Below are positions 1-64,000 of a DNA stretch of 64,000 nucleotides, piece by piece (positions within the stretch are counted from its first letter, which is position 1; each line of letters opens with the position of its first letter). The notes beneath the pieces were generated by a model. It had not been told where the DNA came from. It saw only the letters and a program-made list of their open reading frames with translations, and did no database searches. Where the stretch lies: NCBI GenBank assembly GCA_964434285.1, contig CAYSUJ010000001.1:168703-232702 (forward strand), in the 5' to 3' direction. Made by a program: the position numbers and the translations under genes. The DNA is from an uncultured Candidatus Saccharibacteria bacterium. GTDB lineage: Bacteria; Patescibacteriota; Minisyncoccia; Phycocordibacterales; UBA2100.

Positions 1-854
1 GTGAGTAATTGCAGCGGCGTTCTCAGCTGCAACCCAAAATGATGTCGCTTCTCATTGTAGTGCTTCAGATACGTAGGTAAGGCACGATTGATGGTAGTGA
101 GATCAACCGGCAGTCCATCAAGCAGCTCCTCTCGGAGTGTTCGGTTGAACCGTTCCACATGTGCATTGTCGTTACTTTGTCTCACACGGGAGTGTCGATG
201 ACGTATCTGCACTCGCTCGGTGAAGTGGGTACTCCACTCGCTGCCGTTGTCGGTCTGAATACACTCAAACAAGAATGGAGCAGCTACCTGAGATCTCTTC
301 ACGAACAGAAGTCCCGTCCGTGTATTCGCCCGTCTCGAGCACCACGCATACGCCCAGCGTGAGTGCACATCAATCAGCGTGAACACATACAAGACAGTCT
401 TTCCGTGTACGGCAAGATGCACCGTATCAGCCTGCGCCAGAGCGCCAGGATGGTCAGCGAAGGGACGAGGCGAGGGTGCGTGATATCGCTTCCAAGGAGA
501 CCGTTTCTTCAAGAGTCCATGTCGATCAAGGGTACGCTTCACCGAGGGAAGAGAGACCGCAACACCGTCTTCACCGAGTGCACGATGGACGACTTCCGCA
601 GAGCGTTTGAGCGCCAGTCGCTTTGCAACGATTGTCCGAACCAAAGTATGTGGCAACTGATGCGGATGTGACCGTGGCTTCGACGAGAGTGTGAGAATCG
701 GTCGGATACCATATCGATCAAGCTTCTGTTTCCACAGACTCACCGCACCAATCGAGAATCCGAAGTGTCGGGCTGCTTTCCGAACACCATGTTTCTTTGC
801 AAACAATGCCACGTCCCGACGAATACGGGGTATCTTAGGGTTAGTTGTGTACAT
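1..854 (-). mobile_element. IS481-family-like transposase gene; the ATG is the reverse complement of 852-854 and the 3' end runs off the left window edge. It has an N-terminal HTH and an rve integrase core: D in LIDVHSRWAYAW, D in QTDNGSEW, E in HVERFNRTLREE.
   Basis: Manual minus-strand translation gives an uninterrupted frame, MYTTNPKIPRIRRDVALFAKKHGVRKAARHFGFSIGAVSLWKQKLDRYGIRP...QTDNGSEW...NDNAHVERFNRTLREELLDGL. The ORF track does not list it because the stop lies outside the window. Confidence 0.7.
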
Positions 855-986
855 GCCTCAAAGAATACGTGAGGTGTTCACGAGCTATTGAACCATTACG
901 CGTAATTTGACATCATTAATTTGCCGTGTTACAAAGCGTTCCAGTTATGTATGTATCGTGTGCATGCGTTTTGCTAGGAGGCACAC

Positions 987-1295
987 ATGACCTTCACGTT
1001 CTCACCGAAAGTACTACGCGTTGACTGCGCCGAAGTGGAAGTACTCTTGCCGGTTTCCGGCACAGCGATCACCTTCCGCTGCGGGTCGCGCGATCTGCCA
1101 ATCGCCGCGAACCTTGTCCAGGTTACCTGCATGCAGAACAAATGCGTGCTGTGGGAGCCGATAGACGTTTCGCGTGGGCAATGGCTTTCCGCGCGTTCTG
1201 TCGGAGCACATGCAATCGCGGAACATCGGCGCGAGTACGCCGAGCGAGCAAAAAAACGACTCCTACCGTTTCAGTTCTCGTTCCGATTTCAGTGA
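987..1295 (+). CDS. hypothetical protein, 102 aa
   Basis: An AGGAGG Shine-Dalgarno sits 6 nt upstream of the ATG at 987; no recognisable domain. Confidence 0.3.
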   Translation: MTFTFSPKVLRVDCAEVEVLLPVSGTAITFRCGSRDLPIAANLVQVTCMQNKCVLWEPIDVSRGQWLSARSVGAHAIAEHRREYAERAKKRLLPFQFSFRFQ

Positions 1296-1421
1296 AGAGT
1301 ATGGGCGCGGTTGTATAAGTCCGCTCCTTGTTCATTATGTGAATAACTCGTTTCTCGCTCTTGTCATATCGAAAAACGGGGGTAGGATACGCGAATCCCT
1401 GGAAACAAAGGAGATTGATAG

Positions 1422-1595
1422 ATGATCGACGTGTTTACGAGCGCCCGCCTACTTGTGTTGAAGGCACAAGCTGCGGGAAATGTAGCCAAAGATTCTCTCG
1501 TGGGCGAAATCGGTCCCGAAGAAGATTCAATCGGCGGTCTTCTTGCCGATGACGAAAGCTCGAAGGACGAGCGATCGCCCAAGGAGGACGACTAA
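1422..1595 (+). CDS. small acidic hypothetical protein, 57 aa (MIDVFTSARLLVLKAQAAGNVAKDSLVGEIGPEEDSIGGLLADDESSKDERSPKEDD), below the track size cutoff
   Basis: AAAGGAG ribosome-binding site 12 nt upstream; a strong hairpin terminator follows immediately. Confidence 0.35.
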   Translation: MIDVFTSARLLVLKAQAAGNVAKDSLVGEIGPEEDSIGGLLADDESSKDERSPKEDD

Positions 1596-1599
1596 CGAT

Positions 1600-1633
1600 G
1601 GGGCGCTCGCGCAGACGAGCGCCCCTTCCCTTT
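1600..1633 (+). terminator. rho-independent terminator: GGGGCGCTCG-cgcaga-CGAGCGCCCC followed by TTCCCTTT
   Basis: Perfect 10-bp GC-rich stem followed by a T-run, sitting between convergent genes. Confidence 0.6.
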
Positions 1634-2807
1634 ACAATGTCCGGGCGGCTCGACGAGCCATCACAATTGACACCACAGACGCAACGCCGGCGAGAGCGAG
1701 TGTTAGAGCAAGCGCGCCCATCCCTGAAAGGGGGATGAGTATCATACACACGAGACAGGAAAATATGCGTCCAATATGAAGCGCCATTTCTTTAAGAGCA
1801 GTGTATTCATCTATAAAATGACCGCTATCAGCAGCTTGTTCCCCTGCACTTTCGTCTACGCCAAAGCGCTTGGGGGAAATGGTCGTATGAGCAAACACGT
1901 TTGCTGCGAGAATTGCTGCAGGTGCGGGTGCGGCAAGGCGTGCGACCCATGCGCCAAGCACAAGGAGAGAAAAGAGTGTCTCTGACCGTTCCGCTCGCAA
2001 ACGCTTGAGAACGCGCTGTATGTGACTCCTCAACAAGTACGTGAACAGTAATGAAAGTGAAAAAATGAGGCCAAACAAAAACCAATCCGCCCGTACGATG
2101 ATGAATATGACGAGGGGCCACACGAAGAGAAGCGCAGCGCCCTGGATACCGTCAAGAATTCCGCTCATGAGGATGGAGCGATGCCTCGGTTCGAAAAGCG
2201 CTCCTACCGTTTCTGTAACACTCCATTCAAATGCTTCAACGCGCTCCGGGACACGGATGAGGGAAACGAGCGCTATGAGCGCACATATCGCAGCCCCGAT
2301 GAATACTAACGAGCCCGCACCGGGAGTCGTGATAAGGACTCCCGAGACCAACGGCACGCCCATCAGAGCGAGCTCAGGTATCTGGACGCGTTCTGCAGCG
2401 GGTATAACACTCTCATACGGGATCCAATATAGTGCCCGCTGCAGCGCGGTGAAAACGACAAAGAGCGAAAGCAACGTGAAGAATGTAAAAGGAACTCCCG
2501 GGATAAACATGAGCGCAACTATGACAGCAACAAAAATCGCGCACAGGGTGCCAAATGCGAGCGCACGGCGCACACCAAACCGGAGCGCTGGAGCTGTAAG
2601 AGGCGTGAGAAAAAAAGCTAGCACTTGCGCTGATGTATACAGGATGAGCACTGAAAAAAGTGCGTGCTCAAAACCGTATGAAAAAAGGAACACTTGAAAA
2701 ATGAGCAGCCACGCAAAAATTGAAGTTCCCTGAGCGCCGCGCATGAACATGCGATGGGTGCGAAGCGCACGCGCTCCATCGGGAGTCGCGAGTAATCCCA
2801 TACACAT
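1632..2807 (-). CDS. polytopic membrane protein, MFS-transporter-like (LRFGVRRALAFG motif between predicted TM2 and TM3)
   Basis: 391-aa ORF with about 10-12 hydrophobic segments; the motif resembles the MFS signature G-x-L-a-D-r-x-G-r-k. Confidence 0.4.
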   Translation of the reverse strand: MCMGLLATPDGARALRTHRMFMRGAQGTSIFAWLLIFQVFLFSYGFEHALFSVLILYTSAQVLAFFLTPLTAPALRFGVRRALAFGTLCAIFVAVIVALMFIPGVPFTFFTLLSLFVVFTALQRALYWIPYESVIPAAERVQIPELALMGVPLVSGVLITTPGAGSLVFIGAAICALIALVSLIRVPERVEAFEWSVTETVGALFEPRHRSILMSGILDGIQGAALLFVWPLVIFIIVRADWFLFGLIFSLSLLFTYLLRSHIQRVLKRLRAERSETLFSLLVLGAWVARLAAPAPAAILAANVFAHTTISPKRFGVDESAGEQAADSGHFIDEYTALKEMALHIGRIFSCLVCMILIPLSGMGALALTLALAGVASVVSIVMARRAARTL

Positions 2808-2810
2808 CAG

Positions 2811-3164
2811 TTACGACGTTTTCCGAAAAAGCATAGTGTAGGCGAGCGGGAAGACCACAATGAGCGCATATCCGGCCCACACGCTCCATGAGGTATAAAG
2901 AGCCCATCCTGAGAACGGAACGAGATACACCATATCAAGGCCAATAGCTACAGCGGCCCACACGAGCGCGTGACCCACGAGATCTTTCGTATCAGAAAAA
3001 TGCATCGCGCGAGCGGCAATAATAGTGACAAGGGCAAGAATGAAAAGACGCGCGAGCAGAGACACTATGCCAAGTGAAAGACCATAAATCACCATACCTG
3101 ACCACGCAAGATACATGACCGCATATATAACTACTCCCCAACCAAGCGCTCGCCAGATGTGCAT
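2811..3164 (-). CDS. small integral membrane protein, 117 aa
   Basis: Hydrophobic ORF whose stop overlaps the start of the downstream membrane gene (operon-like). Confidence 0.4.
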   Translation of the reverse strand: MHIWRALGWGVVIYAVMYLAWSGMVIYGLSLGIVSLLARLFILALVTIIAARAMHFSDTKDLVGHALVWAAVAIGLDMVYLVPFSGWALYTSWSVWAGYALIVVFPLAYTMLFRKTS

Positions 3165-3263
3165 ACAGTAAGTATACGCGAAAAGTGTTCAACCATTCCT
3201 TACTTATGTGGATAGCACAAACCCGCCACGAGGGCGGGTTTGTGCGGGATGCAAAAGCCGGAG

Positions 3264-3587
3264 TTACCAGCTATTGCGTCGGTTGCCACCACCCCAGTCG
3301 CCACCACCACCTCCGCGGAAATCGCGGCGTGGTCGTTCTTCCATAGGGCGCGCTTCGTTCACGGTGAGAGAACGTCCACCGAAGTCCTTGCCATTCCACA
3401 TGTCAATTGCCTTCTGTGCATCCTCGTCATTCGCGAACTCAACAAAGCCAAAACCTTTCGAGCGGCCAGTCATCTTGTCCATGATGATGATGGCCGACGA
3501 AACGTCTCCAGCCTGGGCAAAAGCATCCTTCAGCTCGTTATCCGTAGTTGAATACGGAAGACCGCCGACATAGAGTTTCTTTGCCAT
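3264..3587 (-). CDS. RNA-binding protein with an RRM domain (RNP-2 LYVGGL, RNP-1 KGFGFVEF) and a glycine-rich tail
   Basis: Canonical RNP-1 and RNP-2 motifs; ATG at 3587 and TAA at 3264 both verified. Confidence 0.85.
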   Translation of the reverse strand: MAKKLYVGGLPYSTTDNELKDAFAQAGDVSSAIIIMDKMTGRSKGFGFVEFANDEDAQKAIDMWNGKDFGGRSLTVNEARPMEERPRRDFRGGGGGDWGGGNRRNSW

Positions 3588-3800
3588 GTATCGTCGCTTG
3601 TTTTTATATCAAATGTAACCCGACCTTCTCCACAACCCCTGCGACGGCTACTGCCCTGCACCGGATGGAAAAACGTACATTCCCCGGCAGTATAGGATGA
3701 AATGCCAAAAGAGCAAGGAAAGGAGGTGTACATATGTGATGCTTGCTTTTAAAAGTAAATCATGTTGTGATTGTATTCGGTCAACCAAAAGGAGGCTCCC

Positions 3801-3977
3801 ATGGCCAGGCGGACCAAGGACGATCTTATAAATGAAATTGTCGAGGCGCTCGCAAAGATCCGCGAAACGCTGACAGAAGAAGAGGAGGGAGTCTGGGATG
3901 AAGCCGTGACTGAAGCTGCCTCCGACGAAGTCGACGGAGGTCTTGTCCGCCCGGACAGGCATCCTTATGACGACTGA
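3801..3977 (+). CDS. small acidic hypothetical protein (MARRTKDDLINEIVEALAKIRETL...)
   Basis: AAAGGAGG 6 nt upstream of the ATG at 3801; a hairpin terminator lies downstream. Confidence 0.35.
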   Translation: MARRTKDDLINEIVEALAKIRETLTEEEEGVWDEAVTEAASDEVDGGLVRPDRHPYDD

Positions 3978-3991
3978 CCTCCCCTCTTTAG

Positions 3992-4020
3992 ACCGGCGCG
4001 CATGCGCCGGTATTGTTTGT
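3992..4020 (+). terminator. hairpin CCGGCGC-gcat-GCGCCGG followed by TATTGTTTGT
   Basis: Perfect GC stem with a U-rich tail directly after the stop of the 3801..3977 ORF. Confidence 0.5.
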
Positions 4021-4353
4021 GGGTCACAAATATTTTACTAACTGTGGAGATTGTACCGCAGAGTTCGAAGGAATTTTCAGATGCCTCCGATCTGATGCGT
4101 ACGCGCGGAGCGCGTGCTGGCTTTGACCCAACGAGGTACGCTTCTACTGCGCTGAAGCACCGCCCGCCGCGGTAAGCGGAGGCAACCCCAGGGATCCGCT
4201 TCTTGCATTCCTGATTCGGCGGGGTGAATTCAAAATGCATTTTCAATAAAGAAAGGTGAATCCGTGGGGTTCTGCCTTTGAGGCAGGGGGGGGGGCGAGG
4301 ATGCAAAAAGAACAAATCGCCTCAAGTCTCAAGAAATGAGGCGATTTGACAGA

Positions 4354-4746
4354 TGATTTATAATTTTCTTGTGTACCGTCCCTCCAAGAGGTCCATGATG
4401 CCCTTGTATTCGAGTGAATATACCGAGCGCAAGAACAAACTGACCTCCGAAAAGCGGACGCTGGACGCTGGAGGAGGAATTGAGAGATTTTGAACGAAAA
4501 GGCACGCAATGGCTCGAACTCATGCGTAATTGGATTTTAGAGGCCAATCAAGCCAAAAAATTGTCGCAGGGAGACAATTTTGACGAAATGCGAAATTTCC
4601 TTCAAGGCATCGGCTCGAACCGCCGCATAGCGACGGGGATTCTCATGGGGGAATTCAAAATGCCGTGGCATTTCCTTGCGGAAATGCCCGTCCATGCGCG
4701 CGGCCCTGCCGCGCGCGGGTTGCGTTCTTCGTCAAATCAAATTTAG
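4354..4746 (+). pseudogene. decayed coding remnants: two frame-shifted ORF fragments (47 aa, then a TTG-start 88 aa) carrying an internally duplicated GEFKM(H/P)-HF segment
   Basis: Frame A ...TERKNKLTSEKRTLDAGGGIERF stops, and frame B continues LEEELRDFERKGTQWLELMRNWILEANQAKKL. A 17-nt motif GGGG-GAATTCAAAATGC occurs at about 4217 and 4647, each time encoding GEFKM. Confidence 0.25.
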
Positions 4747-4819
4747 TGGACCGTACCGGGATCGAACCGGTTGCCTCATCCATGCCATGGATGCGCTCTA
4801 CCAAGTGAGCTAACGGCCC
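4747..4819 (-). tRNA. tRNA-Ala (anticodon GGC)
   Basis: Cloverleaf folded by hand on the reverse complement: acceptor GGGCCGT/ACGGTCC carrying the Ala G3:U70 identity pair, D-stem GCTC/GAGC, anticodon stem CATCC/GGATG with loop AT-GGC-AT, T-arm ACCGG-TTCGATC-CCGGT. CCA is not encoded. Confidence 0.85.
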
Positions 4820-4830
4820 GCGGCGATATT

Positions 4831-5304
4831 TTACATCACCTCAATAAGCGTTTCCATGCTGGGTGGGGACGAAAGACATTGAGAGAGTTGAGGTGTCTGC
4901 GACCAACCACACTTTCCATCAGCTTGCGGTTCGCACGAGGCCTCTTTGTAGCATGTATATTCCGCACGGTATTCGCACGTCGTCACGACATTCGCCGCCT
5001 CATCGGCAGAAACGCAGAGCTGACCCGAGCATCCAGCGATCGCACACCCATTGGATGTAATACCCCCTTCCGATGGAAGAGGCGCGACAATCTCTTCAAC
5101 GAATAAGCGTCCATCGGCGCCGCGGCATTGGCGCGGATACGATTCCATGACCGGATTCCCTGCTGCTGCACATTCCTCAAAATTGCTGATGACGGGTTCC
5201 GGCATTGATGGTTGCATCTTCGGAGCAACAGCATAGACCCACATTGCGAGGACGACGAAAATTCCCGCGACAAGAAGGAGACCGAGCGCCTTCAGAAGCT
5301 GCAT
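4831..5304 (-). CDS. secreted or membrane-anchored cysteine-rich protein; N-terminal TM/signal MQLLKALGLLLVAGIFVVLAMWVYA
   Basis: Internal ATG chosen (reverse complement of 5302-5304); hydrophobic N-terminus followed by a Cys-rich region. The start of the ORF listed in the track is probably a 5' over-extension. Confidence 0.4.
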   Translation of the reverse strand: MQLLKALGLLLVAGIFVVLAMWVYAVAPKMQPSMPEPVISNFEECAAAGNPVMESYPRQCRGADGRLFVEEIVAPLPSEGGITSNGCAIAGCSGQLCVSADEAANVVTTCEYRAEYTCYKEASCEPQADGKCGWSQTPQLSQCLSSPPSMETLIEVM

Positions 5305-5333
5305 AGGCTGAGTATACAACACCGAAGCATCCA

Positions 5334-5819
5334 TCAGTTCATCATCCAAAGCGTGTAGTTCAGAAACGATGCAAATGACACCCACGCAATATAAGGAACG
5401 AGGAGGATGCCGAGCCAGATTTTTACCTTACCGAACTCATACATAGTTTTCGCAATCGAGAGCGACATGAGGCCGATGACGACGAGCGCGAGACCGAGGT
5501 TTTGCGCCCCAAAGAAGATCGGCGACCAGATGGCGTTCAGAAAAAGCTGTGTCCAATACCAATTCATGCCACGGGAAGCATGTGTCTTGTTGAAACGCTC
5601 CTCCCAGACGAAGAACGCCGCGACACCCATAAGCGTGTAGAGCGTCGTCCACACCGGGCCAAATACCCAATTCGGCGGTGCGAACGATGGTTTCGCTAGG
5701 GAGGCGTACCACGTCGGAATCGCATCAAACGTAAAAATGGTACCAATTAATCCGGCAGCCTGGGCGATCAAGACGAATACGACAAGGTACATCAACCGAC
5801 GACAATTCCAGTGGTTCAT
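5334..5819 (-). CDS. tspO: TspO/MBR family tryptophan-rich sensory protein
   Basis: PPNWVFGPVWTTLY ... NWYW ... Trp-rich 5-TM signature. ATG chosen at MNHWN (reverse complement of 5817-5819); the 218-aa ORF in the track appears 5'-extended. Confidence 0.75.
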   Translation of the reverse strand: MNHWNCRRLMYLVVFVLIAQAAGLIGTIFTFDAIPTWYASLAKPSFAPPNWVFGPVWTTLYTLMGVAAFFVWEERFNKTHASRGMNWYWTQLFLNAIWSPIFFGAQNLGLALVVIGLMSLSIAKTMYEFGKVKIWLGILLVPYIAWVSFASFLNYTLWMMN

Positions 5820-5971
5820 GCGGATAGTATACGTTATACTCACGCGACATTGAGCGGGCTGTAGTATACCGGTAGTACGCGTCCATGGGGTGGATGTAGA
5901 CCGAGTTCGATTCTCGGCAGCCCGAACGAGCTGTATGATTTTTTTGAAATATATGGTCAAGCACGCTAGAT

Positions 5972-6385
5972 TTGTTTCCGGAGAATTCATCCAGACGAAA
6001 GAAACCCGTCATGTTTGCAGATCTAGCAGTGTACAAGCTGTCTTTCTTCTTGGTCACTAGCATTTTCGGCGGTGCCTCCCTTAACCAGCCAGTAAAGTTA
6101 TTGATTGCCAAATCGTCAGTCCCTGTTTGGTCAGATGGACAGGAGCAAAATCTGACCGGCTGCGTACTAAACTACGCGAAGGTGATGGCTACTCTTCAGC
6201 GACGTTACGGTATAACTGACGTTCATGCGACATGCCAATTGTATGTGCCCGATTACTCTCCGACTTTCAATGACCGGGTAAAAGTCCATTGGGGACCAGC
6301 ACATAAAGCATACTCATACGAAGCTGTTATAGCCTCACTTATCTTCAAGATAAGGAACAGATTGCGACAAAAGTTTTGGCCCTAG
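5972..6385 (+). CDS. hypothetical protein (AT-rich ORF)
   Basis: Followed by a strong bidirectional terminator; no recognisable domain; composition differs from the core. Confidence 0.3.
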   Translation: MFPENSSRRKKPVMFADLAVYKLSFFLVTSIFGGASLNQPVKLLIAKSSVPVWSDGQEQNLTGCVLNYAKVMATLQRRYGITDVHATCQLYVPDYSPTFNDRVKVHWGPAHKAYSYEAVIASLIFKIRNRLRQKFWP

Positions 6386-6395
6386 GAAGATATCG

Positions 6396-6428
6396 AGAGC
6401 CCCGCAGAAAGTGCGGGGCTCATTTCTT
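6396..6428. terminator. bidirectional hairpin terminator GAGCCCCGCA-gaaagt-GCGGGGCTC with T-runs on both strands
   Basis: Sits between convergent genes at 5972..6385 (+) and 6443..7714 (-). Confidence 0.6.
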
Positions 6429-6442
6429 AGCAAAGATTGGTC

Positions 6443-7714
6443 TTACCATCCAAATAACTTCCCCACATCTTCCGGCTGCTCTCGTTTACGGGCGAGCTTT
6501 ATTTCGCCATTACCCGCAATGAGCTTGGCAGGAGACGAAAGAAGACAATGATGCGAAGCTAGCGGATCTTGGTACGCTCCAGTATCGAGTATTGCGACAT
6601 ACAGCTCCTCAACGCTGCTGAGAGAAGGTAGCAAGATATGAGTTCCACCTGCTGTGTATTTATCGTCACTGTCGCACGAAGAACCGGCAAGCCATGTTTT
6701 TACAAATTTTCGCGCATGTAATGCATTCACAGGCACCACATGCCATTTCTGATGAATGGCCCATGAATCAATCAGGTCGTTCATGAAGGAGCCGTCAATA
6801 ACGTACCAAAGCTTGTCGCTCTTTGTTTCGATTGTTTTTTCTGCGAGAATTTTGTATATGGTCATTTGAGCAGGTGCGGCGACATAGCGCCCCCACTCAA
6901 CAATGAGGTTCGGATGTCGGAGTCCAAGTTTGTCGGAGTGCGCTTTTGCTGTTTTCACGATTCTCTGGATCAAGCTCTTTCCAACATAGAGTCGCTTTTT
7001 TTCATAGGGAACAGCTGCTCCTCCACCAATGTCTAACGTATCGAGTCCTGGATTTTTCTCCTTTAGTTTCTGGAAGAGCTTGAGCGCGCGCTTCAGCGGC
7101 TTTACGAAGCTCTCAACGGATTCCATCTGACTCGAGATATGGTAGTGAAGAATCGTAAGATTGCGCACCTTGCCGAGCCTGAGAAGCTCCTCTTCAGTAA
7201 AACCAAAACGGTTGAATTTCTTGTCCCAGTGGCTCTTTATTTTCACGTTAAGATTCACACGAATACCCACAGGACCGTCGAATTTTCTCATGCGTTCAAG
7301 CTCCACATAATCCTCGATAATTGGCACGATATTCAGACCTTTGCCGCGCAATTCCTCGATCAACTCCATATAATTAGGCGTCTTTGGCCCGTTGCAAGTG
7401 ACGCGAATCTTTGCGTTAAAACGCTCACTCTCGATCATCTTCTTTACAAGATACAGTTCATTCCGGCTCGAGACATCCAGATTTGCCCCTTCGGCAACAG
7501 CCGGGAGCACATACTCTTTATTCTGATTCACCTTCATTGGGTAGTGATAATAGAAACGGCCGCGATACCCAAGAATTTTGATATAGGCATTAAATGTTTC
7601 TATGAGATCACGCACACGATTCTCGATGATGGTTGGGAATACGATTTCGGTCGAAGTTCCGTATTTTTTGACTATGTTGAAGATGTTGTATTGGTAGTTC
7701 CCTTCGCGCACCAC
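6443..7714 (-). CDS. PLP-dependent decarboxylase of the Orn/Arg/DAP decarboxylase family, with arginine-decarboxylase-like motifs: YPMKVNQ, ILHYHISSQ, DIGGG, CDSDD
   Basis: Lys-containing PMKVNQ motif and a GGG loop typical of the fold-III decarboxylases; GTG start verified at 7714; low-GC composition. Confidence 0.65.
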   Translation of the reverse strand: MVREGNYQYNIFNIVKKYGTSTEIVFPTIIENRVRDLIETFNAYIKILGYRGRFYYHYPMKVNQNKEYVLPAVAEGANLDVSSRNELYLVKKMIESERFNAKIRVTCNGPKTPNYMELIEELRGKGLNIVPIIEDYVELERMRKFDGPVGIRVNLNVKIKSHWDKKFNRFGFTEEELLRLGKVRNLTILHYHISSQMESVESFVKPLKRALKLFQKLKEKNPGLDTLDIGGGAAVPYEKKRLYVGKSLIQRIVKTAKAHSDKLGLRHPNLIVEWGRYVAAPAQMTIYKILAEKTIETKSDKLWYVIDGSFMNDLIDSWAIHQKWHVVPVNALHARKFVKTWLAGSSCDSDDKYTAGGTHILLPSLSSVEELYVAILDTGAYQDPLASHHCLLSSPAKLIAGNGEIKLARKREQPEDVGKLFGW

Positions 7715-7989
7715 AAGCTCGCCATCGGGCGAGATGTCAAAATGTGCAGTATTAAATTCCTCGACCCCAAGTTTCCAGAATTTCTTGTGTCCGTTTTTTC
7801 GTTTTGTTGCTATAAGCCGTTGGTCTATTTTGAATTATACGTACAAGAAGCCTTGCGGTCACAGATATTTTTCTCGTCGTCACTCGAAAAATTCCGCGAC
7901 CCCGCCTCGCGGTTCCGCCCGCTGGCGGAACATCGCTCCGGCTTGCACCGCGCGCTCAAACTGCTGAAGGGCAGTTTTCGCGTCGGCGG

Positions 7990-8063
7990 TGCACCTTTCA
8001 GGATTTGAACCTGAGGCCTTTCGAATGTGAATCGAACGCTCTAACCAACTGAGCTAAAGGTGC
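7990..8063 (-). tRNA. tRNA-Val (anticodon CAC)
   Basis: Acceptor GCACCTT/AAGGTGC, D-arm GCTC-AGTTGGTTA-GAGC, anticodon stem TTCGA/TCGAA with loop TT-CAC-AT, T-arm TCAGG-TTCAAAT-CCTGA; no CCA encoded. Confidence 0.85.
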
Positions 8064-8101
8064 GTCGGGTGATTATGCAACCAAAGACGAATTCGTACAA
8101 T

Positions 8102-8572
8102 CTACTTCACCCCCACAATCTTATACTTCTGCGCACCTTTTGGCGTTTCAAACGTAAATGCATCCCCCTTCTTTTTGCCCATAAGGGCGGAGCCGAGCGG
8201 TGAGAGGTGGGAAATTTTTTTTTCCTGCATATTGGCTTCGGCACTCCCCACAATCTCGTAAGTGTGCTCCTCTTTCTCCCCCACCTTCTGAATAACCACC
8301 TGCGAGCCAAGGGAAACGGTCGATCCCTTCGTGTGTTCGATGATGCGTGCGCGGGAGAGCTCTGTCTCCACGGCGCGAATACGATCCTCTGTAGCAGCCT
8401 GAAGATTTCGCGCTTCCTCGTATTCAGCATTTTCGGAAAGGTCGCCAAGCGAGCGCGCGTATTCAAGCTGCTCCGCAATCTCGCGGCGACGTACGGTCTT
8501 TAAATGTTCGAGCTCTTCGGAGAGCTCGTCGAATTTCTCTTGCGAGAGATAGGTGTTTTGGTCGGCGATCAT
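8102..8572 (-). CDS. greA: transcription elongation factor GreA
   Basis: ...SQEKFDELSEELEHLKTVRRREIAEQLEYARSLGDLSENAEYEEARNLQAATEDRI... matches the GreA coiled coil plus FKBP-like C-terminus. Likely ATG at MIADQ (around 8570); the track ORF extends 5' to a TTG. Confidence 0.85.
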   Translation of the reverse strand: MIADQNTYLSQEKFDELSEELEHLKTVRRREIAEQLEYARSLGDLSENAEYEEARNLQAATEDRIRAVETELSRARIIEHTKGSTVSLGSQVVIQKVGEKEEHTYEIVGSAEANMQEKKISHLSPLGSALMGKKKGDAFTFETPKGAQKYKIVGVK

Positions 8573-8624
8573 ATGATGCGTCGAGTACGGGGGTATTGTA
8601 CCCTGTCCGTTCAGAAACAACAAG

Positions 8625-10316
8625 CTATTCCAGATATTCCGGCTTGTTGTTTCTTAACCAGAGGAAAAAGGGATTCATGGACGGTGAAGCACCGGAAAGG
8701 GTGCCAGCTGGAGCACGTTCGAGAACGACAGCAAAAGCGTAGCGTGGTTTCTCATACGGCCAGAAGCCAATGACCCACGAGTTCATGTACTCATTTTTGG
8801 CACCCACCTGCGCAGTACCCGTTTTCCCGGCAAGCGATATTCCAGGAATGTTGAGTGCTGCTGCGGTTCCCCCCTCTAACACGGCAGCGCGCATGCCTTC
8901 ACGTGCAACTTGGAGATACTCGTCTTGAATGCCTATCGACTTCCCTTCCGGCTCTGCATCGAAAACGATGTGCGGCGTGAGTAGTGTTCCGCCATTCGCG
9001 AGCGCCGCCACATATCGAACCACTTGAAGCGGCGTGACTTGGAATCCGTATTGACCAATTGCAGTATTGTATGTATCGCCAAGCCGCCAATCTTCCTCAA
9101 ACACTTCCCGCTTCCACTCCGGCGTCGGGATAGTTCCTGCGAGCCCACCGGGAAGCGCAAATTCTGCAATCTCACCAAAACCAAAACGCTTTGCGTATTC
9201 ATCAATACGCGCAATTCCTAAGCCGCGCTGATCTTCAAACCCGCCGCCGATCGCGTAAAAATAGACGTCTGAGGAAACGGCGATTGCGCGACGCATGTCT
9301 GTCCATCCATGCGCGCGCCAGTCTTTAAAGACAGAGGGCTTTGAGGGTATGTAGGGATTTGGGATCGAAATGGAGCCGTTCGAAAAGATTTGTTTCTGTG
9401 GGCTAATCAGATTTTCTTGAAGCGCTGCAGCAGCGAACATGGGCTTCACGATGGAGCCGGGCGCATACAAGCCCGCGACAGCGCGGTTCAAGAGCGGCGT
9501 CGAGGAGTCGTTGTTCGCCGCAGAAACCACATTACTATCGCCTTCCGCAAATGCCTCAGTGTCATATTCAGGCACACTCACGAGAGCCAAGAGTTCTCCC
9601 GTGCGAACATCCATAATAGCGCCCGCGGCACCGCGAAACTTATTTGCCGCACTATGCTCGGCGAGGCGCCGAGCAAAAGCATCTTGTACCTCGGCATCAA
9701 TCGAGAGCTTAAGTTCTCCCCCTTCGCGCGGCGGATCAACTATGTCGGTGCGCACAAGTCCTCCGCGTGCGTCTGTCTCGTGCATGACACTGCCATTCTC
9801 CCCTGCGAGAACGTGATTAAATGCAGCCTCAACACCCGCGATGCCCTCATGCTCCTCGTTCCACCATCTTCCCGAAGCATCTGCTTTGGGGTAACGCACA
9901 AAACCGAGAATGTGTGAAAAGCCCGCGAGATCAATATGCCGCCGACGCGGAAATGGCAGTGTCGTTGTTGCATTGGGATCGGTTTCGAGTTCATTCCAGG
10001 CAAGTGCCGTGCCGTTCCTGTCGCTAATGATTCCCCGCGGCGCAAAGATGACAGAGCGTTCGAGGCGATTGTTACGAGAAATATCAGCATACGAAGCCCC
10101 TTCAACAACCTGCAGACGAAAGGCCTGCCCGGCAAACACCAAGAGTGCCAAACTGCACACAACACCAATCATGGTTATCGCGCGCGATGAAATTGGGCGC
10201 TCAACCCTGCCTTCTAGCGCTTCTTCGTCGAGGCGTGGAAGGTTGGTTGAATCAATGAAGATGTCCTCCGGAGCGATCTCGGCGGACATTCGTCTTTTTC
10301 GAGAGAAAAAGCGCAT
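8625..10316 (-). CDS. mrdA: penicillin-binding protein 2 (peptidoglycan D,D-transpeptidase); last gene of the mreBCD-pbp2 operon
   Basis: N-terminal TM, dimerisation domain, and a transpeptidase domain with the S-x-x-K, S-x-N and KTG triad (SSDVYFYAIGG ... KTGTAQV); position downstream of mreD. Confidence 0.8.
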   Translation of the reverse strand: MRFFSRKRRMSAEIAPEDIFIDSTNLPRLDEEALEGRVERPISSRAITMIGVVCSLALLVFAGQAFRLQVVEGASYADISRNNRLERSVIFAPRGIISDRNGTALAWNELETDPNATTTLPFPRRRHIDLAGFSHILGFVRYPKADASGRWWNEEHEGIAGVEAAFNHVLAGENGSVMHETDARGGLVRTDIVDPPREGGELKLSIDAEVQDAFARRLAEHSAANKFRGAAGAIMDVRTGELLALVSVPEYDTEAFAEGDSNVVSAANNDSSTPLLNRAVAGLYAPGSIVKPMFAAAALQENLISPQKQIFSNGSISIPNPYIPSKPSVFKDWRAHGWTDMRRAIAVSSDVYFYAIGGGFEDQRGLGIARIDEYAKRFGFGEIAEFALPGGLAGTIPTPEWKREVFEEDWRLGDTYNTAIGQYGFQVTPLQVVRYVAALANGGTLLTPHIVFDAEPEGKSIGIQDEYLQVAREGMRAAVLEGGTAAALNIPGISLAGKTGTAQVGAKNEYMNSWVIGFWPYEKPRYAFAVVLERAPAGTLSGASPSMNPFFLWLRNNKPEYLE

Positions 10317-10337
10317 ACCTGCACTATACCAAAGTGG

Positions 10338-10697
10338 CTATCGTGGTAACGTGGGACCCACGAGAAGCTCCCGCCGGACCGGCTCGAAGAGGATGAGGAG
10401 TGCAAAAGCCGTCATGGTGGCAAGCGGCAACCCGTACAGTGAAAAAGAGAAGGTAGAATGCCACATAAAATCCAGCGCCACTCCGATCGGTACGACCTCC
10501 CATGCTCTAAAGCGGGCACAGAGCGCAAGTGCGATGAGGAGCGTCATCCACCACGGAAAAAAGAGAGCGGAAACGGCGCAGAGAGAAGAAAGAATGAGAC
10601 GCGTTTTATTGAACAACATAGACAAAACGGAGCGTATCGAGATTAGTTGGTGTACGAATGAAGAGCGTTGCGGCTGCACTCGACGATGCAGAGTCAA
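10338..10697 (-). CDS. mreD: rod shape-determining protein MreD (putative); true start probably MLFNKTRLIL around 10619
   Basis: Small polytopic membrane protein located between mreC and pbp2. Confidence 0.45.
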   Translation of the reverse strand: MTLHRRVQPQRSSFVHQLISIRSVLSMLFNKTRLILSSLCAVSALFFPWWMTLLIALALCARFRAWEVVPIGVALDFMWHSTFSFSLYGLPLATMTAFALLILFEPVRRELLVGPTLPR

Positions 10698-11403
10698 GTT
10701 CCATAACGAGACCAGCTGGCCGACTTTCTAGGTGTGGGATGGTCACGACATCGCCAACGCGAAGCGGAGCTTCTCGCGGAGCCTCCCCGCGTGCGTTTCC
10801 ACCGCCGCGTCCTTTGAGGAGAATGGGAACATCGTTGATTGCCGCCTCGATCTCCTTGCCGGGAGCAAAAAGTGACTCCACGGTTGCAGTACGATCTTGC
10901 ACAGAAATAACCGTGCCGAGCACAAAGCCACCGGGTGTGAGCACAACCGCACCTTCCCTGAGGCCATAGCGCGCTCCGGCACCGATCACAAATGTGCCAT
11001 AAGGAGACGTGGCAAACGATGAGAGCACCGCAGCGCTCAGCCCCGTCTCTTCTTCGGCAGTGAGCTGCGCGAGCGCGCGGAGTTCTTCATTTTCGACACG
11101 AAGTGCGGTAGCGCGAGTGTCTTCCTCGGCGCGCCGCGCAAGCGCATCGTGCAACTCTTCATTTTCAGCAATGAGGGCTGCACGAGTTGCAAAACCATGT
11201 GCACTCGGCAATGCGTTCACAACGCTCGCAAGAGACGCCGAGGCAAGACCGCCCGCCTCACGGATCGATGAACGAAGCGTGCCCTGCGTCACATAATCCG
11301 CTCCGAAGACACCGAGTGCAAAAAGAGCAAGTACGAGAAACACGCGCATTGCGGATGAATCGCGCGGAACCCCTCTCGCGTATGTTGGTCGGCGTGGCTG
11401 CAT
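10606..11403 (-). CDS. mreC: rod shape-determining protein MreC
   Basis: N-terminal TM, coiled-coil region, C-terminal beta domain (VVTIPHLESRPAGLVMELDS...), position after mreB. Confidence 0.7.
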   Translation of the reverse strand: MQPRRPTYARGVPRDSSAMRVFLVLALFALGVFGADYVTQGTLRSSIREAGGLASASLASVVNALPSAHGFATRAALIAENEELHDALARRAEEDTRATALRVENEELRALAQLTAEEETGLSAAVLSSFATSPYGTFVIGAGARYGLREGAVVLTPGGFVLGTVISVQDRTATVESLFAPGKEIEAAINDVPILLKGRGGGNARGEAPREAPLRVGDVVTIPHLESRPAGLVMELDSASSSAAATLFIRTPTNLDTLRFVYVVQ

Positions 11404-11406
11404 AGC

Positions 11407-12474
11407 TTATTCAGAAGGCACGAGCTCGTCTTCGTTCGTAAGCAACGTGTCGCGGAAGCGCTCCATGTCGTCCAGAACGAGTGCTGTACCGCGAACAACA
11501 GCCGTAAGAGGATCGGATGCAACAATTACAGGTACGCCAAGTGCTGCGATCAGATACTCCGGAAGCCCGCGAATGTGCGCACCACCGCCCGCAAGATAGA
11601 TGCCGCGTTGCATGATGTCGGCAAGCAATTCCGGTGGTGTGGATTCAAGCACATCTTTCACTTGTTCCACTAAATCGTCGATTGAATGCCCAATAGCCGT
11701 GCGCACATCCTGATCCGAAACGACAATCTCGCGCGGGAGCCCGCTCACGAGATCGCGTCCGCGCGCAGTGAAAGAAATGGGCGTGCCTCGTAGAATCGTC
11801 GCCGCGGCGATTTTGATATCCTCGGCGGTTTTGTCGCCGATCAAGAGCTTATGCTCGTTTCTTAGGTGACCAATGATGTCTTGGTTGAATTTGTCGCCCG
11901 CGATGCGGATATTTCGCGCGTTCACGAGTCCCCCGAGTGCAACGACACCAACGTCCGTCGTCCCGCCACCAATATCAATCACCATACTCCCTGTTGGCTC
12001 GTGCACAGGAAGTTCAATGCCGATCGCTGCAGCCATCGGCTCTTCCACAATATGCACTTCGCGCGCGCCTGCGGCGCGCGCCGCATCCCGCACCGCCCGC
12101 ACTTCCACCGAGGTGATCCCTGATGGCACCCCCACAACCACGCGCGGCCCGAGGAGCTTGGTGTGCCCCGCTTGTGCTTTGCCAATGAGATAGCCGAGCA
12201 TTTCGCTCGTAATCTCGAAGTCCGATATCACGCCGTCCACAACGGGCTGCACCGCGACGATGTGCGGCGGTGTGCGCCCGAGCATATTTTTCGCCTCCTG
12301 CCCCACCGCAACCACCTGTCCTGTTTTCTGATTAAACGCGACGAGTGACGGCTCATTAATCACGATGCCGCGCCCTTTTACGTGCACAAGCGTGTTCGCC
12401 GTCCCTAAATCAATGCCGATGTCATTCGAGAAAAGCCCGAGTATTTTTTCCTTCCAGCGCCTGAGGGTGTTCAT
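11407..12474 (-). CDS. mreB: rod shape-determining actin homolog MreB
   Basis: DLGTANTLV phosphate-1 motif, DIGGGTTD, GGGA... actin/Hsp70 fold motifs across the full 355 aa. Confidence 0.9.
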   Translation of the reverse strand: MNTLRRWKEKILGLFSNDIGIDLGTANTLVHVKGRGIVINEPSLVAFNQKTGQVVAVGQEAKNMLGRTPPHIVAVQPVVDGVISDFEITSEMLGYLIGKAQAGHTKLLGPRVVVGVPSGITSVEVRAVRDAARAAGAREVHIVEEPMAAAIGIELPVHEPTGSMVIDIGGGTTDVGVVALGGLVNARNIRIAGDKFNQDIIGHLRNEHKLLIGDKTAEDIKIAAATILRGTPISFTARGRDLVSGLPREIVVSDQDVRTAIGHSIDDLVEQVKDVLESTPPELLADIMQRGIYLAGGGAHIRGLPEYLIAALGVPVIVASDPLTAVVRGTALVLDDMERFRDTLLTNEDELVPSE

Positions 12475-12479
12475 GGTGA

Positions 12480-13736
12480 TTATGCGTCATGCAGTATGTC
12501 GATAATGTCGCTCTCCGCGACCAGGGTTCCCTTACCCTCGCCTCGTTTAGTGAGTTCGAATCCTCCAGCCGAGATCGTTTTTTCTGAAATAACCAGCCTG
12601 AGGGGAATGCCGATGAGATCGGCGTCGGCAAATTTCTCGCCTGCGCGAAGATCGCGATCATCGTATAACACCTCGATATCACTCTCGCGAAACATCTCAT
12701 ACACGCGATCTGCTTCTTTTTGCACATCCGCATTCCCACTCGTGATGGAAACAAGATGTACCTGGTACGGCGCAACCTCCTTCGGCCAGATAATACCTTT
12801 GTCGTCGGCAAAGATTTCGACGATGGCACCCATAAGGCGCGTAATGCCAATGCCATATGAGCCGAGATGTACCGGTGTCTTGTTCCCGGCCTCATTCGTG
12901 AAATACAGACCGAGTTGTTCGGACTTCATCCCGCCGAAGTCGAAGATATTTCCGGTCTCGATTGATTTCACTTCCTCGAGCTCATCGCGCGTAATCTCGA
13001 GCTTCTTGAGCACGTCATCTCGCAAGACTTCCTGGTTCACGGCAATTTTCTTCCCGCGATGCAAATAAACAACATCTTCGCCAACATCCGAGAGCGTTTG
13101 GAATTCGTGCGAAAATTCAGTAAACGCACCACCCGAAGCGAAAGTCAGGAACGTACGATCTCCCAAACCGACACGCTCGAAGACGCGCAGATAAGCCTGA
13201 ATTGTCGCGTCGTAGAATTTCTTGTGCTCTTCCGGATCCTTCGTGTAGGAATACATGTCTTTCATTACGAACTCACGACCGCGCATGATCCCACTTTTCG
13301 CGCGTAATTCATTTCGCATCTTCGTTTGGAATTGGTAGACGTATGCTGGCAGATCGCGATAACTCGATACGAAGCTTGTCATCATCTCGGTGATAGGCTC
13401 TTCATGCGACCAACCGAAACCAATTTCTCCACCGCTCTTGAGTTCTGATTTAAACCAGACGTCGACTTTTTCGTCATCCCAACGGCCAGTCTTCTCCCAC
13501 AGCTCTTTGCGCTGCAGAGCTGTCATGATAATTTCCTGACCGCCGATCTTATTCATCTCCTCGCGCACGATTTGTTTTATCTTCTCAACGACACGCAATC
13601 CAAGCGGCAAATACGCGTAGACGCCAGCCATTTCTTTGTGCACATAACCTGCGCGAATCAAAAGCTGTGCATTCTTAGCCACCTCGTCCTTCGGGGCTTC
13701 TTTACGTGTGCGGGTGAAGAGCTGTGATTGCCTCAT
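12480..13736 (-). CDS. proS: prolyl-tRNA synthetase, minimal bacterial form of 418 aa with no editing insertion
   Basis: Class II aaRS motifs and a ProRS N-terminus (LIRAGYV..GVYAYLPLGLRV), C-terminal anticodon-binding domain. Its short length fits a reduced genome. Confidence 0.9.
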   Translation of the reverse strand: MRQSQLFTRTRKEAPKDEVAKNAQLLIRAGYVHKEMAGVYAYLPLGLRVVEKIKQIVREEMNKIGGQEIIMTALQRKELWEKTGRWDDEKVDVWFKSELKSGGEIGFGWSHEEPITEMMTSFVSSYRDLPAYVYQFQTKMRNELRAKSGIMRGREFVMKDMYSYTKDPEEHKKFYDATIQAYLRVFERVGLGDRTFLTFASGGAFTEFSHEFQTLSDVGEDVVYLHRGKKIAVNQEVLRDDVLKKLEITRDELEEVKSIETGNIFDFGGMKSEQLGLYFTNEAGNKTPVHLGSYGIGITRLMGAIVEIFADDKGIIWPKEVAPYQVHLVSITSGNADVQKEADRVYEMFRESDIEVLYDDRDLRAGEKFADADLIGIPLRLVISEKTISAGGFELTKRGEGKGTLVAESDIIDILHDA

Positions 13737-13848
13737 TAACGGCTATTCTACGCGGGATTACGTATTCACCAAACTTGACATTCCAGATTTTACCTTTACG
13801 ATGTTCACAGTAATGTGCGCCCTGAACCTGAAGAGGAAAGGAACGAAC

Positions 13849-14046
13849 ATGAGCACAACCAAATGGAGACTCAAGGGCTACGATACGTTTGAGGGCGAAT
13901 ACTACGATCTCGACGGCCAGTACGAGAACGAGCAAGAGGCTCAGGAAGCCGCACGGAGGCGCCTCAGCGAACTCGAAGTAACCCAGCCAAGTTCAAGTTC
14001 TGGGGGGGCAACACTTCGGCGGAATTCAGGACCGAGTGTATATTGA
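13849..14046 (+). CDS. small hypothetical protein (MSTTKWRLKGYDTFEGEYYDLDGQYENEQEAQEAARRRL...)
   Basis: GAGGAAAGGA ribosome-binding site before the ATG at 13849; the upstream part of the ORF listed in the track overlaps proS antisense and is discounted. Confidence 0.3.
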   Translation: MSTTKWRLKGYDTFEGEYYDLDGQYENEQEAQEAARRRLSELEVTQPSSSSGGATLRRNSGPSVY

Positions 14047-14103
14047 AGGTCCCCAAGGGCAGTGGTACAGGGCCTGATTCAGGGCCTGATTCGAACTTTG
14101 GAG

Positions 14104-14135
14104 ATGGCAAGGTCTGACCTTGCCATTTTTCTTTT
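14104..14135. terminator. hairpin ATGGCAAGG-tctgac-CTTGCCAT followed by TTTTCTTTT
   Basis: 8-9 bp stem and T-run between convergent genes. An adjacent tandem pair, AGGGCCTGATTC x2, lies at about 14065-14090. Confidence 0.55.
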
Positions 14136-15219
14136 ACGAGAGGAGGCGGGCGATGTCGTTGTAGGTCACGGCAAGCATAAGAACGACAATAAGAAGAATG
14201 CCTGCGGTGTTGAAGATGTTCACGACGAAGTGTGGCGGTGGGCGACGGATGACGGCCTCAAGACCGAGCAAAAAGAGTCGCCCGCCGTCGAGAGCGGGAA
14301 TTGGCACGAGATTGATAATCGCGAGATTTACTGAAATGAACGCGGCGAGCGCCAAGACCTGCCCCACGCCGTGGCGTGAGGCATTGCCCACGTAATCAAA
14401 AAGCCCGACCGGCCCGACGATTTCTTTTATATTCGGCTGCCCACCCGCGGCGTCGCGTGCGAGTTTCCACAAACCACGTGCCGTTTCTTTAAATGCAACA
14501 AGTGTGCGCGCTCCGGCCTCTTTGAAAGCAGCGCCGAGTGAGAGCGCGTCGTCCGTGACGAGCATGAGGCCAATCCCCACCGCTGGCCTATTGGCACTCC
14601 CCTCAACAACCGCATGCGCGGGAATCATCGTCGTCGTGAATACCTCTTGTTCGCGTCGGTACGTTACCTCTAGCGACTTTCCCCCACGTTCACCAACGAA
14701 ATTTACGACCGTGCCCGGCACGAGATCAGCCACGTTTCCCTTCTCATCAACAATGCGCGTGATTTCATCGCCCACTTTTAGACCTGAAACAGCCGCGGGA
14801 GAACCTGGCACGACGGTGTTGACGAGTAGCTGTGCATGTTCGATCTGCGATCGATCCGTAATGAGACGCGGCACACCAACAGTGAGCGCTCCAACAAACA
14901 GGAAATAGGCTGCAAGCGCGTTCATGGTGACACCTGCAATAAGAATAATCGCCTGCGCGTACTTCGGCGCACCCGCAAAACTTCCGCGCGAATGCGTCTC
15001 CCCATGTTCACCCCACAAACGGACGAACCCACCAAATGGAAGCCAGTTAAGTGTGTATTCTGTCCCGCCCCACGTGCCAAGCGTGAATGCGCGCGGCGGA
15101 TAGCCCACGCCAAATTCTTCCACCTTCACTTTAAACAGCTTCGCGGCAACGAAATGCCCGAGCTCGTGCACAACGATGAGGAAGACGAGGATGCCGAGAA
15201 CCAAAAGAGCGGTGGTCAT
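14134..15219 (-). CDS. rseP: RseP / site-2 protease, an M50 zinc metalloprotease with a PDZ domain
   Basis: HELGHFVAAK (HExxH) near the N-terminus, PDZ region, and a C-terminal motif in a TM segment. Confidence 0.85.
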   Translation of the reverse strand: MTTALLVLGILVFLIVVHELGHFVAAKLFKVKVEEFGVGYPPRAFTLGTWGGTEYTLNWLPFGGFVRLWGEHGETHSRGSFAGAPKYAQAIILIAGVTMNALAAYFLFVGALTVGVPRLITDRSQIEHAQLLVNTVVPGSPAAVSGLKVGDEITRIVDEKGNVADLVPGTVVNFVGERGGKSLEVTYRREQEVFTTTMIPAHAVVEGSANRPAVGIGLMLVTDDALSLGAAFKEAGARTLVAFKETARGLWKLARDAAGGQPNIKEIVGPVGLFDYVGNASRHGVGQVLALAAFISVNLAIINLVPIPALDGGRLFLLGLEAVIRRPPPHFVVNIFNTAGILLIVVLMLAVTYNDIARLLS

Positions 15220-15222
15220 GTA

Positions 15223-15774
15223 TCAACTGTGCATTTCTGCTTCCTTCTTCTCAAACGCCTTTTGCAGATCATCATTCATCGCATCTACCTTCTTCTGCAT
15301 CTCGTCTTTAAGGCGGAATTTTTCATCTTCATTAATCATTCCCTCTTCTTCCTGCGCCTGGATATCCTTCCAGCATTCATCGCGCGACTGGCGTACCGTC
15401 GTGCGCGCGTCTTCGAGCTTCGCTTTTGCGAGTTTAATCAGCTGCTCTCGGCGTTCACTGGTGAGCTCGGGGAACGAGACGCGCACGCCGGAAGCGTCTG
15501 ATCCGACGCCGACACCGAGATCGGCCTGCGTTATTGCGCGCTCAATATCTTTGATGATGCCCGGATCGAACGCCTGTACACGAAGTGAACGTGCGTCCTC
15601 AACGCCAATAGTCGCCACTTGCTTCAAGGGCATCATGGAGCCATATGCCTGCACAGAAATGCCATCAAGAATGGCCGGTGCAGCGCGACCAGTGCGCAGC
15701 CCCTGATATTCACGTCCGAGCCACTCCTTCGCGCCCGTAAGCTTTGTCTCAAATGATTTAAAATCGTATGCCAT
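15223..15774 (-). CDS. frr: ribosome recycling factor
   Basis: Full-length match to the RRF fold sequence: ...LKQVATIGVEDARSLRVQAFDPGIIKDIERAI... with a C-terminal coiled coil. Confidence 0.9.
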   Translation of the reverse strand: MAYDFKSFETKLTGAKEWLGREYQGLRTGRAAPAILDGISVQAYGSMMPLKQVATIGVEDARSLRVQAFDPGIIKDIERAITQADLGVGVGSDASGVRVSFPELTSERREQLIKLAKAKLEDARTTVRQSRDECWKDIQAQEEEGMINEDEKFRLKDEMQKKVDAMNDDLQKAFEKKEAEMHS

Positions 15775-15786
15775 GAGCGGATTGTA

Positions 15787-16431
15787 CTATACTTTCGGCA
15801 CGAGAAGCGCCACCTGCTCAAGGAGCGCCTTCAGAAGCGAGCCTTTGTCCCCCACAAATTTCTCGGCGCGGTAGATGGCGCGGAGCGCCTCGGCTCGATT
15901 CGACTCCTCGGCAAAGCGTCGTTCGAGCGCATGCAGAAATGCCCGCACCCCTGCCATATCGCGACCATCGTCATCGTGTTCGTAGAGTGACTTCAGCATT
16001 TCGATGCGTTTCTCGCGCGTTGCGGCGAGGAATTCGGACACATCCGGACCCGCTGCACCCTCAATATCTAAACGTTGCATTCGAGAGCGGATGGTCGGAA
16101 GCAGTGTATCTGGCGATGGAGTGACAATAAAGAACAGTGGATTTCCTGCGGGATCCTCGATCGTTTTAAGAAGTGCGTTCTGCGCTTCGGTTGTTGGCGC
16201 AGCAGCGAAAAAAACAATCACGCGGTGATCATCGCGCACGGGCTTCATGCGCGCACGGGCACGAATTTCCTCAGCTTCTGCGACACCGAATGCGCGATAC
16301 ACGCGCGAAAAGAGATCGGGACTTCCCTGAGAAATCACACCTTCGCTCTCCAAACGATCCACGAGGACAGGCAGCGCACCGACTCCGCCCGCAACCAAAT
16401 ACGCTCCAACATAGCGCTGTGCACTCGACAT
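15787..16431 (-). CDS. holB: DNA polymerase III delta-prime-like subunit (AAA+ clamp-loader component, short form)
   Basis: QNALLKTIEDP and TIRSR (sensor-2-like) motifs. ATG chosen at MSSAQRYVG (reverse complement of 16429-16431); the 238-aa ORF in the track is 5'-extended. Confidence 0.55.
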   Translation of the reverse strand: MSSAQRYVGAYLVAGGVGALPVLVDRLESEGVISQGSPDLFSRVYRAFGVAEAEEIRARARMKPVRDDHRVIVFFAAAPTTEAQNALLKTIEDPAGNPLFFIVTPSPDTLLPTIRSRMQRLDIEGAAGPDVSEFLAATREKRIEMLKSLYEHDDDGRDMAGVRAFLHALERRFAEESNRAEALRAIYRAEKFVGDKGSLLKALLEQVALLVPKV

Positions 16432-16469
16432 ACGGAGAGTATACCGCGCGGAGAGGTTATACTGGCAGC

Positions 16470-16967
16470 ATGCGCGTACAGAGCGACCTTGAAAAGACTG
16501 CACTCAAAGTTACCCGAGCGGTGGGTTCGCCGCCGTCTATCATTTTGCATTCATTGTTTTTCCTTGGCTGCTTTGTGCTTGCCTTCTCGGGGTTCATCGA
16601 TTTTGATCGCATGCTTCTCGTTCTTACAACCATCGTCTCCTTGGAGGCGATCTATCTAGCGATATTCATTCAAATGACGATCAACTACCAAGGTCAGGCA
16701 ATCGCGGAAGTCAGCGAGGACGTCGAGGAGATTCAAGAAGACGTGGAGGAAATCTCCGAGGATGTGGGAGAAATCCAAGAGGATGTCGAGGAGCTGCAGG
16801 AAAATGTCGAGGAAATCTCTGAAGACGTGGAAGAGATGTCAGAAGATGAAGAAACGGAGGAGGCTGCCGAAGAACGGCGAAAGAATGAGCAGAAACAAAC
16901 CCTCAATGTAATTCATGAGGATTTGAAACGCTTGCTTCTAAACATCGAACGAATGAACAAAAGCTAG
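16470..16967 (+). CDS. two-TM membrane protein with a C-terminal acidic heptad repeat array, (E-D/N-V-E/G-E-I/L/M-Q/S) x6
   Basis: Hydrophobic N-terminal half, then six 7-aa repeats encoded by a 21-bp tandem repeat. ATG at 16470; the upstream part of the ORF listed in the track is antisense to holB. Confidence 0.5.
   Translation: MRVQSDLEKTALKVTRAVGSPPSIILHSLFFLGCFVLAFSGFIDFDRMLLVLTTIVSLEAIYLAIFIQMTINYQGQAIAEVSEDVEEIQEDVEEISEDVGEIQEDVEELQENVEEISEDVEEMSEDEETEEAAEERRKNEQKQTLNVIHEDLKRLLLNIERMNKS
16716..16862 (+). repeat. 21-bp imperfect tandem repeat, about 6.5 copies (GAGGACGTCGAGGAGATTCAA-like)
   Basis: Direct reading: gaggacgtcgaggagattcaa / gaagacgtggaggaaatctcc / gaggatgtgggagaaatccaa / gaggatgtcgaggagctgcag / gaaaatgtcgaggaaatctct / gaagacgtggaagagatgtca. 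Confidence 0.7.
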
Positions 16968-17980
16968 CGCTTTGAGATGATGGCCTTCTTGTAAACGTCG
17001 AGGTGCTTCAATGCTTCACCAGTCCCCTTTGCAACACAGAATGGTGCATCTGCAGCAAGCTGCGCTTTCACGCCCGTCCGACGATAAATGAGTTCGGTGA
17101 AGTTACGCAGCTGCGAGGAACCACCGGTCATGATGATGCCGTTATCGATGATGTCAGCTGCAAGTTCTGGAGGGGTTTCCTGCAGCACCTCCTTAATGGC
17201 ATCAACCATGATGCGTAACTCTTTCGCAATTGCTTTTACTATCTCGTTTGATGACAATTCAATCGAACGCGGAAGCCCCGTCACATAATCGCGGCCCTTT
17301 ATCATCATCGTCAGCTCCTCTTCCAATGGGACCGCGCTCCCGATTTCAATCTTAATGCTTTCTGCATTGCGTTCGCCGACGGCGAGATTCAGATTTTTCT
17401 TGATGTAGTCTGCAATTGCGTGATCAATAGCATTCCCTGCACATTTGACCGAGGTAGACGCCACGATACCACCGAGCGAGATCACGGCAACGTCGGTAGT
17501 GCCACCACCGATGTCGACGATCATGTGCCCACGCGCCTCATGTATTGGAATGCCCGCACCGATCGCGGCGAGAATCGGCTCCTTAACAACATACGCCTGA
17601 CGCGCGCCCGCTTTCGTTGCGGCCTCGACGACCGCACGCCGCTCCGTCGAGGTGACCCCAGCGGGTACGGAGATCATGACTTCTGGACGAAAAAGATTCC
17701 ATGGGCCGAGCGCTTTCTTGATGTAGTAACGAAGCATCGCCTCGGTGACACGATAATCTGCGATGACACCGTCCTTCATGGGGCGGTAGGCACGGATCGC
17801 GTCTGGTGTGCGACCGATCATGTCTTTGGCATCGTTGCCAACTGCAAGAATTCGGTTGTCAGCGAGCGAAACCGCGACGACCGACGGTTCATTGAGGACA
17901 ATGCCGCGGCCCGGCACGAAGACGAGTACTGTTGTTGTGCCGAGGTCGATGCCGAGTTTCGGCTTAAAGAAAGACATCAT
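16964..17980 (-). CDS. second MreB/Mbl-type actin homolog; start chosen at MMSFFKPKLGIDLGTT
   Basis: IDLGTT, DIGGGTTD and other actin-fold motifs; clearly paralogous to the MreB at 11407..12474. Confidence 0.85.
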   Translation of the reverse strand: MMSFFKPKLGIDLGTTTVLVFVPGRGIVLNEPSVVAVSLADNRILAVGNDAKDMIGRTPDAIRAYRPMKDGVIADYRVTEAMLRYYIKKALGPWNLFRPEVMISVPAGVTSTERRAVVEAATKAGARQAYVVKEPILAAIGAGIPIHEARGHMIVDIGGGTTDVAVISLGGIVASTSVKCAGNAIDHAIADYIKKNLNLAVGERNAESIKIEIGSAVPLEEELTMMIKGRDYVTGLPRSIELSSNEIVKAIAKELRIMVDAIKEVLQETPPELAADIIDNGIIMTGGSSQLRNFTELIYRRTGVKAQLAADAPFCVAKGTGEALKHLDVYKKAIISKR

Positions 17981-18042
17981 GCGGATTGTAAGCAATTTGG
18001 GGTAAAAGGAAAGGCGCCGCGTATGCTCGCGGCGCCACTTCA

Positions 18043-18240
18043 TCACTCTCCCGCATAAGCAGGAATGAGCGCTTCATCTTCATGCTCCTGCGCTTCTGCA
18101 CGGCGCAAGGCCGCAGCAAAGCGAGCGTTTTTGGCAGTGTCATGCGCCCCGCACTCGTCAGCCCATTCAGCCCGACGCTCTGCTTCTTGCGCACGACGGT
18201 AACTCTTGGAAATGGGGTCTTTGCTTCTGTACGGCACCAT
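18043..18240 (-). CDS. small hypothetical protein, 65 aa
   Basis: Stop overlaps the start region of the downstream mreB paralog; no domain recognised. Confidence 0.2.
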   Translation of the reverse strand: MVPYRSKDPISKSYRRAQEAERRAEWADECGAHDTAKNARFAAALRRAEAQEHEDEALIPAYAGE

Positions 18241-18315
18241 CTGCGTTTCCTCCTATGCTGCCTGCGCGGCACAATGCCACGACTCCCGTGGGTGTGCAAG
18301 CAGTTATCCACCCCT

Positions 18316-18600
18316 CTATTTCTGCTCGTGTTTCTTAGGATCGAGTTCGTACCAAAACTTCTTCGAGAAATTCCCCGCCTCGTCGCACACGCGCTTTAAG
18401 TAGTAAAGATCCTTGGTCGGAATTTGCTCGAGAATTTTACCCATTCGAGCCATCGTAATTTTCGGAAGGCCGTCGCGCATGCGACTCGGGTTCAGGCGGT
18501 CGCAGAAATATTTCATGATTTCCCCACGCTCCGTCTGACGCAAAGCGCTTCGTTTCGCTTTCAGGCTCATCCCGATGTGCTGCATCCGAGGATTGTACAC
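18316..18600 (-). CDS. hypothetical protein, 94 aa
   Basis: Intact ORF in an intergenic position; no motif recognised. Confidence 0.35.
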   Translation of the reverse strand: MYNPRMQHIGMSLKAKRSALRQTERGEIMKYFCDRLNPSRMRDGLPKITMARMGKILEQIPTKDLYYLKRVCDEAGNFSKKFWYELDPKKHEQK

Positions 18601-18851
18601 GAGCGCTATCGTGTGGTATACATCTTATGGAACCAGTCCTGGGATGGAGACCACCTGGTCCCAGGACCCCCGCCTCAGATTCGCACATACTCGGGCGCGA
18701 GAGAGGTGGGGAGGAGCGCGAACGCTGACCGCGAGAGACCGAGAGGGTGTAATTCTCGAGTCTGGCAGGCGTTCGCGCCCACCATTGCGGCTCAGTCTTT
18801 CCGAAGACTGAGCCGCTTCTGCTTTCGCCGAGTGCACGATATAGTCTTGCA

Positions 18852-19412
18852 ATGGCGAAAATCATCGTTCAGGAGGGACACGCAGCGCTACACGCGATCT
18901 CAGAAGAAATTCCATCATCAGAATTTGGAGGCAAAAAGCTGACCACACTTATCGCGGAAATGAAAAAGCTGCTTGCTAAGGAAGAGTACGGCGTCGCGCT
19001 TGCTGCACCTCAAGTGGGTGAATCAGTGCGGCTTTTTATTGTCTCCGGTGCGGCAGTCGGTAAACGCGAGAAAGCCTCCGCGGAACGCGGGGTCAATGAA
19101 CCTTCCCTAGAAGCTAGAAGCTCAAAGCTAGAAGCTGCGCCCGATCAGATCTACATTAATCCCATACTCATCAAACTCTCGCGCGGAAAAAAAGATAAAC
19201 ACGAAGGCTGTCTCTCCATCCGTGGCAAGTGGGGCATGGTTCCTCGCGCCGAGAAAGCGACGATCACCGCCTACGATGAGCACGGAAAGAAATTCACCCG
19301 CGGTGCGTCAGGCCTCCTCGCCCACATCTTTCAGCATGAGATGGATCATTTAGATGGCGTCCTCTATATCGATAAAGCGACAGAGCTCTATGACGAAGGA
19401 TCAAAAAAATAA
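18852..19412 (+). CDS. def: peptide deformylase
   Basis: GVALAAPQVG, EGCLS, and the HEMDHLDG metal-binding motifs. Confidence 0.85.
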   Translation: MAKIIVQEGHAALHAISEEIPSSEFGGKKLTTLIAEMKKLLAKEEYGVALAAPQVGESVRLFIVSGAAVGKREKASAERGVNEPSLEARSSKLEAAPDQIYINPILIKLSRGKKDKHEGCLSIRGKWGMVPRAEKATITAYDEHGKKFTRGASGLLAHIFQHEMDHLDGVLYIDKATELYDEGSKK

Positions 19413-20259
19413 TTTTGCTTTTTTCGGTACACCCGCACTTGCGGTTGAGATTCTTGAGGCACTCGAGAATGCCGGGCACACGCCCGCTGTTATCGTGACT
19501 ATGCCCGACAGGCCGCAAAGACGTGGGATGGATATGAAAGAAACCGCGGTCGCGGCCTGGGGCCGCGACCGCGGCATCCCAGTTCTCAAACCCGAAAAGT
19601 TGGATTCCGATTTCATCAACAACCTACAGTCTACAAACGACACATCATGCTTCGCTATTGTAGTTGCATATGGAAAGATATTACCTCAGACACTTCTCGA
19701 TATGATGCCGATGTACAACATCCACTATTCCCTTCTCCCCCGCTGGCGAGGGGCGACACCCGTGGAGAGCGCGATACTCGCGGGTGACGCTGAGACTGGC
19801 GTCGCCATTCAGCGCATGGTGCACACACTTGATGCGGGTCCGTTAGTGGCACTCGAAAAAACAAACATCGGAGAAACTGAAACCGCGCCAGCGCTCCGCG
19901 CTCGTTTGAATGGAATTGCAAAAGAATGTTTGATACGAATACTTCCTCAGTTAATGGAAGGATCGCCAACTGAAGAGCCTCAGGATGAATCGTTAGTGAC
20001 TCACTGCGGAAAAATTGTAAAAGAAGACGGGCTGGTGAGTCTTTCTGATTCTGCAGAAACACTCGACAGAAAATTCCGCGCATACTATGGCTGGCCTGGG
20101 GTATATACCTTTTTCGATCGCGGAGGGAAACGTATTCGCACCATCATCGTTCGGGCACATCGCGAAGGTAACCGCTTTGTAATAGAAACGGTTAAGCCTG
20201 AAGGAAAGGGAGAAGTTGCCCTTAGTGACTATCTACGCTCGGGAGCAAAACCTGTGTAA
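19390..20259 (+). CDS. fmt: methionyl-tRNA formyltransferase; ATG at 19390 overlaps the def 3' end
   Basis: N-terminal formyltransferase domain (FFGTP...HYSLLPRWRGATP) and a C-terminal Fmt domain; def-fmt synteny. Confidence 0.85.
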   Translation: MTKDQKNNFAFFGTPALAVEILEALENAGHTPAVIVTMPDRPQRRGMDMKETAVAAWGRDRGIPVLKPEKLDSDFINNLQSTNDTSCFAIVVAYGKILPQTLLDMMPMYNIHYSLLPRWRGATPVESAILAGDAETGVAIQRMVHTLDAGPLVALEKTNIGETETAPALRARLNGIAKECLIRILPQLMEGSPTEEPQDESLVTHCGKIVKEDGLVSLSDSAETLDRKFRAYYGWPGVYTFFDRGGKRIRTIIVRAHREGNRFVIETVKPEGKGEVALSDYLRSGAKPV

Positions 20260-20342
20260 TTGTGAATAATAGGATTGACTTTTTCAAAAAAATCAGTAAC
20301 AGTGTGAAAGGCTGGGAAAATGTTCATTGAGGAGAGTATCCC

Positions 20343-20573
20343 ATGCGATTTAGCAAACTCGGAGAAAAAGGCCGCGCGGTAAAGGAGCAGGTTGCTTCTG
20401 CGCTCAACAACTGGGAGCCCCGGAAAAATAAGCCCATCAAAATCGTCGATGTCCGCCAGGACATGGCGACAGACGCCCCGGGGACACTCGAAGTGGTCGT
20501 CAAAACCCACGATCGCAAACGGTGGAGCGTGCGCATCGATCACGGCACTTTCATCGACGCGGTTTCGTTTTGA
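20343..20573 (+). CDS. small hypothetical protein, 76 aa
   Basis: GAGGAG ribosome-binding site upstream of the ATG; a T-run terminator lies downstream at about 20591-20625. Confidence 0.4.
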   Translation: MRFSKLGEKGRAVKEQVASALNNWEPRKNKPIKIVDVRQDMATDAPGTLEVVVKTHDRKRWSVRIDHGTFIDAVSF

Positions 20574-20623
20574 GATCCCACCACCACCCTCTGCGCGCTC
20601 CACACCCTGGGGCGCGTTTCTTT

Positions 20624-20989
20624 TTACCCCCGCAGCTTTCGCTTCACCTCTCTCCCCTGCTTCTTGGTTTTTGAAACTCGAGCCTTTTTCGTCTTGCGCA
20701 ATTGACGTTCAACTTCTTCCTTCACGTCATCAATCGCCGCTTTCACAGATGCTGCGTGGTTTTTTGCATACGCATCGATACCGCCCGGAGCTTTTATGTG
20801 CACTTCGGCAAACCACATATGATCGCTTTGGTGCTTCTTCCCTGCTGCACGCCCTAATTCAACCTCACACCTCGCCACATCCGCCTGCCCTCCCAAGAGT
20901 TTCTCAAGGACAGCAAGCCGCTTATCCAAATAGTTCTGAATGAGTCCCGTCATTTCCACCTCTTTTCTAGCCTTCAGTCGCGTTTGCAT
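20624..20989 (-). CDS. hpf: ribosome hibernation promoting factor (HPF/RaiA family)
   Basis: LEKLLGG...RCEVELG...AEVHIKAPGG pattern of the S30AE/sigma-54 modulation protein family. Confidence 0.7.
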   Translation of the reverse strand: MQTRLKARKEVEMTGLIQNYLDKRLAVLEKLLGGQADVARCEVELGRAAGKKHQSDHMWFAEVHIKAPGGIDAYAKNHAASVKAAIDDVKEEVERQLRKTKKARVSKTKKQGREVKRKLRG

Positions 20990-20996
20990 ATGGCTC

Positions 20997-21218
20997 TCAG
21001 TGTACCACATTGAAGGTTTTATTCACCCCTCGCACGCCCGAAACCATGTGAACGTTCCCTTCAGAGACACGAAAATGGCGGGCCAAAAGTTCGCGCACAC
21101 GGGCATTGGCTTCATTGCGCTCTGCAGGCTCTTTAACCGCGATAGCAAATACTCCCACGTCCGTCTCCTCGAATTTCTCGCGGCGCGCGTCGGGCTTTAC
21201 TTTGACACGTATGAACAT
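20997..21218 (-). CDS. DUF167 (YggU-like) family protein
   Basis: MFIRVKVKPDARREKFEETD...FAIAVKEPAERNEANARVRELLARHFRV...V.GVRGVNKTF matches the conserved YggU pattern. Confidence 0.55.
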   Translation of the reverse strand: MFIRVKVKPDARREKFEETDVGVFAIAVKEPAERNEANARVRELLARHFRVSEGNVHMVSGVRGVNKTFNVVH

Positions 21219-21357
21219 GGCGCTATGGTACCAGATTGATTCTGTAGAAAAAATGAGGATACGTTGCCGTTGAAATCCTTACCTTTTCGGCTATACTGCC
21301 TCGCAGTCACTGCTCTGCAGTGACGTACTCCGCAGCCCCAAAGCTCGGAATAGTTCA

Positions 21358-21429
21358 TTCCGCGGTAGCTCAATGGTAGAGCAGCTCGCTGTTAACGAGT
21401 TGGTTGTAGGTTCGAGTCCTACCCGCGGA
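21358..21429 (+). tRNA. tRNA-Asn (anticodon GUU)
   Basis: Acceptor TCCGCGG/CCGCGGA, D-arm GCTC-AATGGTA-GAGC, anticodon stem GCTCG/CGAGT with loop CT-GTT-AA, T-arm GTAGG-TTCGAGT-CCTAC, discriminator G; no CCA encoded. Confidence 0.85.
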
Positions 21430-22990
21430 GCACGACAGGATGAGAGGAGCCGAAAGGCTCCTTTTGTCCAATGTTTGCAACCCTTTTTCGCGGTTCTGAA
21501 ATCTTATTGAGCCTTGGCACCCAATTTGCCAAGAAATCGAACGCTAAAGTGTACTCCGGTTTGATCTCACGACCCTCAAGAGCGATGGTCGAGAATGCGT
21601 AACTCAACAACAGCCGCCGATCATCCGTCGTGGCGTCTTCGCTTTCGTAGATTTCCTTGGCGACGGATGCAAGTTCGTGTATCGCATATCCGGCTTCGTA
21701 GTATTTCCTGTTGCCTTTGTTGAGGCGTGCGATTTCATTGGTTGCATCTTCTTTCTGCGCACTGTATTGCTTGAAGAGACGGTCATACGTCTCGACGCTG
21801 ATCTTGCCGTCTAGCTTGTCTTCGTACAGCGCTTCGAGCCGGCGCTGGGATCGCTCAATCGTCATGTTCAATTCCGCAAGCTTTGAGTTGAAGCGTGCTA
21901 TCTCATCCACGTGGCTTTCTTTCAGCGCTTCATTCAGAACATCTAAGACACGCTTGTTCTTCGGTGCAACCTTGAGCAACATCGGGAGCAATTTCTCTTC
22001 CACCTTTTCCTGTCGGACGAAAACGTGACGTTGTTCGCATTTTTGATCCATTCCCGCACGCTTATAGCCGTTGCAATGACCGTACCAATGACCTTTCTGT
22101 CGTTCCCATGTGACGGAGCCGCCGCAAGTCGTGCAGCACATCTTCGCCTTGAATACCGGAATGTGTTTATTGAATTGCGGCTGGTTCAACGTGCGGCTGA
22201 GAAGTAGTTGTACGCGATCGAACAATTCGCGGCTGATGAGACCCTCATGCTTTGCCGGCATGACATCGCCCTTCCACCTGAGGGCGCCATAATAAAACGG
22301 ATCCCTAAGCAAGTCGTACATTCTGCTGCGGCCGACCTTCTTTCCCGCATGATTGCGCAAACCCTCGTCGTACATCGCTGCGGAGAGATTTACGACCGAG
22401 TAATTTCCAGAGGAGTACAACTCAAACATTTTCCTGAGAAACCGAGCCCGAGCCTCGTCGATTACATGGATTTTGTGCCCTTTCTCACCGATGGTCTTGT
22501 ATCCGAGCGGCGGTTTTGTCGGCAACCAGCCCTGCGCGATCTTTTCCTTCTGCCCCTTCTTCACTTCTTCGGAGAGGTTCGAGATATACTTTTTCGCGAG
22601 AACAATCTCGATATCCCAGCGAAACTTCTCGTCGGACTTCGCTTCCTTGTGAATGACCAGATTCTGTTTTACGAAATGAACTTTGCGTCGAGCGTCCGCC
22701 TCGATCCAATCATTGACGGCGACCGCATCTTTCATGTTGCGCGTAAGACGGTCTACCTTTTCACACAAAAGATTGCTGATCTGGTGCTTTTCCATGTAGC
22801 GCATCATCTCGTAGAAGACGGCACGCTGTTTCGATCCGCTAGCCGATTCGGAGATCGAAAACACCTTTACGATCTCGTACTGTTTTCGCGCCGCGTAGTC
22901 AGCGAGCAGCTTCTCCTGCGCCGGCAAAGAATATCCGGCCTCCTCTTGCTCCCGCGAACTCACACGTGCGTACACCAACGATTTCTCCAT
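21419..22990 (-). CDS. large serine recombinase (integrase): resolvase-type catalytic domain YARVSSREQ, recombinase domain, zinc-ribbon CxxC...C, coiled-coil tail
   Basis: The catalytic Ser motif lies in YARVSSREQ. The 523-aa length and Cys cluster (CCTTCGGS...HWYGHCNGY) are typical of large serine integrases. The stop overlaps the 3' end of tRNA-Asn. Confidence 0.85.
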   Translation of the reverse strand: MEKSLVYARVSSREQEEAGYSLPAQEKLLADYAARKQYEIVKVFSISESASGSKQRAVFYEMMRYMEKHQISNLLCEKVDRLTRNMKDAVAVNDWIEADARRKVHFVKQNLVIHKEAKSDEKFRWDIEIVLAKKYISNLSEEVKKGQKEKIAQGWLPTKPPLGYKTIGEKGHKIHVIDEARARFLRKMFELYSSGNYSVVNLSAAMYDEGLRNHAGKKVGRSRMYDLLRDPFYYGALRWKGDVMPAKHEGLISRELFDRVQLLLSRTLNQPQFNKHIPVFKAKMCCTTCGGSVTWERQKGHWYGHCNGYKRAGMDQKCEQRHVFVRQEKVEEKLLPMLLKVAPKNKRVLDVLNEALKESHVDEIARFNSKLAELNMTIERSQRRLEALYEDKLDGKISVETYDRLFKQYSAQKEDATNEIARLNKGNRKYYEAGYAIHELASVAKEIYESEDATTDDRRLLLSYAFSTIALEGREIKPEYTLAFDFLANWVPRLNKISEPRKRVANIGQKEPFGSSHPVVLRG

Positions 22991-23108
22991 ATGCCTATTA
23001 TGCCGGGCTTTTTTGTTTCTTAGAGCCCTTATTGGCTTGTTATGTGTGGGTAAAGCGCCTGTGGGGCGAAAATCGACCGCTTTTCGCCCCTATAGTGCAT
23101 AGAATCCT

Positions 23109-23211
23109 GTATCGTCACTATGTGAGATAGAACACAGTAAGGCTTAGGATATAACCGGTAAGCATAGTGATTACATAAGCAATACATAGCTATAGTATTG
23201 GTGACGATACA
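23109..23211. promoter_or_regulatory. 10-bp perfect inverted repeat GTATCGTCAC ... GTGACGATAC, arms 83 bp apart, upstream of the recombinase gene
   Basis: Read directly from the sequence. A separate GGGGCGAAAA-n8-TTTTCGCCCC hairpin lies at 23063-23090. Confidence 0.3.
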
Positions 23212-23219
23212 ACTTCTGC

Positions 23220-23504
23220 TTACGCAGAAGTTACTTTGAGATACTCTTCTATGATTTTATTTTGTAATTCCTTCCAGAGCTCGGGCGCAGCAAAGAAAAT
23301 ATTCTTATACTCGCCAACACTATCCGCGTACGAAGGAGGAGCTACCCAAATCGGATTACCTTCCGAATCGTAGTGTCCGGTATCGTCGTACATCCCTCTC
23401 AAGATTTTGAAGCCGACGATGCGAAATCCGTCGACCTTCATATCACCGATTTCGATGACAGCCATTCCAAGCACTTTTCCCCGGCGCACAGTTTGCACCT
23501 TCAT
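23220..23504 (-). CDS. SpoVG-family protein (nucleic-acid-binding regulator homolog)
   Basis: Shares a similar central pattern with Bacillus SpoVG: GMAVIEIGD.KVDGFRIVGF ... NPIWVAPPSYADSVGEYKNIFFAAPELWKELQNKIIEEYLK versus SpoVG ...[54 protein letters not shown]. Confidence 0.5.
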   Translation of the reverse strand: MKVQTVRRGKVLGMAVIEIGDMKVDGFRIVGFKILRGMYDDTGHYDSEGNPIWVAPPSYADSVGEYKNIFFAAPELWKELQNKIIEEYLKVTSA

Positions 23505-23577
23505 GCGACACTTCTTTAGGAACATAATTACCAGTGCAGCTTGGTTGATAATCTCGACCAAATCAAAAGGTCCGACG

Positions 23578-23808
23578 CTATCCCATAGGCGGTTCGGACT
23601 TTTTGATTACTGATTTGTGGCGCAGCCGCGCGAGAGTATCGAAGTAACCCGTGAGATCACCGAGTATCTGCTCGGCTTCTTCAAATGAAACATCACGGCC
23701 GTAGTCTTCGGCGAGTATTGTTCTTAGTTTTTCTGATAGGTGCGGGCTGACCATGCAAGCCCGTTCCTGCCCGGTGAATTTGAACGCTCGAAAGCATCCG
23801 CCGGGCAA
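23578..23808 (-). CDS. small hypothetical protein
   Basis: ORF in tandem with the neighbouring island genes; no motif recognised. Confidence 0.3.
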   Translation of the reverse strand: MPGGCFRAFKFTGQERACMVSPHLSEKLRTILAEDYGRDVSFEEAEQILGDLTGYFDTLARLRHKSVIKKSEPPMG

Positions 23809-23873
23809 GCACGAGCCCGCGCAGTCTAAGCAGTGGCGCGGTGACTCACCTGAGAGTCACCAACTGTTTTGTC

Positions 23874-24653
23874 TCAAAAATTGCGAGAAATGGACTTTCG
23901 TTCCCATGTGAAAAGCTTGTCATTTGTGGCGAAACTTTTTTGCACTCTTTCGTTGGCTCTGTAGAGCGTATCCCGCACCGTACGCTCAATCTTGGAGAGG
24001 GATTTCTTGAGCCGCTTTTGTTTGTCCATCGGGTCATGCCCGAGCATTTTTTCCGCGACCTCTGACCAGTCTACAGAGCTGCGCGCAGGTGCAGCAAACA
24101 TGATCGAACAAAAATCTCGCAGGTTGCTATTTGGAGGCAACTGACAGATTTTTGTTCCGAAATAGATTGCTCCTTCTTTCTCTGAATATCTAATCTGATA
24201 CGAACCAAGGGATATCGGAGCACCTTCTGGAGCAGTGGAAGAACTTGCCAGCAGATCCATATAGTAACGATGGAACTTGCCGTAGGCGTTGCGTATTTTT
24301 TCCTTCAGACTTTGATAGTCATCCAGCATCTTGCGCTCGGCATGTATTGAAAAAACTCCCTTGCGCGGATCGAGCCCGAATTGCAGTGACAACAGCTCGT
24401 CTAGTTCATTCACGCTCTTTCTGAAACTGTCGAAAATCGGTGCAACATTCACGTCGCGAACTGTAAATCCAACTGTACGAAATCTCTCCTTCAGAAGGTC
24501 GAGATTCGCTGCATACGTTATGTGATAGACATCATCCTGCAATAACTGATCGCGCAAACGCTCGACATCCGCCTGCGGGAATATGCGTGCGATCTCGTCA
24601 ATAACCTGCTCATCAGTGCGAAAAACCGAGCTGTGTGGCTCGCGAGCGTTCAT
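23874..24653 (-). CDS. hypothetical protein, 259 aa
   Basis: Intact ORF heading a three-gene minus-strand string in the island; no motif recognised. Confidence 0.4.
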   Translation of the reverse strand: MNAREPHSSVFRTDEQVIDEIARIFPQADVERLRDQLLQDDVYHITYAANLDLLKERFRTVGFTVRDVNVAPIFDSFRKSVNELDELLSLQFGLDPRKGVFSIHAERKMLDDYQSLKEKIRNAYGKFHRYYMDLLASSSTAPEGAPISLGSYQIRYSEKEGAIYFGTKICQLPPNSNLRDFCSIMFAAPARSSVDWSEVAEKMLGHDPMDKQKRLKKSLSKIERTVRDTLYRANERVQKSFATNDKLFTWERKSISRNF

Positions 24654-24883
24654 GCCGGAATGCTACCTTTTCCGGCCCCTTAGCGGCAAGCGGGTAGCCT
24701 GCTACAATGCCCGTGTCGCTCACAGAGCGATTTGCCTAAACTCGTCGGAAACGGCGGGCATGGCAAAAAGACAGATCATGCCCAGAAACCCGTCACGGGG
24801 TTCGCATGATCTGCCGTATGGGGAAACCCATATGCCCGTGGCGGTTTTTTGCTGCCCGGATTTATAAAATTATTCGGGATAAC

Positions 24884-25339
24884 ATGGAACACAAACATAT
24901 TTGGGACAAGGTTCTCGGCTCTAACGAGCATGTGAAGTACGAATTTACGGTGGGATCGCAGTATCGAATGGTCGGTTTGGTCGGTTTATCAGTCATCGGT
25001 CTTTTGAGTTTCTTCTGGCTCTGGCAGATGGCGATATTCATTATTGCGATCGCCCTCTTTTATTACGGTTTCTACCTCAAAGCAGCGAACGCGTACGCGT
25101 TTACCGACCGCCGCGTACTGGTCCATCAAGGCTGGCTATCTACCCGCATGATCACGACGGAGTATCAAAAGATTACCGATGTGACAGTCCTCGAGCCTCT
25201 CATCCAGCGCCTTATATTCGCCTCAGGAACGCTTGTAGTGAACACGGCGGGCTCCAAGACCGAGGAGATCGTTCTCAGCAACGTCGAGCGCCCCTACGAG
25301 CTCAAGAAGAAGTTAGACGAGATGCGTGGGCACCACTAA
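24884..25339 (+). CDS. membrane-flanked bacterial PH-domain protein (bPH_2 / YdbS-YdbT-like)
   Basis: Two TM helices, then AYAFTDRRVLVHQGWLSTRMITTEYQKITDVTV.EPLIQRLIFASGTLVVNTAG, the typical bPH_2 pattern. ATG at 24884. Confidence 0.55.
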   Translation: MEHKHIWDKVLGSNEHVKYEFTVGSQYRMVGLVGLSVIGLLSFFWLWQMAIFIIAIALFYYGFYLKAANAYAFTDRRVLVHQGWLSTRMITTEYQKITDVTVLEPLIQRLIFASGTLVVNTAGSKTEEIVLSNVERPYELKKKLDEMRGHH

Positions 25340-25687
25340 ACGCAGATCGGACTCTTGTTCCAAGCCGGAATAAGAAGGGGGTTCAGGTTCTGGAGGATAA
25401 CCAAGAAGAGGTGGGAGTTTAGCTTCCACGCGCCTACGTATCCATATTACCTCTCTAAAGGCTTTCAAAAAGTGCGGATGGATAAAGACAAAATGCCGCC
25501 ACTGCTTTTTAGTCACTCCTGCTGCTGCGAGACAACGTTTTAGATTCTGCCCTTGCCATCGCGCCATGATGATGGCCAGGACTTTACTGCTGTTCGACCA
25601 CCATGCTCTGTCGGTTTTCATTATTTCCAAGCCCTCAAAACCCGGCTCTTGAATGCTGTAGCCCGCGGTTCGATGTAATTTGCGCAT
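25313..25687 (-). CDS. hypothetical protein, possibly a degraded mobile-element gene
   Basis: Basic, low-complexity C-terminus; converges on and overlaps the bPH gene; no confident motif. Confidence 0.2.
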   Translation of the reverse strand: MRKLHRTAGYSIQEPGFEGLEIMKTDRAWWSNSSKVLAIIMARWQGQNLKRCLAAAGVTKKQWRHFVFIHPHFLKAFREVIWIRRRVEAKLPPLLGYPPEPEPPSYSGLEQESDLRLVVPTHLV

Positions 25688-25726
25688 GTCCTTACAGTAC
25701 TACGTACTAAGGCGCATAAATCCACA

Positions 25727-25940
25727 ATGGGCACTTATATAGTTTCTTCGAAAATGTGGGAAAAGTAGACAAAAGTCAGACCCGAATCTCGTAAATACTG
25801 GACGTATCATGGGCACTTTTAGCACATCGGTACTTCTGGCGGAATGCGACTTTGGGCACCTTTTGTGGAGATCACTGCACCTAGTGCAGTAAGGTCTGTC
25901 ACTAGACTCAATCGTCTCCTCGTGGCACGCTGATGGGCAC
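25727..25940 (+). promoter_or_regulatory. four direct repeats of TGGGCAC(T/C) at 25727, 25810, 25853 and 25934 (the last overlaps the kinase ATG), plus the palindrome CTGCAC-cta-GTGCAG at 25875-25889
   Basis: Read directly: aTGGGCACTTatat, aTGGGCACTTttag, tTGGGCACCTtttg, gaTGGGCACCatg. Confidence 0.35.
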
Positions 25941-27942
25941 CATGCTTTCTGAAATCAACGGCTACAAAACTAAGCCCGAGTGGTTCATCGGCAAAGGCAC
26001 TTTTGGTTCTGTATACAAGGCTGAAAAGGACGGTAAATTTTACGCTATCAAAGTATTCCAGTCGGAATTACTGCAAACGGAATACAGGTCTCGTATTGAT
26101 CAGGAAATCAAAGCAATACAGAAGATTTCACACCCGAACGTCGTGAAGCTCCACGACTATGGCACGTTCAAGGAGAACGACTTTGAGTACTTCTACACAG
26201 TGATGGATTTAGTTGAGGGACAACCGTTGAGTGATTTTGTTGGCACAGTAAACGAAGAGCGTAGTATTGAAATTATTGAATCCATATTGGATACAAACAC
26301 TTCCGTGCATGCGACCGGCATCATCCATCGTGATCTGAAGCCTGCGAATATCATGATCGATAAAAGTGGAACGCCCATCATCCTTGATTTCGGACTTGCG
26401 AAACTGATCGATTACAGTTCGATTACACAAACCGGCGAACGTGTCGGCACGTACTATTACATGTCGCCGGAACAAGTGACTGACAGTAAAAATATTGACG
26501 AGCGATCGGATTACTTCGCAGTCGGTATTATTTTCTACGAAATGCTTACAGGCGTGACTCCATACGACGCGACAAATCTGCCGGCACTCATCGACCAGAT
26601 AAAGAACGTATACCCGAAAAATCCTTCGGAGCGAAACGCGAGCATCACTAATCAGACCGAGAATGTGATCCTGCGCTTGCTCGAAAAAGCACCTCATCGA
26701 CGATTTCAAAATACCGCCGATGTCGTAAACGCTCTCAAAGAGATTCCGGAGGAGCGGCCAAAGAAACTTGATCTTTCAACGCGATATTTTGTTCGTCTCC
26801 AACATACAGAAAAAACACTGTTCGAAGACGCACTGAAAGCCAACTTGATTGACCGCGTTATCTTTCCCGCAAATTTCTTCAAGTTCTATCACCACACCGT
26901 GGACGTGTTGCGGAATTCAAAGATCCCGTTCACCACTGATCCGGCCACAAACCGATTGACATACACCGCTTTCTCAAAAACAGCGGGCGTTCAGGAACTT
27001 CCTTATTCCTCCGGGGACGAGGTGACGCCGATACAAAAGAAACATTTCCACTCCATCACTCAGGTCCAAGAGTTCGTTGCAAAAGTAATCACATTTCAGA
27101 TAACGAACGGCGTTACCGAACTTGCCGCGCCTTTCTTTTTTGCAAAAGACTCCGATGATGACTGGTTTAGTATCGACCTGAAACTGCTCAAAGAAGCAAT
27201 CGCGTACCGCGACCAACACCATCCTGACATGCCAATCTGGGGAGGAATCTGCATGAATGTTGAGAATTGGCACGACGACGAAGAGAAGAACAAAATCCTG
27301 AACCACTATGTAAAAGCGGCTCCCGATGGCTTCTTTGTATACGGCGATCCGATCGGCAACCAATCGAACCTGACCCAGTTGTTCCACTACGGCGATCTCC
27401 TCAAAAAATTACAAGCATCGGCCCAAGTCCCGGTAATCGCTTGCCGTGTAAACGGTCTCGGTCTCATTTATTACAGCAACGGTGTTTCTGGTCTCTCATC
27501 AGGCATTGCCGCGCTCGATAACTTCCGAGAAGGAATTTTATCCGATACCCAAGACGGATATTCGATGGATCCTCGCTACTATGTTCCCGAACTTCTTACG
27601 ATGGTCTCGCTCAAAAAAGGCGTCACGACAAAACTCAAAGACCTTGCCAATTCCAGTGTCGGTAAGAACTTTTCCTGCAAATGCCCACATTGCAAAGGCA
27701 TCCTTACCTCCGCGTCACTCTCGACGCGAGCGATGAAATTGCACTTTTTACATGTGCGTCGTGCGGAATTGGCGGAACTAGAGGCGCTCAAGCCCGAGGA
27801 ACGCCTGGACCACATGGAAAAACGAGTTGCGCAGGCAATCAGCTACAGTAAAACCTTATCGAAGGAAAATATTGAGGTCGGTGATTTCTCGCATCTTGGC
27901 ATGTGGCTCACTCTGATCCAGCAATTCAAGAAGCATAGCTGA
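25933..27942 (+). CDS. eukaryotic-type Ser/Thr protein kinase domain (residues 1 to about 270) fused to a roughly 400-aa C-terminal domain of unknown function containing a CKCPHCKG zinc-knuckle-like motif
   Basis: Gly-loop GKGTFGSVY, VAIK-type YAIKVF, catalytic loop HRDLKPANIM, DFGLAK, SPE-like MSPEQ. The C-terminal 400 aa match nothing I recognise. Low-GC gene. Confidence 0.8.
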   Translation: MGTMLSEINGYKTKPEWFIGKGTFGSVYKAEKDGKFYAIKVFQSELLQTEYRSRIDQEIKAIQKISHPNVVKLHDYGTFKENDFEYFYTVMDLVEGQPLSDFVGTVNEERSIEIIESILDTNTSVHATGIIHRDLKPANIMIDKSGTPIILDFGLAKLIDYSSITQTGERVGTYYYMSPEQVTDSKNIDERSDYFAVGIIFYEMLTGVTPYDATNLPALIDQIKNVYPKNPSERNASITNQTENVILRLLEKAPHRRFQNTADVVNALKEIPEERPKKLDLSTRYFVRLQHTEKTLFEDALKANLIDRVIFPANFFKFYHHTVDVLRNSKIPFTTDPATNRLTYTAFSKTAGVQELPYSSGDEVTPIQKKHFHSITQVQEFVAKVITFQITNGVTELAAPFFFAKDSDDDWFSIDLKLLKEAIAYRDQHHPDMPIWGGICMNVENWHDDEEKNKILNHYVKAAPDGFFVYGDPIGNQSNLTQLFHYGDLLKKLQASAQVPVIACRVNGLGLIYYSNGVSGLSSGIAALDNFREGILSDTQDGYSMDPRYYVPELLTMVSLKKGVTTKLKDLANSSVGKNFSCKCPHCKGILTSASLSTRAMKLHFLHVRRAELAELEALKPEERLDHMEKRVAQAISYSKTLSKENIEVGDFSHLGMWLTLIQQFKKHS

Positions 27943-28618
27943 TGTACCTGTTCAACATCATCTCCTTAGCGTAGAGACTGACCGTGGTCTCGTAATTTTG
28001 GTTCACGGGTTGAGGATGTCGTATTTCAATTTCATTTGTCTTTTCGTCAAAAAGAATGAGCCCAATGTTGTGTCTATTGAATTCGTCAAAATCGATATTC
28101 TTTTCGGCTTCTTTTAGAATGGCAAGGTAACTCTCATCTGCAAAATATTGATAGCGACGAGCTTGAACCAAACCGCCGCGATGATCGTTCAACTTGACCT
28201 CAACAGCAATAATTTTTTGAATCGGGTTGAACGACTCTTCAATGGTCCGAATATATGCATCGTCAACTTTTGCGAGATATTCATTAGCAAGTAACACTCG
28301 TAGCTGCTTTTGCATATCCCTCGCATCACTGTTTGGAAATATTTCCAGTAGTTCACCGAAGGAATATATCCGCTCATTCTCCAAACCAAGCAACAATTGA
28401 AGACTACCAAAGCTGGTTAGTGGCGTACGATCAATGATTTTCTTTTTGAATGAGAAATCCGGCGCAAATACGAGATCAGCGATGCCGTAGCCTGCGGAGA
28501 ATTCATGAAACGCAAGATTGGTACCGAATTCTTTTTTCAGAATTCGATCAAGCTTATCAACGAGTGCCCTTTCGTTGCGCATGGTCGTAATGATAAGTGT
28601 AAATGATAAACGACGCAT
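27926..28618 (-). CDS. hypothetical protein with a possible restriction-endonuclease-like (PD-(D/E)XK) core: ...KVDD...(20 aa)...IIAVEVK...Q..RYQY
   Basis: The motif assignment is tentative. The 3' end overlaps the 3' end of the kinase gene by 17 nt in convergent orientation. Confidence 0.35.
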   Translation of the reverse strand: MRRLSFTLIITTMRNERALVDKLDRILKKEFGTNLAFHEFSAGYGIADLVFAPDFSFKKKIIDRTPLTSFGSLQLLLGLENERIYSFGELLEIFPNSDARDMQKQLRVLLANEYLAKVDDAYIRTIEESFNPIQKIIAVEVKLNDHRGGLVQARRYQYFADESYLAILKEAEKNIDFDEFNRHNIGLILFDEKTNEIEIRHPQPVNQNYETTVSLYAKEMMLNRYISYAS

Positions 28619-28651
28619 GAAATGCTTTACTAAAACCGAGTGTGTATAACG

Positions 28652-29164
28652 TCAGGGTTTTCTGGTCTTTATATACTCGCGGTATGCCAGCATACAACCC
28701 TCTGTAAATTCTTGTGGCCGCTCGTTCATCCATTTCTCCAGCTCCTCCGCTGGTATCCACCGAACTTCTGAGACTTCGTCGAGATCAGGATGTACTTCGC
28801 CATCATAAACACCTCTATAGACGCGATTAAAGCGTTTCTTGCCTCGCGCTTCATCGGTTTCCTCTTTGTAGTAATAGCCAATTTCCGTAAGCGGAACTCC
28901 TTCAACTCCGACTTCTTCTTTCAATTCACGATATGCAGCTTCTTCGTAAGTCTCTCCATGATCCACATGTCCGGCGGCCGATTGGTCCCACTTGTCAGGA
29001 TTAGAGAAGATATGCGGGCCTCGCTTCTGCATCAATACTTCTCCCTTTGAGTTGATCAAGAACACACGGGCTATTCGATGTCGGATACCTTTCTCAAGCG
29101 CCTCTTGTTTCGTACCGCCACCGAGGATATTATCGTTTTCGTCTACAAAGGTGATGTCTGTCAT
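28652..29164 (-). CDS. Nudix hydrolase
   Basis: Nudix box GHVDHGETYEEAAYRELKEEVGV (G-x5-E-x7-R-E-x2-E-E-x-G-U). Confidence 0.8.
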   Translation of the reverse strand: MTDITFVDENDNILGGGTKQEALEKGIRHRIARVFLINSKGEVLMQKRGPHIFSNPDKWDQSAAGHVDHGETYEEAAYRELKEEVGVEGVPLTEIGYYYKEETDEARGKKRFNRVYRGVYDGEVHPDLDEVSEVRWIPAEELEKWMNERPQEFTEGCMLAYREYIKTRKP

Positions 29165-29167
29165 ATA

Positions 29168-29773
29168 CTAAGCGCGAGAATTGAAAATAGCTTTTAATTC
29201 TGTTTTCTTTTGAGGATCGGCAAGTGCGGCAAGGATAAGAGGCACAACCTCACGCTCAGCGAAGTTGTCTTGTGTTCCGACCGCAAGAAACTCGTCGAAT
29301 GAGACCGGGTAGAGTTCGATCTTCTCACCTGCATCAGGATTCATGTCCGCGACTTTCTTCACCCCTTTTGCAATGAACGTGTATACAGCCCAATCAATCT
29401 TTCCAACTGGCTGTTGTGCATTCCACAAAACAAATTCTTCAGCTTCGTATCCCGTTTCTTCAAGCATCTCACGACGTGCCGCCTCGATCGGTTCTTCTCC
29501 ACTTTCCATGCGACCACCCGCACCGCCGATAAACGAGAGTTTACCCGGCTGTTCTTGTTTCGTGAGCAAGATCTTCCCATTGGGTAATACTGGAAATACG
29601 ATCACTGTGTCCGGACGTTTTACCTTTTCAAATGTCGCTTTCGTGCCATCAAACATCTCTTGCTCCCATTGGTACACATCGAAAAGCCTTCCCTTAAATG
29701 CGAGCTTGGCGTTCGAGGGGATTGGCTGCTTAGATTCTGGTCGCGGGATTTTCATATCACAGATTCGCATCAA
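29168..29773 (-). CDS. Nudix hydrolase, ADP-ribose pyrophosphatase-like
   Basis: Nudix box GGAGGRMESGEEPIEAARREMLEETGY, with an N-terminal extension resembling ADPRase (LFDVYQWEQ...). Confidence 0.75.
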   Translation of the reverse strand: MMRICDMKIPRPESKQPIPSNAKLAFKGRLFDVYQWEQEMFDGTKATFEKVKRPDTVIVFPVLPNGKILLTKQEQPGKLSFIGGAGGRMESGEEPIEAARREMLEETGYEAEEFVLWNAQQPVGKIDWAVYTFIAKGVKKVADMNPDAGEKIELYPVSFDEFLAVGTQDNFAEREVVPLILAALADPQKKTELKAIFNSRA

Positions 29774-30140
29774 GAAAGGCCTTTAGTGCTTTCAGGTCTC
29801 GTTTCTCTTGGTCGAAATGATACGACGATATGCCGACTGCTTCTGCGCTTTTGACGGCTGCCGGATTATGCTCGAAGTAGACCACATTGTCTGCAGTCAA
29901 GTTGAAGTGTTTTAGCATTTTCTCGAAGTATGCAGAGTCAGTCTTCTCCGGATCATGTTTGAGGGTAAAGACTTCGTATGGCATCTGATCGAGCCCGAAT
30001 TTCTTGAATTGTTCGTCGTTCGCCCCAGTGAGAATGATTTTCCGATTCGAGTACGCTTCCAACAGGTCGTACATCTTCTTGAAAATCTCTCCGGTATCCG
30101 AGACAAAGCAGTCTACCGCATCAACGAGGATGGTTTTCAT
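29757..30140 (-). CDS. HAD-superfamily hydrolase-like protein (small phosphatase)
   Basis: N-terminal ILVDAVDCF (DxD-type motif I) and a length/pattern typical of small HAD phosphatases; overlaps both flanking genes. Confidence 0.5.
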   Translation of the reverse strand: MKTILVDAVDCFVSDTGEIFKKMYDLLEAYSNRKIILTGANDEQFKKFGLDQMPYEVFTLKHDPEKTDSAYFEKMLKHFNLTADNVVYFEHNPAAVKSAEAVGISSYHFDQEKRDLKALKAFLDANL

Positions 30141-30949
30141 ACAACAAATGAATCAATCCACCTCAAGAAAATCTCTCTTATTTCGGCAAGATGTTTCGGA
30201 TCACGGAAGGTGTGCGGCGCATCTTTGATTATTTGCATTTCCTTTTGGCCAGGCAACGCATCGAACAATGCTTTCTGATGTTCGGGAGGCGTCGAATCAT
30301 CGACATCACCAACTATAAGAAGCACTGGCATAGTCAGATTTTCCACGTCCGGTAGAAGATCGTATTTCAAGCGATCAGTCATATGCGACCATTTAAGCCG
30401 CTTTATCCGCCCCGGTTCGCTGACACTTTCTTCCTCTCGCCAGCCGGTTCGCCCCCATTCATCAGCAACCTTCTTGTGTTTATCCGTCTGTGCGCTGAGT
30501 GCACCCGAAACAACTGTTGAGATTGGTGCAAGTGCCTGTACCTTTTCCGGATGCTTTTCTGCATAAAGCGCTGTTGAGATGCCGCCAAGACTGTGTCCAG
30601 CAAGTGCAAATGGCTCTTGGTACCACGACTGCGTTCCGGCCCACGCGATTACATCTTCAAGGTCTTCGTAATAGTTCGTAGTGGTCGCGTCGCTGTAATC
30701 GCCGTCGCTTTCGCCGAAGGTATTTGTCGTGTCAAAACGGATCGCGGTAAACCCTTTCTCAAGAAATGCGTGAGCGAAAGTCTCAATATGCGGCTGTTCC
30801 TTGAATCCTCCGAGGCCGTGCATTACAAAGGCTAATCCTTTCTGGTTGTCTGCCTTTTCGAGTATGATCGCCATTTTCTGCCCTTTTCGGTTTTGGATGA
30901 ACAGCTTTTCCATACCCGCCAGCATACCGTTTTCGGGATAAAGCGCCAA
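30137..30949 (-). CDS. alpha/beta-fold hydrolase
   Basis: HGLGG oxyanion region and nucleophile elbow LAGHSLGG (GxSxG), plus a C-terminal His region (DAPHTF). Confidence 0.75.
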   Translation of the reverse strand: MALYPENGMLAGMEKLFIQNRKGQKMAIILEKADNQKGLAFVMHGLGGFKEQPHIETFAHAFLEKGFTAIRFDTTNTFGESDGDYSDATTTNYYEDLEDVIAWAGTQSWYQEPFALAGHSLGGISTALYAEKHPEKVQALAPISTVVSGALSAQTDKHKKVADEWGRTGWREEESVSEPGRIKRLKWSHMTDRLKYDLLPDVENLTMPVLLIVGDVDDSTPPEHQKALFDALPGQKEMQIIKDAPHTFRDPKHLAEIREIFLRWIDSFVV

Positions 30950-30975
30950 TACGCTTTACTTGCTAGAATGGCTGC

Positions 30976-31545
30976 ATGGAAACAGAATATGAGGCGAAAT
31001 TTCTCAATGTTGACAAAGACGAAGTTCGGACACGATTGAAGACAGTCGGAGCAACGCTCAAGCGACCGGAATTCGCACAGCGCAGATGGGTTTTTGATTT
31101 ACCTTCCGCTATCCATTCAAGAAATGTTTTTGCTCGCGTGCGCGACGAGGGTGGTATTGTCACGATTACGTGGAAAGAATTCTCCGGTACCGAAGTTGAT
31201 CACCCAAAAGAAATCGAGATAATCGCCGACGATTTTGATAAGGCAGTGGCATTAGTAAAAGCACTCGGTTGCACTCCACGCTCCTATCAGGAAAACCGCC
31301 GCGAGCTTTGGCATCTCGATAATGCGAAAATCACGATTGATTCATGGCCATTCTTCGAACCGTTCGTGGAAGTCGAGGGTACTTCCGAGGAAGACATGAA
31401 GGAGGCATCGGAAAAGGCGGGTTTTGATTGGTCGCAAGCTCTCTTTTGCGGTGTGAGTAAGCTTTTTCAGAAACGATATGGCGAGCATGTCCATATCCGC
31501 GAAATGCCAAGGCTCACCTTTGATATGCCAAACCCATTCGTATAA
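30976..31545 (+). CDS. CYTH-domain protein (triphosphate tunnel metalloenzyme, CyaB / thiamine-triphosphatase class)
   Basis: N-terminal EYEAKF (the ExExK signature) and about 180 aa, the typical size of a stand-alone CYTH. Confidence 0.65.
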   Translation: METEYEAKFLNVDKDEVRTRLKTVGATLKRPEFAQRRWVFDLPSAIHSRNVFARVRDEGGIVTITWKEFSGTEVDHPKEIEIIADDFDKAVALVKALGCTPRSYQENRRELWHLDNAKITIDSWPFFEPFVEVEGTSEEDMKEASEKAGFDWSQALFCGVSKLFQKRYGEHVHIREMPRLTFDMPNPFV

Positions 31546-31816
31546 ATCTTCGCAAGTACAATCACCGGAAAAGCCCTGCGTTGCGACAAAATGCCCCTGT
31601 GCGCGATTAAACCGTCCTTCTCTAACTCAATGTTAAAAGTCCACGTATTTGGCGCGTTGCGACCTCTGGGTCAGGGAATGCTTTAGCCCAATCGTACGTT
31701 CTGAACGCAACCTGCCAAGCGAGCAAGGTGTTGGTGTGAAAGCGACCCATCCCCGTCCGAAAGGACGGGGATGGTCGTTTGTTGCCGTCGCAAGAGCATG
31801 GAAGTATGCTGCAGCG

Positions 31817-32254
31817 ATGGCAGCGACCAAACACGCTCCAATATCCGAAGAGGCCGTCAAACGCGCCGTAATCAAGTTTCTGACCAACAAGGGCTGGAGC
31901 AAGAATCTCGATTACAACGACCTTCGCGTGCATGGAGTGGATATAAAAGTGACGAATGCAAAATATCGACGAACTTTCTTCATTGAAGTTAAGGGTTCCT
32001 CAAACGGCAGAAGCGGCGCGGAAGTGGCTTTCGTGTACTCTTTGGGACAGATCGTCACCCGAATGAAAAGTCTGAAAGCTCGATATTATTTCGGGATAGC
32101 GCTCCCTACTCAAGCAGCCTCGATAGCTCTCAGACGTATCCCTTACCAATTTGCGATAACGACCTGCCTCCATGTCTTTTCCGTTGATGTTAAGGGGGTA
32201 GTGACGTGGTACAAACCAGCAGATATCAAACGGCTACAACTGATGAAATCGTGA
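31817..32254 (+). CDS. small PD-(D/E)XK nuclease-fold protein (HGVDIKV ... FFIEVKGSS)
   Basis: D-x13-E-V-K core with flanking hydrophobic strands. ATG at 31817; the upstream part of the ORF listed in the track is discounted. Confidence 0.45.
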   Translation: MAATKHAPISEEAVKRAVIKFLTNKGWSKNLDYNDLRVHGVDIKVTNAKYRRTFFIEVKGSSNGRSGAEVAFVYSLGQIVTRMKSLKARYYFGIALPTQAASIALRRIPYQFAITTCLHVFSVDVKGVVTWYKPADIKRLQLMKS

Positions 32255-32260
32255 GTCTCA

Positions 32261-33920
32261 CTATTTCATTGCCTTATTTGAGATGCCGAAAAATCGGTCA
32301 AAGAAGCCTGTGAGCTTGTTGAGAACGGTCTCCCGCTTCTGTGAACGCTCGCCGCTCGCTGAGAAGCGAGACACCGGCGGCAACACCTTCGTGAGCGCTG
32401 TCCCCGTGGTAGCGACGGCACCATCTCGGAAGGCATTTTGGACGAACGCGTAGGTGGCGTCATGGTCAAGGTTCTCGTCCTTGATGATTTGATCCAGTTC
32501 TTCTATCTTTTTTTCCTCAACATACCTTTGCCAATCCTCGTCGACCACAGAATTCGCATCGAGTGACGAGATGAACTTATTGATGAGGTCTTTCTTGTTG
32601 CGCAGCTCGACACTCGAATCAATTGCTTTGTTGATGTCGATCAGGAGCTCTTTATTCTTGGTATGGTCTTCGTGGTACTTCTTGATGAGGGCGAGGATGT
32701 AATCGATATTTATCTCAATCTGCTTAATGAGCTCCATCTCGAACACCAGATCGTCGTTGATGTTTTCCTTTTCCTTGTCGAGGCTTGTGCGAAACTCGTT
32801 GTACAGATCGATGTACATGCTGTGGTAATCCTGTAAGTCTCTCGCGGAGAGTATTTCGTTCCCTACAAACTGATCGAAGGTCACCAAGATATTCCGCACA
32901 CGCAAGACAGCACCGTACAGTTTGATGAAGTCCTTCTGGTTCTGTTCACCCATGATGCGCTCGCCCACAGGGAACTTCGCCAAGAGCTCATCAACCAAGC
33001 TCTTATATCCGCGCACTTCCTTGTTGCGCTCTTTGTAGCCGTTGTAGTAATCCTCATACGCCTTAAGCAACACAATGCCGCTCGCTTCTTTGTCGCCAAA
33101 GAGCGCAATTGCTTCATTCGTCGCTTTCTCCAGGTTGCGGAAACAGACAATATTTCCAAAGGTTTTTATGCTGTTGAGGATGCGATTAGTTCGAGAATAT
33201 GCCTGCAGTAATCCATGGAGTCGCAGATTCTTGTCTACCCATAGGGTGTTGAGCGTCGTCGCATCAAAGCCCGTTAGAAACATGTTGACCACGATGAGGA
33301 TATCAACCTCGCGATTCTTCACGCGCTCGCTCACATCCTTGTAATAGTTCTGGAACTTGTCAGACGAGGTGTCATAAGACGTGCCGAACATTTCGTTGTA
33401 GTCGGTAATGGCGCTCTCCAAGAAGTCCCGCGAGCTCGCATCAAGCCCGCTGGTGTCTTCGGAGTTTTCATCGATCATTCCGTCAGCATCCTCATCATTA
33501 ACCCCGAAGCTGAAGATCGTTGCAATCTTTAATTTCTTGTCACTCGGCACCTCTGCAAGCTGTTTTTTGAACTCCGCATAATATTTCTTAGCGACATCAA
33601 TGGAAGATACGGCGAAGATTGAATTGAAGCCCGCGAGCCGTCGATCTTTCAGCTTGTAAAAGCTATTGCGCTTCGTCTTTTGGTCGAAGTGTTCACGTAT
33701 ATAGCGCACGATATTCTCGAGTCGTTCCGGTGAGGCGAGAGCAGCTTCACGATCGATACCACTCACTTGTTTGTCCTCTATGTCTTCCGCTTCACGGATG
33801 GTGGAGACGTAATCTACCTTGAAAGGCAGCACATTTTTATCCGCGATGGCGTCCACAATCGTGTACGTGTGGAGTTTGGTGCTGACCCGAGTCCCAAATC
33901 TTAGACACGCTTTCTAGCGA
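32261..33920 (-). pseudogene. hsdR: type I restriction enzyme R subunit (HsdR), C-terminal roughly 550 aa only; the reading frame stays open upstream past the GTG at 33856 until it hits a stop at the IS3 border
   Basis: Helicase motif VI region ...VNMFLTGFDATTLNTLWVDKNLRLHGLLQAYSRTNR plus the HsdR C-terminal domain; no N-terminal nuclease or helicase motifs I-III; the IS3 element abuts its 5' side. Confidence 0.7.
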
Positions 33921-33950
33921 CACCATTATTCGCTAGCATACGTACCACGT

Positions 33951-34205
33951 ATGAAAAAGCATCGCATAGCTCCTGAGGTAAAGGAGCAGATTATCAATCG
34001 CATCAAAAACGAGGGGGTCTCGGTGCAACAGGCTGCCACAGAACATGGCGTCACGACATCCACAATATACGCCTGGATCGGGGCGAAGGTGGAAGGAGGT
34101 CCGTCAGTGATGGAGATCGCGAAACTCCGAAGGGAGAACGAAGAGCTCCTCAAGATGATCGGGATCCTCACCATGAAGCTCAGCGAGTCCCAAAAAAAGA
34201 AGTAG
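33951..34205 (+). CDS. IS3 family transposase OrfA (HTH)
   Basis: See the mobile_element entry. Confidence 0.8.
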   Translation: MKKHRIAPEVKEQIINRIKNEGVSVQQAATEHGVTTSTIYAWIGAKVEGGPSVMEIAKLRRENEELLKMIGILTMKLSESQKKK

Positions 34206-34210
34206 CACGC

Positions 34211-35020
34211 ATGGACGCACTCACAAAGAGTGCGCGCGCAAAGCTTGTCGGTGTTTCTCGTGCCTCGCTCTACTACTACCACAAGATGGAGGACAAGGAT
34301 CACGCGCTCAGGCGTGATATTGAGGGTGTCTTGCGTACCCGCGCAGGGAGAAGCTACGGATACCGCCGTATAGCCGTCGCACTCCGCATCAACGAAAAGC
34401 GCGCACGCAGAGTCATGCGCAAGTTTGGCCTGAAGCCGTACCGAAGACGAGGCAAGAGATACTGCAGAGCAAAGCCGCAGAATGAAGTGTATCCGAACCT
34501 TCTTCAGTTGGTCACACCAGCGTATCCTGGCTGTGTCTGGGTTGCAGACTTTACCCATCTCAACTACCGAGGCATTGATGTATCGGTGGCCACGGTGCTC
34601 GATGTGTACTTGAGGAAGATTGTCGGCATCGCGGTGGGCACGAAGCACGGCGCGCCGCTCATTACAAGCGCCTTTGGCAACGCACTCCTCGCACACGGGA
34701 GACCGGCCATCTTCCACTCAGACAATGGTAGCGAGTATCATGCCGCATCGTTTCGCATGCTCCTTGTGAACCTCGACATCGCCATCTCATGCTCGAAGAA
34801 GGGCTGCCCGTGGGAGAATGGGTATCAAGAGAGTTTCTACGACAAGTTCAAGAACGATCTTGGCGACCCTTCACGCTTCAACTCACTGGGTGAACTCACT
34901 GCGGCAATCTACGAGACCATGCACGTCTACAATACCGAGCGCATTCATTCTGCGCTCAAGATGCCGCCACATCAATTTGCACTCGCGCACGCCGCTGCTA
35001 CACTACACACACGTCATTAG
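34211..35020 (+). CDS. IS3 family transposase OrfB (DDE integrase core), expressed as an OrfAB fusion by a -1 frameshift
   Basis: DDE motifs D(FTHL)...D(NGSEY)...E(NGYQES). Confidence 0.85.
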   Translation: MDALTKSARAKLVGVSRASLYYYHKMEDKDHALRRDIEGVLRTRAGRSYGYRRIAVALRINEKRARRVMRKFGLKPYRRRGKRYCRAKPQNEVYPNLLQLVTPAYPGCVWVADFTHLNYRGIDVSVATVLDVYLRKIVGIAVGTKHGAPLITSAFGNALLAHGRPAIFHSDNGSEYHAASFRMLLVNLDIAISCSKKGCPWENGYQESFYDKFKNDLGDPSRFNSLGELTAAIYETMHVYNTERIHSALKMPPHQFALAHAAATLHTRH

Positions 35021-35120
35021 AGAGCAGTGTCAGGAAAAAGGACTCACTGCACACTGACAAAAGCCCAACTCAAATTCATCGAAGGGGCTCTCGCGTGCAG
35101 GTTAAGTCCTGAGTCTCTGC

Positions 35121-35642
35121 TTATCGTGGAGTGGAGCTCATAATAGGAGTACTATTTTTCGTGCGAAGAAATTCTTGCATAGCGTTCAAAAAACCATGAG
35201 TGAATCTTTCCGGATCGGTGTTCAAAGACGCGATGACATTCGATACCGCCATCTTCTCAAGTGATTTAACTTCCTCGGTTTCCATAAATTTCCATCCCAC
35301 AGGAGCCATAGCCTCGTAAATAGCCCAGAAGTGGTTGAAGCGAGCATTTTCTGGCAGGAACGTGGAGACGTGCTTGATTGGAACGTCTAACCTTATTTCC
35401 TCAAACATCTCCCTCCGCGCCGCATCATCATACGATTCTCCCTTTCCGACATGCCCGCCGACTGCGAGATCGTACTTGCCGTACTTGTTGCTCGTTTGAA
35501 CGTAAAGGCTTCCGTCCGCATCAAAAACAAAAACCCCGACAATACGGTGCATGAGTTTTAGTTCGTGCGCCGTCGTCGCATCAGTCGTCCCGATCACGTT
35601 ATTGTTTTCGTCGACGATATCAATCTGCTCGGAATCAGCCAT
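35121..35642 (-). CDS. Nudix hydrolase, paralog of the 28652..29164 gene
   Basis: Nudix box GGHVGKGESYDDAARREMFEEIRL; N-terminus IVDENNNVIG versus VDENDNILG, and C-terminus FTHGFLNAMQEFLRTK versus FTEGCMLAYREYIKTRK, in the paralog. Confidence 0.8.
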   Translation of the reverse strand: MADSEQIDIVDENNNVIGTTDATTAHELKLMHRIVGVFVFDADGSLYVQTSNKYGKYDLAVGGHVGKGESYDDAARREMFEEIRLDVPIKHVSTFLPENARFNHFWAIYEAMAPVGWKFMETEEVKSLEKMAVSNVIASLNTDPERFTHGFLNAMQEFLRTKNSTPIMSSTPR

Positions 35643-35648
35643 ACACTT

Positions 35649-37154
35649 TTATCGGAATTTTGTCTCGCGCTTGTGAGCCCTCCATTCGCGTGCGTGTTCG
35701 TCATGTTGGGCGGTGATATCGGACACAATCTTCAATTCACTCGCGTAGCTCGCCTTGAGGTTCCGAAATTCCGGATCCTTAAAAAGTTCTGGTTCGTTCG
35801 TAACCGCGTATACTGGGTCTATATGCCTCAACTTCACAGAAACTTCTTCGCCGATTGTCGCATCCTCTACAACACCGAGTTTGCGCATCAACTCTCTATT
35901 CCCCGCAGTGACTGACAACCTGAACTCGCGTTCGTTCAATTGATGTTTCAGATCGTTTCGGAGTATCTTTTTTCTCGACAATGCGGCATACGTACGCAAG
36001 TTATTCGTTCGGAGATACTGACGCATAAATTTCGGAAACATCGAGAGGAGCGGCGGGATCTCGGTCGGAGGCTTCACCCGACTGCTTGAAAATAACGTGT
36101 CGTACCATAGCTTCTCGAATTCCTGCGTCTGTTCGGTATGGAAATCGACTGGTTTCTGACCCCAATCAAGCATTTCCTCTGAGAACGCAATACTCATGCG
36201 GGCACAGAGCTCACGCAGCAACTCCTCCGGCGCGGCTCGTACATCAGTCGTATCGAACACGATATGTGATTTGCCTGTTGATTCAAGATACGCTACTTCC
36301 TCTGCAAGTTTCTTGAACTCCTCCTTCTCAAAATTCATCCGGCGCGGATTTGCTTTCAACACGCCCTCAAAAAACGCATAATCGCGCTCGGCGTACAATT
36401 TTCTGTCGACAAGATCCCGCCAGTTTATATATCCGTTCCTGCGAGCCATGAAGTCCAATAATTCGTTCTGTACAGTCATGACGGGTGTATCTTGTAGACG
36501 TTCAAGATTCTCTCCGTTGTGCAGAAAGTCGAGCGGTTCGGTGTAAGTCCCGCTCTGCACAGCGTCCGAGAACGCTACCCAGTTTGAAAAACCTTTCTCA
36601 GCCGCAGCATAATCGAGTAAATATCGCTGGAGATCGATGCTTGAGCGCATGTCAATCGTCGTCAACACGCGCCGTATCCGAGACTCGACGGACAATAGCG
36701 GGTTGCGTATCAGCACGACCACGGGATTGTGCGTGAGTTCGATTAACCGCACGTATTCTTTGTTCTTTCCGATCCAATGAGACATCTCCTTCACGGCTAC
36801 ACTTGTCCTTTCTCCGGACTGCTCGAATTGTTCTCCGCCGATTGATTCGTAAATTTGCTTATAGCCGTGATCGGGATCGAAATCGTCCCGCCGCGCGCCA
36901 AGAAACGGCTCGTGGCATTCATGTTGTATATCGGACGAATTGCCGACGACGTGCTCAATGAGGGAAGAATTTGTCCTGGGCGGCGCAATGATAATATGTA
37001 TCGAAAGCCGCCCGTCGCTAACGAGTTTCTGCAACTTTTCGTAGTATGAACCATTGCTCATGAGAAGAATGATAGCCGAGTTATCTGCATCCTCAAAGCC
37101 GTGAAAAACGTGGTTGAAAGCGGGTAATGCTCTCAACCACGAATTGCCGTTCAA
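35649..37154 (-). CDS. sulfotransferase-fold-like N-terminal domain (IIAPPRTNSSLI as a PAPS 5'-phosphosulfate-binding-like motif; IRNPLLSVESRIRR as a 3'-phosphate-binding-like R-N-P...S motif) plus a roughly 250-aa unknown C-terminal domain
   Basis: Motif-level resemblance only. A 4-nt ATGA overlap with the upstream kinase-like gene suggests translational coupling. Confidence 0.35.
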   Translation of the reverse strand: MNGNSWLRALPAFNHVFHGFEDADNSAIILLMSNGSYYEKLQKLVSDGRLSIHIIIAPPRTNSSLIEHVVGNSSDIQHECHEPFLGARRDDFDPDHGYKQIYESIGGEQFEQSGERTSVAVKEMSHWIGKNKEYVRLIELTHNPVVVLIRNPLLSVESRIRRVLTTIDMRSSIDLQRYLLDYAAAEKGFSNWVAFSDAVQSGTYTEPLDFLHNGENLERLQDTPVMTVQNELLDFMARRNGYINWRDLVDRKLYAERDYAFFEGVLKANPRRMNFEKEEFKKLAEEVAYLESTGKSHIVFDTTDVRAAPEELLRELCARMSIAFSEEMLDWGQKPVDFHTEQTQEFEKLWYDTLFSSSRVKPPTEIPPLLSMFPKFMRQYLRTNNLRTYAALSRKKILRNDLKHQLNEREFRLSVTAGNRELMRKLGVVEDATIGEEVSVKLRHIDPVYAVTNEPELFKDPEFRNLKASYASELKIVSDITAQHDEHAREWRAHKRETKFR

Positions 37155-37738
37155 AGAGCTGCTTCGATAATCCGCAGAGCGTTATCGAGTTTCGCCGCCC
37201 GATTCCTTCCGGTGACGATTCGAATGGGCAGGCCGTCTCGAATAAAACCAGCTATCTGTTTCTCCCAGTTCCGAGCCTCGCGGATACGTCTTGTGATCTC
37301 TCGCGCAGAAGATCCTCGTACAGTAAGACGTCTCCGAATCTCAGGTTCGGGAGGTGGCGCGATATGCAAGAACGCTCCCCGATTGCCGAGACGTTCCCAC
37401 CAGCGAGGAATATTGCCAGGCGTGATGGGTCGGATGGATAGAGATTTGCGCTCCAGCGATGCTTTTATACTCGCTTCGCGCATGCCGTAATAGTTGCGGG
37501 AGAACTTCGTGTACACGAAGAACTCTCCACGGGCTACCGCGGCTTCGAACTCGCCCTTCGAGATATACTCATACTCGCCGGAAAAATCTTCGTCACGAGG
37601 TCTCCTCGTCGTTGTCGATGTCATGAACATCGATCTAGGCATCGAGCGTAGCAGACCTTCTGTCAACGTACTCTTCCCCACCCCAGAGGCCCCAGTAATG
37701 AGAACGATCCGTAGATTACGTCTGTGGGTCTTGTTCAC
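37151..37738 (-). CDS. guanylate-kinase-like P-loop nucleoside monophosphate kinase
   Basis: Walker A ITGASGVGKSTL, then STTTRRPRDEDFSGEYEYISKGEFE (the Gmk S-x-TTR-x-PR...G-x-Y-x-F signature) and ...YYG. Confidence 0.6.
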   Translation of the reverse strand: MNKTHRRNLRIVLITGASGVGKSTLTEGLLRSMPRSMFMTSTTTRRPRDEDFSGEYEYISKGEFEAAVARGEFFVYTKFSRNYYGMREASIKASLERKSLSIRPITPGNIPRWWERLGNRGAFLHIAPPPEPEIRRRLTVRGSSAREITRRIREARNWEKQIAGFIRDGLPIRIVTGRNRAAKLDNALRIIEAAL

Positions 37739-38008
37739 ATCAACCTCCTATTTTCACCACGACTGCATACACCCTAGCGTAACTGACATCTGAGTGCAAC
37801 GAAGATAACGTTCCCAGTCGACAGCTTAAAAACGCGAGAGTCGTGTCGCATTTGTCGTATTTACATTTTGACCCAAAGCGACCCGTCCGCGTCAGAACCT
37901 ATCACCAAGAAACCTTTGGATTGCTTCACATCGACGGTGTGTGGACCTATACTGGGAGCATAGATACATACAGCAGACTTGCGCCATGTTAAGGTGTGAG
38001 TTCGGGAT

Positions 38009-38473
38009 ATGAAAAGCTACACACATACGCAGATTGGTTATTTGATGATTTGCGTCACACTTCTGGTGCTCACACTCTTCGTGTGGGTGCAGATGACGGC
38101 GCGCGCCGAACCCCCTTCCCCCGATTCCGGAACGAATCTTTTGGTGACTGCTGTGATGGCATTGATACTCGTCGTCCTCGGGTCACTCTCGACACTGACC
38201 ATCTCTCTTGACGAACAGTCTCTCCGTATTCGTTTCGGTTGGGGCATTTTCCACAAACGGTTTCCCCTCTCCGACATCGCAACATTTCAAAAGACCAAAA
38301 ATCATTGGTATTACGGTTGGGGAATCCGATTCTGGCTCTGGCCCAAGATGTGGATTTTCAACGTTTCTGGTTTTGACGCAGTGGAGCTCACTATGAAAAA
38401 TGGAGACGTATATCGCATCGGCACCGATGAGCCTGACGCACTTCTCGGTGCGCTTACCCGAGCGACACACTAG
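38009..38473 (+). CDS. membrane protein, two N-terminal TM helices plus a PH-like C-terminal domain
   Basis: Hydropathy and a bPH-like pattern; no confident family. Confidence 0.45.
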   Translation: MKSYTHTQIGYLMICVTLLVLTLFVWVQMTARAEPPSPDSGTNLLVTAVMALILVVLGSLSTLTISLDEQSLRIRFGWGIFHKRFPLSDIATFQKTKNHWYYGWGIRFWLWPKMWIFNVSGFDAVELTMKNGDVYRIGTDEPDALLGALTRATH

Positions 38474-38640
38474 CACTCAGACCACTACTCCCTCATCTCT
38501 TTCAGTTTCGAGAAGGCACAATTATTTCCCTTTGGGCCTCGGGTACGCAAAGGAGGTATTAATTGTGCCTGTCCCCTTTATTATCCTGGAAAGACTATTG
38601 AGTCGTGACAAGGTGTAGTATTGTTTCTTCTGCCGACTGA

Positions 38641-39213
38641 GTGTTTTCAATGAAAAAAATGAAAAAGCTTTCCATCATTGGTGTCGTCGTCTTGATTTTT
38701 AGTGGCGGTTGGTACCTTTTCACAGACAGTAACTCGACGCAAAAAGTACAAGAGGGTGGCTCAAATCCTCTCAACACGACATATGTGATTGATGGCAGAC
38801 CATATGCTCTGAAAGATGGTCTTTCTGAAGAAGCAATTCCGGCCTCAACTTCAAAAGTGGTAACGAGGTATTTTGGTAACGAGGTACGAACAGACTTAAA
38901 TGACGATGGACGAGAAGATGCGCTATTTCTCATCACACAAGAAACGGGAGGCACGGGAATTTTTTTCTATGTTGTTGCAGCGCTCAATACAGAGGATGGA
39001 TGGCGAGGTTCGCACGGACTTTTCCTGGGAGACCGTATAGCCCCACAAACAACAGCGCTGAGTCTCGATCCTTCTCACAAAAATATCATCGTGGTGAATT
39101 ACGCCGACAGAAATCCTGATGAACCAATGTCTGCACAACCTTCGATTGGCAAAAGTATGTGGCTTGAACTTGATCTTGAAACCCTGCAGTTTGGAGAAGT
39201 GGTCCGAAATTGA
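38641..39213 (+). CDS. secreted or membrane-anchored hypothetical protein
   Basis: N-terminal MKKMKKLSIIGVVVLIFSGGW signal anchor. Confidence 0.45.
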   Translation: MFSMKKMKKLSIIGVVVLIFSGGWYLFTDSNSTQKVQEGGSNPLNTTYVIDGRPYALKDGLSEEAIPASTSKVVTRYFGNEVRTDLNDDGREDALFLITQETGGTGIFFYVVAALNTEDGWRGSHGLFLGDRIAPQTTALSLDPSHKNIIVVNYADRNPDEPMSAQPSIGKSMWLELDLETLQFGEVVRN

Positions 39214-39305
39214 AAAGTCACTGACGAACATACGATGTCCGTCAGTGAGCTGAAAGGGGTTCGAGTTCGATCGTAGAAAGTTCATGAATTCAAAAGTATT
39301 TGATA

Positions 39306-39327
39306 GGTATACCCCAGGGGGGTATAC
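39306..39327 (+). promoter_or_regulatory. CsoR-type operator: perfect palindrome GGTATACCCC-ag-GGGGTATACT, 10 nt upstream of the csoR ATG and overlapping a TATACT -10-like element
   Basis: GC-tract pseudo-palindromes of the form ATACCC-n-GGGTAT are the known CsoR operator architecture. Confidence 0.55.
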
Positions 39328-39336
39328 TCATACTCT

Positions 39337-39612
39337 ATGAAATACATGGACGAAAATAATAAGGCGAAGGTTAACCGTCGCCTCAAGCTTTTGGAGGGTC
39401 AGGTTCGAGGTCTTCAAAAGATGGTTGAGAACGATGCCTACTGCATCGACGTTATTACCCAAACATCGGCAGTAAAGCAGGGCTTGTCTAATGTCGAGGA
39501 TATGCTTCTTGAAAACCACCTTGGACATTGCGTTTTTCATCAAGTCCAATCTGGCCAAACAAAGAAAGCCACGGAGGAAATTATCAAAGTTTACAAGCTA
39601 AAGCGGAAATAA
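39337..39612 (+). CDS. csoR: CsoR/RcnR-family metal-sensing transcriptional repressor (copper-sensitive operon repressor)
   Basis: DUF156 pattern with the metal-ligand Cys (YCIDV) and H-x4-C (HLGHCVFH) motifs; sits upstream of copA. Confidence 0.8.
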   Translation: MKYMDENNKAKVNRRLKLLEGQVRGLQKMVENDAYCIDVITQTSAVKQGLSNVEDMLLENHLGHCVFHQVQSGQTKKATEEIIKVYKLKRK

Positions 39613-39613
39613 T

Positions 39614-41908
39614 ATGCATACACAGACCTACAAAGTAAAAGGAATGCATTGCGCCTCCTGCTCATCGGTCATCGAGAAGACTTTTAAGAAAGTCACGGGG
39701 GTAGAATCAGCGGAAGTTAACTACGGCACAGAAAAGGCCAAGGTATCGTTTGATCCGTCAAAAACAAACCCGCACGATCTCTCGAAACATATTGAACCGC
39801 TCGGCTACTCTCTGGAAATTCCAATGAGTGCTGAAGAAATGGGTATGAGTGAAAGCGAGCATGCAGCTCACCTCGGGCTTAACCAATCAAAGAAGGAAAA
39901 GCTCGCAGAAGTTGCGGATATGAAGACAAAGGTGCTCTCGGCCATTCCCCTTGCCATCATTGCCGCTTTTATCATGGGCTGGGATATTCTTGCGGAATAC
40001 AAAGTCGTGGCAGAAATGGATTACGCGGTGACGGAATTTTTTCACCACTTACTTCCTATTTTCGCGACGTACATCCTTTTTGTAGTGGGCAAGCCCTATT
40101 TGCTCGGTTTTTATAGATTCCTTCGTTATGGCAAGGCAAACATGGACACGCTGATCGGAATCGGGACCGTTTCCGCTTTTCTCTACAGTTTTGCCGTCAG
40201 CGCTTTTGAAGAAGCGCTTCGGCCTTTTATAAATGTTGAGTATCAATACTACGACGTGACGATTGTAGTCATTACGTTTATTGCTCTCGGAAAGTATCTT
40301 GAAGCGCGTTCAAAAATAAAGACGGGCGATGCAATTGAGAAATTGCTCAATCTCCAAGCCAAGACCGCGCTTGTCATCCGTGACGGCAAAGAAGTCGAGA
40401 TTGAAGCTGTCGACGTTAAACATGGTGATGTGGTCATTATCAAACCCGGCGCAAAGATTCCGGTGGACGGCGTAATAACCGAGGGCGGTTCCTTTATCGA
40501 CGAGTCTATGGTCACCGGCGAGCCGATGCCGAGGCATATGAAGATCGGCGATTCTGTCGTCGCCGGAACAATCAACGGGAGCGGCTCGTTTACTTTCAAG
40601 GCTACAAAAGTCGGGTCGGAGACCTTGCTCGCCCAGATTATAAAAATGGTCGAGGTTGCCCAAGGAAGTAAGGCGCCGATTCAGGCATTGGCTGACAAAA
40701 TTTCTGCGGTTTTTGTGCCAATCGTTCTTGTCATTGCGTTCCTTACGCTAGGCACTTGGCTCATTGTCGGCTCACAGTATCTTGGCTTCTCACAAGCACT
40801 CTCTTTCGGCCTCGTCTCGTTTGTAGGCATCCTTGTTATCGCATGTCCGTGTGCTTTGGGGCTTGCCACACCGACCGCCATCATCGTTGGCGTGGGCAAG
40901 GGTGCGAAAGAAGGCATTCTCATCAAAGATGCGGCGACTCTTGAGAAGCTTCACAAGGTCAATACGGTAGTGGTTGATAAAACGGGAACAATCACTAAAG
41001 GTAAGCCGACTCTGGTGCATATTCAGAATCTTTCCGATCTAAATGATAACGAATTGGTGTCGGTTATTGCTTCGTTAGAAAAGAAGTCCGAGCATCCGAT
41101 TGCACATGCGATCGTAAGCTATGCAGAGGGGAAAAATATTGCGCTGTCAGAAATTTCGGAATTTGAAGGCATACAGGGCAAGGGATTAAAAGGTAGGTTC
41201 ATGGGAGTTGAATATTTTGTCGGTAACGCAAAACTCGTGAGCGACCTCAATCTTGCCTTTGACGCTGCACTACTGAACAAGTTTACCTCGGAGGGCAAGA
41301 CGCCAGTCATTCTCGCCACCAAAGATAAGGTACTCGGCTTTGTGATGGTGGCCGATGAGATAAAACAGGAGTCAAGGCAAGCTGTCGCTGATCTGTATAA
41401 GCTCGGAATCAAAGTGGTCATGCTTACCGGCGACGACGAAAAGGCCGCAAAATACATTGCCTCTCTGGTGGGAATTGGTGATGTTGTTGCTCATGTCTTA
41501 CCGCAAGACAAGCTCGAAAAAATACAGGCGATCCAGTCGCAAGGCGCAATTGTGGCCATGGCCGGCGACGGCGTGAATGACGCCCCAGCACTCGCCCAGG
41601 CGGATGTCGGTATCGCCATGGGAACCGGCACGGACGTGGCCATTGAGTCGGCTGGTATCACGCTTCTTGGTGGAGATATCTCAAAGTTGGTGAAGGCTAT
41701 CAGGCTGTCCAAAATCACCATGAGAGGCATCAAGCAAAACCTGTTCTGGGCATTTGTTTATAACATCGTAGGCATACCGCTTGCGGCAGGAGTCTTTTAT
41801 CCGCTTGGAGGATGGCTCTTAAATCCGGTCTTTGCCGGGTTCGCGATGGCTTTATCTAGCGTGTCAGTGGTGTCGAATTCACTGAGAATTAAAGCTAAAA
41901 AAATATAA
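39614..41908 (+). CDS. copA: copper-translocating P1B-type ATPase
   Basis: N-terminal HMA domain GMHCASC, CPC in TM6, DKTGT phosphorylation site, GDGVNDAPAL. Confidence 0.9.
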   Translation: MHTQTYKVKGMHCASCSSVIEKTFKKVTGVESAEVNYGTEKAKVSFDPSKTNPHDLSKHIEPLGYSLEIPMSAEEMGMSESEHAAHLGLNQSKKEKLAEVADMKTKVLSAIPLAIIAAFIMGWDILAEYKVVAEMDYAVTEFFHHLLPIFATYILFVVGKPYLLGFYRFLRYGKANMDTLIGIGTVSAFLYSFAVSAFEEALRPFINVEYQYYDVTIVVITFIALGKYLEARSKIKTGDAIEKLLNLQAKTALVIRDGKEVEIEAVDVKHGDVVIIKPGAKIPVDGVITEGGSFIDESMVTGEPMPRHMKIGDSVVAGTINGSGSFTFKATKVGSETLLAQIIKMVEVAQGSKAPIQALADKISAVFVPIVLVIAFLTLGTWLIVGSQYLGFSQALSFGLVSFVGILVIACPCALGLATPTAIIVGVGKGAKEGILIKDAATLEKLHKVNTVVVDKTGTITKGKPTLVHIQNLSDLNDNELVSVIASLEKKSEHPIAHAIVSYAEGKNIALSEISEFEGIQGKGLKGRFMGVEYFVGNAKLVSDLNLAFDAALLNKFTSEGKTPVILATKDKVLGFVMVADEIKQESRQAVADLYKLGIKVVMLTGDDEKAAKYIASLVGIGDVVAHVLPQDKLEKIQAIQSQGAIVAMAGDGVNDAPALAQADVGIAMGTGTDVAIESAGITLLGGDISKLVKAIRLSKITMRGIKQNLFWAFVYNIVGIPLAAGVFYPLGGWLLNPVFAGFAMALSSVSVVSNSLRIKAKKI

Positions 41909-41910
41909 CT

Positions 41911-42981
41911 ATGAATACATATACATTCCACGTTTCCGGCACTCACTGCGCTTCATGCAAGATCTTCATTGAAGATACGTTGAACGAGCAGCTTGGTATC
42001 GAGCGTGCAAACGTCGATCTGAAGAACGAAACCGTATCGTTTGATACAACCCTTAAAGAAGACCAGCAACAACTTGCAGATATGCTCTCGGAAAAAATTA
42101 AACGCAACGGATACGCTCTTTCAGTCCCGCCTCCGCAGGGCTACGGACGGGCAAGCGAGAAAATGGTAAAACAGAAGGATGGTCAGGGGCTTATTTGGCA
42201 AGCACTGCCGATCGGACTTGGGTTTCTGATTCTGTTTTTCTTACTGCAAAAGTCCGGCATTCTTAATCTCGGACTCGGCGGGGAGATTTTGCCCGTCACC
42301 AGTTTTATTATCGGTCTCATTGCGTCAGTATCATCGTGTCTCGCAATAGTTGGCGGCTTGGTCTTATCGCTTTCGGCCAAAATATCGCAGGACAATATAA
42401 GCGACACCCGCCTTCGCGCGAGGCTACGGACGGGCGAGGCAAAAACGTTCACACTTTTCCATGTGGGCAGGCTTGCCAGCTTTGCGGTGTTGGGCGGCGT
42501 TTTGGGGGCAATCGGTAGCGCGATAGGTATTAATTTCACGTTTACGGCAATCTTGGGCATCCTGGCATCGGTGGTGATGTTACTCTTGGGACTGAACTTG
42601 GTCGGAATTTTTGAAAAAAATAAGATCGCTCTGCCCTCAGGAATTTTCAATTTTTTCCGTAGAATCGAGCATAAAACATTTACCCCACTTGTTCTCGGTT
42701 TTGCCACGTTTTTCCTGCCCTGTGGATTTACGCAATCGATGCAGGTTCAGGCATTAAGCAGCGGATCGTTCATGTCGGGACTTACTATCATGCTCGCATT
42801 TGCTTTGGGGACCTTACCGATGCTTCTACTTCTTTCTTTCGGCTCTGCATCGTTTGCTCACGGAAAGCACGCCCCACTATTCTTCAAATCTGCCGGAATA
42901 GTCGTCATCGGCCTCGGACTGTTCGCGCTTCTCGCAGGGCTTGCCGGACTTGGAATTATTCCTCCGCTATTTAATATCTAA
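41911..42981 (+). CDS. HMA (CxxC copper-chaperone-like) domain fused to a multi-TM membrane domain of the DsbD/CcdA-like or TauE-like type
   Basis: GTHCASCKIFIED then about 8 TM helices; typical accessory of cop operons. Confidence 0.6.
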   Translation: MNTYTFHVSGTHCASCKIFIEDTLNEQLGIERANVDLKNETVSFDTTLKEDQQQLADMLSEKIKRNGYALSVPPPQGYGRASEKMVKQKDGQGLIWQALPIGLGFLILFFLLQKSGILNLGLGGEILPVTSFIIGLIASVSSCLAIVGGLVLSLSAKISQDNISDTRLRARLRTGEAKTFTLFHVGRLASFAVLGGVLGAIGSAIGINFTFTAILGILASVVMLLLGLNLVGIFEKNKIALPSGIFNFFRRIEHKTFTPLVLGFATFFLPCGFTQSMQVQALSSGSFMSGLTIMLAFALGTLPMLLLLSFGSASFAHGKHAPLFFKSAGIVVIGLGLFALLAGLAGLGIIPPLFNI

Positions 42982-42993
42982 TGTACCTAATGT

Positions 42994-43389
42994 ATGTATA
43001 AAACCGCTTCAATAATCATAACGGTCGCGCTTGTGATTGGTGTCGGCATTGTGTTTTTGGGACAGTCACGAAATAACCCTGGCTCCAGCGGAACTGCATC
43101 GGTGCAAAACGTTGAAATACGAGACGGAGTTCAGTATGTCACCATCAATGCGCGGGGCGGCTACTCGCCCAAAGTGTCTACCGCACAAGCGAATATTCCG
43201 ACAAAATTAATCGTGAAAACAAACGGCACATACGACTGTTCCGCTTCATTGGTCATAAGGTCAATCGGTTATCAGAAAATCTTGCCTAATACCGGAGAAG
43301 AAATAATAGACCTAGGCACTCCGCAAGCCGGAACATTTCAGGGGCTTTGCAGCATGGGAATGTACAATTTCGCGCTTAATTTTAATTAA
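42994..43389 (+). CDS. membrane-anchored cupredoxin-like domain protein
   Basis: N-terminal TM; Cys/Met-containing beta-rich domain (YDCSASLVI...GLCSMGMY) as in cupredoxin_1-type proteins of cop loci. Confidence 0.5.
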   Translation: MYKTASIIITVALVIGVGIVFLGQSRNNPGSSGTASVQNVEIRDGVQYVTINARGGYSPKVSTAQANIPTKLIVKTNGTYDCSASLVIRSIGYQKILPNTGEEIIDLGTPQAGTFQGLCSMGMYNFALNFN

Positions 43390-43589
43390 CGTGTTTTTTC
43401 GCTCTTTCCACACGTCGATGCATTGCTCAACAGAGCACGTATCGCATGCAATTCCCATAGCGCCCGCTTCCGGTCAGTAGCTCCCTGGCCAGACAGGCTG
43501 AACTCGCTCAATTTAAAGTGGAATCTGACTCCACTGTATTTTTTCGACTCATCAGAGAGAATACTGCAAAAATCTTCTCCTTTTTAAAA

Positions 43590-44160
43590 AAACGACCACC
43601 GGCCTAAAGGTCGGTGGCTTTGTGTTTGCCGGCAGGACGGCGATGGTCATCGAGAGGTTAGCCTGTCGAGGAGTGACGGCTGATCGACTTTTGCATGGTG
43701 ATGTTGGTGTCTGACATAGCGACGGATCAGGTGTTCGTCGAGACTGATGGTCGAGACGAAGTAGCCTCGTGCCCAGAGCGACTGTTTTTCGTAGAGACCG
43801 GATACGCGCTTGATCTTTTTCTTCATTCATGCGGACGACTTTCCTTTCAGTGTCTGCATGATGTAGGAAACGGAATCCTTGGGTGTGGCGAGAAGAACGA
43901 GATGGATGTGGTCCACCTGCATGTTGAACTCGATGATTTCCCAGTGTTTCCACTTCACAATATACTCGAACATTCTGCGGAGTTCGCGCTTCACGGTCTC
44001 GTCATTCAGTACCTCGCCACGGTACTTGGGCGTCCAGACTATGTAGTATTTAATATCGTAAAAACAGTGTGATAATGTACGGATCGTACGTTTGTGTTGC
44101 ATGCCGAACGTAATGGTTAGTTGCTAATCGCCGTCCTACCGGACGGCGTTAGCATACGCC
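43590..44160 (-). mobile_element. IS200/IS605-family element with subterminal hairpins: GACCACCGGCC-taaa-GGTCGGTGGC at about 43594-43622 and GCCGTCC-tacc-GGACGGC at about 44134-44151
   Basis: tnpA is flanked by the imperfect palindromes characteristic of this family; no tnpB is present. Confidence 0.55.
43623..44102 (-). pseudogene. tnpA: IS200/IS605 transposase TnpA (Y1 HUH transposase) interrupted by an in-frame TGA: ...TLKGKSSA*MKKKIKRVSGLYEKQSLWARGYFVSTISLDEHLIRRYV...
   Basis: HUH motif VDHIHLVL in the N-terminal part and the LWARGYF Tyr motif in the C-terminal part are in the same frame, separated by TGA. TGA functions as stop elsewhere in the window (e.g. GH3 at 48509-48511). Confidence 0.7.
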
Positions 44161-44215
44161 CCTCCCTTCAAACGTACACTCCAGCTAAGGCCGGAGGTTT
44201 TTCTTTGTAATAAAT

Positions 44216-44241
44216 GACCCTGGCCGAGGATGGCCAGGGTC
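44216..44241 (-). terminator. hairpin GACCCTGGCC-gagga-TGGCCAGGGTC directly after the CoA-transferase stop
   Basis: 10-bp perfect stem; A/T-rich trailer on the minus strand. Confidence 0.45.
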
Positions 44242-44249
44242 GTTCTCCT

Positions 44250-45695
44250 TTAGGCTACATATTCAATTGCATGACCCGGATAGAGCCTAGGGAGTAGTCG
44301 AGGATGAAGCTCCGTTACCCCTTTCCTCAAACTATCCCTGAAGTCGGGATGAGCGATGCTGATGATTCGCTCGACCACCACGGCCTCATCGTTGTGCGCA
44401 ATATGCACCACACCATGCTCCGTCGCAAGGTAATCGACTAGCTCGGACGGCGTCGAGACACTCACGCCCCGGGGCACGGCAGCAGTGATACTGCTTCGGA
44501 TCGTGCCGCGATCATCCCGATAGATGCTCGGCGTGCCAATGACCGAAACACCGAACTCAGTACGTCGAATCTCCTCGATCAGCTCGCGTTGTCCGCCAAT
44601 CGCCGAGTACTTTTCGACAGTGCCATCAACCCGTTTTCGCATTGTGGCGTAGACTTCTCCAAACGCGGAAAAACCGAATGCCGCATTGAGGCTAAACGAG
44701 TACGGATGACGCTCGCGACGACCATTGACCCACTCCTGCGGCAGGATGAGCACGTCTGGATTGCGGTGAACAAAGTCACGAATCTTCTTCGTTCCCGCAA
44801 TAATGCCCATCACGTGCTTACCATGGAATGCACCGGAGCGGTTACGCCCGGTGACAACACCTTTCTCAATCGCGTCGACTAGGCTATCCGACGCAAGCTC
44901 TGTGTCTACTGAGAGATCACGATACCCCTCGAGCATTCTCCACAGCGCGCCCGGCCCACCGATACCAGCCTGGATCGAGCTTTGCCGATCCTTAATGAGG
45001 CCTTGTGCTTCGATGTGACGAGCGATTGCCTCCCATGCCGGATTAAGTTCTCCTTTCAGTGGAAAATCCACAAGTGGGAGGTTCTCTTCAATGATGATAT
45101 CAACTTCGTCCTCATGCACTGCACATCCAGCCCTCAGTACGGTCTCCCGGCCAGTTACCGGGTCAGTCCAGGTATGTGCGATGCCTCCCGTGTATGCTTG
45201 CGGCATATTAGGATTCACCACGAGCACCCGAAGGGCGTACCCTCCCTTCGCACCCATGAAGCCAGAGAGCATAAGGCTTCCATCGAGTGTCATTGCGTAG
45301 AGCCCATCTCGTGCGGGAGCGGCGTGACCAATAACGATGTCGGCACCCCACTTACCCGCCATTGAACGAACTGCACGCGACAAATCATCGGCAATAAATA
45401 CACCATTGCCGCTATTCATCGCCTCACGATTCGCACTGCCGATGAAGGGTGTCACCGGAACGATGCCACCACGAGATCGCCATTTGGGCTGACCAACGGG
45501 GAGAATTTGCACATACTCCACCGATCTTGGCGGAAACCTCGTCGACTGTTCACTGAGATACGAATCGAGCCTTTCAATCGTCGCCCCATTGCCTGGGGCA
45601 AAGACGCGGCACGAGCCGTATGTATTGACATGGTCCTGTATGAGATTCCTGATAATGCCGACAGTACCGGCAATCTTCTTTGCCTTCCGTCTCAT
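44250..45695 (-). CDS. acetyl-CoA hydrolase/transferase family protein (CoA-transferase such as succinyl-CoA:acetate or 4-hydroxybutyrate CoA-transferase)
   Basis: Two-domain AcetylCoA_hydro N/C architecture, GXGG(A/P) glycine loops, about 480 aa. Confidence 0.75.
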   Translation of the reverse strand: MRRKAKKIAGTVGIIRNLIQDHVNTYGSCRVFAPGNGATIERLDSYLSEQSTRFPPRSVEYVQILPVGQPKWRSRGGIVPVTPFIGSANREAMNSGNGVFIADDLSRAVRSMAGKWGADIVIGHAAPARDGLYAMTLDGSLMLSGFMGAKGGYALRVLVVNPNMPQAYTGGIAHTWTDPVTGRETVLRAGCAVHEDEVDIIIEENLPLVDFPLKGELNPAWEAIARHIEAQGLIKDRQSSIQAGIGGPGALWRMLEGYRDLSVDTELASDSLVDAIEKGVVTGRNRSGAFHGKHVMGIIAGTKKIRDFVHRNPDVLILPQEWVNGRRERHPYSFSLNAAFGFSAFGEVYATMRKRVDGTVEKYSAIGGQRELIEEIRRTEFGVSVIGTPSIYRDDRGTIRSSITAAVPRGVSVSTPSELVDYLATEHGVVHIAHNDEAVVVERIISIAHPDFRDSLRKGVTELHPRLLPRLYPGHAIEYVA

Positions 45696-45847
45696 GATTC
45701 ACCATTCCCCTTTCTGTATGCAGGCCGCCTTCAAGCTAAAGAACAGCCAGTTAACAGTATACCATATTTATGGACTTACGTACATATCCGCGACATCCCA
45801 TTATCCCGTCACACTGCATCGGTTATGTGTGTAGCCTTTTAATGAAA

Positions 45848-45878
45848 GCCGGGCACAGGTGTGCCCGGCTTTTTTCTA
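45848..45878. terminator. hairpin GCCGGGCAC-aggt-GTGCCCGGC with a T6 run (+) or TTTCATT (-), at the 3' end of the GNAT gene
   Basis: Perfect 9-bp stem. Confidence 0.5.
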
Positions 45879-46469
45879 GTTACTGTGGACCTGAAGCATG
45901 TACTGCACCAGCGTCGGATCATCAGCATCAAAGGTCAGATTGAAGCCTGCCGTGTCGAAGATCTTTCGCATAGGGCGATTGTTCCGCAGTGTCACCGCTT
46001 CAAGACGTTGCACTGTCGGCGTTGCTCTCGCCCACCTCAAAAGCTCAGACATCAAGAGCGTACCGACGCCGCGATGCTTTACCTTTGCGGAAAACGAAAC
46101 TTCAAAGGTACCTGTGCCTCGATAGCGCTCAAGACGCTCCATCGCTCGACACACACCCTGCAGCGAGCCATCTCTTGCAACAAGCACGATAATCCGGGCA
46201 TTTTCATTGTTGATCGCATCCTTATAGAACTCGATCGCACGCTGCCGGCTTACGCTCTTCCTCTTCATCCGCGATAGATATCGCAGATACAACTCTTCCT
46301 CCGAAAATCCATCGAAGTAAGATACGAGAAGATTCGCATCCCCGGGTCGTGCAAAACGAATAGTTGCTCGCGTCTGATCACTGAGCACTACTTCTTTATG
46401 CCAGTCCTTCGGGTACTCCATCGACGCATGTGGTGTATGAATCAGTTCTTGGCTCATGACATCCCTCAT
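45876..46469 (-). CDS. GNAT-family N-acetyltransferase
   Basis: Acetyl-CoA-binding motif ...RHRGVGTLLMSELLRWA... Confidence 0.7.
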   Translation of the reverse strand: MRDVMSQELIHTPHASMEYPKDWHKEVVLSDQTRATIRFARPGDANLLVSYFDGFSEEELYLRYLSRMKRKSVSRQRAIEFYKDAINNENARIIVLVARDGSLQGVCRAMERLERYRGTGTFEVSFSAKVKHRGVGTLLMSELLRWARATPTVQRLEAVTLRNNRPMRKIFDTAGFNLTFDADDPTLVQYMLQVHSN

Positions 46470-46630
46470 TCATAGTCATTACTGACTTTATTACTATACG
46501 CTGAAGTGGTCATAGAGGCAAGAACATTTGCTCGCTCAATACGAGGGGACGACTCAAGTGTCGCGTCGCCCAACATGACTTCAACAATGTGCCTTACGTC
46601 GTACACCGCCGCATAAGAATTCAATAGTTT

Positions 46631-48511
46631 ATGAAATACACAGTATATACTCATCATATGCATTCAGATGTGCGGATTCTTCTTTTTACGATCGCTCTCT
46701 TTATGATAATCGCTTCTCTCGGCAGCGCATCACGAAAAACAGAAGACGCGTCGCTCTTGAACGCGCGCTTTCACAATGCGTCGCTCCCGCCACAGGAGCG
46801 TGCACTCGATCTGCTTTCACACATGACACTCGACGAGAAAATCGGGCAGATGGCGCTCGTCGAGAAAAATAGTGTCCCGCATGTGGAAGTCGTCTCACGG
46901 TTCGGGTTAGGGGCGCTCCTCTCAGGCGGGGGCGGCAAGCCCTCAGAGAATACCCCTCTCGGCTGGCGCACCATGATTACTGCGTTTCAAGACGCGTCGC
47001 GTCGTTCACGGACGGGCATTCCCATTCTCTACGGAATCGATGCGAACCATGGACATGGCAATGTGCCCGGCGCAACCATATTTCCTCACGCGATCGGACT
47101 CGGTGCTGCGGGAGATGAAGAACTCGCGGAAAAGATCGCACACGCAACAGGAGAAGAGGTGCGCGCAACGGGGGCTGATTGGATCTTTTCGCCCTCGCTC
47201 GATCTGCCGACAGACATTCGGTGGGGGCGTGTCTATGAGGCGTTTTCCGAACATGCCACAATTGCAGGACCGCTTGGTGCGGCGCAGGTACGCGGATTCC
47301 ACAGCGCGGGTGCGCTCGCGACACCGAAGCACTACCTGGGCGCGGGCAGCATGATCTGGGGATCATCCTCAAACCCTCGCTTTCTAATTGATCAGGGAGT
47401 GACGCCGCGCGATGAGCTTGCTCTTCGCACTGCATATCTGCCGCCATTTGAGGACGCGATTGCGAGCGGTGCAAAAAGCATTATGGTCGGACTCAACGCT
47501 TGGGGCGACGAAAAAATGTCAGCGAACAGATACCTCGTCACCGACCTCCTCAAGGGTGAGCTCGCGTTTGACGGTTTCGTCGTTTCCGATTGGTATGGTG
47601 TGTATGAAATTTCGGAAAGTAAGTACGACTCGGCTGTTGCCGCGATAAACGCAGGCATCGATATGGTGATGTTGCCCTATGAATATGAACAGTTTATCCG
47701 CGATGTTCGTAATGCCGTCTTGAGTGGAGCGATTCCGGAAGAAAGAATCGACGACGCGGTCCTCCGAATTCTTCGCGTCAAATTTGAACGCGGCCTTTTT
47801 GAGACCCGAACGCTGCCAGGGCTTGAGACGATCGGATCCCGAGAACATCGCGCTCTTGCCCGCGACGCTGTCGCACGCTCGGCTGTTATTCTCAAGAACG
47901 ATGCGGTGCTCCCAATCGACGACAGCACGCGTACCATTCGCGTCGCGGGCTCTGCGGCAGACAACGTGGGGCTGCAGTCGGGTGCGTGGACGGTCGAGTG
48001 GCAGGGTATCGACGGGAATTGGCTTCCCGGCGCAACCTCCATTCTCAGTGGCATACGCGCGTCTGTAGGGGCACGCGAGGTGCAGTATTCAGCAGACGGC
48101 GTTTTTGATGGTGATGAGCGCGCAGATGTCGGGATCGCGATAGTGGGAGAGCGACCCTATGCTGAGGGCTGGGGCGACACTGCACACCCGCAGATATCTG
48201 ATGATGATCTGAGTGCCATCACTCGCCTGAAGGAATCAACAGACAAGCTCCTCGTCATCATTGTCTCGGGTCGCCCCCTCATCATTACCGATGAGTTGGC
48301 AGAGTGGGATGCGCTCATCGCCGCATGGCTTCCCGGGTCAGAAGGCGCGGGGATCGCCGACGTGCTCTTCAGCGCAACGACCACGGGCAAACTCCCACTT
48401 ACCTGGCCACGCACGATCGATCAACTCCCACTGACTCACGAGGGTGCCTCGAGTGATTCCTCTTTCCCACTCTTTCCTCGTGGCTTTGGATTGCAACTCG
48501 TCGCTCCCTGA
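46631..48511 (+). CDS. glycoside hydrolase family 3 (beta-glucosidase / beta-hexosaminidase type), secreted
   Basis: N-terminal signal/TM; KHYLGAG (KHFPGHG-like); catalytic nucleophile in GFVVSDW; C-terminal alpha/beta sandwich domain. Confidence 0.85.
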   Translation: MKYTVYTHHMHSDVRILLFTIALFMIIASLGSASRKTEDASLLNARFHNASLPPQERALDLLSHMTLDEKIGQMALVEKNSVPHVEVVSRFGLGALLSGGGGKPSENTPLGWRTMITAFQDASRRSRTGIPILYGIDANHGHGNVPGATIFPHAIGLGAAGDEELAEKIAHATGEEVRATGADWIFSPSLDLPTDIRWGRVYEAFSEHATIAGPLGAAQVRGFHSAGALATPKHYLGAGSMIWGSSSNPRFLIDQGVTPRDELALRTAYLPPFEDAIASGAKSIMVGLNAWGDEKMSANRYLVTDLLKGELAFDGFVVSDWYGVYEISESKYDSAVAAINAGIDMVMLPYEYEQFIRDVRNAVLSGAIPEERIDDAVLRILRVKFERGLFETRTLPGLETIGSREHRALARDAVARSAVILKNDAVLPIDDSTRTIRVAGSAADNVGLQSGAWTVEWQGIDGNWLPGATSILSGIRASVGAREVQYSADGVFDGDERADVGIAIVGERPYAEGWGDTAHPQISDDDLSAITRLKESTDKLLVIIVSGRPLIITDELAEWDALIAAWLPGSEGAGIADVLFSATTTGKLPLTWPRTIDQLPLTHEGASSDSSFPLFPRGFGLQLVAP

Positions 48512-48668
48512 AGTGCGTTTCTACTTCATTTCCGCCACGCGCATGCCGTTCAACGCCTGCGACTCTACAGGAAGTCCAAAAGATAGAGGATGATCAGTAC
48601 CCCGATCGGAACTCCGAGAAGCCATAATATAAATCCCATACGTACACTCTACTCTTTTGCACGTGACA

Positions 48669-48887
48669 TTACCGTGAAGCGCGGGAGTTTCTTTTCGGCT
48701 TTGGAGGAACGCGAGCACCGCTTTCTCGCGCCTCGTTAATGCCGATCGCAATCGCCTGCTTTCTGCTCGTTACTTTTTTATTGCTTCGACCTGAGCGCAG
48801 TGTCCCTTTTTTGAATTCACGCATCGTCTTGCGCATTTTTTTTCGAGCCTTCGGACCGTATTTCTTTCCCTTATGTTTCTTCGCCAT
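48669..48887 (-). CDS. small highly basic hypothetical protein (MAKKHKGKKYGPKARKK...)
   Basis: 72-aa Lys/Arg-rich ORF at the start of a cluster of stress-protein genes. Confidence 0.35.
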   Translation of the reverse strand: MAKKHKGKKYGPKARKKMRKTMREFKKGTLRSGRSNKKVTSRKQAIAIGINEARESGARVPPKPKRNSRASR

Positions 48888-48890
48888 AGT

Positions 48891-49280
48891 TCAGCTATTC
48901 CTACGCGTCTCATCATCCACCTCTCGCCGCGCCGCTTCAATACTGTCCTCGGCTCGGGCACGAATGTGCCGATACTCCGCCTTCATGCGGTGAGCAAGTC
49001 TTCTCAGCTGTGCTTTTGTGAGATCTTTTGCGATTCCGTAATCTTCCACAACTTCGTCGGCAACTCGTTCATATGTCTCGCGAGAATATTCTCCGAGGTC
49101 TGCGAGTTGAGAGCGTAGTGTGGCCGTGACGTCATCAACGTATTCTTCAATGTCATCTCGACGGATTCGCCCGCCAGGGCCGTACAGTACGTATCCAATG
49201 ACGGCGCTCGCTAAAGCGGCGCCCGCCATAAACGGCCACAGATAATTATTTCTATACCTGTCATTATAATTATGGTTCAT
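48891..49280 (-). CDS. YtxH-like membrane-anchored stress protein
   Basis: N-terminal TM plus a charged helical domain with a YtxH/DUF948-like layout. Confidence 0.45.
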   Translation of the reverse strand: MNHNYNDRYRNNYLWPFMAGAALASAVIGYVLYGPGGRIRRDDIEEYVDDVTATLRSQLADLGEYSRETYERVADEVVEDYGIAKDLTKAQLRRLAHRMKAEYRHIRARAEDSIEAARREVDDETRRNS

Positions 49281-49301
49281 AGATTGTTTGTTATTGATAA
49301 T

Positions 49302-49577
49302 TTATAAAGGGCTCTGAGACGGGTTTCTTGCGCCATGATCGAGCGTTCGTCTCGCAAAAATTTCCGCGCTCCGGACGATGACGCGAAGGCGGCGCACTAA
49401 TGAATCTCGCGCAAAGGTAACGCGTTCGGCTTCCCGCTGTGCCGTACGCAGCAGTGCTCGCAGCTCTGTAACGGCACTCACGACGTAATACACAACAACA
49501 ATACACGCGAGCGTGAGAACGACCGCGCAGACGCTTGCGATAAGGGCAAAAATCTCAAGAGCTGATCCTTCAACCAT
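49302..49577 (-). CDS. DUF948-like small membrane protein
   Basis: Single TM followed by an amphipathic helix. Confidence 0.4.
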   Translation of the reverse strand: MVEGSALEIFALIASVCAVVLTLACIVVVYYVVSAVTELRALLRTAQREAERVTFARDSLVRRLRVIVRSAEIFARRTLDHGARNPSQSPL

Positions 49578-49670
49578 GCCTCTTTATTGCACACAGCGCT
49601 TGAAGATATGATGAATCCGGATTGAGCAACAGCGCCACAGGGAGGTTGCGTATGCGAGCGGCGAAAGCAA

Positions 49671-49931
49671 CTACGCAAAAAGCAGGTTGACGAGGAAAAG
49701 TAATACGACCGCGCCTATGACGGCCCATATGAAGCTCATGATGCCCGAAGGCCGGTCAACGCCTGGCGTTTGGCTGAATCCGAACATATCAGCAAGCCAT
49801 CCACCGACGAAGGCGCCCGCAATACCGACAACAATGTTCCCAATAACACCAAGAGAGGCAGCATTTCCCACAATAAGGCTTGCGATCCATCCTGCTAAAC
49901 CTCCAAAAAGTATCCATATCACGATGTTCAT
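49671..49931 (-). CDS. GlsB/YeaQ/YmgE-family stress-response membrane protein (transglycosylase-associated protein)
   Basis: FGGLAGWIASLIVG...GIAGAFVGGWL, the signature of this family. Confidence 0.8.
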   Translation of the reverse strand: MNIVIWILFGGLAGWIASLIVGNAASLGVIGNIVVGIAGAFVGGWLADMFGFSQTPGVDRPSGIMSFIWAVIGAVVLLFLVNLLFA

Positions 49932-50129
49932 ATGTGTATGCGCCTGAGGCGTTTTACGATGCTAATACAATAAGGATGACAGAGCATGGTGAAAGACACA
50001 TGAATTTTCACCCGCAGGTCCCACAACGTCGCCTCAATCGTCTGCGAATAACGACTCGCACGCATTCACACACACTTCACGCGCCTCTGTATATGATGAC
50101 GATATGTTACAAGCATAGTCACAATATCT

Positions 50130-50666
50130 ATGAAGCAATACACCATTGGAATGTTTAAACGGCGCTCAGACGCAGAAGCCGCGGTAAGTGCGGTCCATCA
50201 AAAACTCGGCGTTGATAAGGATGAAATATCATATGTATATCGCTCGAGCGATGGCACGATGATGGAAATGGACGCCGAAGAAATCTCAGGAAAGACCGCT
50301 GGTGAGAGAGCCGTTCAAGGAGCCACCATTGGTGGAGGAGTAGGAGCCTTGGCGGGAGTCGCTGCAGCTGCAGGTATTATCCCGGTCGTTGGACCCATCG
50401 TGGCTGCGGGTTCTCTCGGTACCGCTCTTGGCGTTGGCACAAGTGCGCTCGGGACGACGGTCGCAGGTGCAGCAACTGGAGCAGCGGCAGGGGGCATAAT
50501 CGGCGCACTTTCAACCATGGGTGTTAGCGAACCATCGACCAAGCGTTACGAAGACATGGTTGCGGAAGGCAATATTATGGTTGGTGTCCACGCAGACTCC
50601 TCGACGCATGTCGCAGCGACTCTCGAAGATGCCGGTGCGGTCGAGGTGAGTAGTTTCAGACCGTAA
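50130..50666 (+). CDS. general stress protein with a YflT-like N-terminal domain and a Gly/Ala-rich membrane-like centre
   Basis: MK.YTIGMFKRRSDAEAAVSAVHQ...EISYVY N-terminus; GxxxG-rich middle. Confidence 0.5.
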   Translation: MKQYTIGMFKRRSDAEAAVSAVHQKLGVDKDEISYVYRSSDGTMMEMDAEEISGKTAGERAVQGATIGGGVGALAGVAAAAGIIPVVGPIVAAGSLGTALGVGTSALGTTVAGAATGAAAGGIIGALSTMGVSEPSTKRYEDMVAEGNIMVGVHADSSTHVAATLEDAGAVEVSSFRP

Positions 50667-50731
50667 CCGGGTCCGTCTTTGTAGACTTTATGAGGAATGC
50701 CCACGATGTATTGAGGGGTTAGGAAGCACTC

Positions 50732-52609
50732 CTAAAATTCTCGCCACGTCGGAAGTATGTCGACTGCTGCGTTACGTGTTCGCGTTCCACCAGCTGTCTC
50801 ACATGTAAGTGTGTAGACTGTCCGCGCTTGAATTGGTGCAGACGTCTCACCACCGACGGGAGAATGTATGCCGGTCCAGGAATCTCCATTGGGCGCTGTA
50901 ACAGTGCAGCTCTCGACGTTTTCCGCTGACCAATTAACTTGAGTAGTTGCACCCCGCGAGACAAGCGACGGAATCGTTCGTATTTGCAAATCAATTGAAC
51001 CATTCCCATCACCCGTACCGTCACCATCCGGATCCCCATTGATAGGACCATCAAGTACACTAATCGTCTCATCATCTGCATCTCCGCCACATACGAAAGA
51101 GAAGGATGTATATGCAGATGTAAATCCATCTTCATCTTGAGCAAACACCCGCACTGTGTGCGAACCACTTTCAGAGAAAACACGAGTTGCAGACTGTTCA
51201 ATACCGGATTCAACATACCCACTGCCTGGCACATATACATCTATGCTACCATCCGCATCCCAATCAACGCCGTATCGTATTTGATCACCCTCCGGATCTG
51301 TCGCGTTCATACGAATCGTATATGGTTCACCGACGACACACCGACCCGCACCAGCCGCGTTAACCGTCGGAGAACCGGGCGGATTGCCTTCTGCTTCCGT
51401 TACGTTGATTGTGTACGGAACAGTTTGACGGGGGACAGTTACTGTCGATATCCCGCTGGAACCGCCGCTAGTATTTACATAGAATGTTGCAGGTGTGATT
51501 GCAAAATTCCCAATCGTCTGAGCTGGAACATGAATACTCGATCCCATGACGTTAATTTGCAATGACCCTCCAGGAAACGCCACACCTTGCCCATCGCTGT
51601 CACCTGCCGTTGAAACGACACTGCTCACCCACGACCAGAATCCGCCGCCAAGGCCTCCAGCATACGACGCCCCCGACTCTGCTATTTGAGCAGGTATTGT
51701 TAGACTCTCAATCTCTTCACCAAGCGTCTGAGCAGGTATATCCAGTGTGTAGGTTGATCCTTCATATGTAACACCAATCGACTGCGCGGGAATCGAAAAA
51801 GAAACAACGTTACTTGCCCCCTGTGCAGCACCGCGCGTCGTCAAGTTGCCATAGCCACATACGTTGTCATGCGTCATGATGGTGTAGAAATGACCTTGGG
51901 TGGAATCGAAAGAAAATATTGGGTTAAAGGCGCCAACATGGTCAAGCGTACAGTCATAGCCACCGCCGTTTAGATTGCCGATCTGTGCTGTTGCGGGACT
52001 GCCTCCAGTCGCCGCAACGGGAGTACAATTCCACCCCGTGCCGACGTCTACATTTTTCACAGGAGCGTTAATTGAGAGTGAACCGTAGTTTACGCTACTG
52101 TCTCCATTGATAGAAAAAATTCTATTTTTTTCAGTACAGACAGACTCTAGTGATGCCCCTACCTCTGAGGGGACCTTATCGACAGTAGCGCCGGTACCCA
52201 ACTTCTGCGACGTTATCCAGTCGCCATACGGGGACGAAGCAAATGACCCTGTTGCAAACCAATAGATGTCGCGTGATTCATGTGGCATAAATCGGAGACG
52301 CACCTGCGTGCCCTGCGGGACCGTTGCCCCTGAGGGAATAACGACTCCTGTCGCTGCATCCACCACCTGGACGCCATACTGCACAGAAATTGAAGGATTG
52401 TTTATATGCAATCTGCCGTAGTGGCAATAATTACACACACTACCAGACAAAACAGTTTGCCATAATTTTGATTGCGTTCCCGTGGGAACCGTCCTCAGCG
52501 TGCCTGTGAAAATATCGGTATACGAGGCTGAGTATGCCCAAACCGCAAGTGGCGCACTTATCAATACCATGATCCCTACAAAAACCTTTGCGATGTTATT
52601 TTTTTTCAT
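50732..52609 (-). CDS. large secreted surface protein with a signal peptide, Gly/Thr/Ser-rich and beta-rich
   Basis: MKKNNIAKVFVGIMVLISAPLAVWA signal; repetitive beta-strand-like composition. Confidence 0.55.
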   Translation of the reverse strand: MKKNNIAKVFVGIMVLISAPLAVWAYSASYTDIFTGTLRTVPTGTQSKLWQTVLSGSVCNYCHYGRLHINNPSISVQYGVQVVDAATGVVIPSGATVPQGTQVRLRFMPHESRDIYWFATGSFASSPYGDWITSQKLGTGATVDKVPSEVGASLESVCTEKNRIFSINGDSSVNYGSLSINAPVKNVDVGTGWNCTPVAATGGSPATAQIGNLNGGGYDCTLDHVGAFNPIFSFDSTQGHFYTIMTHDNVCGYGNLTTRGAAQGASNVVSFSIPAQSIGVTYEGSTYTLDIPAQTLGEEIESLTIPAQIAESGASYAGGLGGGFWSWVSSVVSTAGDSDGQGVAFPGGSLQINVMGSSIHVPAQTIGNFAITPATFYVNTSGGSSGISTVTVPRQTVPYTINVTEAEGNPPGSPTVNAAGAGRCVVGEPYTIRMNATDPEGDQIRYGVDWDADGSIDVYVPGSGYVESGIEQSATRVFSESGSHTVRVFAQDEDGFTSAYTSFSFVCGGDADDETISVLDGPINGDPDGDGTGDGNGSIDLQIRTIPSLVSRGATTQVNWSAENVESCTVTAPNGDSWTGIHSPVGGETSAPIQARTVYTLTCETAGGTRTRNAAVDILPTWREF

Positions 52610-52626
52610 AGAATGATTAAAAGTTA

Positions 52627-54057
52627 TTAGTAGGATGGTGCTGGCGGTACAGTGCCTTCGCGTCGTGAGAGTACACGTCGTGCAATTGCACTCACAATGA
52701 TGAGGAGTAGCATTATGCCTCCAAGGCCTATAGCGGTAGATAGACCATTCTGCGATGCACTTGAACCGCTTTGACCAACACAGCTTTGAGGGTCGATGTT
52801 TTTGCAGTCGTATTCATACCGAGAGTCATCGACTAGTTTGCCATCTTTAAACAGACGAGTGTCAAGCGTGAAGCGATCGTAACTCCTCTTTGGAGTGAAC
52901 GAGTCAGCAACCGCCATCATTGCACTACTTACCGCTCCCTCATATGCGATTTCATGGATAAGCTGCCCCGATTCATCGGTGAGCACGACTTCTAAGCGGG
53001 TATTCTCTACCACGTCCTTTTCTCCCGCATTATGGAGACATGAAAATAACGTATTCTCCTGTCCCGCTACGAGCGGGAAGAACATGACGCTAGGAAAGTG
53101 AATTCTTGGCTGATTGACACCCGATCTTGCGAATCGCACGCCGATAACTGATTTCGTGTCCTTCCAGATAACCGTCGCTTGCGCTACATATACGGAATAC
53201 TTGGTATCCGTTACGGTTATTGCTATCGGAGCGGATCCATTTGCGGGCACTGTGATGTTTTCCGTTTTCTCCTGCACGATATTCTGCCTCAATAGCGTGT
53301 CCCACTGGTAGACCAACCACGTGACCGTGACCGCTTCTGCTGACGCATGTGGATTTCTGACTACCGCCCGTACCTCGACCGGCTCCGTCGGAGACAAAAC
53401 CGGTGGAAATGCTGCAAAGGCATAAGCATCACCGGCTACAGTAACCGATTCCTTGTCGATTGCGATAGGACCTTTTTCATTCCCCGTTACACCAAAGGAG
53501 ACGGCGTTCCCGATAATGTCATCGGTGAATGAAAGGCCGAGCATGCTAAATTTACGATCTACAGAGAAGAACGTTGCAAGCTCATACTCTCCCGACTCAG
53601 CATATGCAGGTACACTCCAAGTAAACGACACTGGTACTGAGCCATTTGCAGGAATAGTGACCCCATCTAATGCAACATACTGATCCACGACGTTGGGACC
53701 GTATATATCTTTCTGCGTGGTTCGCGTCTTAAATATCTTAACAAAAAGCGTTCCCTCCACTATTGGGTACGGGTTCTTGTTCCGCAAGACGCCGTTGAAC
53801 TGTATGGGAACACCTGAGACAGTGTTTGGAGTTACAACAGCGAGATCTGCCTCCACTGAACCAAACTTATAGTAGTCGAAGCAGGACACGGCACCCGCAG
53901 GAAGCATTGAACCACCGACGATGTCTGGATTATTACTTACGTTATTTAGTTCGTCTGCAATGTTCGTCTGTGCCTCAACGCCTCGAAATGCAAAAAAGAT
54001 AACCCAACACATTACAATAAATAAATAAAACTTCTGACCCTTGGTTACGGTGCTCAT
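52627..54057 (-). CDS. secreted surface protein with a C-terminal TM anchor and a basic tail
   Basis: N-terminal signal; ...GLGGIMLLLIIVSAIARRVLSRREG at the C-terminus. Confidence 0.55.
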   Translation of the reverse strand: MSTVTKGQKFYLFIVMCWVIFFAFRGVEAQTNIADELNNVSNNPDIVGGSMLPAGAVSCFDYYKFGSVEADLAVVTPNTVSGVPIQFNGVLRNKNPYPIVEGTLFVKIFKTRTTQKDIYGPNVVDQYVALDGVTIPANGSVPVSFTWSVPAYAESGEYELATFFSVDRKFSMLGLSFTDDIIGNAVSFGVTGNEKGPIAIDKESVTVAGDAYAFAAFPPVLSPTEPVEVRAVVRNPHASAEAVTVTWLVYQWDTLLRQNIVQEKTENITVPANGSAPIAITVTDTKYSVYVAQATVIWKDTKSVIGVRFARSGVNQPRIHFPSVMFFPLVAGQENTLFSCLHNAGEKDVVENTRLEVVLTDESGQLIHEIAYEGAVSSAMMAVADSFTPKRSYDRFTLDTRLFKDGKLVDDSRYEYDCKNIDPQSCVGQSGSSASQNGLSTAIGLGGIMLLLIIVSAIARRVLSRREGTVPPAPSY

Positions 54058-54198
54058 AGTATAGTGAATCTATTCTAGCAACAGTCAACTCACTGGAGTC
54101 CGTTGATGACCACATACTGTGTATAGCCATCGTCGCTAATTCTGCCCCCCCACTCGCCCATTTTCGACAGTATTACCGCACAGCAAACTATTCAGCGG

Positions 54199-55071
54199 TC
54201 AGGAGATCGCAGCCAATACTAAATTTACGCAACTGCGCAGCTCTTTATGATCCGTGACACAGTTGGAGCAACAGATGACCTTGCGCGAGGGATGGACCGA
54301 ATCATCGCTGTAGAAATCTTCGGTGGAATTTTTGCAGAACGCGCAGCGCGAGATGACTTCACGATTGGGTGTCTCCACGACCGGCGTCACTTGGCGGTTG
54401 TCGAAGACGTAGAGCGTGCCTTTGAAGCGCTTCCCGGGAAACTTCTGCATGTAGGTGTGGATGCCGTCTTTCAATTGATACAGATTCTCGAAGCCTTCTT
54501 TCTGAAGGAGGCAGGTTGCCTTCTCGCAGCGGATGCCGCCGGTGCAGACCGCGACCACCTTCTTCTGCTTTAAATGCGCGATCGAATCGAGCTTTTTCGG
54601 AAGATCGCGGAAGAAGCGTAGCTTCGGATCGATAGTGCGCTCAAACTGCCCTGCTTCTATTTCGAAATCGTTGCGGAGGTCGAGGACGACAAAGTCGTCA
54701 TTGCGCGCATACATTTCTTCGAGCTCCTCTGCCGTCACTTCCGGCGCCGTTTCTTTTGCCACATCAAATTCCCCCGCGCCGAGCGTGACCACTTCTTTCC
54801 GCACCTTTATGCGAAGCTGTGGGAAGGCACTCCCGGTGCCTTCGGACTCCTTGAAGACGAGACCGCGGAAGCGTTCGTCGCTCCAGAGCGCTTGTTTGTA
54901 CGTCTCGATTGCCTCATGGGTCCCCTCGAAGGTGCCGTTTATGCCCTCGCCGGCGATGAGCATGCGGCCTTTCAGTCCGAAACGCTTACAAAGCGCAATC
55001 TGCTCGTCCCGAAACGCCGCCGGGTCGTCGATTTTCACAAACTTATAGAAGAGGATTATGGTGTATTTCAC
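54199..55071 (-). CDS. trhO: rhodanese-domain protein, tRNA uridine(34) hydroxylase TrhO (YceA/UPF0176 family)
   Basis: MKYTIILFYKF...GINGT... N-terminal domain plus a rhodanese Cys loop (CTGGIRCEK) and a C-terminal Cys cluster. Confidence 0.8.
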   Translation of the reverse strand: MKYTIILFYKFVKIDDPAAFRDEQIALCKRFGLKGRMLIAGEGINGTFEGTHEAIETYKQALWSDERFRGLVFKESEGTGSAFPQLRIKVRKEVVTLGAGEFDVAKETAPEVTAEELEEMYARNDDFVVLDLRNDFEIEAGQFERTIDPKLRFFRDLPKKLDSIAHLKQKKVVAVCTGGIRCEKATCLLQKEGFENLYQLKDGIHTYMQKFPGKRFKGTLYVFDNRQVTPVVETPNREVISRCAFCKNSTEDFYSDDSVHPSRKVICCSNCVTDHKELRSCVNLVLAAIS

Positions 55072-55257
55072 CTATCTAAACTACCGCGAAATGGGCTCTT
55101 CGGAAAGCCTAGCGCACCATCCCGACGATGCCTTGCGCGAAGGAGAGCATGAGGCTCAGGATCGAGATGAAGAACGTCACGATGAGCGTGAAGAACTGCA
55201 GGAGGAAATCGAGGATGTATGTCAAGAATTCCATTGCGTAAGTGTACCAAAATTTGC

Positions 55258-55479
55258 TTACCGATGCGGGCAGCCGGCCCAGCAGCAGGGGCGGCGCATG
55301 CCGCCGGAGAGTTTGGACATCGCTTTTTTGATGCGAATGTCGCGCGTTTCTGCCTTCTTGCCGGAAGTGGCCCAACAAATCCACTCGTTCTTAGCGAGGG
55401 GTGTTGTGGAGTCCCAGGTGGCTTTTGCTCGCGGCGATTTTAAGAGCGCCGCGTTCAAGTCCTTGGGCAAAGTGTGCAT
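55258..55479 (-). CDS. YdeI/OmpD-associated (bacteriocin-protection) family-like small protein, ending ...RRPCCWAGCPHR
   Basis: C-terminal CCWAGC-HR motif recalled for this family; a 4-nt gap to the REC gene. Confidence 0.4.
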   Translation of the reverse strand: MHTLPKDLNAALLKSPRAKATWDSTTPLAKNEWICWATSGKKAETRDIRIKKAMSKLSGGMRRPCCWAGCPHR

Positions 55480-55482
55480 ACG

Positions 55483-55893
55483 CTACGAAGTCGACGCAAT
55501 GCCGAGCTGCTCTTTTACGATCCGCGCGAGTTCTTCAAGACTCACCTCGCTCTTCATCAAGTAGCGCTGAGGAGCGATAGCCTCGATATCAGCAGCCGCA
55601 GATTCATCTTCGGGCGCAATATTGGTGAAAAAAATTACGCGTACGCGCTGTCCCCATTCCCCGCTCTTCCGCAACGTCTTCAGCATCTCGTAGCCCGTCA
55701 TGTTTGGCATGCGGTTGTCAAGAATGATGAGATCGGGGTGTGTTTCGAGCGCCGTCGCAAGGCCTTTTGCGCCATCGGCAGATTGCGTGACGGTAAAACC
55801 TTCTTGCGTGAGTTTCTCGGCGCTCAACGTGCGCAGAGTTTCGTCGTCTTCAATGATGAGGACTGAGTATTTCATTTCAAGCGGTGCGCCCAT
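55483..55893 (-). CDS. stand-alone response-regulator receiver (REC) domain protein
   Basis: IEDD acidic pocket, phospho-acceptor D in LIILDNRMP, and the T/K positions. Confidence 0.8.
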   Translation of the reverse strand: MGAPLEMKYSVLIIEDDETLRTLSAEKLTQEGFTVTQSADGAKGLATALETHPDLIILDNRMPNMTGYEMLKTLRKSGEWGQRVRVIFFTNIAPEDESAAADIEAIAPQRYLMKSEVSLEELARIVKEQLGIASTS

Positions 55894-55906
55894 GTGTCGC
55901 AGTATA

Positions 55907-56686
55907 CTAGAACGAGCGCAGCTTGTCGCGATATATAAGCGATACGAGTGCGAAACTCAGAATGAGGAGCAAGAACCACGAACCAATTTTTGCAAAGGAA
56001 ACGAGGTGCCAGGCGTAAAGCTGGCTCGGATACAGCCAGATGTGGGTAAAGGTACCGACGTTTTCGGCGACCCAGACGAAAAATGCCGTGAGGAGTGCTG
56101 CCGCGAGAAACGGCATCGCACGCTCTTTCGTATACACCTGAAAATAGATGCGAGTATTCCAAAAAATGAAGAGAACATAACCAAAAAGAAAATAGCGGAT
56201 ATCAAGAACGTAATGGTGTGTGAAGAAATTCAAATATATCAGCACAGCCATCACCCAAAGGTGGTAGTAGGCCGGAAAACATTCGAAGCGCAACCGAAGA
56301 AAATGGAACGCACGAGAAATGTAACTCCCGACAGCAGAGTAAAGAAAGCCCGTAAAGAGCGGCACGGTTGCTATCGCGAAAAAGGTACCGGGAAGACCGG
56401 GATATACCCAAGACGCTATATCCGGATGTGTCTTGAAGAGTTCCATCAGAGTCGCGAGCACGTGAAAAATAAGAATGACGGCAAACTCCCGAAACTCTTC
56501 GAAACGAAAAAGAAGCGCACTCGCTTGAAATGCAACGGCAGCAAAAAAAATGACGTCGTACCGTGCGAGGCCAGGTACTGCAATAAGCTCCGTTACTAAA
56601 AACACTGCAAGAAGAAACGCTCCGAACTGGCTCGCCCGTGCGTTCGCGATCCCGAAGTGCCAGAGTTCTCTCATAATCTGTTGCAT
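55907..56686 (-). CDS. polytopic integral membrane protein of unknown function
   Basis: About 8 hydrophobic segments. Confidence 0.5.
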   Translation of the reverse strand: MQQIMRELWHFGIANARASQFGAFLLAVFLVTELIAVPGLARYDVIFFAAVAFQASALLFRFEEFREFAVILIFHVLATLMELFKTHPDIASWVYPGLPGTFFAIATVPLFTGFLYSAVGSYISRAFHFLRLRFECFPAYYHLWVMAVLIYLNFFTHHYVLDIRYFLFGYVLFIFWNTRIYFQVYTKERAMPFLAAALLTAFFVWVAENVGTFTHIWLYPSQLYAWHLVSFAKIGSWFLLLILSFALVSLIYRDKLRSF

Positions 56687-56709
56687 ACACTCAGTACTAA
56701 CGGTACACC

Positions 56710-57975
56710 CTACTTCTTCTCAGCACGAATATGTTTGTATGTCCGAAGCAGCTCGCGCGCGATGTTCTCACTCTTAAACTGCTCGGCGGTTTTCTCAGCT
56801 GCCTCAGCCATTCTTTCACGGAGCACGGGGTCAAATCGAAGCAGTCTAATCTTTTCGATCGCTGCTTTCTCGCTTCCAACCAAGAATCCATTCTCTCCGT
56901 CACGAATGATCTCAGGCGCAACACCAACCGGGAACGTAACCGGTATAAGACCCTGCGACATACCTTCGACTAAAGAGAGGGAAAAGCCTTCATAGCGCGA
57001 TGAGACGATGAGAATGCTCCCCCGAAGAGGCGCAAGTGCCCCGGGAATAAAATCTTTGCGCATATTTACGAACATGTGGTGTTTGGGGAACGAGACTTTC
57101 AACCACTCTTTAAGCTTACGGCTCGTCGTCATGCACACAGTGGTTTTGGGCATTTCGGGAAATGCCTTGTAGATATTCACCAATCGACTGAAGCCTTTTA
57201 ATTTCAGCGTATAGATGTCACCACCGAGGCGACCAAGAAAGACGAGGTGCGGCTCTGCTATAACCTCGGATGTACGACGTCCATGATTGAACCAATAATC
57301 TTCTATCGCGTTATGAATCACATGAATGTTTGCTTCAGGAACACCGGCTTCCATCAGTTCCTTCTTCACTTTCTTTGAGGTTGCGATGCAGGCGGAGGCC
57401 TTGAGGGCTGTCAGCTCTTCCACGTCGGCTACATCCTGAATGGGACGAAGTGTCTTGAAATCGAGTTCCGGTATAATTCCGAGTCGGAAAAGATGTTTGA
57501 ACACAGCTTTTTGAGCCTGAGGCAAATCCAGTGTCCAAGGTGTTGAATTTAGAAACCCGCGACTCGTCGAACCAAAGTGACACACCGTGGGCGTCTGAAA
57601 TGGTGTAAACGGAAGCGGCGTATAGGTTGTGCCCTGCACGATGTCTGCAGCAAGTACTTTGTCTTTATATTCGAGGAGAGAATAAAAGAAGAGGATGTTC
57701 GCGATGCCTTTCAAATGCGAAGGTGTTTCGAAGAGCTTTTGCTTCGGAAAAATGTGCTGTACGTCCACCCCTTCTTTGGAGAGCGCTTTCGAGATCAGAT
57801 CGTTTATCTGACTGGCTCCTGTTTGAAGCTTCTTTTCATTATGAATGAAGGCGACCCTGAATTTTCGGGGTGCTTTAAGGACTTCTGGTGCTTTCTCCCC
57901 CCGAAAAAGCCTTAAAAAGGTTCGCGTTGCTTGGTACGATCTCCGGCCGATTGAGCCTTTCTTTTTCTTTGCCAC
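56710..57975 (-). CDS. glycosyltransferase family 4 (GT-B fold)
   Basis: E-x7-E motif region VSSRYEGFSLSLVEGMSQGLIPV... Confidence 0.8.
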   Translation of the reverse strand: MAKKKKGSIGRRSYQATRTFLRLFRGEKAPEVLKAPRKFRVAFIHNEKKLQTGASQINDLISKALSKEGVDVQHIFPKQKLFETPSHLKGIANILFFYSLLEYKDKVLAADIVQGTTYTPLPFTPFQTPTVCHFGSTSRGFLNSTPWTLDLPQAQKAVFKHLFRLGIIPELDFKTLRPIQDVADVEELTALKASACIATSKKVKKELMEAGVPEANIHVIHNAIEDYWFNHGRRTSEVIAEPHLVFLGRLGGDIYTLKLKGFSRLVNIYKAFPEMPKTTVCMTTSRKLKEWLKVSFPKHHMFVNMRKDFIPGALAPLRGSILIVSSRYEGFSLSLVEGMSQGLIPVTFPVGVAPEIIRDGENGFLVGSEKAAIEKIRLLRFDPVLRERMAEAAEKTAEQFKSENIARELLRTYKHIRAEKK

Positions 57976-58057
57976 GTTCTCAACATAATACCACGTTTTT
58001 CATACTCTTTCCAGCGCATCACGCTGTTGCATCTTTTCGCTCTGGTATACTGAAATA

Positions 58058-58246
58058 ATGAACATTTTTTCGAACAGCACGTTCACATGGTGGCAGGTTG
58101 GTGTCTTTAAATTATCAACCGTTGGTTTTGGTGTTCTTGTCGGCGCATATTGGCACGAATTCTTTGGTCAGTACCTTTTCCCCATCCTCACCATCTCGCT
58201 TGTTGCAGGCATATATATTAGTTGGGTGTACTTTAAACAGCACTAA
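58058..58246 (+). CDS. small 2-TM membrane protein, 62 aa
   Basis: A TATACT -10-like element directly upstream; no Shine-Dalgarno, so possibly leaderless. Confidence 0.3.
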   Translation: MNIFSNSTFTWWQVGVFKLSTVGFGVLVGAYWHEFFGQYLFPILTISLVAGIYISWVYFKQH

Positions 58247-58668
58247 TGGCGAGGACCCGGTGGATTCCACGAGAATTTAAACTCCGCGTGCGCAAATCTG
58301 CCACCGGGCGCGGGCTTTTTGCTGAAGAACCAATTCCTAGAGGCGCATGCATTATTGAATACACTGGGCGCCCCGCAACGCTTGAAGAAATGACGCGCGA
58401 TGAAGGCAAATATCTCTTCTGGACGGGAAAGACGACGATGATAAACGGGAACATTTCCTCGAATCTAGCCCGGTATATCAATCATTCTTGTGCGCCGAAC
58501 TGTGAAGCCGACGGCCCCGAGGGGCGCATCTTTATCATCGCGCGCCGCGCTATTAAGGCGGGCGAAGAGCTCACCTATGACTATGGAAAGGAGTATTTTG
58601 ATAAGCACCTAAAACCGAAGGGGTGCAAGTGCACAGCGTGCGTGCGAAAGCGCGAAAAACGTGTATAA
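58246..58668 (+). CDS. SET-domain protein (putative lysine methyltransferase)
   Basis: GRGLFA, NHSCAPNC (the SET N-H-S-C pseudoknot motif), ELTYDYG, and a post-SET Cys cluster CKCTAC. Confidence 0.8.
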   Translation: MARTRWIPREFKLRVRKSATGRGLFAEEPIPRGACIIEYTGRPATLEEMTRDEGKYLFWTGKTTMINGNISSNLARYINHSCAPNCEADGPEGRIFIIARRAIKAGEELTYDYGKEYFDKHLKPKGCKCTACVRKREKRV

Positions 58669-58676
58669 TCGCCGCC

Positions 58677-58802
58677 ATGGGACAAGGAAGAATCTCGCCG
58701 ATCATGCGCAAGAAGTCGCGCTCGCGGAAGACGAAGAAGCGTCTTGCCACAAAAGCGACCATGCTCGCCGCGAAGAAAACAAAGCGCGCGAAGCGCCGAT
58801 AA
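58677..58802 (+). CDS. 41-aa lysine/arginine-rich ORF (MGQGRISPIMRKKSRSRKTKKRLATKATMLAAKKTKRAKRR), not in the ORF track
   Basis: Starts 9 nt after the SET stop; a strong terminator follows immediately. Confidence 0.35.
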   Translation: MGQGRISPIMRKKSRSRKTKKRLATKATMLAAKKTKRAKRR

Positions 58803-58819
58803 ATTTACCATCATCTCGT

Positions 58820-58851
58820 ACAAGGCTCCGCAAGGAGCCTTGTCGCTTTTA
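58820..58851 (+). terminator. ACAAGGCTCC-gcaa-GGAGCCTTGT followed by CGCTTTTATAAT
   Basis: Perfect 10-bp stem plus a T-run. Confidence 0.65.
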
Positions 58852-58868
58852 TAATGTTCCCTTCGCAC

Positions 58869-59117
58869 CTACGCGCGTAACATCCTCACAATCCAGATGA
58901 GAATCACGGCGCCAAGTGTTGCGACTACAAGGCTGTAGATGTCAAAACCAGTGACCCCTGCGCCGCCAAACGCGTTAAATGCCATGCCTCCGATAAACGC
59001 GCCAATAATGCCTACAATGACGTTGCCAACGATTCCTTGTGACGCATCGGTGTCCATCAACAATGACGCCAGCCACCCCGCAATGCCACCTAAGACTAAG
59101 AATGCAATAATTCCCAT
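58869..59117 (-). CDS. second GlsB/YeaQ/YmgE-family membrane protein
   Basis: LGGIAGWLASLLM...GIIGAFIGG. Confidence 0.75.
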   Translation of the reverse strand: MGIIAFLVLGGIAGWLASLLMDTDASQGIVGNVIVGIIGAFIGGMAFNAFGGAGVTGFDIYSLVVATLGAVILIWIVRMLRA

Positions 59118-59181
59118 ACGCGAAAAGTGTTACCAGTAATCCCTTTCATCGTACGCATTCGTTACTGAAGCGAGGATGAAG

Positions 59182-60369
59182 TTAGAGCGCCGCAAGACGA
59201 GCACGCGTGAGCGGACCAAAGTAACCAGCAGCTGGCGCAATCGCGTGCGCTCTTTGAAATGCGGCGAGCGCGGCCTTTGTGCGCGCACCAAAGTAATTTG
59301 ATTCATTGCCCGGCGAACCTGCGCCCGAAGATGCAACAGTGAATCCCTTCGTATTCAAAAATTTCTGAAGTTCGCGCACATCGGCGCCTTCCATGCCGAG
59401 TTCGAGATCACGCGAGAATCCATTTTCACTGGGGGTCGAAGCCGCCATGACACCTGACTGTCCGAATATAAGGGTATATGTTGCCTCATCAATAATGCCA
59501 CTCACGGAAAGCCCTGCGGCTGCCTGATATTCCATCAGAGCAGCGCGCGTGAGCGAGCCGTAATGGCCTGTCGCACCAGTGTTCGCGAGACGTGCGCCCG
59601 AACTTCCCTTCGGATTTGCAATGAGGAATTCTTGGAGTTCCCGCACATCTGCATTCGTCTCGCCGAAGACGAGATTCGCGCGGTACGCACGTGCGCTCTG
59701 CGGTTGCTCCGAGAGAGAAGTAGTTCCCGATGCAGTGGGAGTATGGGCACGCGGCAGCGCAATGCCTTTCGCCTCTGCATCAGCAATCGCCGTCTTGATT
59801 TCGTCTTCAGTAAACACGCTCGCGAGACGCGGATAGGGATCTGTCGCAGAGCCACCGGAGCGAATTTCGAGATGAAGGTGTGCAGGACCGCCGGACGCGT
59901 TGCCTGTATTCCCCACAAATCCGATAATCTCACCACGCGCAACACGATCGCCCGCCTCGATGCCGGACGCGATCGAGCTTAAATGCATATAGACGAAATT
60001 TTCTCCTCCCGGATTCGCGGTGCGTATATAGAGACCCGAATTCGTGCCGTTTCCGGTGCGGAGCACAATCGCCTCGGTGGGAGAAACAATCGGCGTTCCC
60101 TCTTTCGCCATGATGTCGAGCCCCTGATGCGTGCGCGTGCCGCCGCCACGCGCGTCGCCAAAATTTCTCGTGAGATTGCTGAGCTCAACGCCAAAGAGCA
60201 CCGGAATCGGAAGATTCTCGACGCGCGTCGTACTGAGATCGGCAACAAGTGAGGAGTAGCGGGATGAGTGTCCCCAATAGCGGCGGTCGTTTGGATCATC
60301 ATCTTCGAGCGCCTGTGCGGAGAGCACAAGTGGAAACAAGGCAAGCGCAACAACAATTCCTCTGCGCAT
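59182..60369 (-). CDS. M23-family metallopeptidase (LytM-like) with two C-terminal peptidoglycan-binding (PG_binding_1) domains
   Basis: HQGLDI...HLHLEIR zinc ligands; two L-x-x-F-L...G-x-F-G-x-x-T motifs. Confidence 0.8.
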   Translation of the reverse strand: MRRGIVVALALFPLVLSAQALEDDDPNDRRYWGHSSRYSSLVADLSTTRVENLPIPVLFGVELSNLTRNFGDARGGGTRTHQGLDIMAKEGTPIVSPTEAIVLRTGNGTNSGLYIRTANPGGENFVYMHLSSIASGIEAGDRVARGEIIGFVGNTGNASGGPAHLHLEIRSGGSATDPYPRLASVFTEDEIKTAIADAEAKGIALPRAHTPTASGTTSLSEQPQSARAYRANLVFGETNADVRELQEFLIANPKGSSGARLANTGATGHYGSLTRAALMEYQAAAGLSVSGIIDEATYTLIFGQSGVMAASTPSENGFSRDLELGMEGADVRELQKFLNTKGFTVASSGAGSPGNESNYFGARTKAALAAFQRAHAIAPAAGYFGPLTRARLAAL

Positions 60370-60453
60370 AGGTATGTAGTATAGACGGTGCGCGCGGTGA
60401 CTTCTTTCAAGACCTCATTGCCCTTTCATACAAGATGAGTCACACTTAATTGC

Positions 60454-61383
60454 ATGCAAAAAATAACTCCGTGCCTGTGGTTTGATGCAAACTGCGAAGA
60501 AGCGATGAATTTTTACGTCGCCCTTTTCCCAAATTCAAAAATTCATTCCATCAAGCGGTATCCTGTGGGAGTGCAGGAAGGCCCACTTTCGGGCATGGAT
60601 GGCAAGATCTTGACGGCAATTTTTGAACTCGATGGTTACACTTTTCAAGCACTTGATGGTGGACCGCACTTTACCAAGAACCCCTCGGTCTCGTTTTTCG
60701 TGAACTTTGATCCTTCGCGCGAGCCGCATCCGGAGGAACGTTTACGTGCGATGTGGGAGAAACTTTCTGATGGCGGCACGGTGCGTATGCCGCTTCAAGA
60801 ATACCCGTACTCCAAACTCTACGGCTGGATTGAGGATCGCTTTGGGCTCTCCTGGCAGCTCATGCTCACGAACCCCGAGGGCGAGCCGCGCCCTGCGATC
60901 GTCCCCTCACTTCTCTTCACGAAAGAAATGAGCGGAAAGGCACACGAGGCATTTCAGTTCTACGTCGACACTTTCAAGAACGGCGCACGTATGGGTACCG
61001 TCGCACACTATCAAGCCGGCTCGCCGCCGGGCCTCGAGGGCGGCGTCATGTTTGCGGAGGCACAGCTCGCCGGGCAGTGGTTTTCCGCGATGGACGGCGG
61101 CGGCGCGCACGAATTTTCTTTCAATGAGGGCATTTCTTTCGCTATCGAGACCGCGGATCAAGCAGAGACGGATTATTTCTGGGATGCGTTTACAAAAGAC
61201 GGCGGCGCGGAGAGTCAGTGTGGTTGGCTTAAGGACAAGTACGGCTTCTCCTGGCAAATCGTCCCCAAACGCTTGATGGAACTCATGAGCGATCCCGATC
61301 AAGAAAAAGCGAAGCGTGCTCTCTTGAAAATGCTTGAGATGCAGAAAATCGACATTGATGCGCTCGAGAAAGCTGCCGTGTGA
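60454..61383 (+). CDS. tandem VOC/glyoxalase-like (PhnB / 3-demethylubiquinone-9 3-methyltransferase-domain) protein
   Basis: ITPCLWFD...AMNFY N-terminal pattern repeated in the second half (QFYVDTF). Confidence 0.65.
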   Translation: MQKITPCLWFDANCEEAMNFYVALFPNSKIHSIKRYPVGVQEGPLSGMDGKILTAIFELDGYTFQALDGGPHFTKNPSVSFFVNFDPSREPHPEERLRAMWEKLSDGGTVRMPLQEYPYSKLYGWIEDRFGLSWQLMLTNPEGEPRPAIVPSLLFTKEMSGKAHEAFQFYVDTFKNGARMGTVAHYQAGSPPGLEGGVMFAEAQLAGQWFSAMDGGGAHEFSFNEGISFAIETADQAETDYFWDAFTKDGGAESQCGWLKDKYGFSWQIVPKRLMELMSDPDQEKAKRALLKMLEMQKIDIDALEKAAV

Positions 61384-61384
61384 T

Positions 61385-61819
61385 ATGGCTGAGTTGAAAA
61401 CGAAAAAAACGAGAGCGAGCGTAGCGGCATTCCTCGCGAAGATTGCTGATCCGAAACAGCGCGCCGATGCAAAGACCTTGCTTGCGCTCATGAAGAAAGC
61501 GACGGGTGAGAAACCGGCCCTCTGGGGCACCAGTATCATCGGCTTCGGCGAATACCACTACGAATCCGAGCGGAGCGCGCAGAAAGGCGATTGGCCGCTC
61601 ACCGCGTTCGCCCCGCGCAAAGGCAACCTCACGGTCTACATCATGCCGGGCTTTAAGGATTACGAAGCGCTTTTGAAAAAGCTCGGAAAACACAAACACA
61701 GTGTGTCGTGCCTTTACATCAAGCGCCTCGCTGACATTCATATGCCCACCCTCGCGGCACTTGTCACCAAAGGATACAAAGACATGAAAAAGCGCTATGC
61801 TAAGAACATTACGAAATAA
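61385..61819 (+). CDS. DUF1801 (YdhG-like) domain protein
   Basis: VAAFLAKIADPKQRADAKTLLALMKKATG...YIMPGF pattern; ATG at 61385. Confidence 0.55.
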   Translation: MAELKTKKTRASVAAFLAKIADPKQRADAKTLLALMKKATGEKPALWGTSIIGFGEYHYESERSAQKGDWPLTAFAPRKGNLTVYIMPGFKDYEALLKKLGKHKHSVSCLYIKRLADIHMPTLAALVTKGYKDMKKRYAKNITK

Positions 61820-61831
61820 CCGATACAAACT

Positions 61832-62215
61832 ATGAAAGGCTCATATGTGGATGGATTTGTGTTTCCGATTCCGAAGAACAAAGTCGCTGCTTACAAGAAA
61901 ATGGCGGAGTGGGGCATGCGCACGTGGATGAAGCATGGCGCGCTCGCGTATTACGAGTGTCAGGGCGACGATCTCGTGCCAAAGCCGATGGGCGACATGA
62001 AGCAGCGCTCCTTCAAAGAGCTCGCGAAAGCGGGACCGAACGACACTGTCTGGTTTTCGTTTATCGTCTTCAAAGACAAAAAACACCGCGACGCGGTGAA
62101 TAAGAAAGTCATGACTCAGATGGAGAAGGAATCAAAGAAATGGGAGGGCGTCCCTATGCCAATGGATCCAAACAAAATGGCGTACGGTGGATTTAAGGCG
62201 GTGGTGAAGAGGTAA
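61832..62215 (+). CDS. DUF1428 family protein
   Basis: MKGSYVDGFVFPIPKNKVAAYKKMAEWGMRTWMKHGALAYYEC. Confidence 0.6.
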   Translation: MKGSYVDGFVFPIPKNKVAAYKKMAEWGMRTWMKHGALAYYECQGDDLVPKPMGDMKQRSFKELAKAGPNDTVWFSFIVFKDKKHRDAVNKKVMTQMEKESKKWEGVPMPMDPNKMAYGGFKAVVKR

Positions 62216-62220
62216 CAGAA

Positions 62221-62250
62221 GGTGCCGGGAAAGACCGGCACCTCTTCGTT
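62221..62250. terminator. GGTGCCGG-gaaaga-CCGGCACC followed by TCTTCGTTC
   Basis: Perfect 8-bp stem between convergent genes. Confidence 0.5.
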
Positions 62251-62516
62251 CAAAGATCTGCATCGCACCTATCGGCAAGATCCCAGATCTTTAATTTCTC
62301 CTCTTCCGTGATGTTGCGGGGATTCAGATGTCCATCGAGAACAAGCCCGTGGATCTTGACGACGAACCAGCCCGAATTAAACATGAAGCCAGCTCTTCTG
62401 AGTGTCATAAATTCCATGACCCCATCGACAAACATCAGATACTGAGGAAACTCGATTTCAGTCTGCGACGCTGGTCGCGACCGCTCGTTGAGCCGATCAT
62501 CTGCTGCATTTCCCAT
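62250..62516 (-). CDS. hypothetical protein
   Basis: ORF only. Confidence 0.25.
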   Translation of the reverse strand: MGNAADDRLNERSRPASQTEIEFPQYLMFVDGVMEFMTLRRAGFMFNSGWFVVKIHGLVLDGHLNPRNITEEEKLKIWDLADRCDADL

Positions 62517-62581
62517 TACACATCTCCTATAAGTGGGTGAACTTCTGACACCCTACACGATGAAGGAATTGACGTCGAGGA

Positions 62582-63181
62582 TTACTTCGCCGCGAGGGTT
62601 TGTTCGACGCGCATCGCGAGTTCTGCCTGAGTTTCGGGGATGTCTTTAATTTCGATTTTGCCCACGACGCGTGCGGTGATACCTCCGCAGCTCGCGAGCG
62701 CTTTCGCTGCATTCACATTTTTAACACCGCCGTTCACATGCACGTTTACCATCGCATCCTCTGCAAAGAGAATGTCTACCCGCTCTGTGTGACGCGCGTT
62801 CATGGTGTCGGCGATCACGCGGTAGCCGACGAAATGTTCGACGAGTTCCCACCCACAGTATTGCCCGGTGAGATTGTCTGACGCTTCGAGCGCAATGACG
62901 GTGCCAAACGGAAGCGCACCACGCAAATCGCGCGATACAGCAGCCACCACTTCGGGGTTCGAGAAGGCACCGGAAGCGGTCGTGAAGGGGTCGCTGTCGG
63001 TTTGCTCGGGAACGGCGTTGTAGCCCGTCACCCGAACGGGTATGGTCTTCGCTGGTGCCGCCGCAAGGGCCGGCACGGGCTCGGGGAGCATTTCCTCGGG
63101 CGCTGGGCTGGTTAAGACCGGCGACGAGGCGACACTCGACCAAACAAAAAAGCCCGTTAGGGCTATCGATGCAAGATTCAT
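62582..63181 (-). CDS. 3D (MltA-like / YocH-like) domain-containing secreted protein
   Basis: Signal peptide; VRVTGYNAVPEQTDSDPFTTASG...FGTVIAL...YRVIADTMNAR..VDILF. Confidence 0.55.
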   Translation of the reverse strand: MNLASIALTGFFVWSSVASSPVLTSPAPEEMLPEPVPALAAAPAKTIPVRVTGYNAVPEQTDSDPFTTASGAFSNPEVVAAVSRDLRGALPFGTVIALEASDNLTGQYCGWELVEHFVGYRVIADTMNARHTERVDILFAEDAMVNVHVNGGVKNVNAAKALASCGGITARVVGKIEIKDIPETQAELAMRVEQTLAAK

Positions 63182-63428
63182 GTGTAAATAAGGAAAATAT
63201 CCTTATATAGAGCCAAATTTAGCATATTTTGACCCCGCTGTCAAGGAAATCAGATTGCTGAAATTGACGCCCTCATCCCCTTCACGGGTCGCCAAAGCGT
63301 CAGATATGGGAATGCCTAATAGACCACGGCAATCCCGATACGTCGAGTAAGTTTGCCACTCGTCGGCCCGTCTACTCCCAAAGGGCGTATAATTCCCTTG
63401 TTTATACACACTAACAGTATCATTACCT

Positions 63429-64000
63429 ATGCATTCACTTCGTATGAGTATCGGGGCAGCACTCGTGCTTGCTCTTATGTCGGCATCATTTGCCTTTGCC
63501 GATGATGACCGCGACAATTCGGGGAAAGGCAAGGGCAGAAATGATGACGACAAAAAGTCGTTCTCTCTTCCCTTCAACCTCTCCGCATTAGGAACGACCA
63601 CGGGCGCTCTTCAGGCTCAGATTCAGAGCTTGCAGGAGATGCTCAAAAATTTAAAGGCTCAGCGTGAAGCGCTCGATGATGATTCTGATGATTCCGACGA
63701 TGATTCAGACGATTCAAACAAAGCAGTGCGCGACGCGCTCAAGTCTGAAATCAAGCAGACGAAAAACGAGCTTAAATTCTTGCGCTCACTCTCGCGCGGC
63801 ATGAGAGGTGACGACGTGCGCGATCTCCAGGAACTTCTTGCGCAAGATCCTTCTATTCTTTCTTCCGACAATGTGACTGGTTTCTTTGGCCCTTTGACCG
63901 AAGAGGCACTTCGCAAGTTCCAGCGCAAGCACGGCATTGACGCGATTGGCGTTTTTGGTCCGAAAACACAGGCGAAGATTCTCGCACTTTACCTCGGCAA
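63429..64000 (+). CDS. secreted protein with an acidic DDSDDSDDD repeat and a peptidoglycan-binding (PG_binding_1) domain; the 3' end lies beyond the window
   Basis: Signal MHSLRMSIGAALVLALMSASFAFA; ...RGMRGDDVRDLQELLAQ...VTGFFGPLTEEALRKFQRKHGIDAIGVFGPKT. Not in the track because no stop falls inside the window. Confidence 0.6.
   Translation, partial: MHSLRMSIGAALVLALMSASFAFADDDRDNSGKGKGRNDDDKKSFSLPFNLSALGTTTGALQAQIQSLQEMLKNLKAQREALDDDSDDSDDDSDDSNKAVRDALKSEIKQTKNELKFLRSLSRGMRGDDVRDLQELLAQDPSILSSDNVTGFFGPLTEEALRKFQRKHGIDAIGVFGPKTQAKILALYLG

What the first reader, a model, noticed from the sequence alone, without database searches (positions are those of the whole stretch)
21358..43400. About 20-kb low-GC integrative island at tRNA-Asn, opened by a large serine recombinase
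The 523-aa serine integrase (YARVSSREQ catalytic motif, zinc ribbon) ends inside the 3' end of tRNA-Asn(GUU), the classic integrase/attachment-site configuration. Everything downstream to about 43.4 kb is visibly AT-richer than the core: kinase gene about 45% GC by eye, against about 55-60% for pbp2 and proS. The cargo has no capsid or tail genes. Instead it carries signalling and nucleotide-processing enzymes, restriction debris, a metal-resistance module and two further insertion sequences. This looks like a cargo-rich, non-phage integrative element carrying possible defence and metal-resistance genes.
Basis: partly seen in the sequence, partly recalled or inferred. Interest (0 to 1): 0.6.

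Follow-up and report, generated by a model that had tools for sequence, protein, structure and literature searches.

The report
Self-splitting serine-integrase element at tRNA-Asn
The integrase next to tRNA-Asn belongs to a real mobile element, but that element is only 10.3 kb long; its attachment site lies inside the integrase gene, so insertion cuts off the gene's last 32 codons, and the same design recurs in many related elements of these tiny uncultured (CPR) bacteria.

Summary
tRNA-Asn(GUU), the convergent 523-aa large serine recombinase (LSR) overlapping it by 13 nt, the listed cargo and a modest composition dip are all present. The island does not run to 43.4 kb.

- **Boundaries.** The LSR element is 10,293 bp. 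A 5-bp core, GAGCA, sits at 21428-21432 (attL, the extreme 3' end of the tRNA) and at 31721-31725 (attR).
- **Split gene.** The last 32 codons of the integrase lie at attR (31622-31720, minus strand). Joining the two ends restores an in-frame 553-aa protein. Its tail matches that of unsplit homologues, one of them on a circular 7.7-kb contig.
- **Family.** The host is a CPR/Patescibacteria bacterium. Of 80 metagenome loci with homologues (44-58% identity), 43 have a tRNA convergent with the integrase 3' end: 31 Asn, the rest Gln, Asp, Ser, Leu, Glu or Tyr. Ten show the split tail 7-11 kb upstream.
- **The rest of the interval.** 31.7-44.1 kb holds an HsdR fragment, an IS3, the copper operon and an IS200-like fragment. 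It lies outside the att sites and is a separate variable region.

The nearest concept is the archaeal SSV-type "suicidal" tyrosine integrase. I found no published description of this serine version.

The parts
21359..21431 (+). tRNA-Asn(GUU), intact. This is the host side (B arm) of attL.
   Evidence: ARAGORN; sequence.
21428..21432 (.). attL common core GAGCA: last acceptor base, discriminator and the first trailer bases of the tRNA. The crossover must lie within it.
   Evidence: Only identity shared by attL and attR. The same (T)GCTC core, read in integrase sense, occurs in related loci.
21446..21465 (+). Element-supplied hairpin GGAGCC-GAAA-GGCTCC followed by TTTTGT. It replaces the tRNA's own terminator and also encodes ...KEPFGSS... 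of the integrase on the other strand.
   Evidence: Read directly from the sequence. The simple terminator scan did not call it.
21419..22990 (-). Large serine recombinase, integrated-form ORF of 523 aa. Element DNA supplies codons 1-520, codon 521 lies in the shared core, and the last two codons (RG) and the stop are tRNA antisense.
   Evidence: Pfam PF00239, PF07508, PF13408; PHROG integrase; PDB A118 and TP901-1 integrases; more than 2000 homologues.
23220..23561 (-). 113-aa ORF with only a weak, sub-threshold SpoVG-like match. Function unknown.
   Evidence: one weak relative in L075.
23578..23754 (-). Conserved small gene (58 aa), co-oriented with and upstream of the integrase. Candidate regulator or directionality factor (inferred).
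   Evidence: tblastn matches in 28 integrase loci, always on the integrase strand. 57% identical in L107. No Pfam or PHROG match.
23874..24653 (-). 259-aa protein of unknown function, shared with the sister element L107 and with L066.
   Evidence: 37-38% identity; no Pfam match.
24806..25339 (+). Membrane protein with a bacterial PH domain (bPH_2).
   Evidence: Pfam 1.4e-13.
25933..27942 (+). Ser/Thr protein kinase: Hanks-type kinase domain at residues 19-279 plus an uncharacterised C-terminal half of about 390 aa. Cargo.
   Evidence: Pfam 5e-50; PknB-like in PDB; PD-T4-6 models match the kinase domain only. A 66%-identical copy sits in another element of the family, at tRNA-Asp (L053).
27926..28618 (-). 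230-aa partner of the kinase, no known family. The lowest-GC gene of those measured (0.411).
   Evidence: 61% identical and adjacent to the kinase in L053; no Pfam, PADLOC or PDB match; GC.
28652..31545 (.). Nucleotide- and hydrolase-type cargo: NUDIX (28652-29164, -), NUDIX (29168-29773, -), HAD-like fragment (29757-30140, -), alpha/beta hydrolase (30137-30949, -), CYTH (30976-31545, +).
   Evidence: Pfam.
31622..31720 (-). Detached 3' end of the integrase gene: 32 codons AWQVAFRTYDWAKAFPDPEVATRQIRGLLTLS plus the stop. This is the P-arm side of attR.
   Evidence: tblastn to 9-12 loci. In frame with the integrase body after att joining. The same tail ends unsplit integrases. Tail HMM gives 25 hits, all on the integrase strand.
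31721..31725 (.). attR common core GAGCA.
   Evidence: Element-side similarity to L107 stops exactly here.
31747..31774 (+). Strong terminator hairpin (12-bp stem plus T-rich tail) 22 nt beyond the core. Best read as the original tRNA-Asn terminator, displaced by 10.3 kb.
   Evidence: Terminator scan.
31817..39300 (.). Contents: endonuclease-like NOV_C ORF, HsdR C-terminal fragment (32261-33856, -), IS3 orfA/orfB (33951-35020, +), NUDIX (35121-35642, -), sulfotransferase-like protein (35649-37154, -), guanylate-kinase-like P-loop protein (37151-37738, -), and unassigned ORFs.
   Evidence: Pfam. No integrase or tail remnant. Intermediate composition.
39337..43389 (+). Outside the element: copper module csoR - P1B-type ATPase - HMA-DsbD_2 membrane protein - cupredoxin.
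   Evidence: Pfam. Atypical tetranucleotide content, r = 0.54-0.60.
43827..44102 (-). Outside the element: truncated IS200/IS605-type Y1 transposase fragment at the right edge of the low-GC stretch.
   Evidence: Pfam PF01797, 7.9e-21, profile positions 2-77 of 121; source gene call.

Best explanation
Positions 21428-31725 are a 10.3-kb integrative element of a CPR (Patescibacteria) bacterium. Its own large serine recombinase inserted it at the extreme 3' end of tRNA-Asn(GUU).

**What the sequence shows**
- attP lies inside the integrase ORF, in the stretch coding a flexible linker ahead of a conserved C-terminal tail of about 32 aa.
- attP x attB recombination, within the 5-bp identity GAGCA, leaves the tRNA intact. 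The element supplies a new trailer and hairpin.
- The integrase body ends up reading antisense into the tRNA (...SHPVVL-RG-stop).
- The tail codons are stranded 10.3 kb away at attR, next to the tRNA's original terminator.
- Excision would rebuild both a 553-aa integrase and the original tRNA 3' flank.
- The element carries a kinase with a 230-aa partner, plus NUDIX, CYTH and hydrolase genes. It has no virion or conjugation genes, and none of the primase-type genes found in some relatives.

**What is inferred**
- The integrated and excised states make different integrase isoforms.
- This difference biases direction or stability of the enzyme.
- The conserved 58-aa gene may assist.

- 31.7-44.1 kb is a separate, independently acquired variable region.
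For: **This window**
- Only a 5-bp core is shared by the two ends, and no tRNA fragment is repeated.
- Joining 21433 to 31725 gives an uninterrupted 553-aa ORF. The offset of 10,293 nt keeps the frame.
- A 12-bp-stem terminator lies 22 nt beyond attR.

**The tail is integrase coding sequence**
- The tail peptide ends unsplit homologues in frame: L068, L051, L065, L085, L099, and P0024, P0036, P0052, P0057, P0089, P0106, P0115.
- One unsplit integrase sits on a contig with a 127-nt terminal overlap, the signature of a 7.7-kb circle.
- About 20 distinct detached tails (28 entries listed, several in duplicate) keep an open frame and a stop at a conserved length.
- Third codon positions vary most, 5215/3796/6846 for positions 1/2/3.
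- The tail HMM hits only the integrase strand, 25 against 0.

**Family pattern**
- Of 80 metagenome loci, 43 have a tRNA convergent with the integrase 3' end; 19 are uninformative because the contig ends there.
- In 9 loci, joining the cores rebuilds the tail in frame, with element sizes of 6.1-10.8 kb.

**Sister element**
- L107 has the same host synteny and the same tRNA-Asn, with an integrase 81% identical.
- Its similarity to the window ends exactly at GAGCA on both sides.

**Structure**
- AlphaFold of an unsplit homologue shows the standard LSR body, a disordered linker (residues 496-513) where the core lies, and then a small helical tail with pLDDT 66-88.
Against: - No empty attB or circular attP junction of this particular element was recovered, so its current mobility is unproven.
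- 14 of 24 comparable loci show no tail within the 10 kb or less that was fetched.
- Some unsplit integrases sit in long, apparently chromosomal contigs: L068 next to cobQ, and L033 in a 647-kb contig. An unsplit gene therefore does not always mean an excised element.
- This element lacks the primase/helicase-type genes of some relatives and could be a non-autonomous or decaying copy.
- The function of the tail is untested.
Confidence: 0.85

Rival explanations
1. One reading: one integrative island of about 22 kb, running from tRNA-Asn to about 43.4 kb, mobilised as a unit by the serine recombinase, with the RM debris, the insertion sequences and the copper module as its cargo.
For: The whole 22-44 kb stretch is lower in GC and atypical in tetranucleotide content. 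Insertion sequences and an HsdR fragment suggest foreign DNA.
Against: - The integrase's detached tail, the shared core and the displaced tRNA terminator lie at 31.72 kb.
- There is no second tail, integrase remnant or tRNA fragment further right.
- Delimited relatives measure 6-11 kb.
- In L107, similarity to the window ends at the core.
- The composition profile shows two separate minima, at 23-31 kb and 37-44 kb, with an intermediate stretch between them.
Confidence: 0.04
2. Accreted hotspot. The 10.3-kb LSR element is the newest arrival in a variable region downstream of tRNA-Asn. The 31.7-44.1 kb stretch holds older, independently acquired and partly decayed mobile DNA: an RM remnant cut by IS3, and a copper operon next to an IS200-like fragment. 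This extends the best explanation rather than replacing it.
For: - Atypical composition.
- A truncated HsdR abutting IS3 and a truncated Y1 transposase.
- The region is absent from the corresponding flank of L107, which has MAPEG and glyoxalase genes instead, and from L004.
Against: - No integrase, att remnant or direct repeat delimits it.
- Comparable low-GC or atypical patches occur elsewhere in the window, at 6-8 kb and 49-54 kb. Composition alone is therefore weak evidence.
- No close relative with a conserved right flank could be fetched.
Confidence: 0.55
3. Fossil element. The insertion is real but no longer mobile, and the truncated integrase is an inactive or domesticated remnant fixed beside the tRNA.
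For: - No excised form or empty site of this element was found.
- The element lacks the replication-type genes seen in relatives.
- The integrated-form ORF lacks the conserved tail.
Against: - The integrase body is a full-length open frame whose residues match the family's invariant columns.
- The detached tail is still an intact ORF with its stop, and the cores are identical.
- The closest genome lacks both the tRNA and the integrase at this locus, and a sister species carries different cargo at the same site. Both point to recent turnover.
Confidence: 0.2

Closest known systems
Large serine integrases of phages and integrative elements (A118/LI, TP901-1, phiC31, Bxb1, SPbeta SprA)
   Same: - Domain order: catalytic domain, recombinase domain, zinc ribbon with coiled coil.
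- Short att sites with only a few identical bases at the crossover.
- The integrase gene abuts attP.
   Different: - Here attP lies inside the integrase coding sequence.
- The target is the extreme 3' end of a tRNA gene. By my recollection serine integrases usually target protein-coding or intergenic sites. In mycobacteriophages, tRNA-overlapping attB sites are reported for the tyrosine integrases (PMC9262239).
- The protein has an extra C-terminal region with a linker and a detachable tail.
SSV-type 'suicidal' tyrosine integrases of archaeal viruses and plasmids (SSV1, pT26-2; PMC7253208)
   Same: - The recombination site lies within the integrase ORF.
- Integration into the host genome splits the integrase gene.
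- Target specificity varies within the family (here).
- SSV-type elements target tRNA genes (my own knowledge), as this family does.
   Different: - Tyrosine rather than serine chemistry, and archaea rather than CPR bacteria.
- The SSV split yields two inactive pseudogenes. Here only the last 32 codons are removed, and all recognisable catalytic and DNA-binding domains stay in one ORF.
Integration-dependent immunity of mycobacteriophages (BPs, Brujita; reviewed in PMC9262239)
   Same: attP lies in the 3' end of a phage gene. Integration at a tRNA gene removes a C-terminal peptide, and host DNA supplies the new stop codon, so the integrated and free states make different protein isoforms.
   Different: - There the split gene is the repressor, not the integrase.
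- The integrase there is a tyrosine recombinase with a 35-bp common core.
- The peptide removed there is an ssrA-like degradation tag. No such role has been shown for the tail here.
tRNA-gene genomic islands with tyrosine integrases (Islander-type islands; PMC4383910)
   Same: An integrase-bearing cargo island at the 3' end of a tRNA gene, with the tRNA kept functional.
   Different: No displaced tRNA fragment or long direct repeat marks the far end: only 5 bp are shared. The enzyme is a serine recombinase.

Membership tests
Large serine recombinase (serine integrase) | N-terminal resolvase-type catalytic domain with the nucleophilic serine | tested here: met
   PF00239, 1.9e-19, residues 6-154; motif YARVSSREQ; R9, S11 and S12 invariant in the alignment; TP901-1 catalytic domain in PDB.
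Large serine recombinase (serine integrase) | C-terminal recombinase domain plus zinc-ribbon domain with an embedded coiled coil; length far above that of small resolvases and invertases | tested here: met
   PF07508, 1.7e-12. PF13408 scores 23.1 bits, just under its cutoff of 25.3. A118 integrase C-terminal domain matches residues 174-363. The AlphaFold model of a homologue shows the beta-rich zinc ribbon and long helices 355-418. Length is 523 or 553 aa.
Large serine recombinase (serine integrase) | Short att sites sharing only a small central identity, with no long direct repeats at the element ends | tested here: met
   5-bp core GAGCA. No longer repeat. Cores of 4-8 bp in related loci.
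Large serine recombinase (serine integrase) | Catalyses attP x attB integration, and attL x attR excision with a directionality factor | not testable with these tools
   This needs recombination assays. Both states are seen in the family (integrated loci and a circular contig), but not for this element.
Classical tRNA-gene genomic island (tyrosine-integrase type) | Tyrosine integrase | tested here: not met
   The only recombinase in the element is a serine recombinase.
Classical tRNA-gene genomic island (tyrosine-integrase type) | Displaced 3' tRNA fragment forming a direct repeat at the distal end | tested here: not met
   No second copy of the tRNA 3' end in 64 kb at up to 3 mismatches.
SSV-type suicidal integrase elements | attP located within the integrase ORF, so that integration splits the gene | tested here: met
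SSV-type suicidal integrase elements | Tyrosine recombinase of the SSV family; the split gives two inactive pseudogenes | tested here: not met
   This is a serine recombinase. The split removes only 32 C-terminal codons and leaves a 523-aa ORF with all domains.
Prophage | Capsid, terminase, portal or tail genes | tested here: not met
   Pfam (all major ORFs) and PHROGs (six element proteins) found only the integrase and the kinase as phage-related matches. No virion genes were recognised in the relatives L110 or L112 either.
Integrative conjugative or mobilisable element | Relaxase, type IV coupling protein or type IV secretion genes | tested here: not met
   No such Pfam family in any ORF of 21.4-31.7 kb.
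PD-T4-6 kinase antiphage defence | Full-length match to a PD-T4-6 protein and a defence phenotype | tested here: inconclusive
   PADLOC models match only the generic kinase domain, residues 18-280, at 3.8e-69. The 390-aa C-terminal half and the 230-aa partner match nothing.

The most novel reading that the evidence does not exclude
A CPR-wide family of small (about 6-12 kb) circular episomes uses a serine integrase whose attachment site is embedded in its own coding sequence and aimed at tRNA 3' ends. The free and integrated states therefore make different integrase isoforms, with or without a conserved 32-aa tail. This isoform swap may act as a built-in switch of direction or stability, replacing or supplementing a separate directionality factor. 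The elements would then be a main route by which these reduced genomes exchange cargo such as kinases, restriction-modification systems and NUDIX-type genes.
Probability: 0.3. Interest if true: 0.85.

Novelty: new variant of a known kind. Interest (0 to 1): 0.68.

Why it matters
- **Unusual target.** Serine integrases are prized genome-engineering tools and are thought to avoid tRNA targets. Their directionality normally depends on a separate factor.
- **A natural experiment in control.** In this family, which has many members (more than 2000 homologues), integration rewrites the enzyme's own C-terminus. That gives a natural test of how the enzyme is controlled. It is also a serine-recombinase counterpart to the archaeal "suicidal" integrases.
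- **A precise marker.** The split tail plus a tRNA 3' end is sequence-only, and it located element boundaries in 10 of 24 comparable loci. Mobile elements in CPR/Patescibacteria genomes are poorly known, and long direct repeats are absent, so this is useful.
- **For this window.** It corrects the island boundary by 12 kb and separates the copper and RM genes from the integrase's cargo.

Tried and rejected
- **tRNA repeat.** I searched for a direct repeat of the tRNA-Asn 3' end (up to 3 mismatches in 21-22 nt) and ran general repeat searches over 20-48 kb. Nothing beyond chance turned up.
- **Empty site in the nearest genome.** L004 (a Paceibacterota MAG, Fmt 78% identical) is syntenic only up to the gene before the tRNA. 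It has neither tRNA-Asn nor the integrase there, so it gives no empty site.
- **Exact-protein look-ups.** They returned only same-strain contigs for the integrase and for the AcCoA hydrolase. They found nothing for the first gene right of attR. The reconstructed 553-aa integrase could not be looked up.
- **Second element.** I looked for a second, decayed integrase or tail in 31.7-44 kb and found none.
- **IS3 ends.** No convincing terminal inverted repeats.
- **Virus or plasmid.** Pfam and PHROGs recognised no virion genes in L110 or L112. Only PrimPol, CHC2-primase and DUF5659 modules were recognised among the relatives.
- **L068.** Its unsplit integrase lies beside cobQ-type genes at 56% GC. 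An unsplit gene is therefore not proof of an excised state.
- **Defence role.** Only generic kinase and NUDIX matches.
- **Literature.** Eight searches found no description of tRNA-targeting, self-splitting serine integrases or of such elements in CPR.

Full report
**1. Observation**

ARAGORN finds tRNA-Asn(gtt) at 21359-21431 on the + strand. On the opposite strand, ORF 21419-22990 encodes 523 aa.
- It has Resolvase (1.9e-19) and Recombinase (1.7e-12) domains, and a just-sub-threshold recombinase zinc-ribbon domain.
- It matches the solved A118 and TP901-1 serine integrases and the PHROG integrase family.
- It is therefore a large serine recombinase (LSR), not a small resolvase.
- Its stop codon (CTA on the + strand, 21419-21421) lies in the tRNA T-arm. 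The ORF also runs through a hairpin just downstream of the tRNA.

- a bPH_2 protein, a Ser/Thr kinase, three NUDIX proteins, a HAD-like fragment, an alpha/beta hydrolase and CYTH;
- an HsdR C-terminal fragment and IS3 orfA/orfB;
- a sulfotransferase-like protein and a guanylate-kinase-like protein;
- csoR, a P-type ATPase, an HMA-DsbD_2 protein and a cupredoxin;
- a truncated IS200-type transposase.

The composition shift is real but modest.

| Region | GC | Tetranucleotide r to core |
|---|---|---|
| Left flank | 0.536 | 0.85-0.93 (both flanks) |
| 21.4-31.7 kb | 0.480 | minimum at 23-31 kb |
| 31.7-43.4 kb | 0.490 | intermediate at 31-37 kb, minimum at 37-44 kb |
| Right flank | 0.520 | 0.85-0.93 (both flanks) |

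Across 22-44 kb the correlation is 0.54-0.80. Another atypical patch lies at 49-54 kb. proS is 0.500 GC, not 55-60%.

**2. Host**

The nearest genome by Fmt (78% identity) is a Candidatus Paceibacterota MAG, and the next is Saccharibacteria at 39%. The window is therefore from a CPR/Patescibacteria bacterium. The MAG is syntenic with window 9.9-21.0 kb, then diverges. It has no tRNA-Asn or integrase there. Same-strain metagenome contigs cover parts of the window at 100% identity.

**3. The integrase family and tRNAs**

The integrase has more than 2000 homologues. The best 120 are 53-81% identical over the full length, and their names point to many CPR lineages. Their C-termini end in ...SHPxLLRG, or in peptides such as LLRDQDSNLQPTP. 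These are tRNA acceptor and T-arm sequences read antisense.

The 80 metagenome loci sort as follows:
- 43 have a tRNA convergent with, and usually overlapping, the integrase 3' end: 31 Asn(gtt), 5 Gln, 2 Asp, 2 Ser, and 1 each of Leu, Glu and Tyr;
- 19 are uninformative because the contig stops within 200 nt;
- 7 have an unsplit integrase;
- 11 are unclear.

**4. Finding the far end**

I compared window ORFs with these loci. A 33-aa peptide encoded at 31622-31720 on the - strand, LLAWxxAFRTYDWxKAFPDPE....LLxL-stop, recurs on the integrase strand 5-10 kb upstream of the integrase in nine loci. In L068 and L051 it lies directly at the end of the integrase, in the same frame. L065, L085 and L099, and at least seven database proteins, also end this way.

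The two ends in the window read as follows:
- attL: ...CCTACCCGCGGAGCA|CGACAGGATGAG...
- attR: ...CCTGCCAAGCGAGCA|AGGTGTTGGTGTG...

They share only GAGCA, at 21428-21432 and 31721-31725. Joining 21433 to 31725 gives one open frame of 553 aa...GSSHPVVL-AWQVAFRTYDW...GLLTLS. This matches the unsplit homologues, for example L068 ...YPVVLAWREAFRTYDW.... A 12-bp-stem terminator lies 22 nt beyond attR, where the tRNA's original terminator should be. There is no second tail or integrase remnant anywhere in the window. The element is therefore 10,293 bp.

**5. Family-level support**

- **In-frame rebuilding.** In nine loci, anchoring on the tRNA 3' end and the tail gives a shared core of 4-8 bp. It is usually (T)GCTC in integrase sense, and CTTGTGC at tRNA-Tyr. 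The integrase is rebuilt in frame, with element sizes of 6.1-10.8 kb. In four more loci the same GCTC core is visible by eye.
- **Strand specificity.** A tail HMM hits 25 peptides on the integrase strand and none on the other strand.
- **How often the tail is found.** Among 24 loci with a tRNA at the integrase end and at least 5 kb of upstream sequence, 10 show the tail at 7.0-11.1 kb. The other 14 show none within the fetched flank.
- **Coding constraint.** About 20 distinct detached tails (28 entries listed, several in duplicate) keep an open frame and a stop at a conserved length. Third codon positions vary most. The tail is thus under coding constraint even when separated from the gene.
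- **Sister element.** L107 lies in a related species with the same mreC...proS...mreB...def-fmt-HPF-tRNA-Asn synteny. Its integrase is 81% identical, and it shares the 58-aa and 259-aa genes but otherwise carries different cargo. Its similarity to the window stops exactly at GAGCA at both ends.
- **Circular form.** Contig L110 (7,798 bp) carries an unsplit integrase and has a 127-nt terminal overlap, the signature of a circular molecule.
- **Circular permutation.** L109 (11.7 kb) shows the circularly permuted gene order expected of a free form.

**6. What the elements carry**

- A 58-aa gene, at window 23578-23754, lies upstream of the integrase in 28 loci. It has no family match.
- Some relatives carry DUF5659, a protein with a CHC2 (DnaG-type) zinc ribbon, a protein of about 450 aa, or a PrimPol. 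Cargo in relatives includes methylases and restriction-type genes.
- No virion or conjugation genes were recognised.
- The window's element lacks the primase-type genes.
- Its kinase and 230-aa neighbour recur at 66% and 61% identity in another element of the family, at tRNA-Asp (L053). This two-gene module therefore travels with these elements.
- A defence role is only suggested. The evidence is generic kinase-domain matches to PD-T4-6 models and weak NUDIX matches.

**7. Mechanism**

*Shown by sequence.* attP lies in the integrase ORF, and the crossover falls within GAGCA at the discriminator end of the tRNA. Integration leaves the tRNA intact and gives it a new trailer and hairpin. It replaces the integrase's last 32 codons with two tRNA-antisense codons and a stop, and moves the tail and the old terminator 10.3 kb away.

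*Model support.* AlphaFold of an unsplit homologue (mean pLDDT 81) shows the usual LSR body. A disordered linker at residues 496-513 is where the core lies, followed by a small helical tail with pLDDT 66-88. The recombination site thus sits in linker-coding DNA.

*Inferred.* The free and integrated forms make different isoforms, and this could bias direction or stability. The 58-aa protein may take part.

**8.

The stretch 31.7-44.1 kb lies outside the att sites. It holds an endonuclease-like ORF, an N-terminally truncated HsdR abutting IS3, further enzymes, a copper-efflux operon and an IS200-like fragment. Its composition is atypical, and it is absent from the matching flanks of L107 and L004. 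It is most likely separately acquired DNA, but nothing delimits it.

**9. Comparison and novelty**

Eight literature searches found no description of such elements. The closest concepts are two.
- Archaeal SSV-type "suicidal" tyrosine integrases, whose att site lies within their ORF (PMC7253208).
- Integration-dependent immunity in mycobacteriophages, where integration at a tRNA trims a repressor (PMC9262239).

The present case is a member of the LSR family by domain tests. It differs in target, in the placement of attP, and in the detachable tail.

**10. Verdict**

The island is 10.3 kb, not about 22 kb. The self-splitting, tRNA-targeting serine integrase is the notable result.

Noticed in passing
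window 49000-54500: The most compositionally atypical stretch of the window (tetranucleotide correlation to the core down to 0.36). It contains two large minus-strand ORFs, 50732-52609 (625 aa) and 52627-54057 (476 aa), for which the source record lists no Pfam hit.
   Followed up: no
window 11407-12474 and 16964-18046: Two MreB paralogues about 42% identical lie 4.5 kb apart, flanking proS, a site-2 protease, RRF and holB. The arrangement is conserved in L004, L005 and L107.
   Followed up: no
L033 (Ga0209727_1000002, 647-kb contig), positions 551-649, 1186-1257, 10001-11647 and 20191-21534: Two tail-like peptides lie in tandem upstream of the integrase. The integrase itself is unsplit and has a divergent tail. 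A second, distantly related serine recombinase (29% identity) lies about 10 kb downstream. This may be a tandem array of elements in a chromosome.
   Followed up: partly
L110 (Ga0451520_0018642, 7,798 bp): The contig has a 127-nt terminal direct overlap, so it is a circular element of about 7.7 kb. It has an unsplit integrase and a 57-aa gene just upstream. Only one of its other genes has a Pfam match (DUF2726), and the one protein scanned against PHROGs had none.
   Followed up: partly
L053 (OBLY010000047.1), positions 484-3340 and 10001-11633: An element of about 11.1 kb at tRNA-Asp carries the same kinase plus 230-aa pair as the window (66% and 61% identity). This cargo module is shared between elements that use different tRNA targets.
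   Followed up: partly
L022-L101 (metagenome loci): 19 of 80 contigs stop within 200 nt of the integrase 3' end, that is, at the tRNA. The same-strain contig L001 also stops inside tRNA-Asn (window 21375). This could reflect mixed occupied and empty sites in the populations, or only repeat-induced assembly breaks.
   Followed up: no
L068 (Ga0307372_10005705), positions 5210-6979 and 7012-11801: An unsplit 589-aa integrase lies at 56% GC beside an epimerase-like gene and cobQ. This does not look like a CPR genome or a small episome, so the family may extend beyond CPR or use other sites.
   Followed up: partly
L004, positions 14725-18123: In the closest relative, synteny ends just past HPF. A 1132-aa ORF follows in a 40%-GC stretch, against about 52% around it. 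That genome appears to have a different insertion near the same spot.
   Followed up: no
window 6000-8000: A second low-GC patch (0.47) lies between tRNA-Pro and tRNA-Val. It was not examined.
   Followed up: no

Follow-up and report, generated by a model that had tools for sequence, protein, structure and literature searches.

A candidate bacterial conflict module pairing a kinase-fused TGT-like protein with a PD-(D/E)xK-fold nuclease

A link to immunity has emerged only recently for enzymes of the tRNA-guanine transglycosylase (TGT) family, whose TGT/DpdA-type barrel flips a nucleotide base into a pocket; it runs through Dpd DNA modification and through Cap10 deazaguanylation. Stand-alone defence kinases are reported to phosphorylate cellular or invader proteins. 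Restriction-modification systems, many of whose cassettes have a layout akin to the convergent two-gene arrangement described here, act in both addiction and defence. Judged from its recurrent association on mobile elements, the pair of TGT-like and nuclease genes presented below is a previously undescribed candidate immunity or addiction module. A large unannotated clade of nuclease-partnered TGT-like proteins, often kinase-fused, would add a third, mechanistically distinct use of the fold, and the pair would connect base-level nucleic-acid chemistry with Ser/Thr phosphorylation in bacteria. The features of the locus, numbered within the window (the whole 64-kb stretch of DNA analysed), are as follows:

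25942..27942, + strand: kinase–TGT-like fusion gene; the open reading frame opens at ATG 25933 (669 aa), the family-conserved start is ATG 25942 (666 aa)
25987..26709, + strand: Hanks-type protein kinase domain, aa 19-259 (Pfam Pkinase)
26770..27939, + strand: predicted TGT-superfamily (β/α)8-barrel domain, aa 280-669
26938..26940, + strand: codon of the invariant Asp336 (D57 of the TGT-like domain, motif TDPATNR)
27676..27744, + strand: putative zinc site C582-x-C584-x-x-C587 ... H604 (CKCPHC ... KLHFL)
27926..28582, - strand: PD-(D/E)xK-fold nuclease gene with inserted winged helix; the open reading frame extends to 28618 (230 aa)
27926..27942, no strand: tail-to-tail overlap of the fusion and nuclease genes, 17 nt
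25728..25941, + strand: four direct TGGGCAC(T/C) copies with spacings of 82, 43 and 81 nt, locus-specific
25874..25890, no strand: palindrome ACTGCAC-cta-GTGCAGT, ~50-70 nt upstream of the kinase start

The 669-aa frame (25933..27942, +) contains all the motifs listed for it in the initial annotation (GKGTFGSVY, AIK, HRDLKPANIM, DFG, SPE and CKCPHCKG), and the 17-nt overlap claimed with a 230-aa frame on the other strand (27926..28618, -) was recovered at 27926-27942. The fusion gene likely starts at ATG 25942, giving a product of 666 aa with the N-terminus MLSEINGY, a start supported by homologs that are 663-669 aa long and share the N-terminal consensus MxxxINGY. Judged against its own homologs, the nuclease gene likely starts at ATG 28582 (N-terminus MRNERALV, 218 aa). 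Both genes are real, belonging to conserved families with 98 (kinase) and 151 (nuclease) clusters listed at 90% identity, and 3' overlaps of the convergent pair, 4-36 nt long, are also seen in loci L001, L002, L004, L005, L024-L026, L029 and L085.

Residues 19-259 of the fusion protein match Pfam Pkinase (E 5e-50). The complete Hanks-type Ser/Thr kinase core read earlier from the letters stands firm, as K40, E58, D134, N139 and D152 are each retained in 121-122 of 122 aligned fused proteins. The best PADLOC match of the protein is PD-T4-6 (E 3.8e-69), the next named one being mad6 (E 4.7e-56); the PD-T4-6 matches are restricted to aa 18-283, the kinase domain, and leave the C-terminal domain unmatched. 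Matches to NCBIfam MAD6 and PglW score under their cut-offs, and the kinase domain resembles housekeeping PknB roughly as closely as it does PD-T4-6/MAD6/PglW-type kinases. A predicted active Hanks kinase domain is shared with PD-T4-6, MADS (MAD6) and BREX type 2 (PglW), but the likeness is limited to this domain: neither the C-terminal domain nor the partner gene corresponds to theirs, and the remaining MADS and BREX genes are absent.

The C-terminal ~400 aa had been described as matching nothing recognisable, which holds for the sequence libraries, but the fold can be identified. The predicted structure makes the C-terminal half a divergent member of the TGT/DpdA superfamily, a TGT-type (β/α)8 barrel that carries the zinc motif of the family, and its best structural match is a bacterial tRNA-guanine transglycosylase. 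No Pfam TGT match was obtained for it at E<0.1, and its profile gave 0 matches to PDB sequences at E<10. The putative zinc ligands C582, C584, C587 and H604 are retained in 119-120 of the 122 aligned fused proteins and form a CxCxxC…H pattern identical to that of the E. coli and Z. mobilis TGT sequences, with a shorter distance to the His than in TGT (17 versus 26 residues). A search with trimmed database proteins as queries placed the TGT-like family at 886 clusters (50% identity), in two length classes of ~390 aa and ~670 aa.

Equivalences to individual TGT residues are tentative, because the hhalign alignments to E. coli or Z. mobilis TGT are colinear but statistically weak (E 0.42 and 0.015 against E. 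coli Tgt). In a low-confidence alignment Asp336 (D57), conserved in 122/122 proteins, lies opposite D89 of E. coli TGT (TDSGGFQ), so that it may correspond to the Asp that serves TGT as general acid/base. The segment GIAALD250 is placed opposite GIDMFD264 of E. coli TGT by a weak hhalign (E 0.015, probability 3%), D264, like D279 of QTRT1, being the catalytic Asp nucleophile. The D250 position holds D or E in 108 of the 122 proteins, while in one clade it is Ser, with a Glu four residues before it, and D250 itself sits in a low-pLDDT loop of the predicted structure. Given the weak support for this nucleophile equivalence, the TGT-like domain may be a non-catalytic binder. The weak hhalign offers no counterpart of the guanine/7-deazaguanine-reading Asp (E. 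coli D143, Cap10 D122), and in it the TGT FDEC segment falls on a gap adjoining the invariant P121-F122 of the TGT-like domain.

These features set the domain apart from the described members of its superfamily. Unlike TGT, ArcTGT and QTRT1/2, it is missed by the Pfam TGT and PDB sequence searches, differs in its pocket residues, and is found on mobile elements, nuclease-paired and kinase-fused. A host tgt gene was sought in the fetched loci and not found. Dpd and CBASS genes were searched among the called genes of the inspected loci, one fetched locus set being scanned with two family profiles only; within this scope DpdB (ParB-like ATPase), DpdC, DpdD-K and the preQ0-synthesis genes were not found. 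The lack of preQ0-synthesis and DpdB/DpdC-like genes beside the pair argues against a classical Dpd-type modification, and the present module further differs from Dpd in consisting of two genes only, in its fused kinase, in showing no sequence-level similarity, and in having no counterpart of the guanine-recognition Asp in the weak alignment. From type IV CBASS, to which Cap10 belongs, the module differs in that the partner of the TGT-like gene is a PD-(D/E)xK nuclease, and no Cap9 (QueC-like), CD-NTase or CBASS effector was seen in the inspected neighbourhoods.

For this 230-aa neighbour a PD-(D/E)XK-like core had been proposed tentatively, and the prediction is strengthened here by both fold and conserved catalytic residues. 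The product shows the αβββαβ core and the E…D…ExK residues, which are invariant even in distant partners, and a winged helix is inserted between core strands two and three. No family match was found in Pfam, NCBIfam or PADLOC, and the nuclease profile gave only weak wHTH hints against PDB sequences. Type II/IV restriction endonucleases and XisH/DUF1052-type PD-(D/E)xK proteins have the same fold and E…D…ExK motif as the neighbour, but here the nuclease carries the inserted winged helix and the pair comes without a methyltransferase.

Wherever a fetched locus had intact flanks, the two genes lay side by side, so that their co-occurrence, put forward in the initial annotation as a check, is confirmed across genomes. 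Adjacency was seen in 20/20 fused-type loci of the first locus set (a count that takes in loci with sequence beyond the fusion gene and includes three duplicate-fetch pairs), as well as in L024-L026, L085-L089 and on a Priestia plasmid. The fused pair ranges from candidate-phyla bacteria to this plasmid (p6_CACC119 of Priestia megaterium, WP_322552809/WP_322552810). Its order is convergent in CPR (candidate phyla radiation) bacteria, Priestia, L013, L014 and L016, and co-directional in L015, L017 and L020. Among standalone (kinase-less) TGT-like loci, all four that were fetched lie directly beside a homolog of the nuclease gene (E 1e-14 to 1e-26); for more distant standalone homologs on Gordonia and Clavibacter plasmids no nuclease neighbour was detectable. 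As kinase-less TGT-like genes keep the nuclease partner, comparison of the loci points to TGT-like plus nuclease as the ancestral, obligatory pair, the kinase being an add-on joined N-terminally in one large clade. The kinase-plus-effector pairing first proposed is therefore right in that the genes co-occur, but the pair that is conserved is a different one. We rejected the idea of a conserved third gene, since flanking genes vary from locus to locus. The earlier impression that no named system matches the pair and its C-terminal domain agrees with our searches of Pfam, NCBIfam, PADLOC and PHROGs, in which the C-terminal domain, the neighbour and the standalone homologs all stayed without a match. 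Likewise, the literature searched held nothing relevant on kinase plus TGT/DpdA defence systems.

The mobile-island setting suspected from the window is supported across loci, whose flanks are mobile or defence-island-like. Flanking genes include integrases, type IV secretion (T4SS) genes and restriction–modification or toxin–antitoxin islands, some of the loci being on plasmids, and the flanks carry serine or tyrosine recombinases, TrbC/TrbL/VirB4/TraG genes and a relaxase. In the window itself a tRNA-Asn abuts a serine recombinase, with a truncated HsdR and an IS3 element nearby. One neighbourhood holds an HTH gene, an EcoRI-type methylase and a GmrSD_N/HNH set, with HEPN/MNT and HicA close by, and toxin-antitoxin genes (HEPN/MNT, HicA, RES/Xre, PIN) are frequent neighbours in general. 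One cassette interrupts a ribosomal-protein operon. T4SS and coupling-protein genes surround the pair in L024 and L004, and all plasmid matches to the family are conjugative or mobilizable. T4SS genes are absent within the stretches examined in the window (the island-region open reading frames and those of at least 200 aa to its right), the flanks of L085-L089, L033 and L002. The distribution of the family is patchy across phyla and tied to mobile elements; no relatives were found in viral collections.

From this context and these associations we infer that the pair may serve in defence or abortive infection. On balance, we lean towards reading the locus as a compact, horizontally moving two-gene conflict module of a restriction-like or abortive-infection-like kind. 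Its first gene would provide an active Hanks-type Ser/Thr kinase joined to a divergent TGT/DpdA zinc-knuckle (β/α)8 barrel, and its second a PD-(D/E)xK endonuclease with its own winged-helix DNA-binding insert. The TGT-like domain would interrogate or alter nucleic-acid bases, thereby marking self DNA or recognising foreign or modified nucleic acid, and this base step would license the partner nuclease as the DNA-cleaving effector, following a logic like that of a restriction-modification, Dpd-like or abortive-infection system. The fused kinase, whose role we wholly infer, would add a phosphorylation layer that gates the nuclease or acts on cellular or invader proteins. Integrative/conjugative elements and plasmids would carry the module as cargo, and it would land in defence islands. 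More speculatively, a preQ0/queuosine-independent, TGT-like base exchange or excision in DNA or tRNA could be the self/non-self or trigger step, coupled without intermediaries to the eukaryote-like kinase and a dedicated endonuclease, a proposal we regard as less likely than not. If true, it would define a new immunity class, a two-gene kinase-gated 'base-exchange restriction' spread by conjugation across many phyla, including ultra-small candidate-phyla bacteria.

The same genes could instead form an addiction module of the toxin-antitoxin kind, serving to stabilise the ICE or plasmid and having no primary anti-phage role, which we judge rather unlikely. The nuclease would then be the toxin, and the TGT-like protein, with or without the kinase, would neutralise it by binding, phosphorylation or substrate protection. 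A self-contained unit of two overlapping genes on plasmids and ICEs would suit such a role, as would the frequency of other toxin-antitoxin genes nearby and the cassette inside the ribosomal operon, which is typical selfish behaviour. Yet an antitoxin would hardly need anything as elaborate as an enzyme-like barrel of 390 aa, its pocket residues conserved, together with a conserved, predicted active kinase, and addiction is in any case compatible with defence, both being served by restriction-modification systems. The position among T4SS and coupling-protein genes in L024 and L004, together with the conjugative or mobilizable nature of every plasmid match, would also fit a role in helping conjugative elements to become established or to evade restriction. 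The TGT-like enzyme would in that case exchange bases of the element's DNA, as is reported for phage DpdA, and allow it to escape restriction in the recipient; alternatively, the kinase would disarm recipient defences, much as the kinase of phage T7 is reported to disarm those of bacteria by phosphorylation, and the nuclease would attack competitor or recipient DNA. We hold this to be improbable, as the pair also lies in chromosomal islands where the examined stretches contain neither T4SS nor base-precursor genes, the family occurs in no phage of the viral collections searched, and self-protection leaves the obligatory nuclease partner unexplained.

Two further readings concern the chemistry of the barrel. 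Were the TGT-like domain to act on a protein-attached nucleobase, as Cap10 does, the kinase or the nuclease would be the target and its activity would be controlled; this seems more improbable still, since the inspected loci hold no QueC-like partner (Cap9) and no CD-NTase, and Cap10 is the weakest of five TGT-family matches. The top structural match to a bacterial tRNA-guanine transglycosylase, for its part, would be expected of a housekeeping tRNA-modifying enzyme with a regulatory kinase, next to an unrelated gene. Such an enzyme is very hard to reconcile with the missing Pfam TGT and PDB sequence matches, the patchy cross-phylum distribution linked to mobile elements, the obligatory nuclease linkage in both gene orders, and the guanine-recognition Asp missing from the weak alignment. 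As for the conflict module that we favour, it is only two genes long and a culturable Priestia megaterium strain carries it on a plasmid, and the hypothesis is therefore directly testable. Few candidate defence modules are characteristic of the genomes of candidate-phyla bacteria (Patescibacteria), and the pair would be one of them.

Upstream of the fusion gene, the four TGGGCAC(T/C) copies reported earlier are present at 25728, 25810, 25853 and 25934, the last immediately before the likely kinase start codon; the first had been given as 25727, one position too low, because ATGGGCAC starts there. A fifth copy lies at 25327, which brings the matches in the 64-kb window to five, all of them inside 25327-25941. 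In simulation, the probability that some 7-mer turns up four or more times in the 258-nt spacer is 0.002 (~0.5 events expected per 64-kb window), placing the cluster at the borderline of what exceeds chance. The idea that the array is a conserved operator was rejected: 19 related loci have neither it nor any analogous repeat, and it is locus-specific, not part of the system. The perfect palindrome noticed as CTGCAC-cta-GTGCAG is present with arms one nucleotide longer (ACTGCAC-cta-GTGCAGT). Of the related loci compared, only the closest relative, L026, has it; the 19-nt core ACTGCACCTAGTGCAGTAA is unchanged there and the arms reach 13 nt. A role as a widespread element was discarded, as 49 exact metagenome matches were returned and none of them is close to the gene pair, a result in keeping with chance. 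Small HTH genes are found upstream of the kinase gene in some lineages only.

The conserved functional unit at this locus is a gene for a tRNA-guanine transglycosylase (TGT)-like protein together with a nuclease gene, the Hanks-type Ser/Thr kinase fused to the former being a later N-terminal acquisition. The 669-aa and 230-aa ORFs and their 17-nt tail-to-tail overlap are present as reported in the initial annotation, within a region bounded by a tRNA-Asn gene abutting a large serine recombinase:

21359-21431, plus strand, tRNA-Asn, overlapping the 3' end of the serine recombinase gene
21419-22990, minus strand, large serine recombinase, 523 aa
25728, 25810, 25853 and 25934, with a fifth at 25327, copies of TGGGCAC(T/C)
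25874-25890, palindrome ACTGCAC-cta-GTGCAGT
25933..27942, plus strand, kinase-fusion gene, 669 aa (ORF call)
27926..28618, minus strand, neighbour gene, 230 aa (ORF call)
32261-35020, truncated HsdR and IS3-family transposase, near the pair
33951-34205, IS3-family transposase orfA
34211-35020, IS3-family transposase orfB

Judged against homologs, the true starts are probably ATG 25942 (MLSEINGY) for the fusion gene and ATG 28582 (MRNERALV) for its neighbour. The overlap of tRNA and recombinase suggests that the element integrated at the tRNA. The HsdR (type I restriction) is reduced to its C-terminal half (531 aa, EcoR124_C and T1R_D3 domains), its gene having probably been disrupted by the IS element. 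A 201-aa ORF at 31649-32254, weakly matching NOV_C (PD-(D/E)xK-like, E 1e-3), is possibly a second nuclease-fold gene of the same island.

Residues 280-669 of the fusion protein matched no model in Pfam, NCBIfam, PADLOC or PHROGs, and their profile found no match among PDB sequences. A profile-profile alignment to TGT is colinear, though statistically weak (E 0.42 and 0.015). In it, the invariant TD57PATNR (domain numbering) lies opposite TGT TD89SGGFQ, the site of the general acid/base, PDGFFVYGDPIG lies opposite FDGYAVGGLAVGE, and GIAALD250 faces GIDMFD264, the site of the TGT nucleophile; the FD143EC segment, with the guanine-reading Asp, falls opposite a gap. Position 250, in a low-confidence loop, is acidic (D or E) in 108 of the 122 proteins, and one clade carries Ser there with a Glu four residues before. 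The CKCPHCKG knuckle pointed out earlier is indeed present and corresponds to the zinc motif of the family: C582, C584, C587 and H604 (fusion-protein numbering) of this putative motif are retained in 119-120 of 122 proteins, and the CxCxxC…H pattern also occurs in the E. coli and Z. mobilis TGT sequences. We conclude that the domain, formerly regarded as unknown, is a TGT-superfamily barrel that has kept a putative zinc site and one or more of the pocket aspartates, and that its predicted pocket does not suit guanine or 7-deazaguanine.

The neighbour had tentatively been assigned a PD-(D/E)XK core, and this assignment is supported: the gene encodes a predicted PD-(D/E)xK nuclease with an inserted winged helix (wHTH) and intact predicted catalytic residues. 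E39, D48 (GIADLV), E140-x-K142 (AIEVK) and a QARRY helix are invariant in 44 homologs. Distant partners from other phyla, and those of the kinase-less genes, keep these residues too. In one Jorgensenbacteria locus (L009:7320-7823), the nuclease homolog may be a decaying copy, since it has only 167 aa, lacks the C-terminal ~55 residues and is separated by ~150 nt from the kinase gene.

The kinase-fusion family comprises 98 clusters at 90% identity, nearly all of 663-669 aa, and the neighbour family 151 clusters; ~50 fusion/neighbour cluster pairs agree in the size of their longest contig. A nuclease homolog adjoins the fusion gene in every fetched locus with sequence downstream of it (20/20 in the main set, three pairs of these being duplicate fetches), as well as in loci L024-L026, on a Priestia megaterium plasmid and in loci L085-L089. 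The order is convergent in CPR (candidate phyla radiation) bacteria and Priestia, where the 3' ends overlap by 4-36 nt, and in L013, L014 and L016; it is co-directional, overlapping or abutting, in L015 (Nitrospirae), L017 (Aminicenantes) and L020. Searched against 1.84 billion representatives, a domain-only profile retrieved 886 clusters (313 at E<1e-10) in two length classes, ~670 aa (fused) and ~390-430 aa (standalone, without kinase); the standalone proteins matched no known family. A nuclease homolog adjoins the TGT-like gene in all four fetched standalone loci (E 1e-14 to 1e-26). The proposed pairing thus recurs, but the kinase is not its core partner, because standalone genes keep the nuclease. 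Our data show this linkage to be obligatory except for more distant standalone homologs on Gordonia and Clavibacter plasmids, beside which no nuclease neighbour was detected, so that the partner may differ there. These genes (L030:6367-10078 and L031:2698-5017, actinobacterial plasmids) lie beside Xre/MbcA-type antitoxin genes, on the Clavibacter plasmid also beside a RES toxin, and one on the Gordonia plasmid adjoins a gene annotated 'phosphotransferase'.

All kinase motifs quoted in the initial annotation were found in the 669-aa ORF, where Pfam Pkinase covers aa 19-259 (E 5e-50). The VAIK lysine, αC glutamate, HRD aspartate, catalytic-loop asparagine and DFG aspartate are each kept in 121-122 of 122 sequences (the window protein and 121 fused relatives), and the kinase is therefore predicted to be active and under selection. 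The top PADLOC matches, PD-T4-6 (E 3.8e-69) and mad6, are confined to the kinase domain, and the NCBIfam scores for PknB, MAD6 and PglW all fall far under the model cut-offs; it is thus a generic Hanks kinase outside any named defence family.

Flanking genes vary between loci, with large serine or tyrosine recombinases, a relaxase and TrbC/TrbL/VirB4/TraG genes recurring, and the plasmid matches were all mobilizable or conjugative. Together with restriction and toxin-antitoxin neighbours, this agrees with the mobile, defence-island setting envisaged at the outset. Assembly blocks with an identical kinase-TGT protein (P0033) number at least 56. At the five sites listed (L085:4480-9657 and L086-L089), the pair comes directly after a trio of HTH, EcoRI-type methylase and GmrSD_N/HNH genes, with HEPN/MNT and HicA genes nearby, all of these making up a compact defence island. 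In L033, a mobile cassette sits at an unusual place, inside a ribosomal-protein operon: between rpsJ (S10) and rplC (L3) lie four genes (5701-8302), comprising a 91-aa ORF and genes for a standalone TGT-like protein, a PIN_3 protein and a nuclease homolog. Hosts include Levyi-, Woese-, Vogel-, Jorgensen- and Nomurabacteria as well as Eiseniibacteriota, Nitrospirae, Acidobacteriota, Aminicenantes, Deltaproteobacteria, Bacillota and Actinomycetota, and this spread over many phyla indicates horizontal transfer; phage records and viral contigs yielded no member of the TGT-like family. On the mobilizable Priestia megaterium plasmid p6_CACC119 (L029:6116-8785, NZ_CP140272.1), a 677-aa fusion protein and a 223-aa nuclease are encoded convergently by overlapping genes, whose neighbours are a YolD-like gene, an FtsK/SpoIIIE gene and one annotated 'damage repair protein'; the plasmid's host, a cultured member of the Bacillota, would serve as a practical experimental model.

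We rate the system as a mobile nucleic-acid-targeting conflict system assembled from known folds, with a meaningful chance that the chemistry itself is new. The TGT-like domain would engage nucleic-acid bases, either marking self or sensing foreign material, the nuclease would be the effector, and the kinase may gate or amplify the response. A pure addiction module of the toxin-antitoxin kind is unlikely, and a function in establishing an ICE or plasmid, or in anti-restriction, is decidedly improbable; fainter still is the prospect of Cap10-like nucleobase-protein chemistry, and a housekeeping role is very unlikely. The early impression that no named system matches was borne out. As in Dpd, a TGT-like enzyme would be coupled to restriction, but DpdB/DpdC and preQ0 genes are missing; as in type IV CBASS, a TGT fold would serve in immunity, but Cap9 and a CD-NTase are missing; and PD-T4-6, MADS and BREX type 2 share only the kinase domain, so that the pair belongs to none of them. 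Libraries current to 2023-2026 name neither the TGT-like clade nor the nuclease, and full-text literature searches, whose incomplete coverage makes this no proof, turned up neither a kinase-TGT fusion nor a TGT-like gene paired with a PD-(D/E)xK nuclease.

Upstream of the fusion gene, the four TGGGCAC(T/C) copies noted initially are real, the first starting at 25728 rather than 25727, and with the fifth they are all the matches in the 64-kb window. Some 7-mer or other would occur four times in this spacer with a chance of ~0.002; ~0.5 such events are expected per 64-kb window, so the array is not compelling as a post-hoc pick. The same repeat scan flagged GGGGGGG x4 in a poly-G-rich stretch (~4051-4500) and TCAAAGA x4 (~62001-62260). 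Nineteen other upstream regions held neither this array nor an analogous repeat of at least three copies suggestive of one: the array is peculiar to this locus. The perfect palindrome was confirmed; L026, the closest relative, shares its 19-nt core unchanged, with arms that reach 13 nt, and neither L025 nor any other locus compared has it. It may be a lineage-specific operator, for which the nuclease wHTH is the obvious candidate binder; as a widespread element it was rejected, its 49 exact metagenome matches being unrelated to the pair. A short CGTGGCA motif, possibly part of a promoter or of the 5'-UTR, precedes the conserved start codon by ~20 nt in the window (25905-25945) and in its two closest relatives (L025:5510-5545, L026:925-960), in otherwise diverged spacers.

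What the first reader, a model, noticed from the sequence alone, without database searches (positions are those of the whole stretch)
28652..31545. Overlapping four-gene operon (alpha/beta hydrolase, HAD, Nudix, Nudix) divergent from a CYTH triphosphate-tunnel gene
Four minus-strand genes are packed with overlapping or near-zero spacing (30140/30137, 29773/29757, 29168/29164), so they are almost certainly co-transcribed. A CYTH gene carrying the ExExK motif (EYEAKF) is transcribed divergently, 27 bp away. CYTH enzymes make or cleave tripolyphosphate/nucleotide species. One Nudix looks ADP-ribose-pyrophosphatase-like, the HAD protein is a small phosphatase and the last gene is a serine hydrolase. 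This co-localised set could synthesise or degrade a nucleotide-derived second messenger, or ADP-ribose-type signals used or countered in phage defence. It sits in a horizontally acquired island rather than with housekeeping genes.
Basis: inference. Interest (0 to 1): 0.65.

Follow-up and report, generated by a model that had tools for sequence, protein, structure and literature searches.

The report
Lineage-specific hydrolase gene cluster in CPR bacterium
Five small hydrolase genes sit together in a mobile-looking region of a Patescibacteria (CPR) genome, but each is common in these bacteria and usually found apart from the others, so this looks like ordinary metabolite clean-up or salvage rather than a signalling or anti-phage system.

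Summary
The ORFs are real and at the stated coordinates. Four tightly packed minus-strand genes encode an alpha/beta hydrolase (ABH), a capless HAD-like protein, a NudF/ADPRase-like Nudix (NudixB) and a YfcD-like Nudix (NudixA). A CYTH gene with ExExK runs divergently. The window is from a Patescibacteria (CPR) genome. The block lies in a ~17-kb variable region that starts at tRNA-Asn plus a large serine integrase and holds an IS3 and a truncated HsdR.

- 80 genomes with a CYTH orthologue: HAD nearby in 0, NudixB 1, NudixA-like 2, ABH 2. Relatives at 73-77% identity also have other neighbours.
- 66 distinct HAD loci: Nudix adjacent in 9, ABH in 6. This is 8-12x over background but a minority.
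- Only ABH-HAD-NudixB recurs as a unit, once (L092).

The CYTH protein is a triphosphatase type, not a class IV cyclase: no HF motif, both Arg kept, ExE kept, and its closest structures are archaeal TTMs. PADLOC gives no defence assignment and the genes are essentially absent from viral contigs.

Verdict: a lineage-specific cluster of known hydrolase families, most likely nucleotide and metabolite housecleaning or salvage. The one mildly unusual item is the very conserved HAD-like family that lacks the Asp+2 general acid.

The parts
28652..29164 (-). NudixA: YfcD-like Nudix hydrolase, 170 aa, last gene of the four-gene run
   Evidence: Pfam NUDIX 1.5e-24. Canonical Nudix box GHVDHGETYEEAAYRELKEEVGV at residue 65. 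Closest solved protein is E. coli YfcD 2fkb, 5.3e-14. NCBIfam YfcD gives 80.9 bits, below the cutoff of 152. Absent from L092.
29168..29773 (-). NudixB: NudF/ADP-ribose-pyrophosphatase-like Nudix hydrolase (195-201 aa depending on the start)
   Evidence: Pfam NUDIX 3.5e-14. Nudix box GRMESGEEPIEAARREMLEETGY at residue 87. PDB hits: NudF 5c7q 5.2e-14, plus ADPRases 8wv3 and 1v8i. Large CPR family, 2058 hits at E<=1e-10.
29757..30140 (-). Capless HAD-like protein, 127 aa. D7 nucleophile, T38, K66 and E90-H91 are present; there is no Asp at +2.
   Evidence: Sub-threshold HAD_2/Hydrolase and HAD-IA hits. AF2 pLDDT 97.8. Foldseek top hits are all HAD superfamily. Motif conservation. 3386 hits in the 90% database but only 214 clusters at 50% identity.
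30137..30949 (-). Alpha/beta-fold serine hydrolase (esterase type), first gene of the run. The likely true start is ATG 30913 (258 aa).
   Evidence: Pfam Hydrolase_4 2.5e-18 and Abhydrolase_1 8.3e-14. GHSLG at residue 118, GDVDD at 214, PHTF at 245. PDB: MHETase-like and cinnamoyl esterases, 8e-17 to 1e-14. Homology to L092 starts at 30914.
30976..31545 (+). CYTH / triphosphate tunnel metalloenzyme, 189 aa, phosphohydrolase type, divergent from the run
   Evidence: Pfam CYTH 35.3 bits, above GA 23.2. E4/E6/K8, R54/R56 and E132/E134 are conserved. PDB profile hit to SaTTM 7ns8, 6.9e-13. AF2 pLDDT 96.6 with Foldseek top hits to archaeal TTMs.
30914..30975 (.). Divergent intergenic region between ABH and CYTH, 62 bp if ABH starts at 30913. 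It presumably holds both promoters.
   Evidence: Sequence. The consensus promoter scan found nothing here above shuffled expectation.
27926..28618 (-). 230-aa ORF of unknown family, 33 nt downstream of NudixA on the same strand. Possibly a fifth cistron.
   Evidence: ORF. No hit in Pfam, NCBIfam, PADLOC, PHROGs or PDB. No homologue in the loci fetched up to (L001-L165).
31747..31774 (+). GC-rich 12-bp-stem hairpin with a T-rich tail about 200 nt after the CYTH stop codon. Candidate CYTH terminator.
   Evidence: Terminator-like site. It lies inside the TTG-started 201-aa ORF, whose Pfam-matching part begins only at residue 67.
21359..22990 (.). tRNA-Asn (21359-21431, +) abutting a large serine integrase (21419-22990, -). 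Probable left edge of the variable island that holds the cluster.
   Evidence: ARAGORN and Rfam tRNA. Pfam Resolvase + Recombinase + Zn_ribbon_recom. phrog_95 integrase 3.8e-72. Housekeeping genes upstream.
32261..35020 (.). Truncated type I restriction R subunit (32261-33856, -) next to IS3 orfA/orfB (33951-35020, +). Island cargo and decay.
   Evidence: PADLOC REase_I matches model positions 437-972 of 976 only. Pfam EcoR124_C and T1R_D3-like; HTH_Tnp_1 and rve.

Best explanation
This is a lineage-specific juxtaposition of five small hydrolase genes inside an integrase-bounded variable region of a Patescibacteria (CPR) genome.

Shown:
- The three families searched in the protein databases (CYTH, HAD-like, NudixB) are large and CPR-wide; ABH and NudixA relatives also recur in the fetched CPR loci. 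All five are usually encoded apart from the others.
- The only unit conserved as a block is the three-gene cassette ABH - HAD-like - NudixB.
- NudixA and the divergent CYTH gene are neighbours by local history.

Inferred mechanism: metabolite and nucleotide housecleaning or salvage, not signal synthesis.
- NudixB cleaves the pyrophosphate bond of ADP-ribose or a related ADP-X compound.
- The ABH esterase and the HAD-like protein act on the same or a related metabolite, by de-esterification and by phosphoryl removal or transfer. Their genes are moderately but significantly enriched next to each other across CPR.
- NudixA (YfcD-like) hydrolyses another nucleoside diphosphate derivative.
- The CYTH enzyme independently hydrolyses a triphosphate (PPPi, NTP or a thiamine-triphosphate-like compound) by the two-metal TTM mechanism. 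It does not make cyclic nucleotides.
For: Taxon and distribution:
- CYTH homologues are named Minisyncoccia or Uhrbacteria.
- 464 of 599 candidate stretches in species-representative genomes encode a relative, and most record titles name Patescibacteria lineages.

No five-gene synteny:
- In 80 CYTH-orthologue loci with +-10 kb flanks: HAD 0, NudixB 1, NudixA-like 2, ABH 2.
- CYTH relatives at 73-77% identity have other neighbours.
- Recurrent CYTH neighbours are UvrB, UvrA, UvrC and a class I aaRS.
- NudixB orthologues sampled on long contigs: 0 of 4 have HAD or ABH adjacent.

Partial linkage around HAD, in 66 distinct HAD loci:
- A Nudix-box neighbour in 9 of 110 flanking ORFs against 13 of 1334 in the background, p=1.5e-6.
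- An ABH neighbour in 6 of 110 against 6 of 1334, p=1.2e-5, with 5 of the 6 directly upstream on the same strand.

Cassette: L092 has ABH-HAD-NudixB at 76-80% aa identity with 4-nt overlaps and unrelated flanks. DNA homology to the window spans exactly 29205-30914.

CYTH type:
- There is no room for the HF motif, because only 3 residues precede ExExK.
- R54, R56, E132 and E134 are invariant. The rules are from Vogt et al. 2021, PMC8233210.
- YpCyaB differs at exactly these positions.
- Fold neighbours are SaTTM and the Pyrococcus TTMs.

Not defence or phage: PADLOC gives only weak generic hits, and viral contigs are essentially negative.

A thematically similar cluster occurs in a relative: Nudix-NudixB-Ham1-IMPase-Nudix in L169.
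Against: - No biochemical or expression data exist; every substrate is inferred from family resemblance.
The closest genome-collection CYTH relatives were just 45-56% identical, so sampling of very near relatives is thin (L092 and the loci).
- The cluster does lie among defence-flavoured cargo: a truncated type I R-M system and a Ser/Thr kinase whose kinase domain matches PD-T4-6 models.
- The HAD-like protein lacks the Asp+2 general acid and has His where motif IV normally has Asp. A simple phosphatase step is therefore not assured.
- The significant HAD-Nudix and HAD-ABH enrichment shows that part of the cluster is more than random. A specific pathway may exist that 'housecleaning' describes only loosely.
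Confidence: 0.62

Rival explanations
1. ABH - HAD-like - NudixB is a dedicated, mobile three-gene pathway cassette. For example, it could process O-acyl-ADP-ribose, ADP-ribose or another esterified ADP-sugar: esterase, then pyrophosphatase, then a phosphoryl-handling step. It would move between CPR genomes as a unit. This is compatible with, but more specific than, the best explanation.
For: - L092 carries the same three genes in the same order, with overlapping stop and start codons and unrelated flanks. DNA homology ends exactly at the cassette borders.
- HAD is enriched next to Nudix (8x) and ABH (12x) across CPR.
- NudixB is closest to the NudF ADPRases.
- In the window the cassette lies in an integrase/IS-bearing island.
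Against: - The full trio was seen in only 1 of 66 distinct HAD loci.
- In 5 of the 6 loci with a NudixB orthologue adjacent (4 of 5 distinct), the order is NudixB-HAD, the reverse of the window.
- NudixB orthologues sampled from their own side had no HAD or ABH neighbour, 0 of 4.
- No fusion of the HAD-like domain to Nudix or ABH was found.
- The substrates are pure inference.
Confidence: 0.22
2. The five genes form a nucleotide-signal module: CYTH makes or cleaves a triphosphate-derived messenger, and the Nudix, HAD and ABH enzymes degrade ADP-ribose or cyclic-nucleotide signals. The module would be used in, or against, anti-phage defence.
For: - The island also carries a truncated type I R-M system, an IS3, and a Ser/Thr kinase that matches PD-T4-6 kinase models.
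- One Nudix is ADPRase-like.
- NudixA has a weak hit to the PADLOC candidate family PDC-S07, 2.3e-09.
Against: - The block is not conserved.
- The CYTH fails all three class IV cyclase motifs, and in other CPR genomes it sits among uvr and aaRS genes.
- ABH and CYTH have no PADLOC hit. The Nudix hit is a generic Nudix-domain match, and the kinase hits cover only the generic kinase domain, which also matches PknB at 1.4e-62.
- The HAD family is absent from viral contigs and CYTH is found on 3.
- All three families searched in the protein databases (CYTH, HAD-like, NudixB) are large, strongly conserved CPR families. That pattern is typical of core metabolism, not of fast-evolving conflict systems.
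Confidence: 0.06
3. Pure coincidence. The five genes are unrelated cargo that accumulated side by side in a recombination hotspot, with no functional relation among any of them.
For: - Island context with integrase, IS3 and a pseudogenised HsdR.
- The genome is so compact that near-zero spacing is the default.
- CYTH and NudixA show no recurrent linkage to the rest.
Against: - HAD-Nudix and HAD-ABH adjacency is significantly enriched over background in independent CPR loci.
- The trio recurs intact in L092.
Confidence: 0.1

Closest known systems
Archaeal triphosphate tunnel metalloenzymes (SaTTM/Saci_0718, PDB 7ns8-7nsf; Pyrococcus PH1012 2dc4 and Pfu-838710 1yem)
   Same: - Eight-strand CYTH tunnel fold: Foldseek TM 0.67-0.78, E about 1e-9 to 1e-10.
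- Profile hit 6.9e-13.
- ExExK, the xRxR arginines and the C-terminal ExE metal site are all conserved.
- SaTTM is an experimentally shown triphosphatase that makes no cyclic nucleotides (PMC8233210).
   Different: - Only about 20% identity.
- The CPR family has an aromatic residue (W or F) where SaTTM has Ala54, and Arg37 where SaTTM has Asp38 of its DxY motif.
- It is bacterial (CPR) rather than archaeal.
- Its substrate is untested.
Class IV (CyaB-type) adenylate cyclase, e.g. Yersinia pestis CyaB 3n0y/2fjt
   Same: Same CYTH fold (TM about 0.7). JGI annotation pipelines label the family 'adenylate cyclase class 2/IV'.
   Different: - Lacks the HFxxxxExExK extension.
- Keeps the first Arg of xRxR (YpCyaB has Val).
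- Keeps ExE (YpCyaB has ExA).
- NCBIfam cyaB TIGR00318 gives 32 bits against a cutoff of 57.95.
NudF/ADP-ribose pyrophosphatase family (Bdellovibrio NudF 5c7q, T. thermophilus ADPRase 1v8i, E. coli NudE 1vhg)
   Same: NudixB has a canonical Nudix box plus the N-terminal extension that aligns with NudF over residues 23-158, E 5e-14.
   Different: Below the NCBIfam NudE equivalog cutoff, 49.9 against 169 bits. Substrate unknown. It forms its own large CPR clade at 63-83% identity.
E. coli YfcD / D. radiodurans DR_0079 / IDI-like Nudix subfamily
   Same: NudixA aligns over its full length with YfcD 2fkb at 5.3e-14, and more weakly with IDI and DR_0079.
   Different: It has a canonical hydrolase Nudix box, so it is a hydrolase and not an IPP isomerase. 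It is below both the YfcD and IDI equivalog cutoffs. YfcD itself has no established physiological substrate (my knowledge).
Capless (C0) HAD phosphatases: MDP-1 1u7p, HisB-N 2fpr, KDN-9-P phosphatase 4hgo
   Same: Rossmannoid HAD core. The Asp nucleophile ends strand 1, Thr ends strand 2, Lys precedes the helix before strand 4, and an acidic residue ends strand 4.
   Different: - No Asp at +2; the position is a variable hydrophobic residue.
- His91 sits where motif IV normally has the Mg-binding Asp.
- Only 127 aa.
- Pfam HAD models score below gathering.
- TM to any solved HAD is only 0.55-0.7.
Nucleotide-signal defence and anti-defence systems (CBASS, Pycsar, Thoeris; phage signal-degrading enzymes)
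   Same: Only thematic: the presence of Nudix and ADPR-type hydrolases, and a location in an island.
   Different: No cyclase, TIR, SIR2 or effector component. No meaningful match to PADLOC models. No conserved operon. Not carried by viral contigs.

Membership tests
CYTH / TTM superfamily (PF01928) | Pfam model above gathering score; N-terminal ExExK; basic tunnel residues; C-terminal ExE; eight-strand tunnel fold | tested here: met
   35.3 bits against GA 23.2. E4, E6, R37, R54, R56, K67, R109, E132 and E134 are invariant in 36 sequences; K8 is K in 29 and T in 7. AF2 pLDDT 96.6 with TTM fold hits.
Class IV adenylate cyclase (CyaB) | HF motif four residues before ExExK (HFxxxxExExK), per Vogt et al. 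2021 | tested here: not met
   Only 3 residues (MET) precede E4 in the window protein and in 32 of 36 family members in all; none has HF. Rule.
Class IV adenylate cyclase (CyaB) | First Arg of the xRxR motif replaced by a small residue, and the second Glu of ExE replaced by Ala | tested here: not met
   R54 and E134 are invariant. YpCyaB shows V and A at the aligned positions. NCBIfam cyaB gives 32 bits against a cutoff of 57.95.
Thiamine triphosphatase (ThTPase) subfamily | W/YxRxR motif (aromatic residue that stacks the thiazolium) and orthology to animal ThTPase | tested here: inconclusive
   At the aromatic position the window protein has F52. Across the family the counts are W 17, F 16, Y 1 and L 2 of 36. 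ThTPases are not sequence hits even at E<=10 and rank below the archaeal TTMs by fold.
Nudix hydrolase superfamily | Nudix box Gx5Ex7REUxEExGU | tested here: met
   NudixA has GHVDHGETYEEAAYRELKEEVGV and NudixB has GRMESGEEPIEAARREMLEETGY. Pfam is above GA for both.
ADP-ribose pyrophosphatase (NudF/NudE equivalogs) | Equivalog-level HMM score; ADPRase activity | tested here: not met
   NCBIfam NudE gives 49.9 bits against a cutoff of 169. The PDB resemblance to NudF at 5e-14 is family-level only. Activity cannot be tested here.
HAD superfamily phosphatase | Rossmannoid HAD fold with motif I Asp nucleophile, motif II Thr/Ser and motif III Lys | tested here: met
   AF2 pLDDT 97.8. All top Foldseek hits are HAD superfamily. 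D7, T/S38 and K66 are conserved at the canonical strand ends.
HAD superfamily phosphatase | Asp at +2 of motif I (general acid/base) and the acidic Asp of motif IV (Mg ligand) | tested here: not met
   The +2 position is Val, Ile, Leu, Ala and similar. Motif IV is [E/D]-H. Pfam HAD_2 and Hydrolase score below gathering.
Alpha/beta-hydrolase serine esterases | GxSxG nucleophile elbow plus Asp and His of the triad; Pfam model above GA | tested here: met
   GHSLG at 118, GDVDD at 214, PHTF at 245. Hydrolase_4 gives 66.7 bits against 27. Esterase structures score 8e-17.
Conserved five-gene operon or gene neighbourhood | The same genes linked in independent genomes | tested here: not met
   Of 80 CYTH loci, 0-2 have any partner nearby. 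The full trio occurs in 1 of 66 distinct HAD loci, and no locus has all five. 0 of 4 NudixB loci have HAD or ABH adjacent.
Known anti-phage defence systems (PADLOC-DB v2) | Match to a defence-system protein model | tested here: not met
   ABH and CYTH have no hit. The Nudix proteins have only weak PDC-S07 hits (2.3e-09 and 8.3e-05), and HAD scores 0.0024 against PDC-M47B.
Integrated genomic island | Integrase at a tRNA gene, mobile-element genes, compositional shift, flanking att repeats | tested here: inconclusive
   Met: tRNA-Asn plus a large serine integrase, an IS3, and lower GC. No direct repeat of 16 nt or more was found, which is expected for serine integrases. The right boundary is undefined.

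The most novel reading that the evidence does not exclude
The 127-aa capless HAD-like protein defines a CPR-centred enzyme family that is unusually conserved, with about 79% mean column identity among the close homologues. It has a non-canonical active site: the Asp nucleophile is kept, there is no Asp+2 general acid, and His replaces the motif IV Asp. In this reading it works together with an ADPRase-like Nudix and an esterase as a mobile three-gene cassette, which would carry out a so-far undescribed step in ADP-ribose or nucleotide-sugar salvage in these host-dependent bacteria.
Probability: 0.18. Interest if true: 0.45.

Novelty: new member of a known kind. Interest (0 to 1): 0.2.

Why it matters
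The practical value is mostly negative. A cluster of Nudix, HAD, ABH and CYTH genes in an island invites a "nucleotide-signal defence" reading. Here that reading fails a direct synteny test and a motif-level test of the CYTH enzyme.

The analysis also shows that "class 2/IV adenylate cyclase" labels on CPR CYTH proteins are probably wrong; these look like triphosphatases.

The modest positive lead is that CPR bacteria depend on scavenged nucleotides and cofactors. A very conserved, atypical HAD-like protein that is statistically linked to Nudix and esterase genes could mark an uncharacterised salvage or damage-control step.

Tried and rejected
- **Island boundaries.** I searched 20.5-45 kb for att-type direct repeats and found nothing of 16 nt or more that was meaningful.
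- **Transcription signals.** Sigma-70 promoter and intrinsic terminator scans of 27.5-32.5 kb found no more sites than shuffled sequence gives. Only the hairpin at 31747-31774 is notable.
- **Domain fusions.** I looked for fusions of the HAD-like domain to Nudix or ABH. The partners were unannotated, or looked like gene-call artefacts (ribosomal L22, aaRS fragments, a flavin reductase); none was a Nudix or ABH.
- **Viral carriage.** HAD gave 0 loci and CYTH gave 3.
- **PADLOC.** No convincing defence assignment.
- **The 230-aa ORF.** No match in Pfam, NCBIfam, PADLOC, PHROGs or PDB sequences.
- **Literature.** Searches for CPR/Patescibacteria with Nudix or CYTH found nothing relevant.
- **IPP isomerase for NudixA.** Considered and rejected, because the protein has a canonical hydrolase Nudix box and scores below the IDI cutoff.
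- **Class IV cyclase for CYTH.** Considered and rejected, because it fails all three diagnostic motifs.

Full report
**1. Observation**

- On the minus strand: 30137-30949 (270 aa), 29757-30140 (127 aa), 29168-29773 (201 aa) and 28652-29164 (170 aa). The junctions are a 4-nt overlap, a 17-nt overlap and a 3-nt gap.
- On the plus strand: 30976-31545 (189 aa), beginning METEYEAKF.

Pfam and NCBIfam assign the following:
- Alpha/beta hydrolase: Hydrolase_4 2.5e-18.
- A weak, sub-threshold HAD-IA C-terminal match.
- Two NUDIX domains: 3.5e-14 and 1.5e-24.
- CYTH: 35.3 bits against GA 23.2.

Regex checks confirm two canonical Nudix boxes and the GHSLG, GDVDD and PHTF esterase motifs.

Small corrections:
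- The conserved ABH start is probably ATG 30913, because homology to the closest relative starts there. The divergent spacer is then about 62 bp.
- A 230-aa ORF without any family match (27926-28618) follows NudixA after 33 nt and may be co-transcribed.
- Near-zero spacing is normal here: 19 of 39 same-strand pairs have gaps of 10 bp or less.

**2. Organism and context**

The CYTH and HAD proteins occur identically on a 405-kb NCBI contig and on two Logan contigs that are 100% identical to the window. Named homologues are Minisyncoccia, Uhrbacteria, Yanofskybacteria, Paceibacterota and similar. The window is therefore from a Patescibacteria (CPR) genome.

Upstream, at 8-20 kb, are housekeeping genes: PBP2, two MreB copies, a class II aaRS, RseP and Fmt.

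At 21359-21431 a tRNA-Asn abuts a large serine integrase. The evidence is Pfam Resolvase + Recombinase + Zn ribbon and phrog_95 at 3.8e-72.

The next ~17 kb contains, in order:
- a LOOT RNA hit and a bPH_2 membrane protein;
- a 669-aa Ser/Thr kinase and the 230-aa orphan;
- the four-gene run and CYTH;
- a NOV_C-like ORF;
- the C-terminal 55% of a type I HsdR, next to an IS3;
- a third Nudix with a sulfotransferase-like and a guanylate-kinase-like gene.

A Cu-ATPase follows. GC is 0.43-0.50 across 23-34 kb, except for one higher 1-kb bin over the IS3, against 0.51-0.57 upstream. However, no att repeat was found and there are no phage structural genes.

**3. Synteny test from the CYTH side**

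In the 80 best loci (45-56% identity, +-10 kb), tblastn with the window's proteins gave these counts:
- HAD: 0.
- NudixB: 1.
- NudixA-like: 2.
- ABH: 2.

Closer relatives at 73-77% identity on long contigs have quite different neighbours: a 156-aa hypothetical protein, DUF1697, BipA and a methyltransferase.

Clustering all flanking ORFs shows that the recurrent CYTH neighbours are UvrB, UvrA, UvrC and a class I aaRS. That is a housekeeping context.

**4. Synteny test from the HAD and NudixB sides**

The HAD-like protein has 3386 hits at E<=1e-3 in the 90%-clustered database, and the 120 listed are 70-81% identical to it.

80 metagenome loci were fetched, of which 66 are distinct after de-duplication. 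Findings:
- A NudixB orthologue (48-76% identity) is adjacent in 5 distinct loci, mostly in the opposite order to the window.
- Counting any Nudix-box ORF, 9 of 110 immediate neighbours qualify, against 13 of 1334 ORFs in the CYTH-locus background. That is about 8-fold enrichment, binomial p=1.5e-6.
- ABH-family neighbours number 6 of 110 against 6 of 1334, about 12-fold, p=1.2e-5. Five of the six are directly upstream on the same strand.
- A distant CYTH paralogue (32% identity) lies upstream of HAD in one distinct locus.

Only L092 has ABH-HAD-NudixB together. There the proteins are 76-80% identical to the window's, both junctions overlap by 4 nt, and the flanks are unrelated. Nucleotide homology to the window covers exactly 29205-30914. 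L092 has neither NudixA nor CYTH.

From the NudixB side (2058 hits at E<=1e-10), four orthologues on long contigs had no HAD or ABH neighbour. One sits in a Nudix-NudixB-Ham1-IMPase-Nudix cluster and another lies between IleRS and RecO.

Conclusion: the five-gene block is not a conserved unit. A three-gene cassette exists in at least one relative. HAD shows a real but minority association (about 9-14% of loci each) with Nudix and ABH genes.

**5. What kind of CYTH**

Vogt et al. 2021 (PMC8233210) showed that SaTTM is a triphosphatase that makes no cyclic nucleotides. They also gave three motifs that separate class IV cyclases from TTMs and ThTPases:
- an HF motif four residues before ExExK;
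- replacement of the first Arg of xRxR by a small residue;
- ExA instead of ExE.

The window protein and its family have only three residues before ExExK, and have invariant R54, R56, E132 and E134. YpCyaB differs at exactly these aligned positions.

The best PDB sequence hits are SaTTM (6.9e-13) and the Pyrococcus TTMs, with the cyclases only at 3e-4. The AF2 model (pLDDT 96.6) matches the same archaeal TTMs best, ahead of ThTPase and the cyclases.

So the protein is predicted to hydrolyse a triphosphate, not to synthesise a messenger. One peculiarity is the position that is W/Y in ThTPases and Ala in SaTTM: it is aromatic in 34 of 36 family members (F in the window protein). This hints at an organic triphosphate substrate. 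ThTPase orthology is not supported.

**6. The other proteins**

- **NudixB** is closest to the NudF ADPRases (5c7q, 5e-14) but is below the NudE equivalog cutoff.
- **NudixA** is closest to YfcD (5e-14), with a canonical hydrolase box.
- **ABH** resembles MHETase-like and cinnamoyl/feruloyl esterases.
- **The HAD-like protein** folds with very high confidence (pLDDT 97.8) into a capless HAD core, and every top Foldseek hit is a HAD-superfamily member.
  - D7, T/S38, K66 and [E/D]90 sit at the canonical motif positions.
  - The Asp+2 general acid is replaced by a variable hydrophobic residue, and His91 replaces the motif IV Asp.
  - The family is compact, with 214 clusters at 50% identity.
  - Its domain fusions are uninformative.

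**7. Defence or counter-defence**

- PADLOC gives no hit for ABH, CYTH or the 230-aa ORF.
- The Nudix proteins get only weak generic hits to a candidate family.
- The kinase matches PD-T4-6 models through its generic kinase domain only, and that domain also matches PknB.
- The HAD family is absent from IMG/VR and the CYTH family occurs on three contigs.

Nothing supports a role in phage conflict beyond the location in an island.

**8. Verdict**

The functional-module interpretation is not supported.

The most likely picture is a lineage-specific cluster of known hydrolase families:
- a co-transcribed ABH-HAD-like-NudixB cassette, plus a YfcD-like Nudix;
- placed next to an independent triphosphatase-type CYTH gene;
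- serving nucleotide and metabolite housecleaning or salvage in a scavenging CPR bacterium.

The substrates and the chemistry of the atypical HAD-like protein remain inferred. Interest is low (0.2). The only lead worth a follow-up is the atypical HAD-like family and its statistical link to Nudix and esterase genes.

Noticed in passing
window 24733-24845 (+): Rfam LOOT RNA (RF03000) hit at 69.8 bits (gathering 46.4). It overlaps the predicted start of the bPH_2 membrane-protein ORF 24806-25339, inside the island.
   Followed up: no
window 21359-22990: tRNA-Asn directly abutting, and overlapping by 13 nt, the stop of a 523-aa phage-type large serine integrase. It marks the probable left edge of a ~17-kb island. 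No att repeat was found and the right edge is undefined.
   Followed up: partly
window 32261-35020: A type I restriction R subunit is present only as its C-terminal ~55% (PADLOC model positions 437-972 of 976), next to an IS3 (orfA/orfB). It looks like a pseudogenised R-M system, and no N-terminal part lies beyond the IS.
   Followed up: partly
window 35121-37738 (-): A second tight three-gene run: a YfcD-like Nudix paralogue with a slightly degenerate box (EEIRL), a 501-aa protein with a weak Sulfotransfer_5 match, and a guanylate-kinase-like P-loop protein. This is another nucleotide-related cluster of unknown function in the same island.
   Followed up: no
window 25933-27942 (+): A 669-aa Ser/Thr kinase with a ~390-aa C-terminal region that has no family match. 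The kinase domain hits PADLOC PD-T4-6 and mad6 models (3.8e-69) but equally PknB-type kinases, so a defence role is not established.
   Followed up: partly
window 31546-31816 (hairpin 31747-31774): About 270 nt after CYTH there is a 12-bp GC-rich hairpin with a T-rich tail. The 201-aa ORF annotated here probably starts at ATG 31817 (145 aa, NOV_C-like). Rfam has no hit in this gap.
   Followed up: partly
L034, L078 and four other CYTH loci (CYTH at about 10001-10573): In 6 of 80 CPR genomes the CYTH orthologue sits directly upstream of uvrA, and UvrB is a recurrent upstream neighbour. In three of these genomes uvrC follows. This suggests a possible link between this triphosphatase and nucleotide excision repair operons in some lineages.
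   Followed up: partly
L169 2176-5294: A relative's NudixB orthologue (78% identity) lies in a run of Nudix - NudixB - Ham1/ITPase - inositol-monophosphatase-family - Nudix. This is a different but thematically similar 'housecleaning' cluster.
   Followed up: no
window 29757-30140 and family alignment A3: The HAD-like family is extremely conserved (79% mean column identity among close homologues) yet lacks the Asp+2 general acid and has His in motif IV. Only 214 clusters at 50% identity exist among 1.84 billion representatives.
   Followed up: partly
window 5855-5925 (+): ARAGORN calls a tRNA-Pro(GGG) here, but Rfam's tRNA model does not report it at gathering score. It also lies inside overlapping ORFs, so it is possibly a false positive.
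   Followed up: no
L086/L087 5276-6381: A distant CYTH paralogue (32% identity to the window's) lies 264 bp upstream of a HAD-like orthologue on the same strand. This is the only other CYTH-HAD proximity seen, and L086 and L087 are duplicates of one locus.
   Followed up: no
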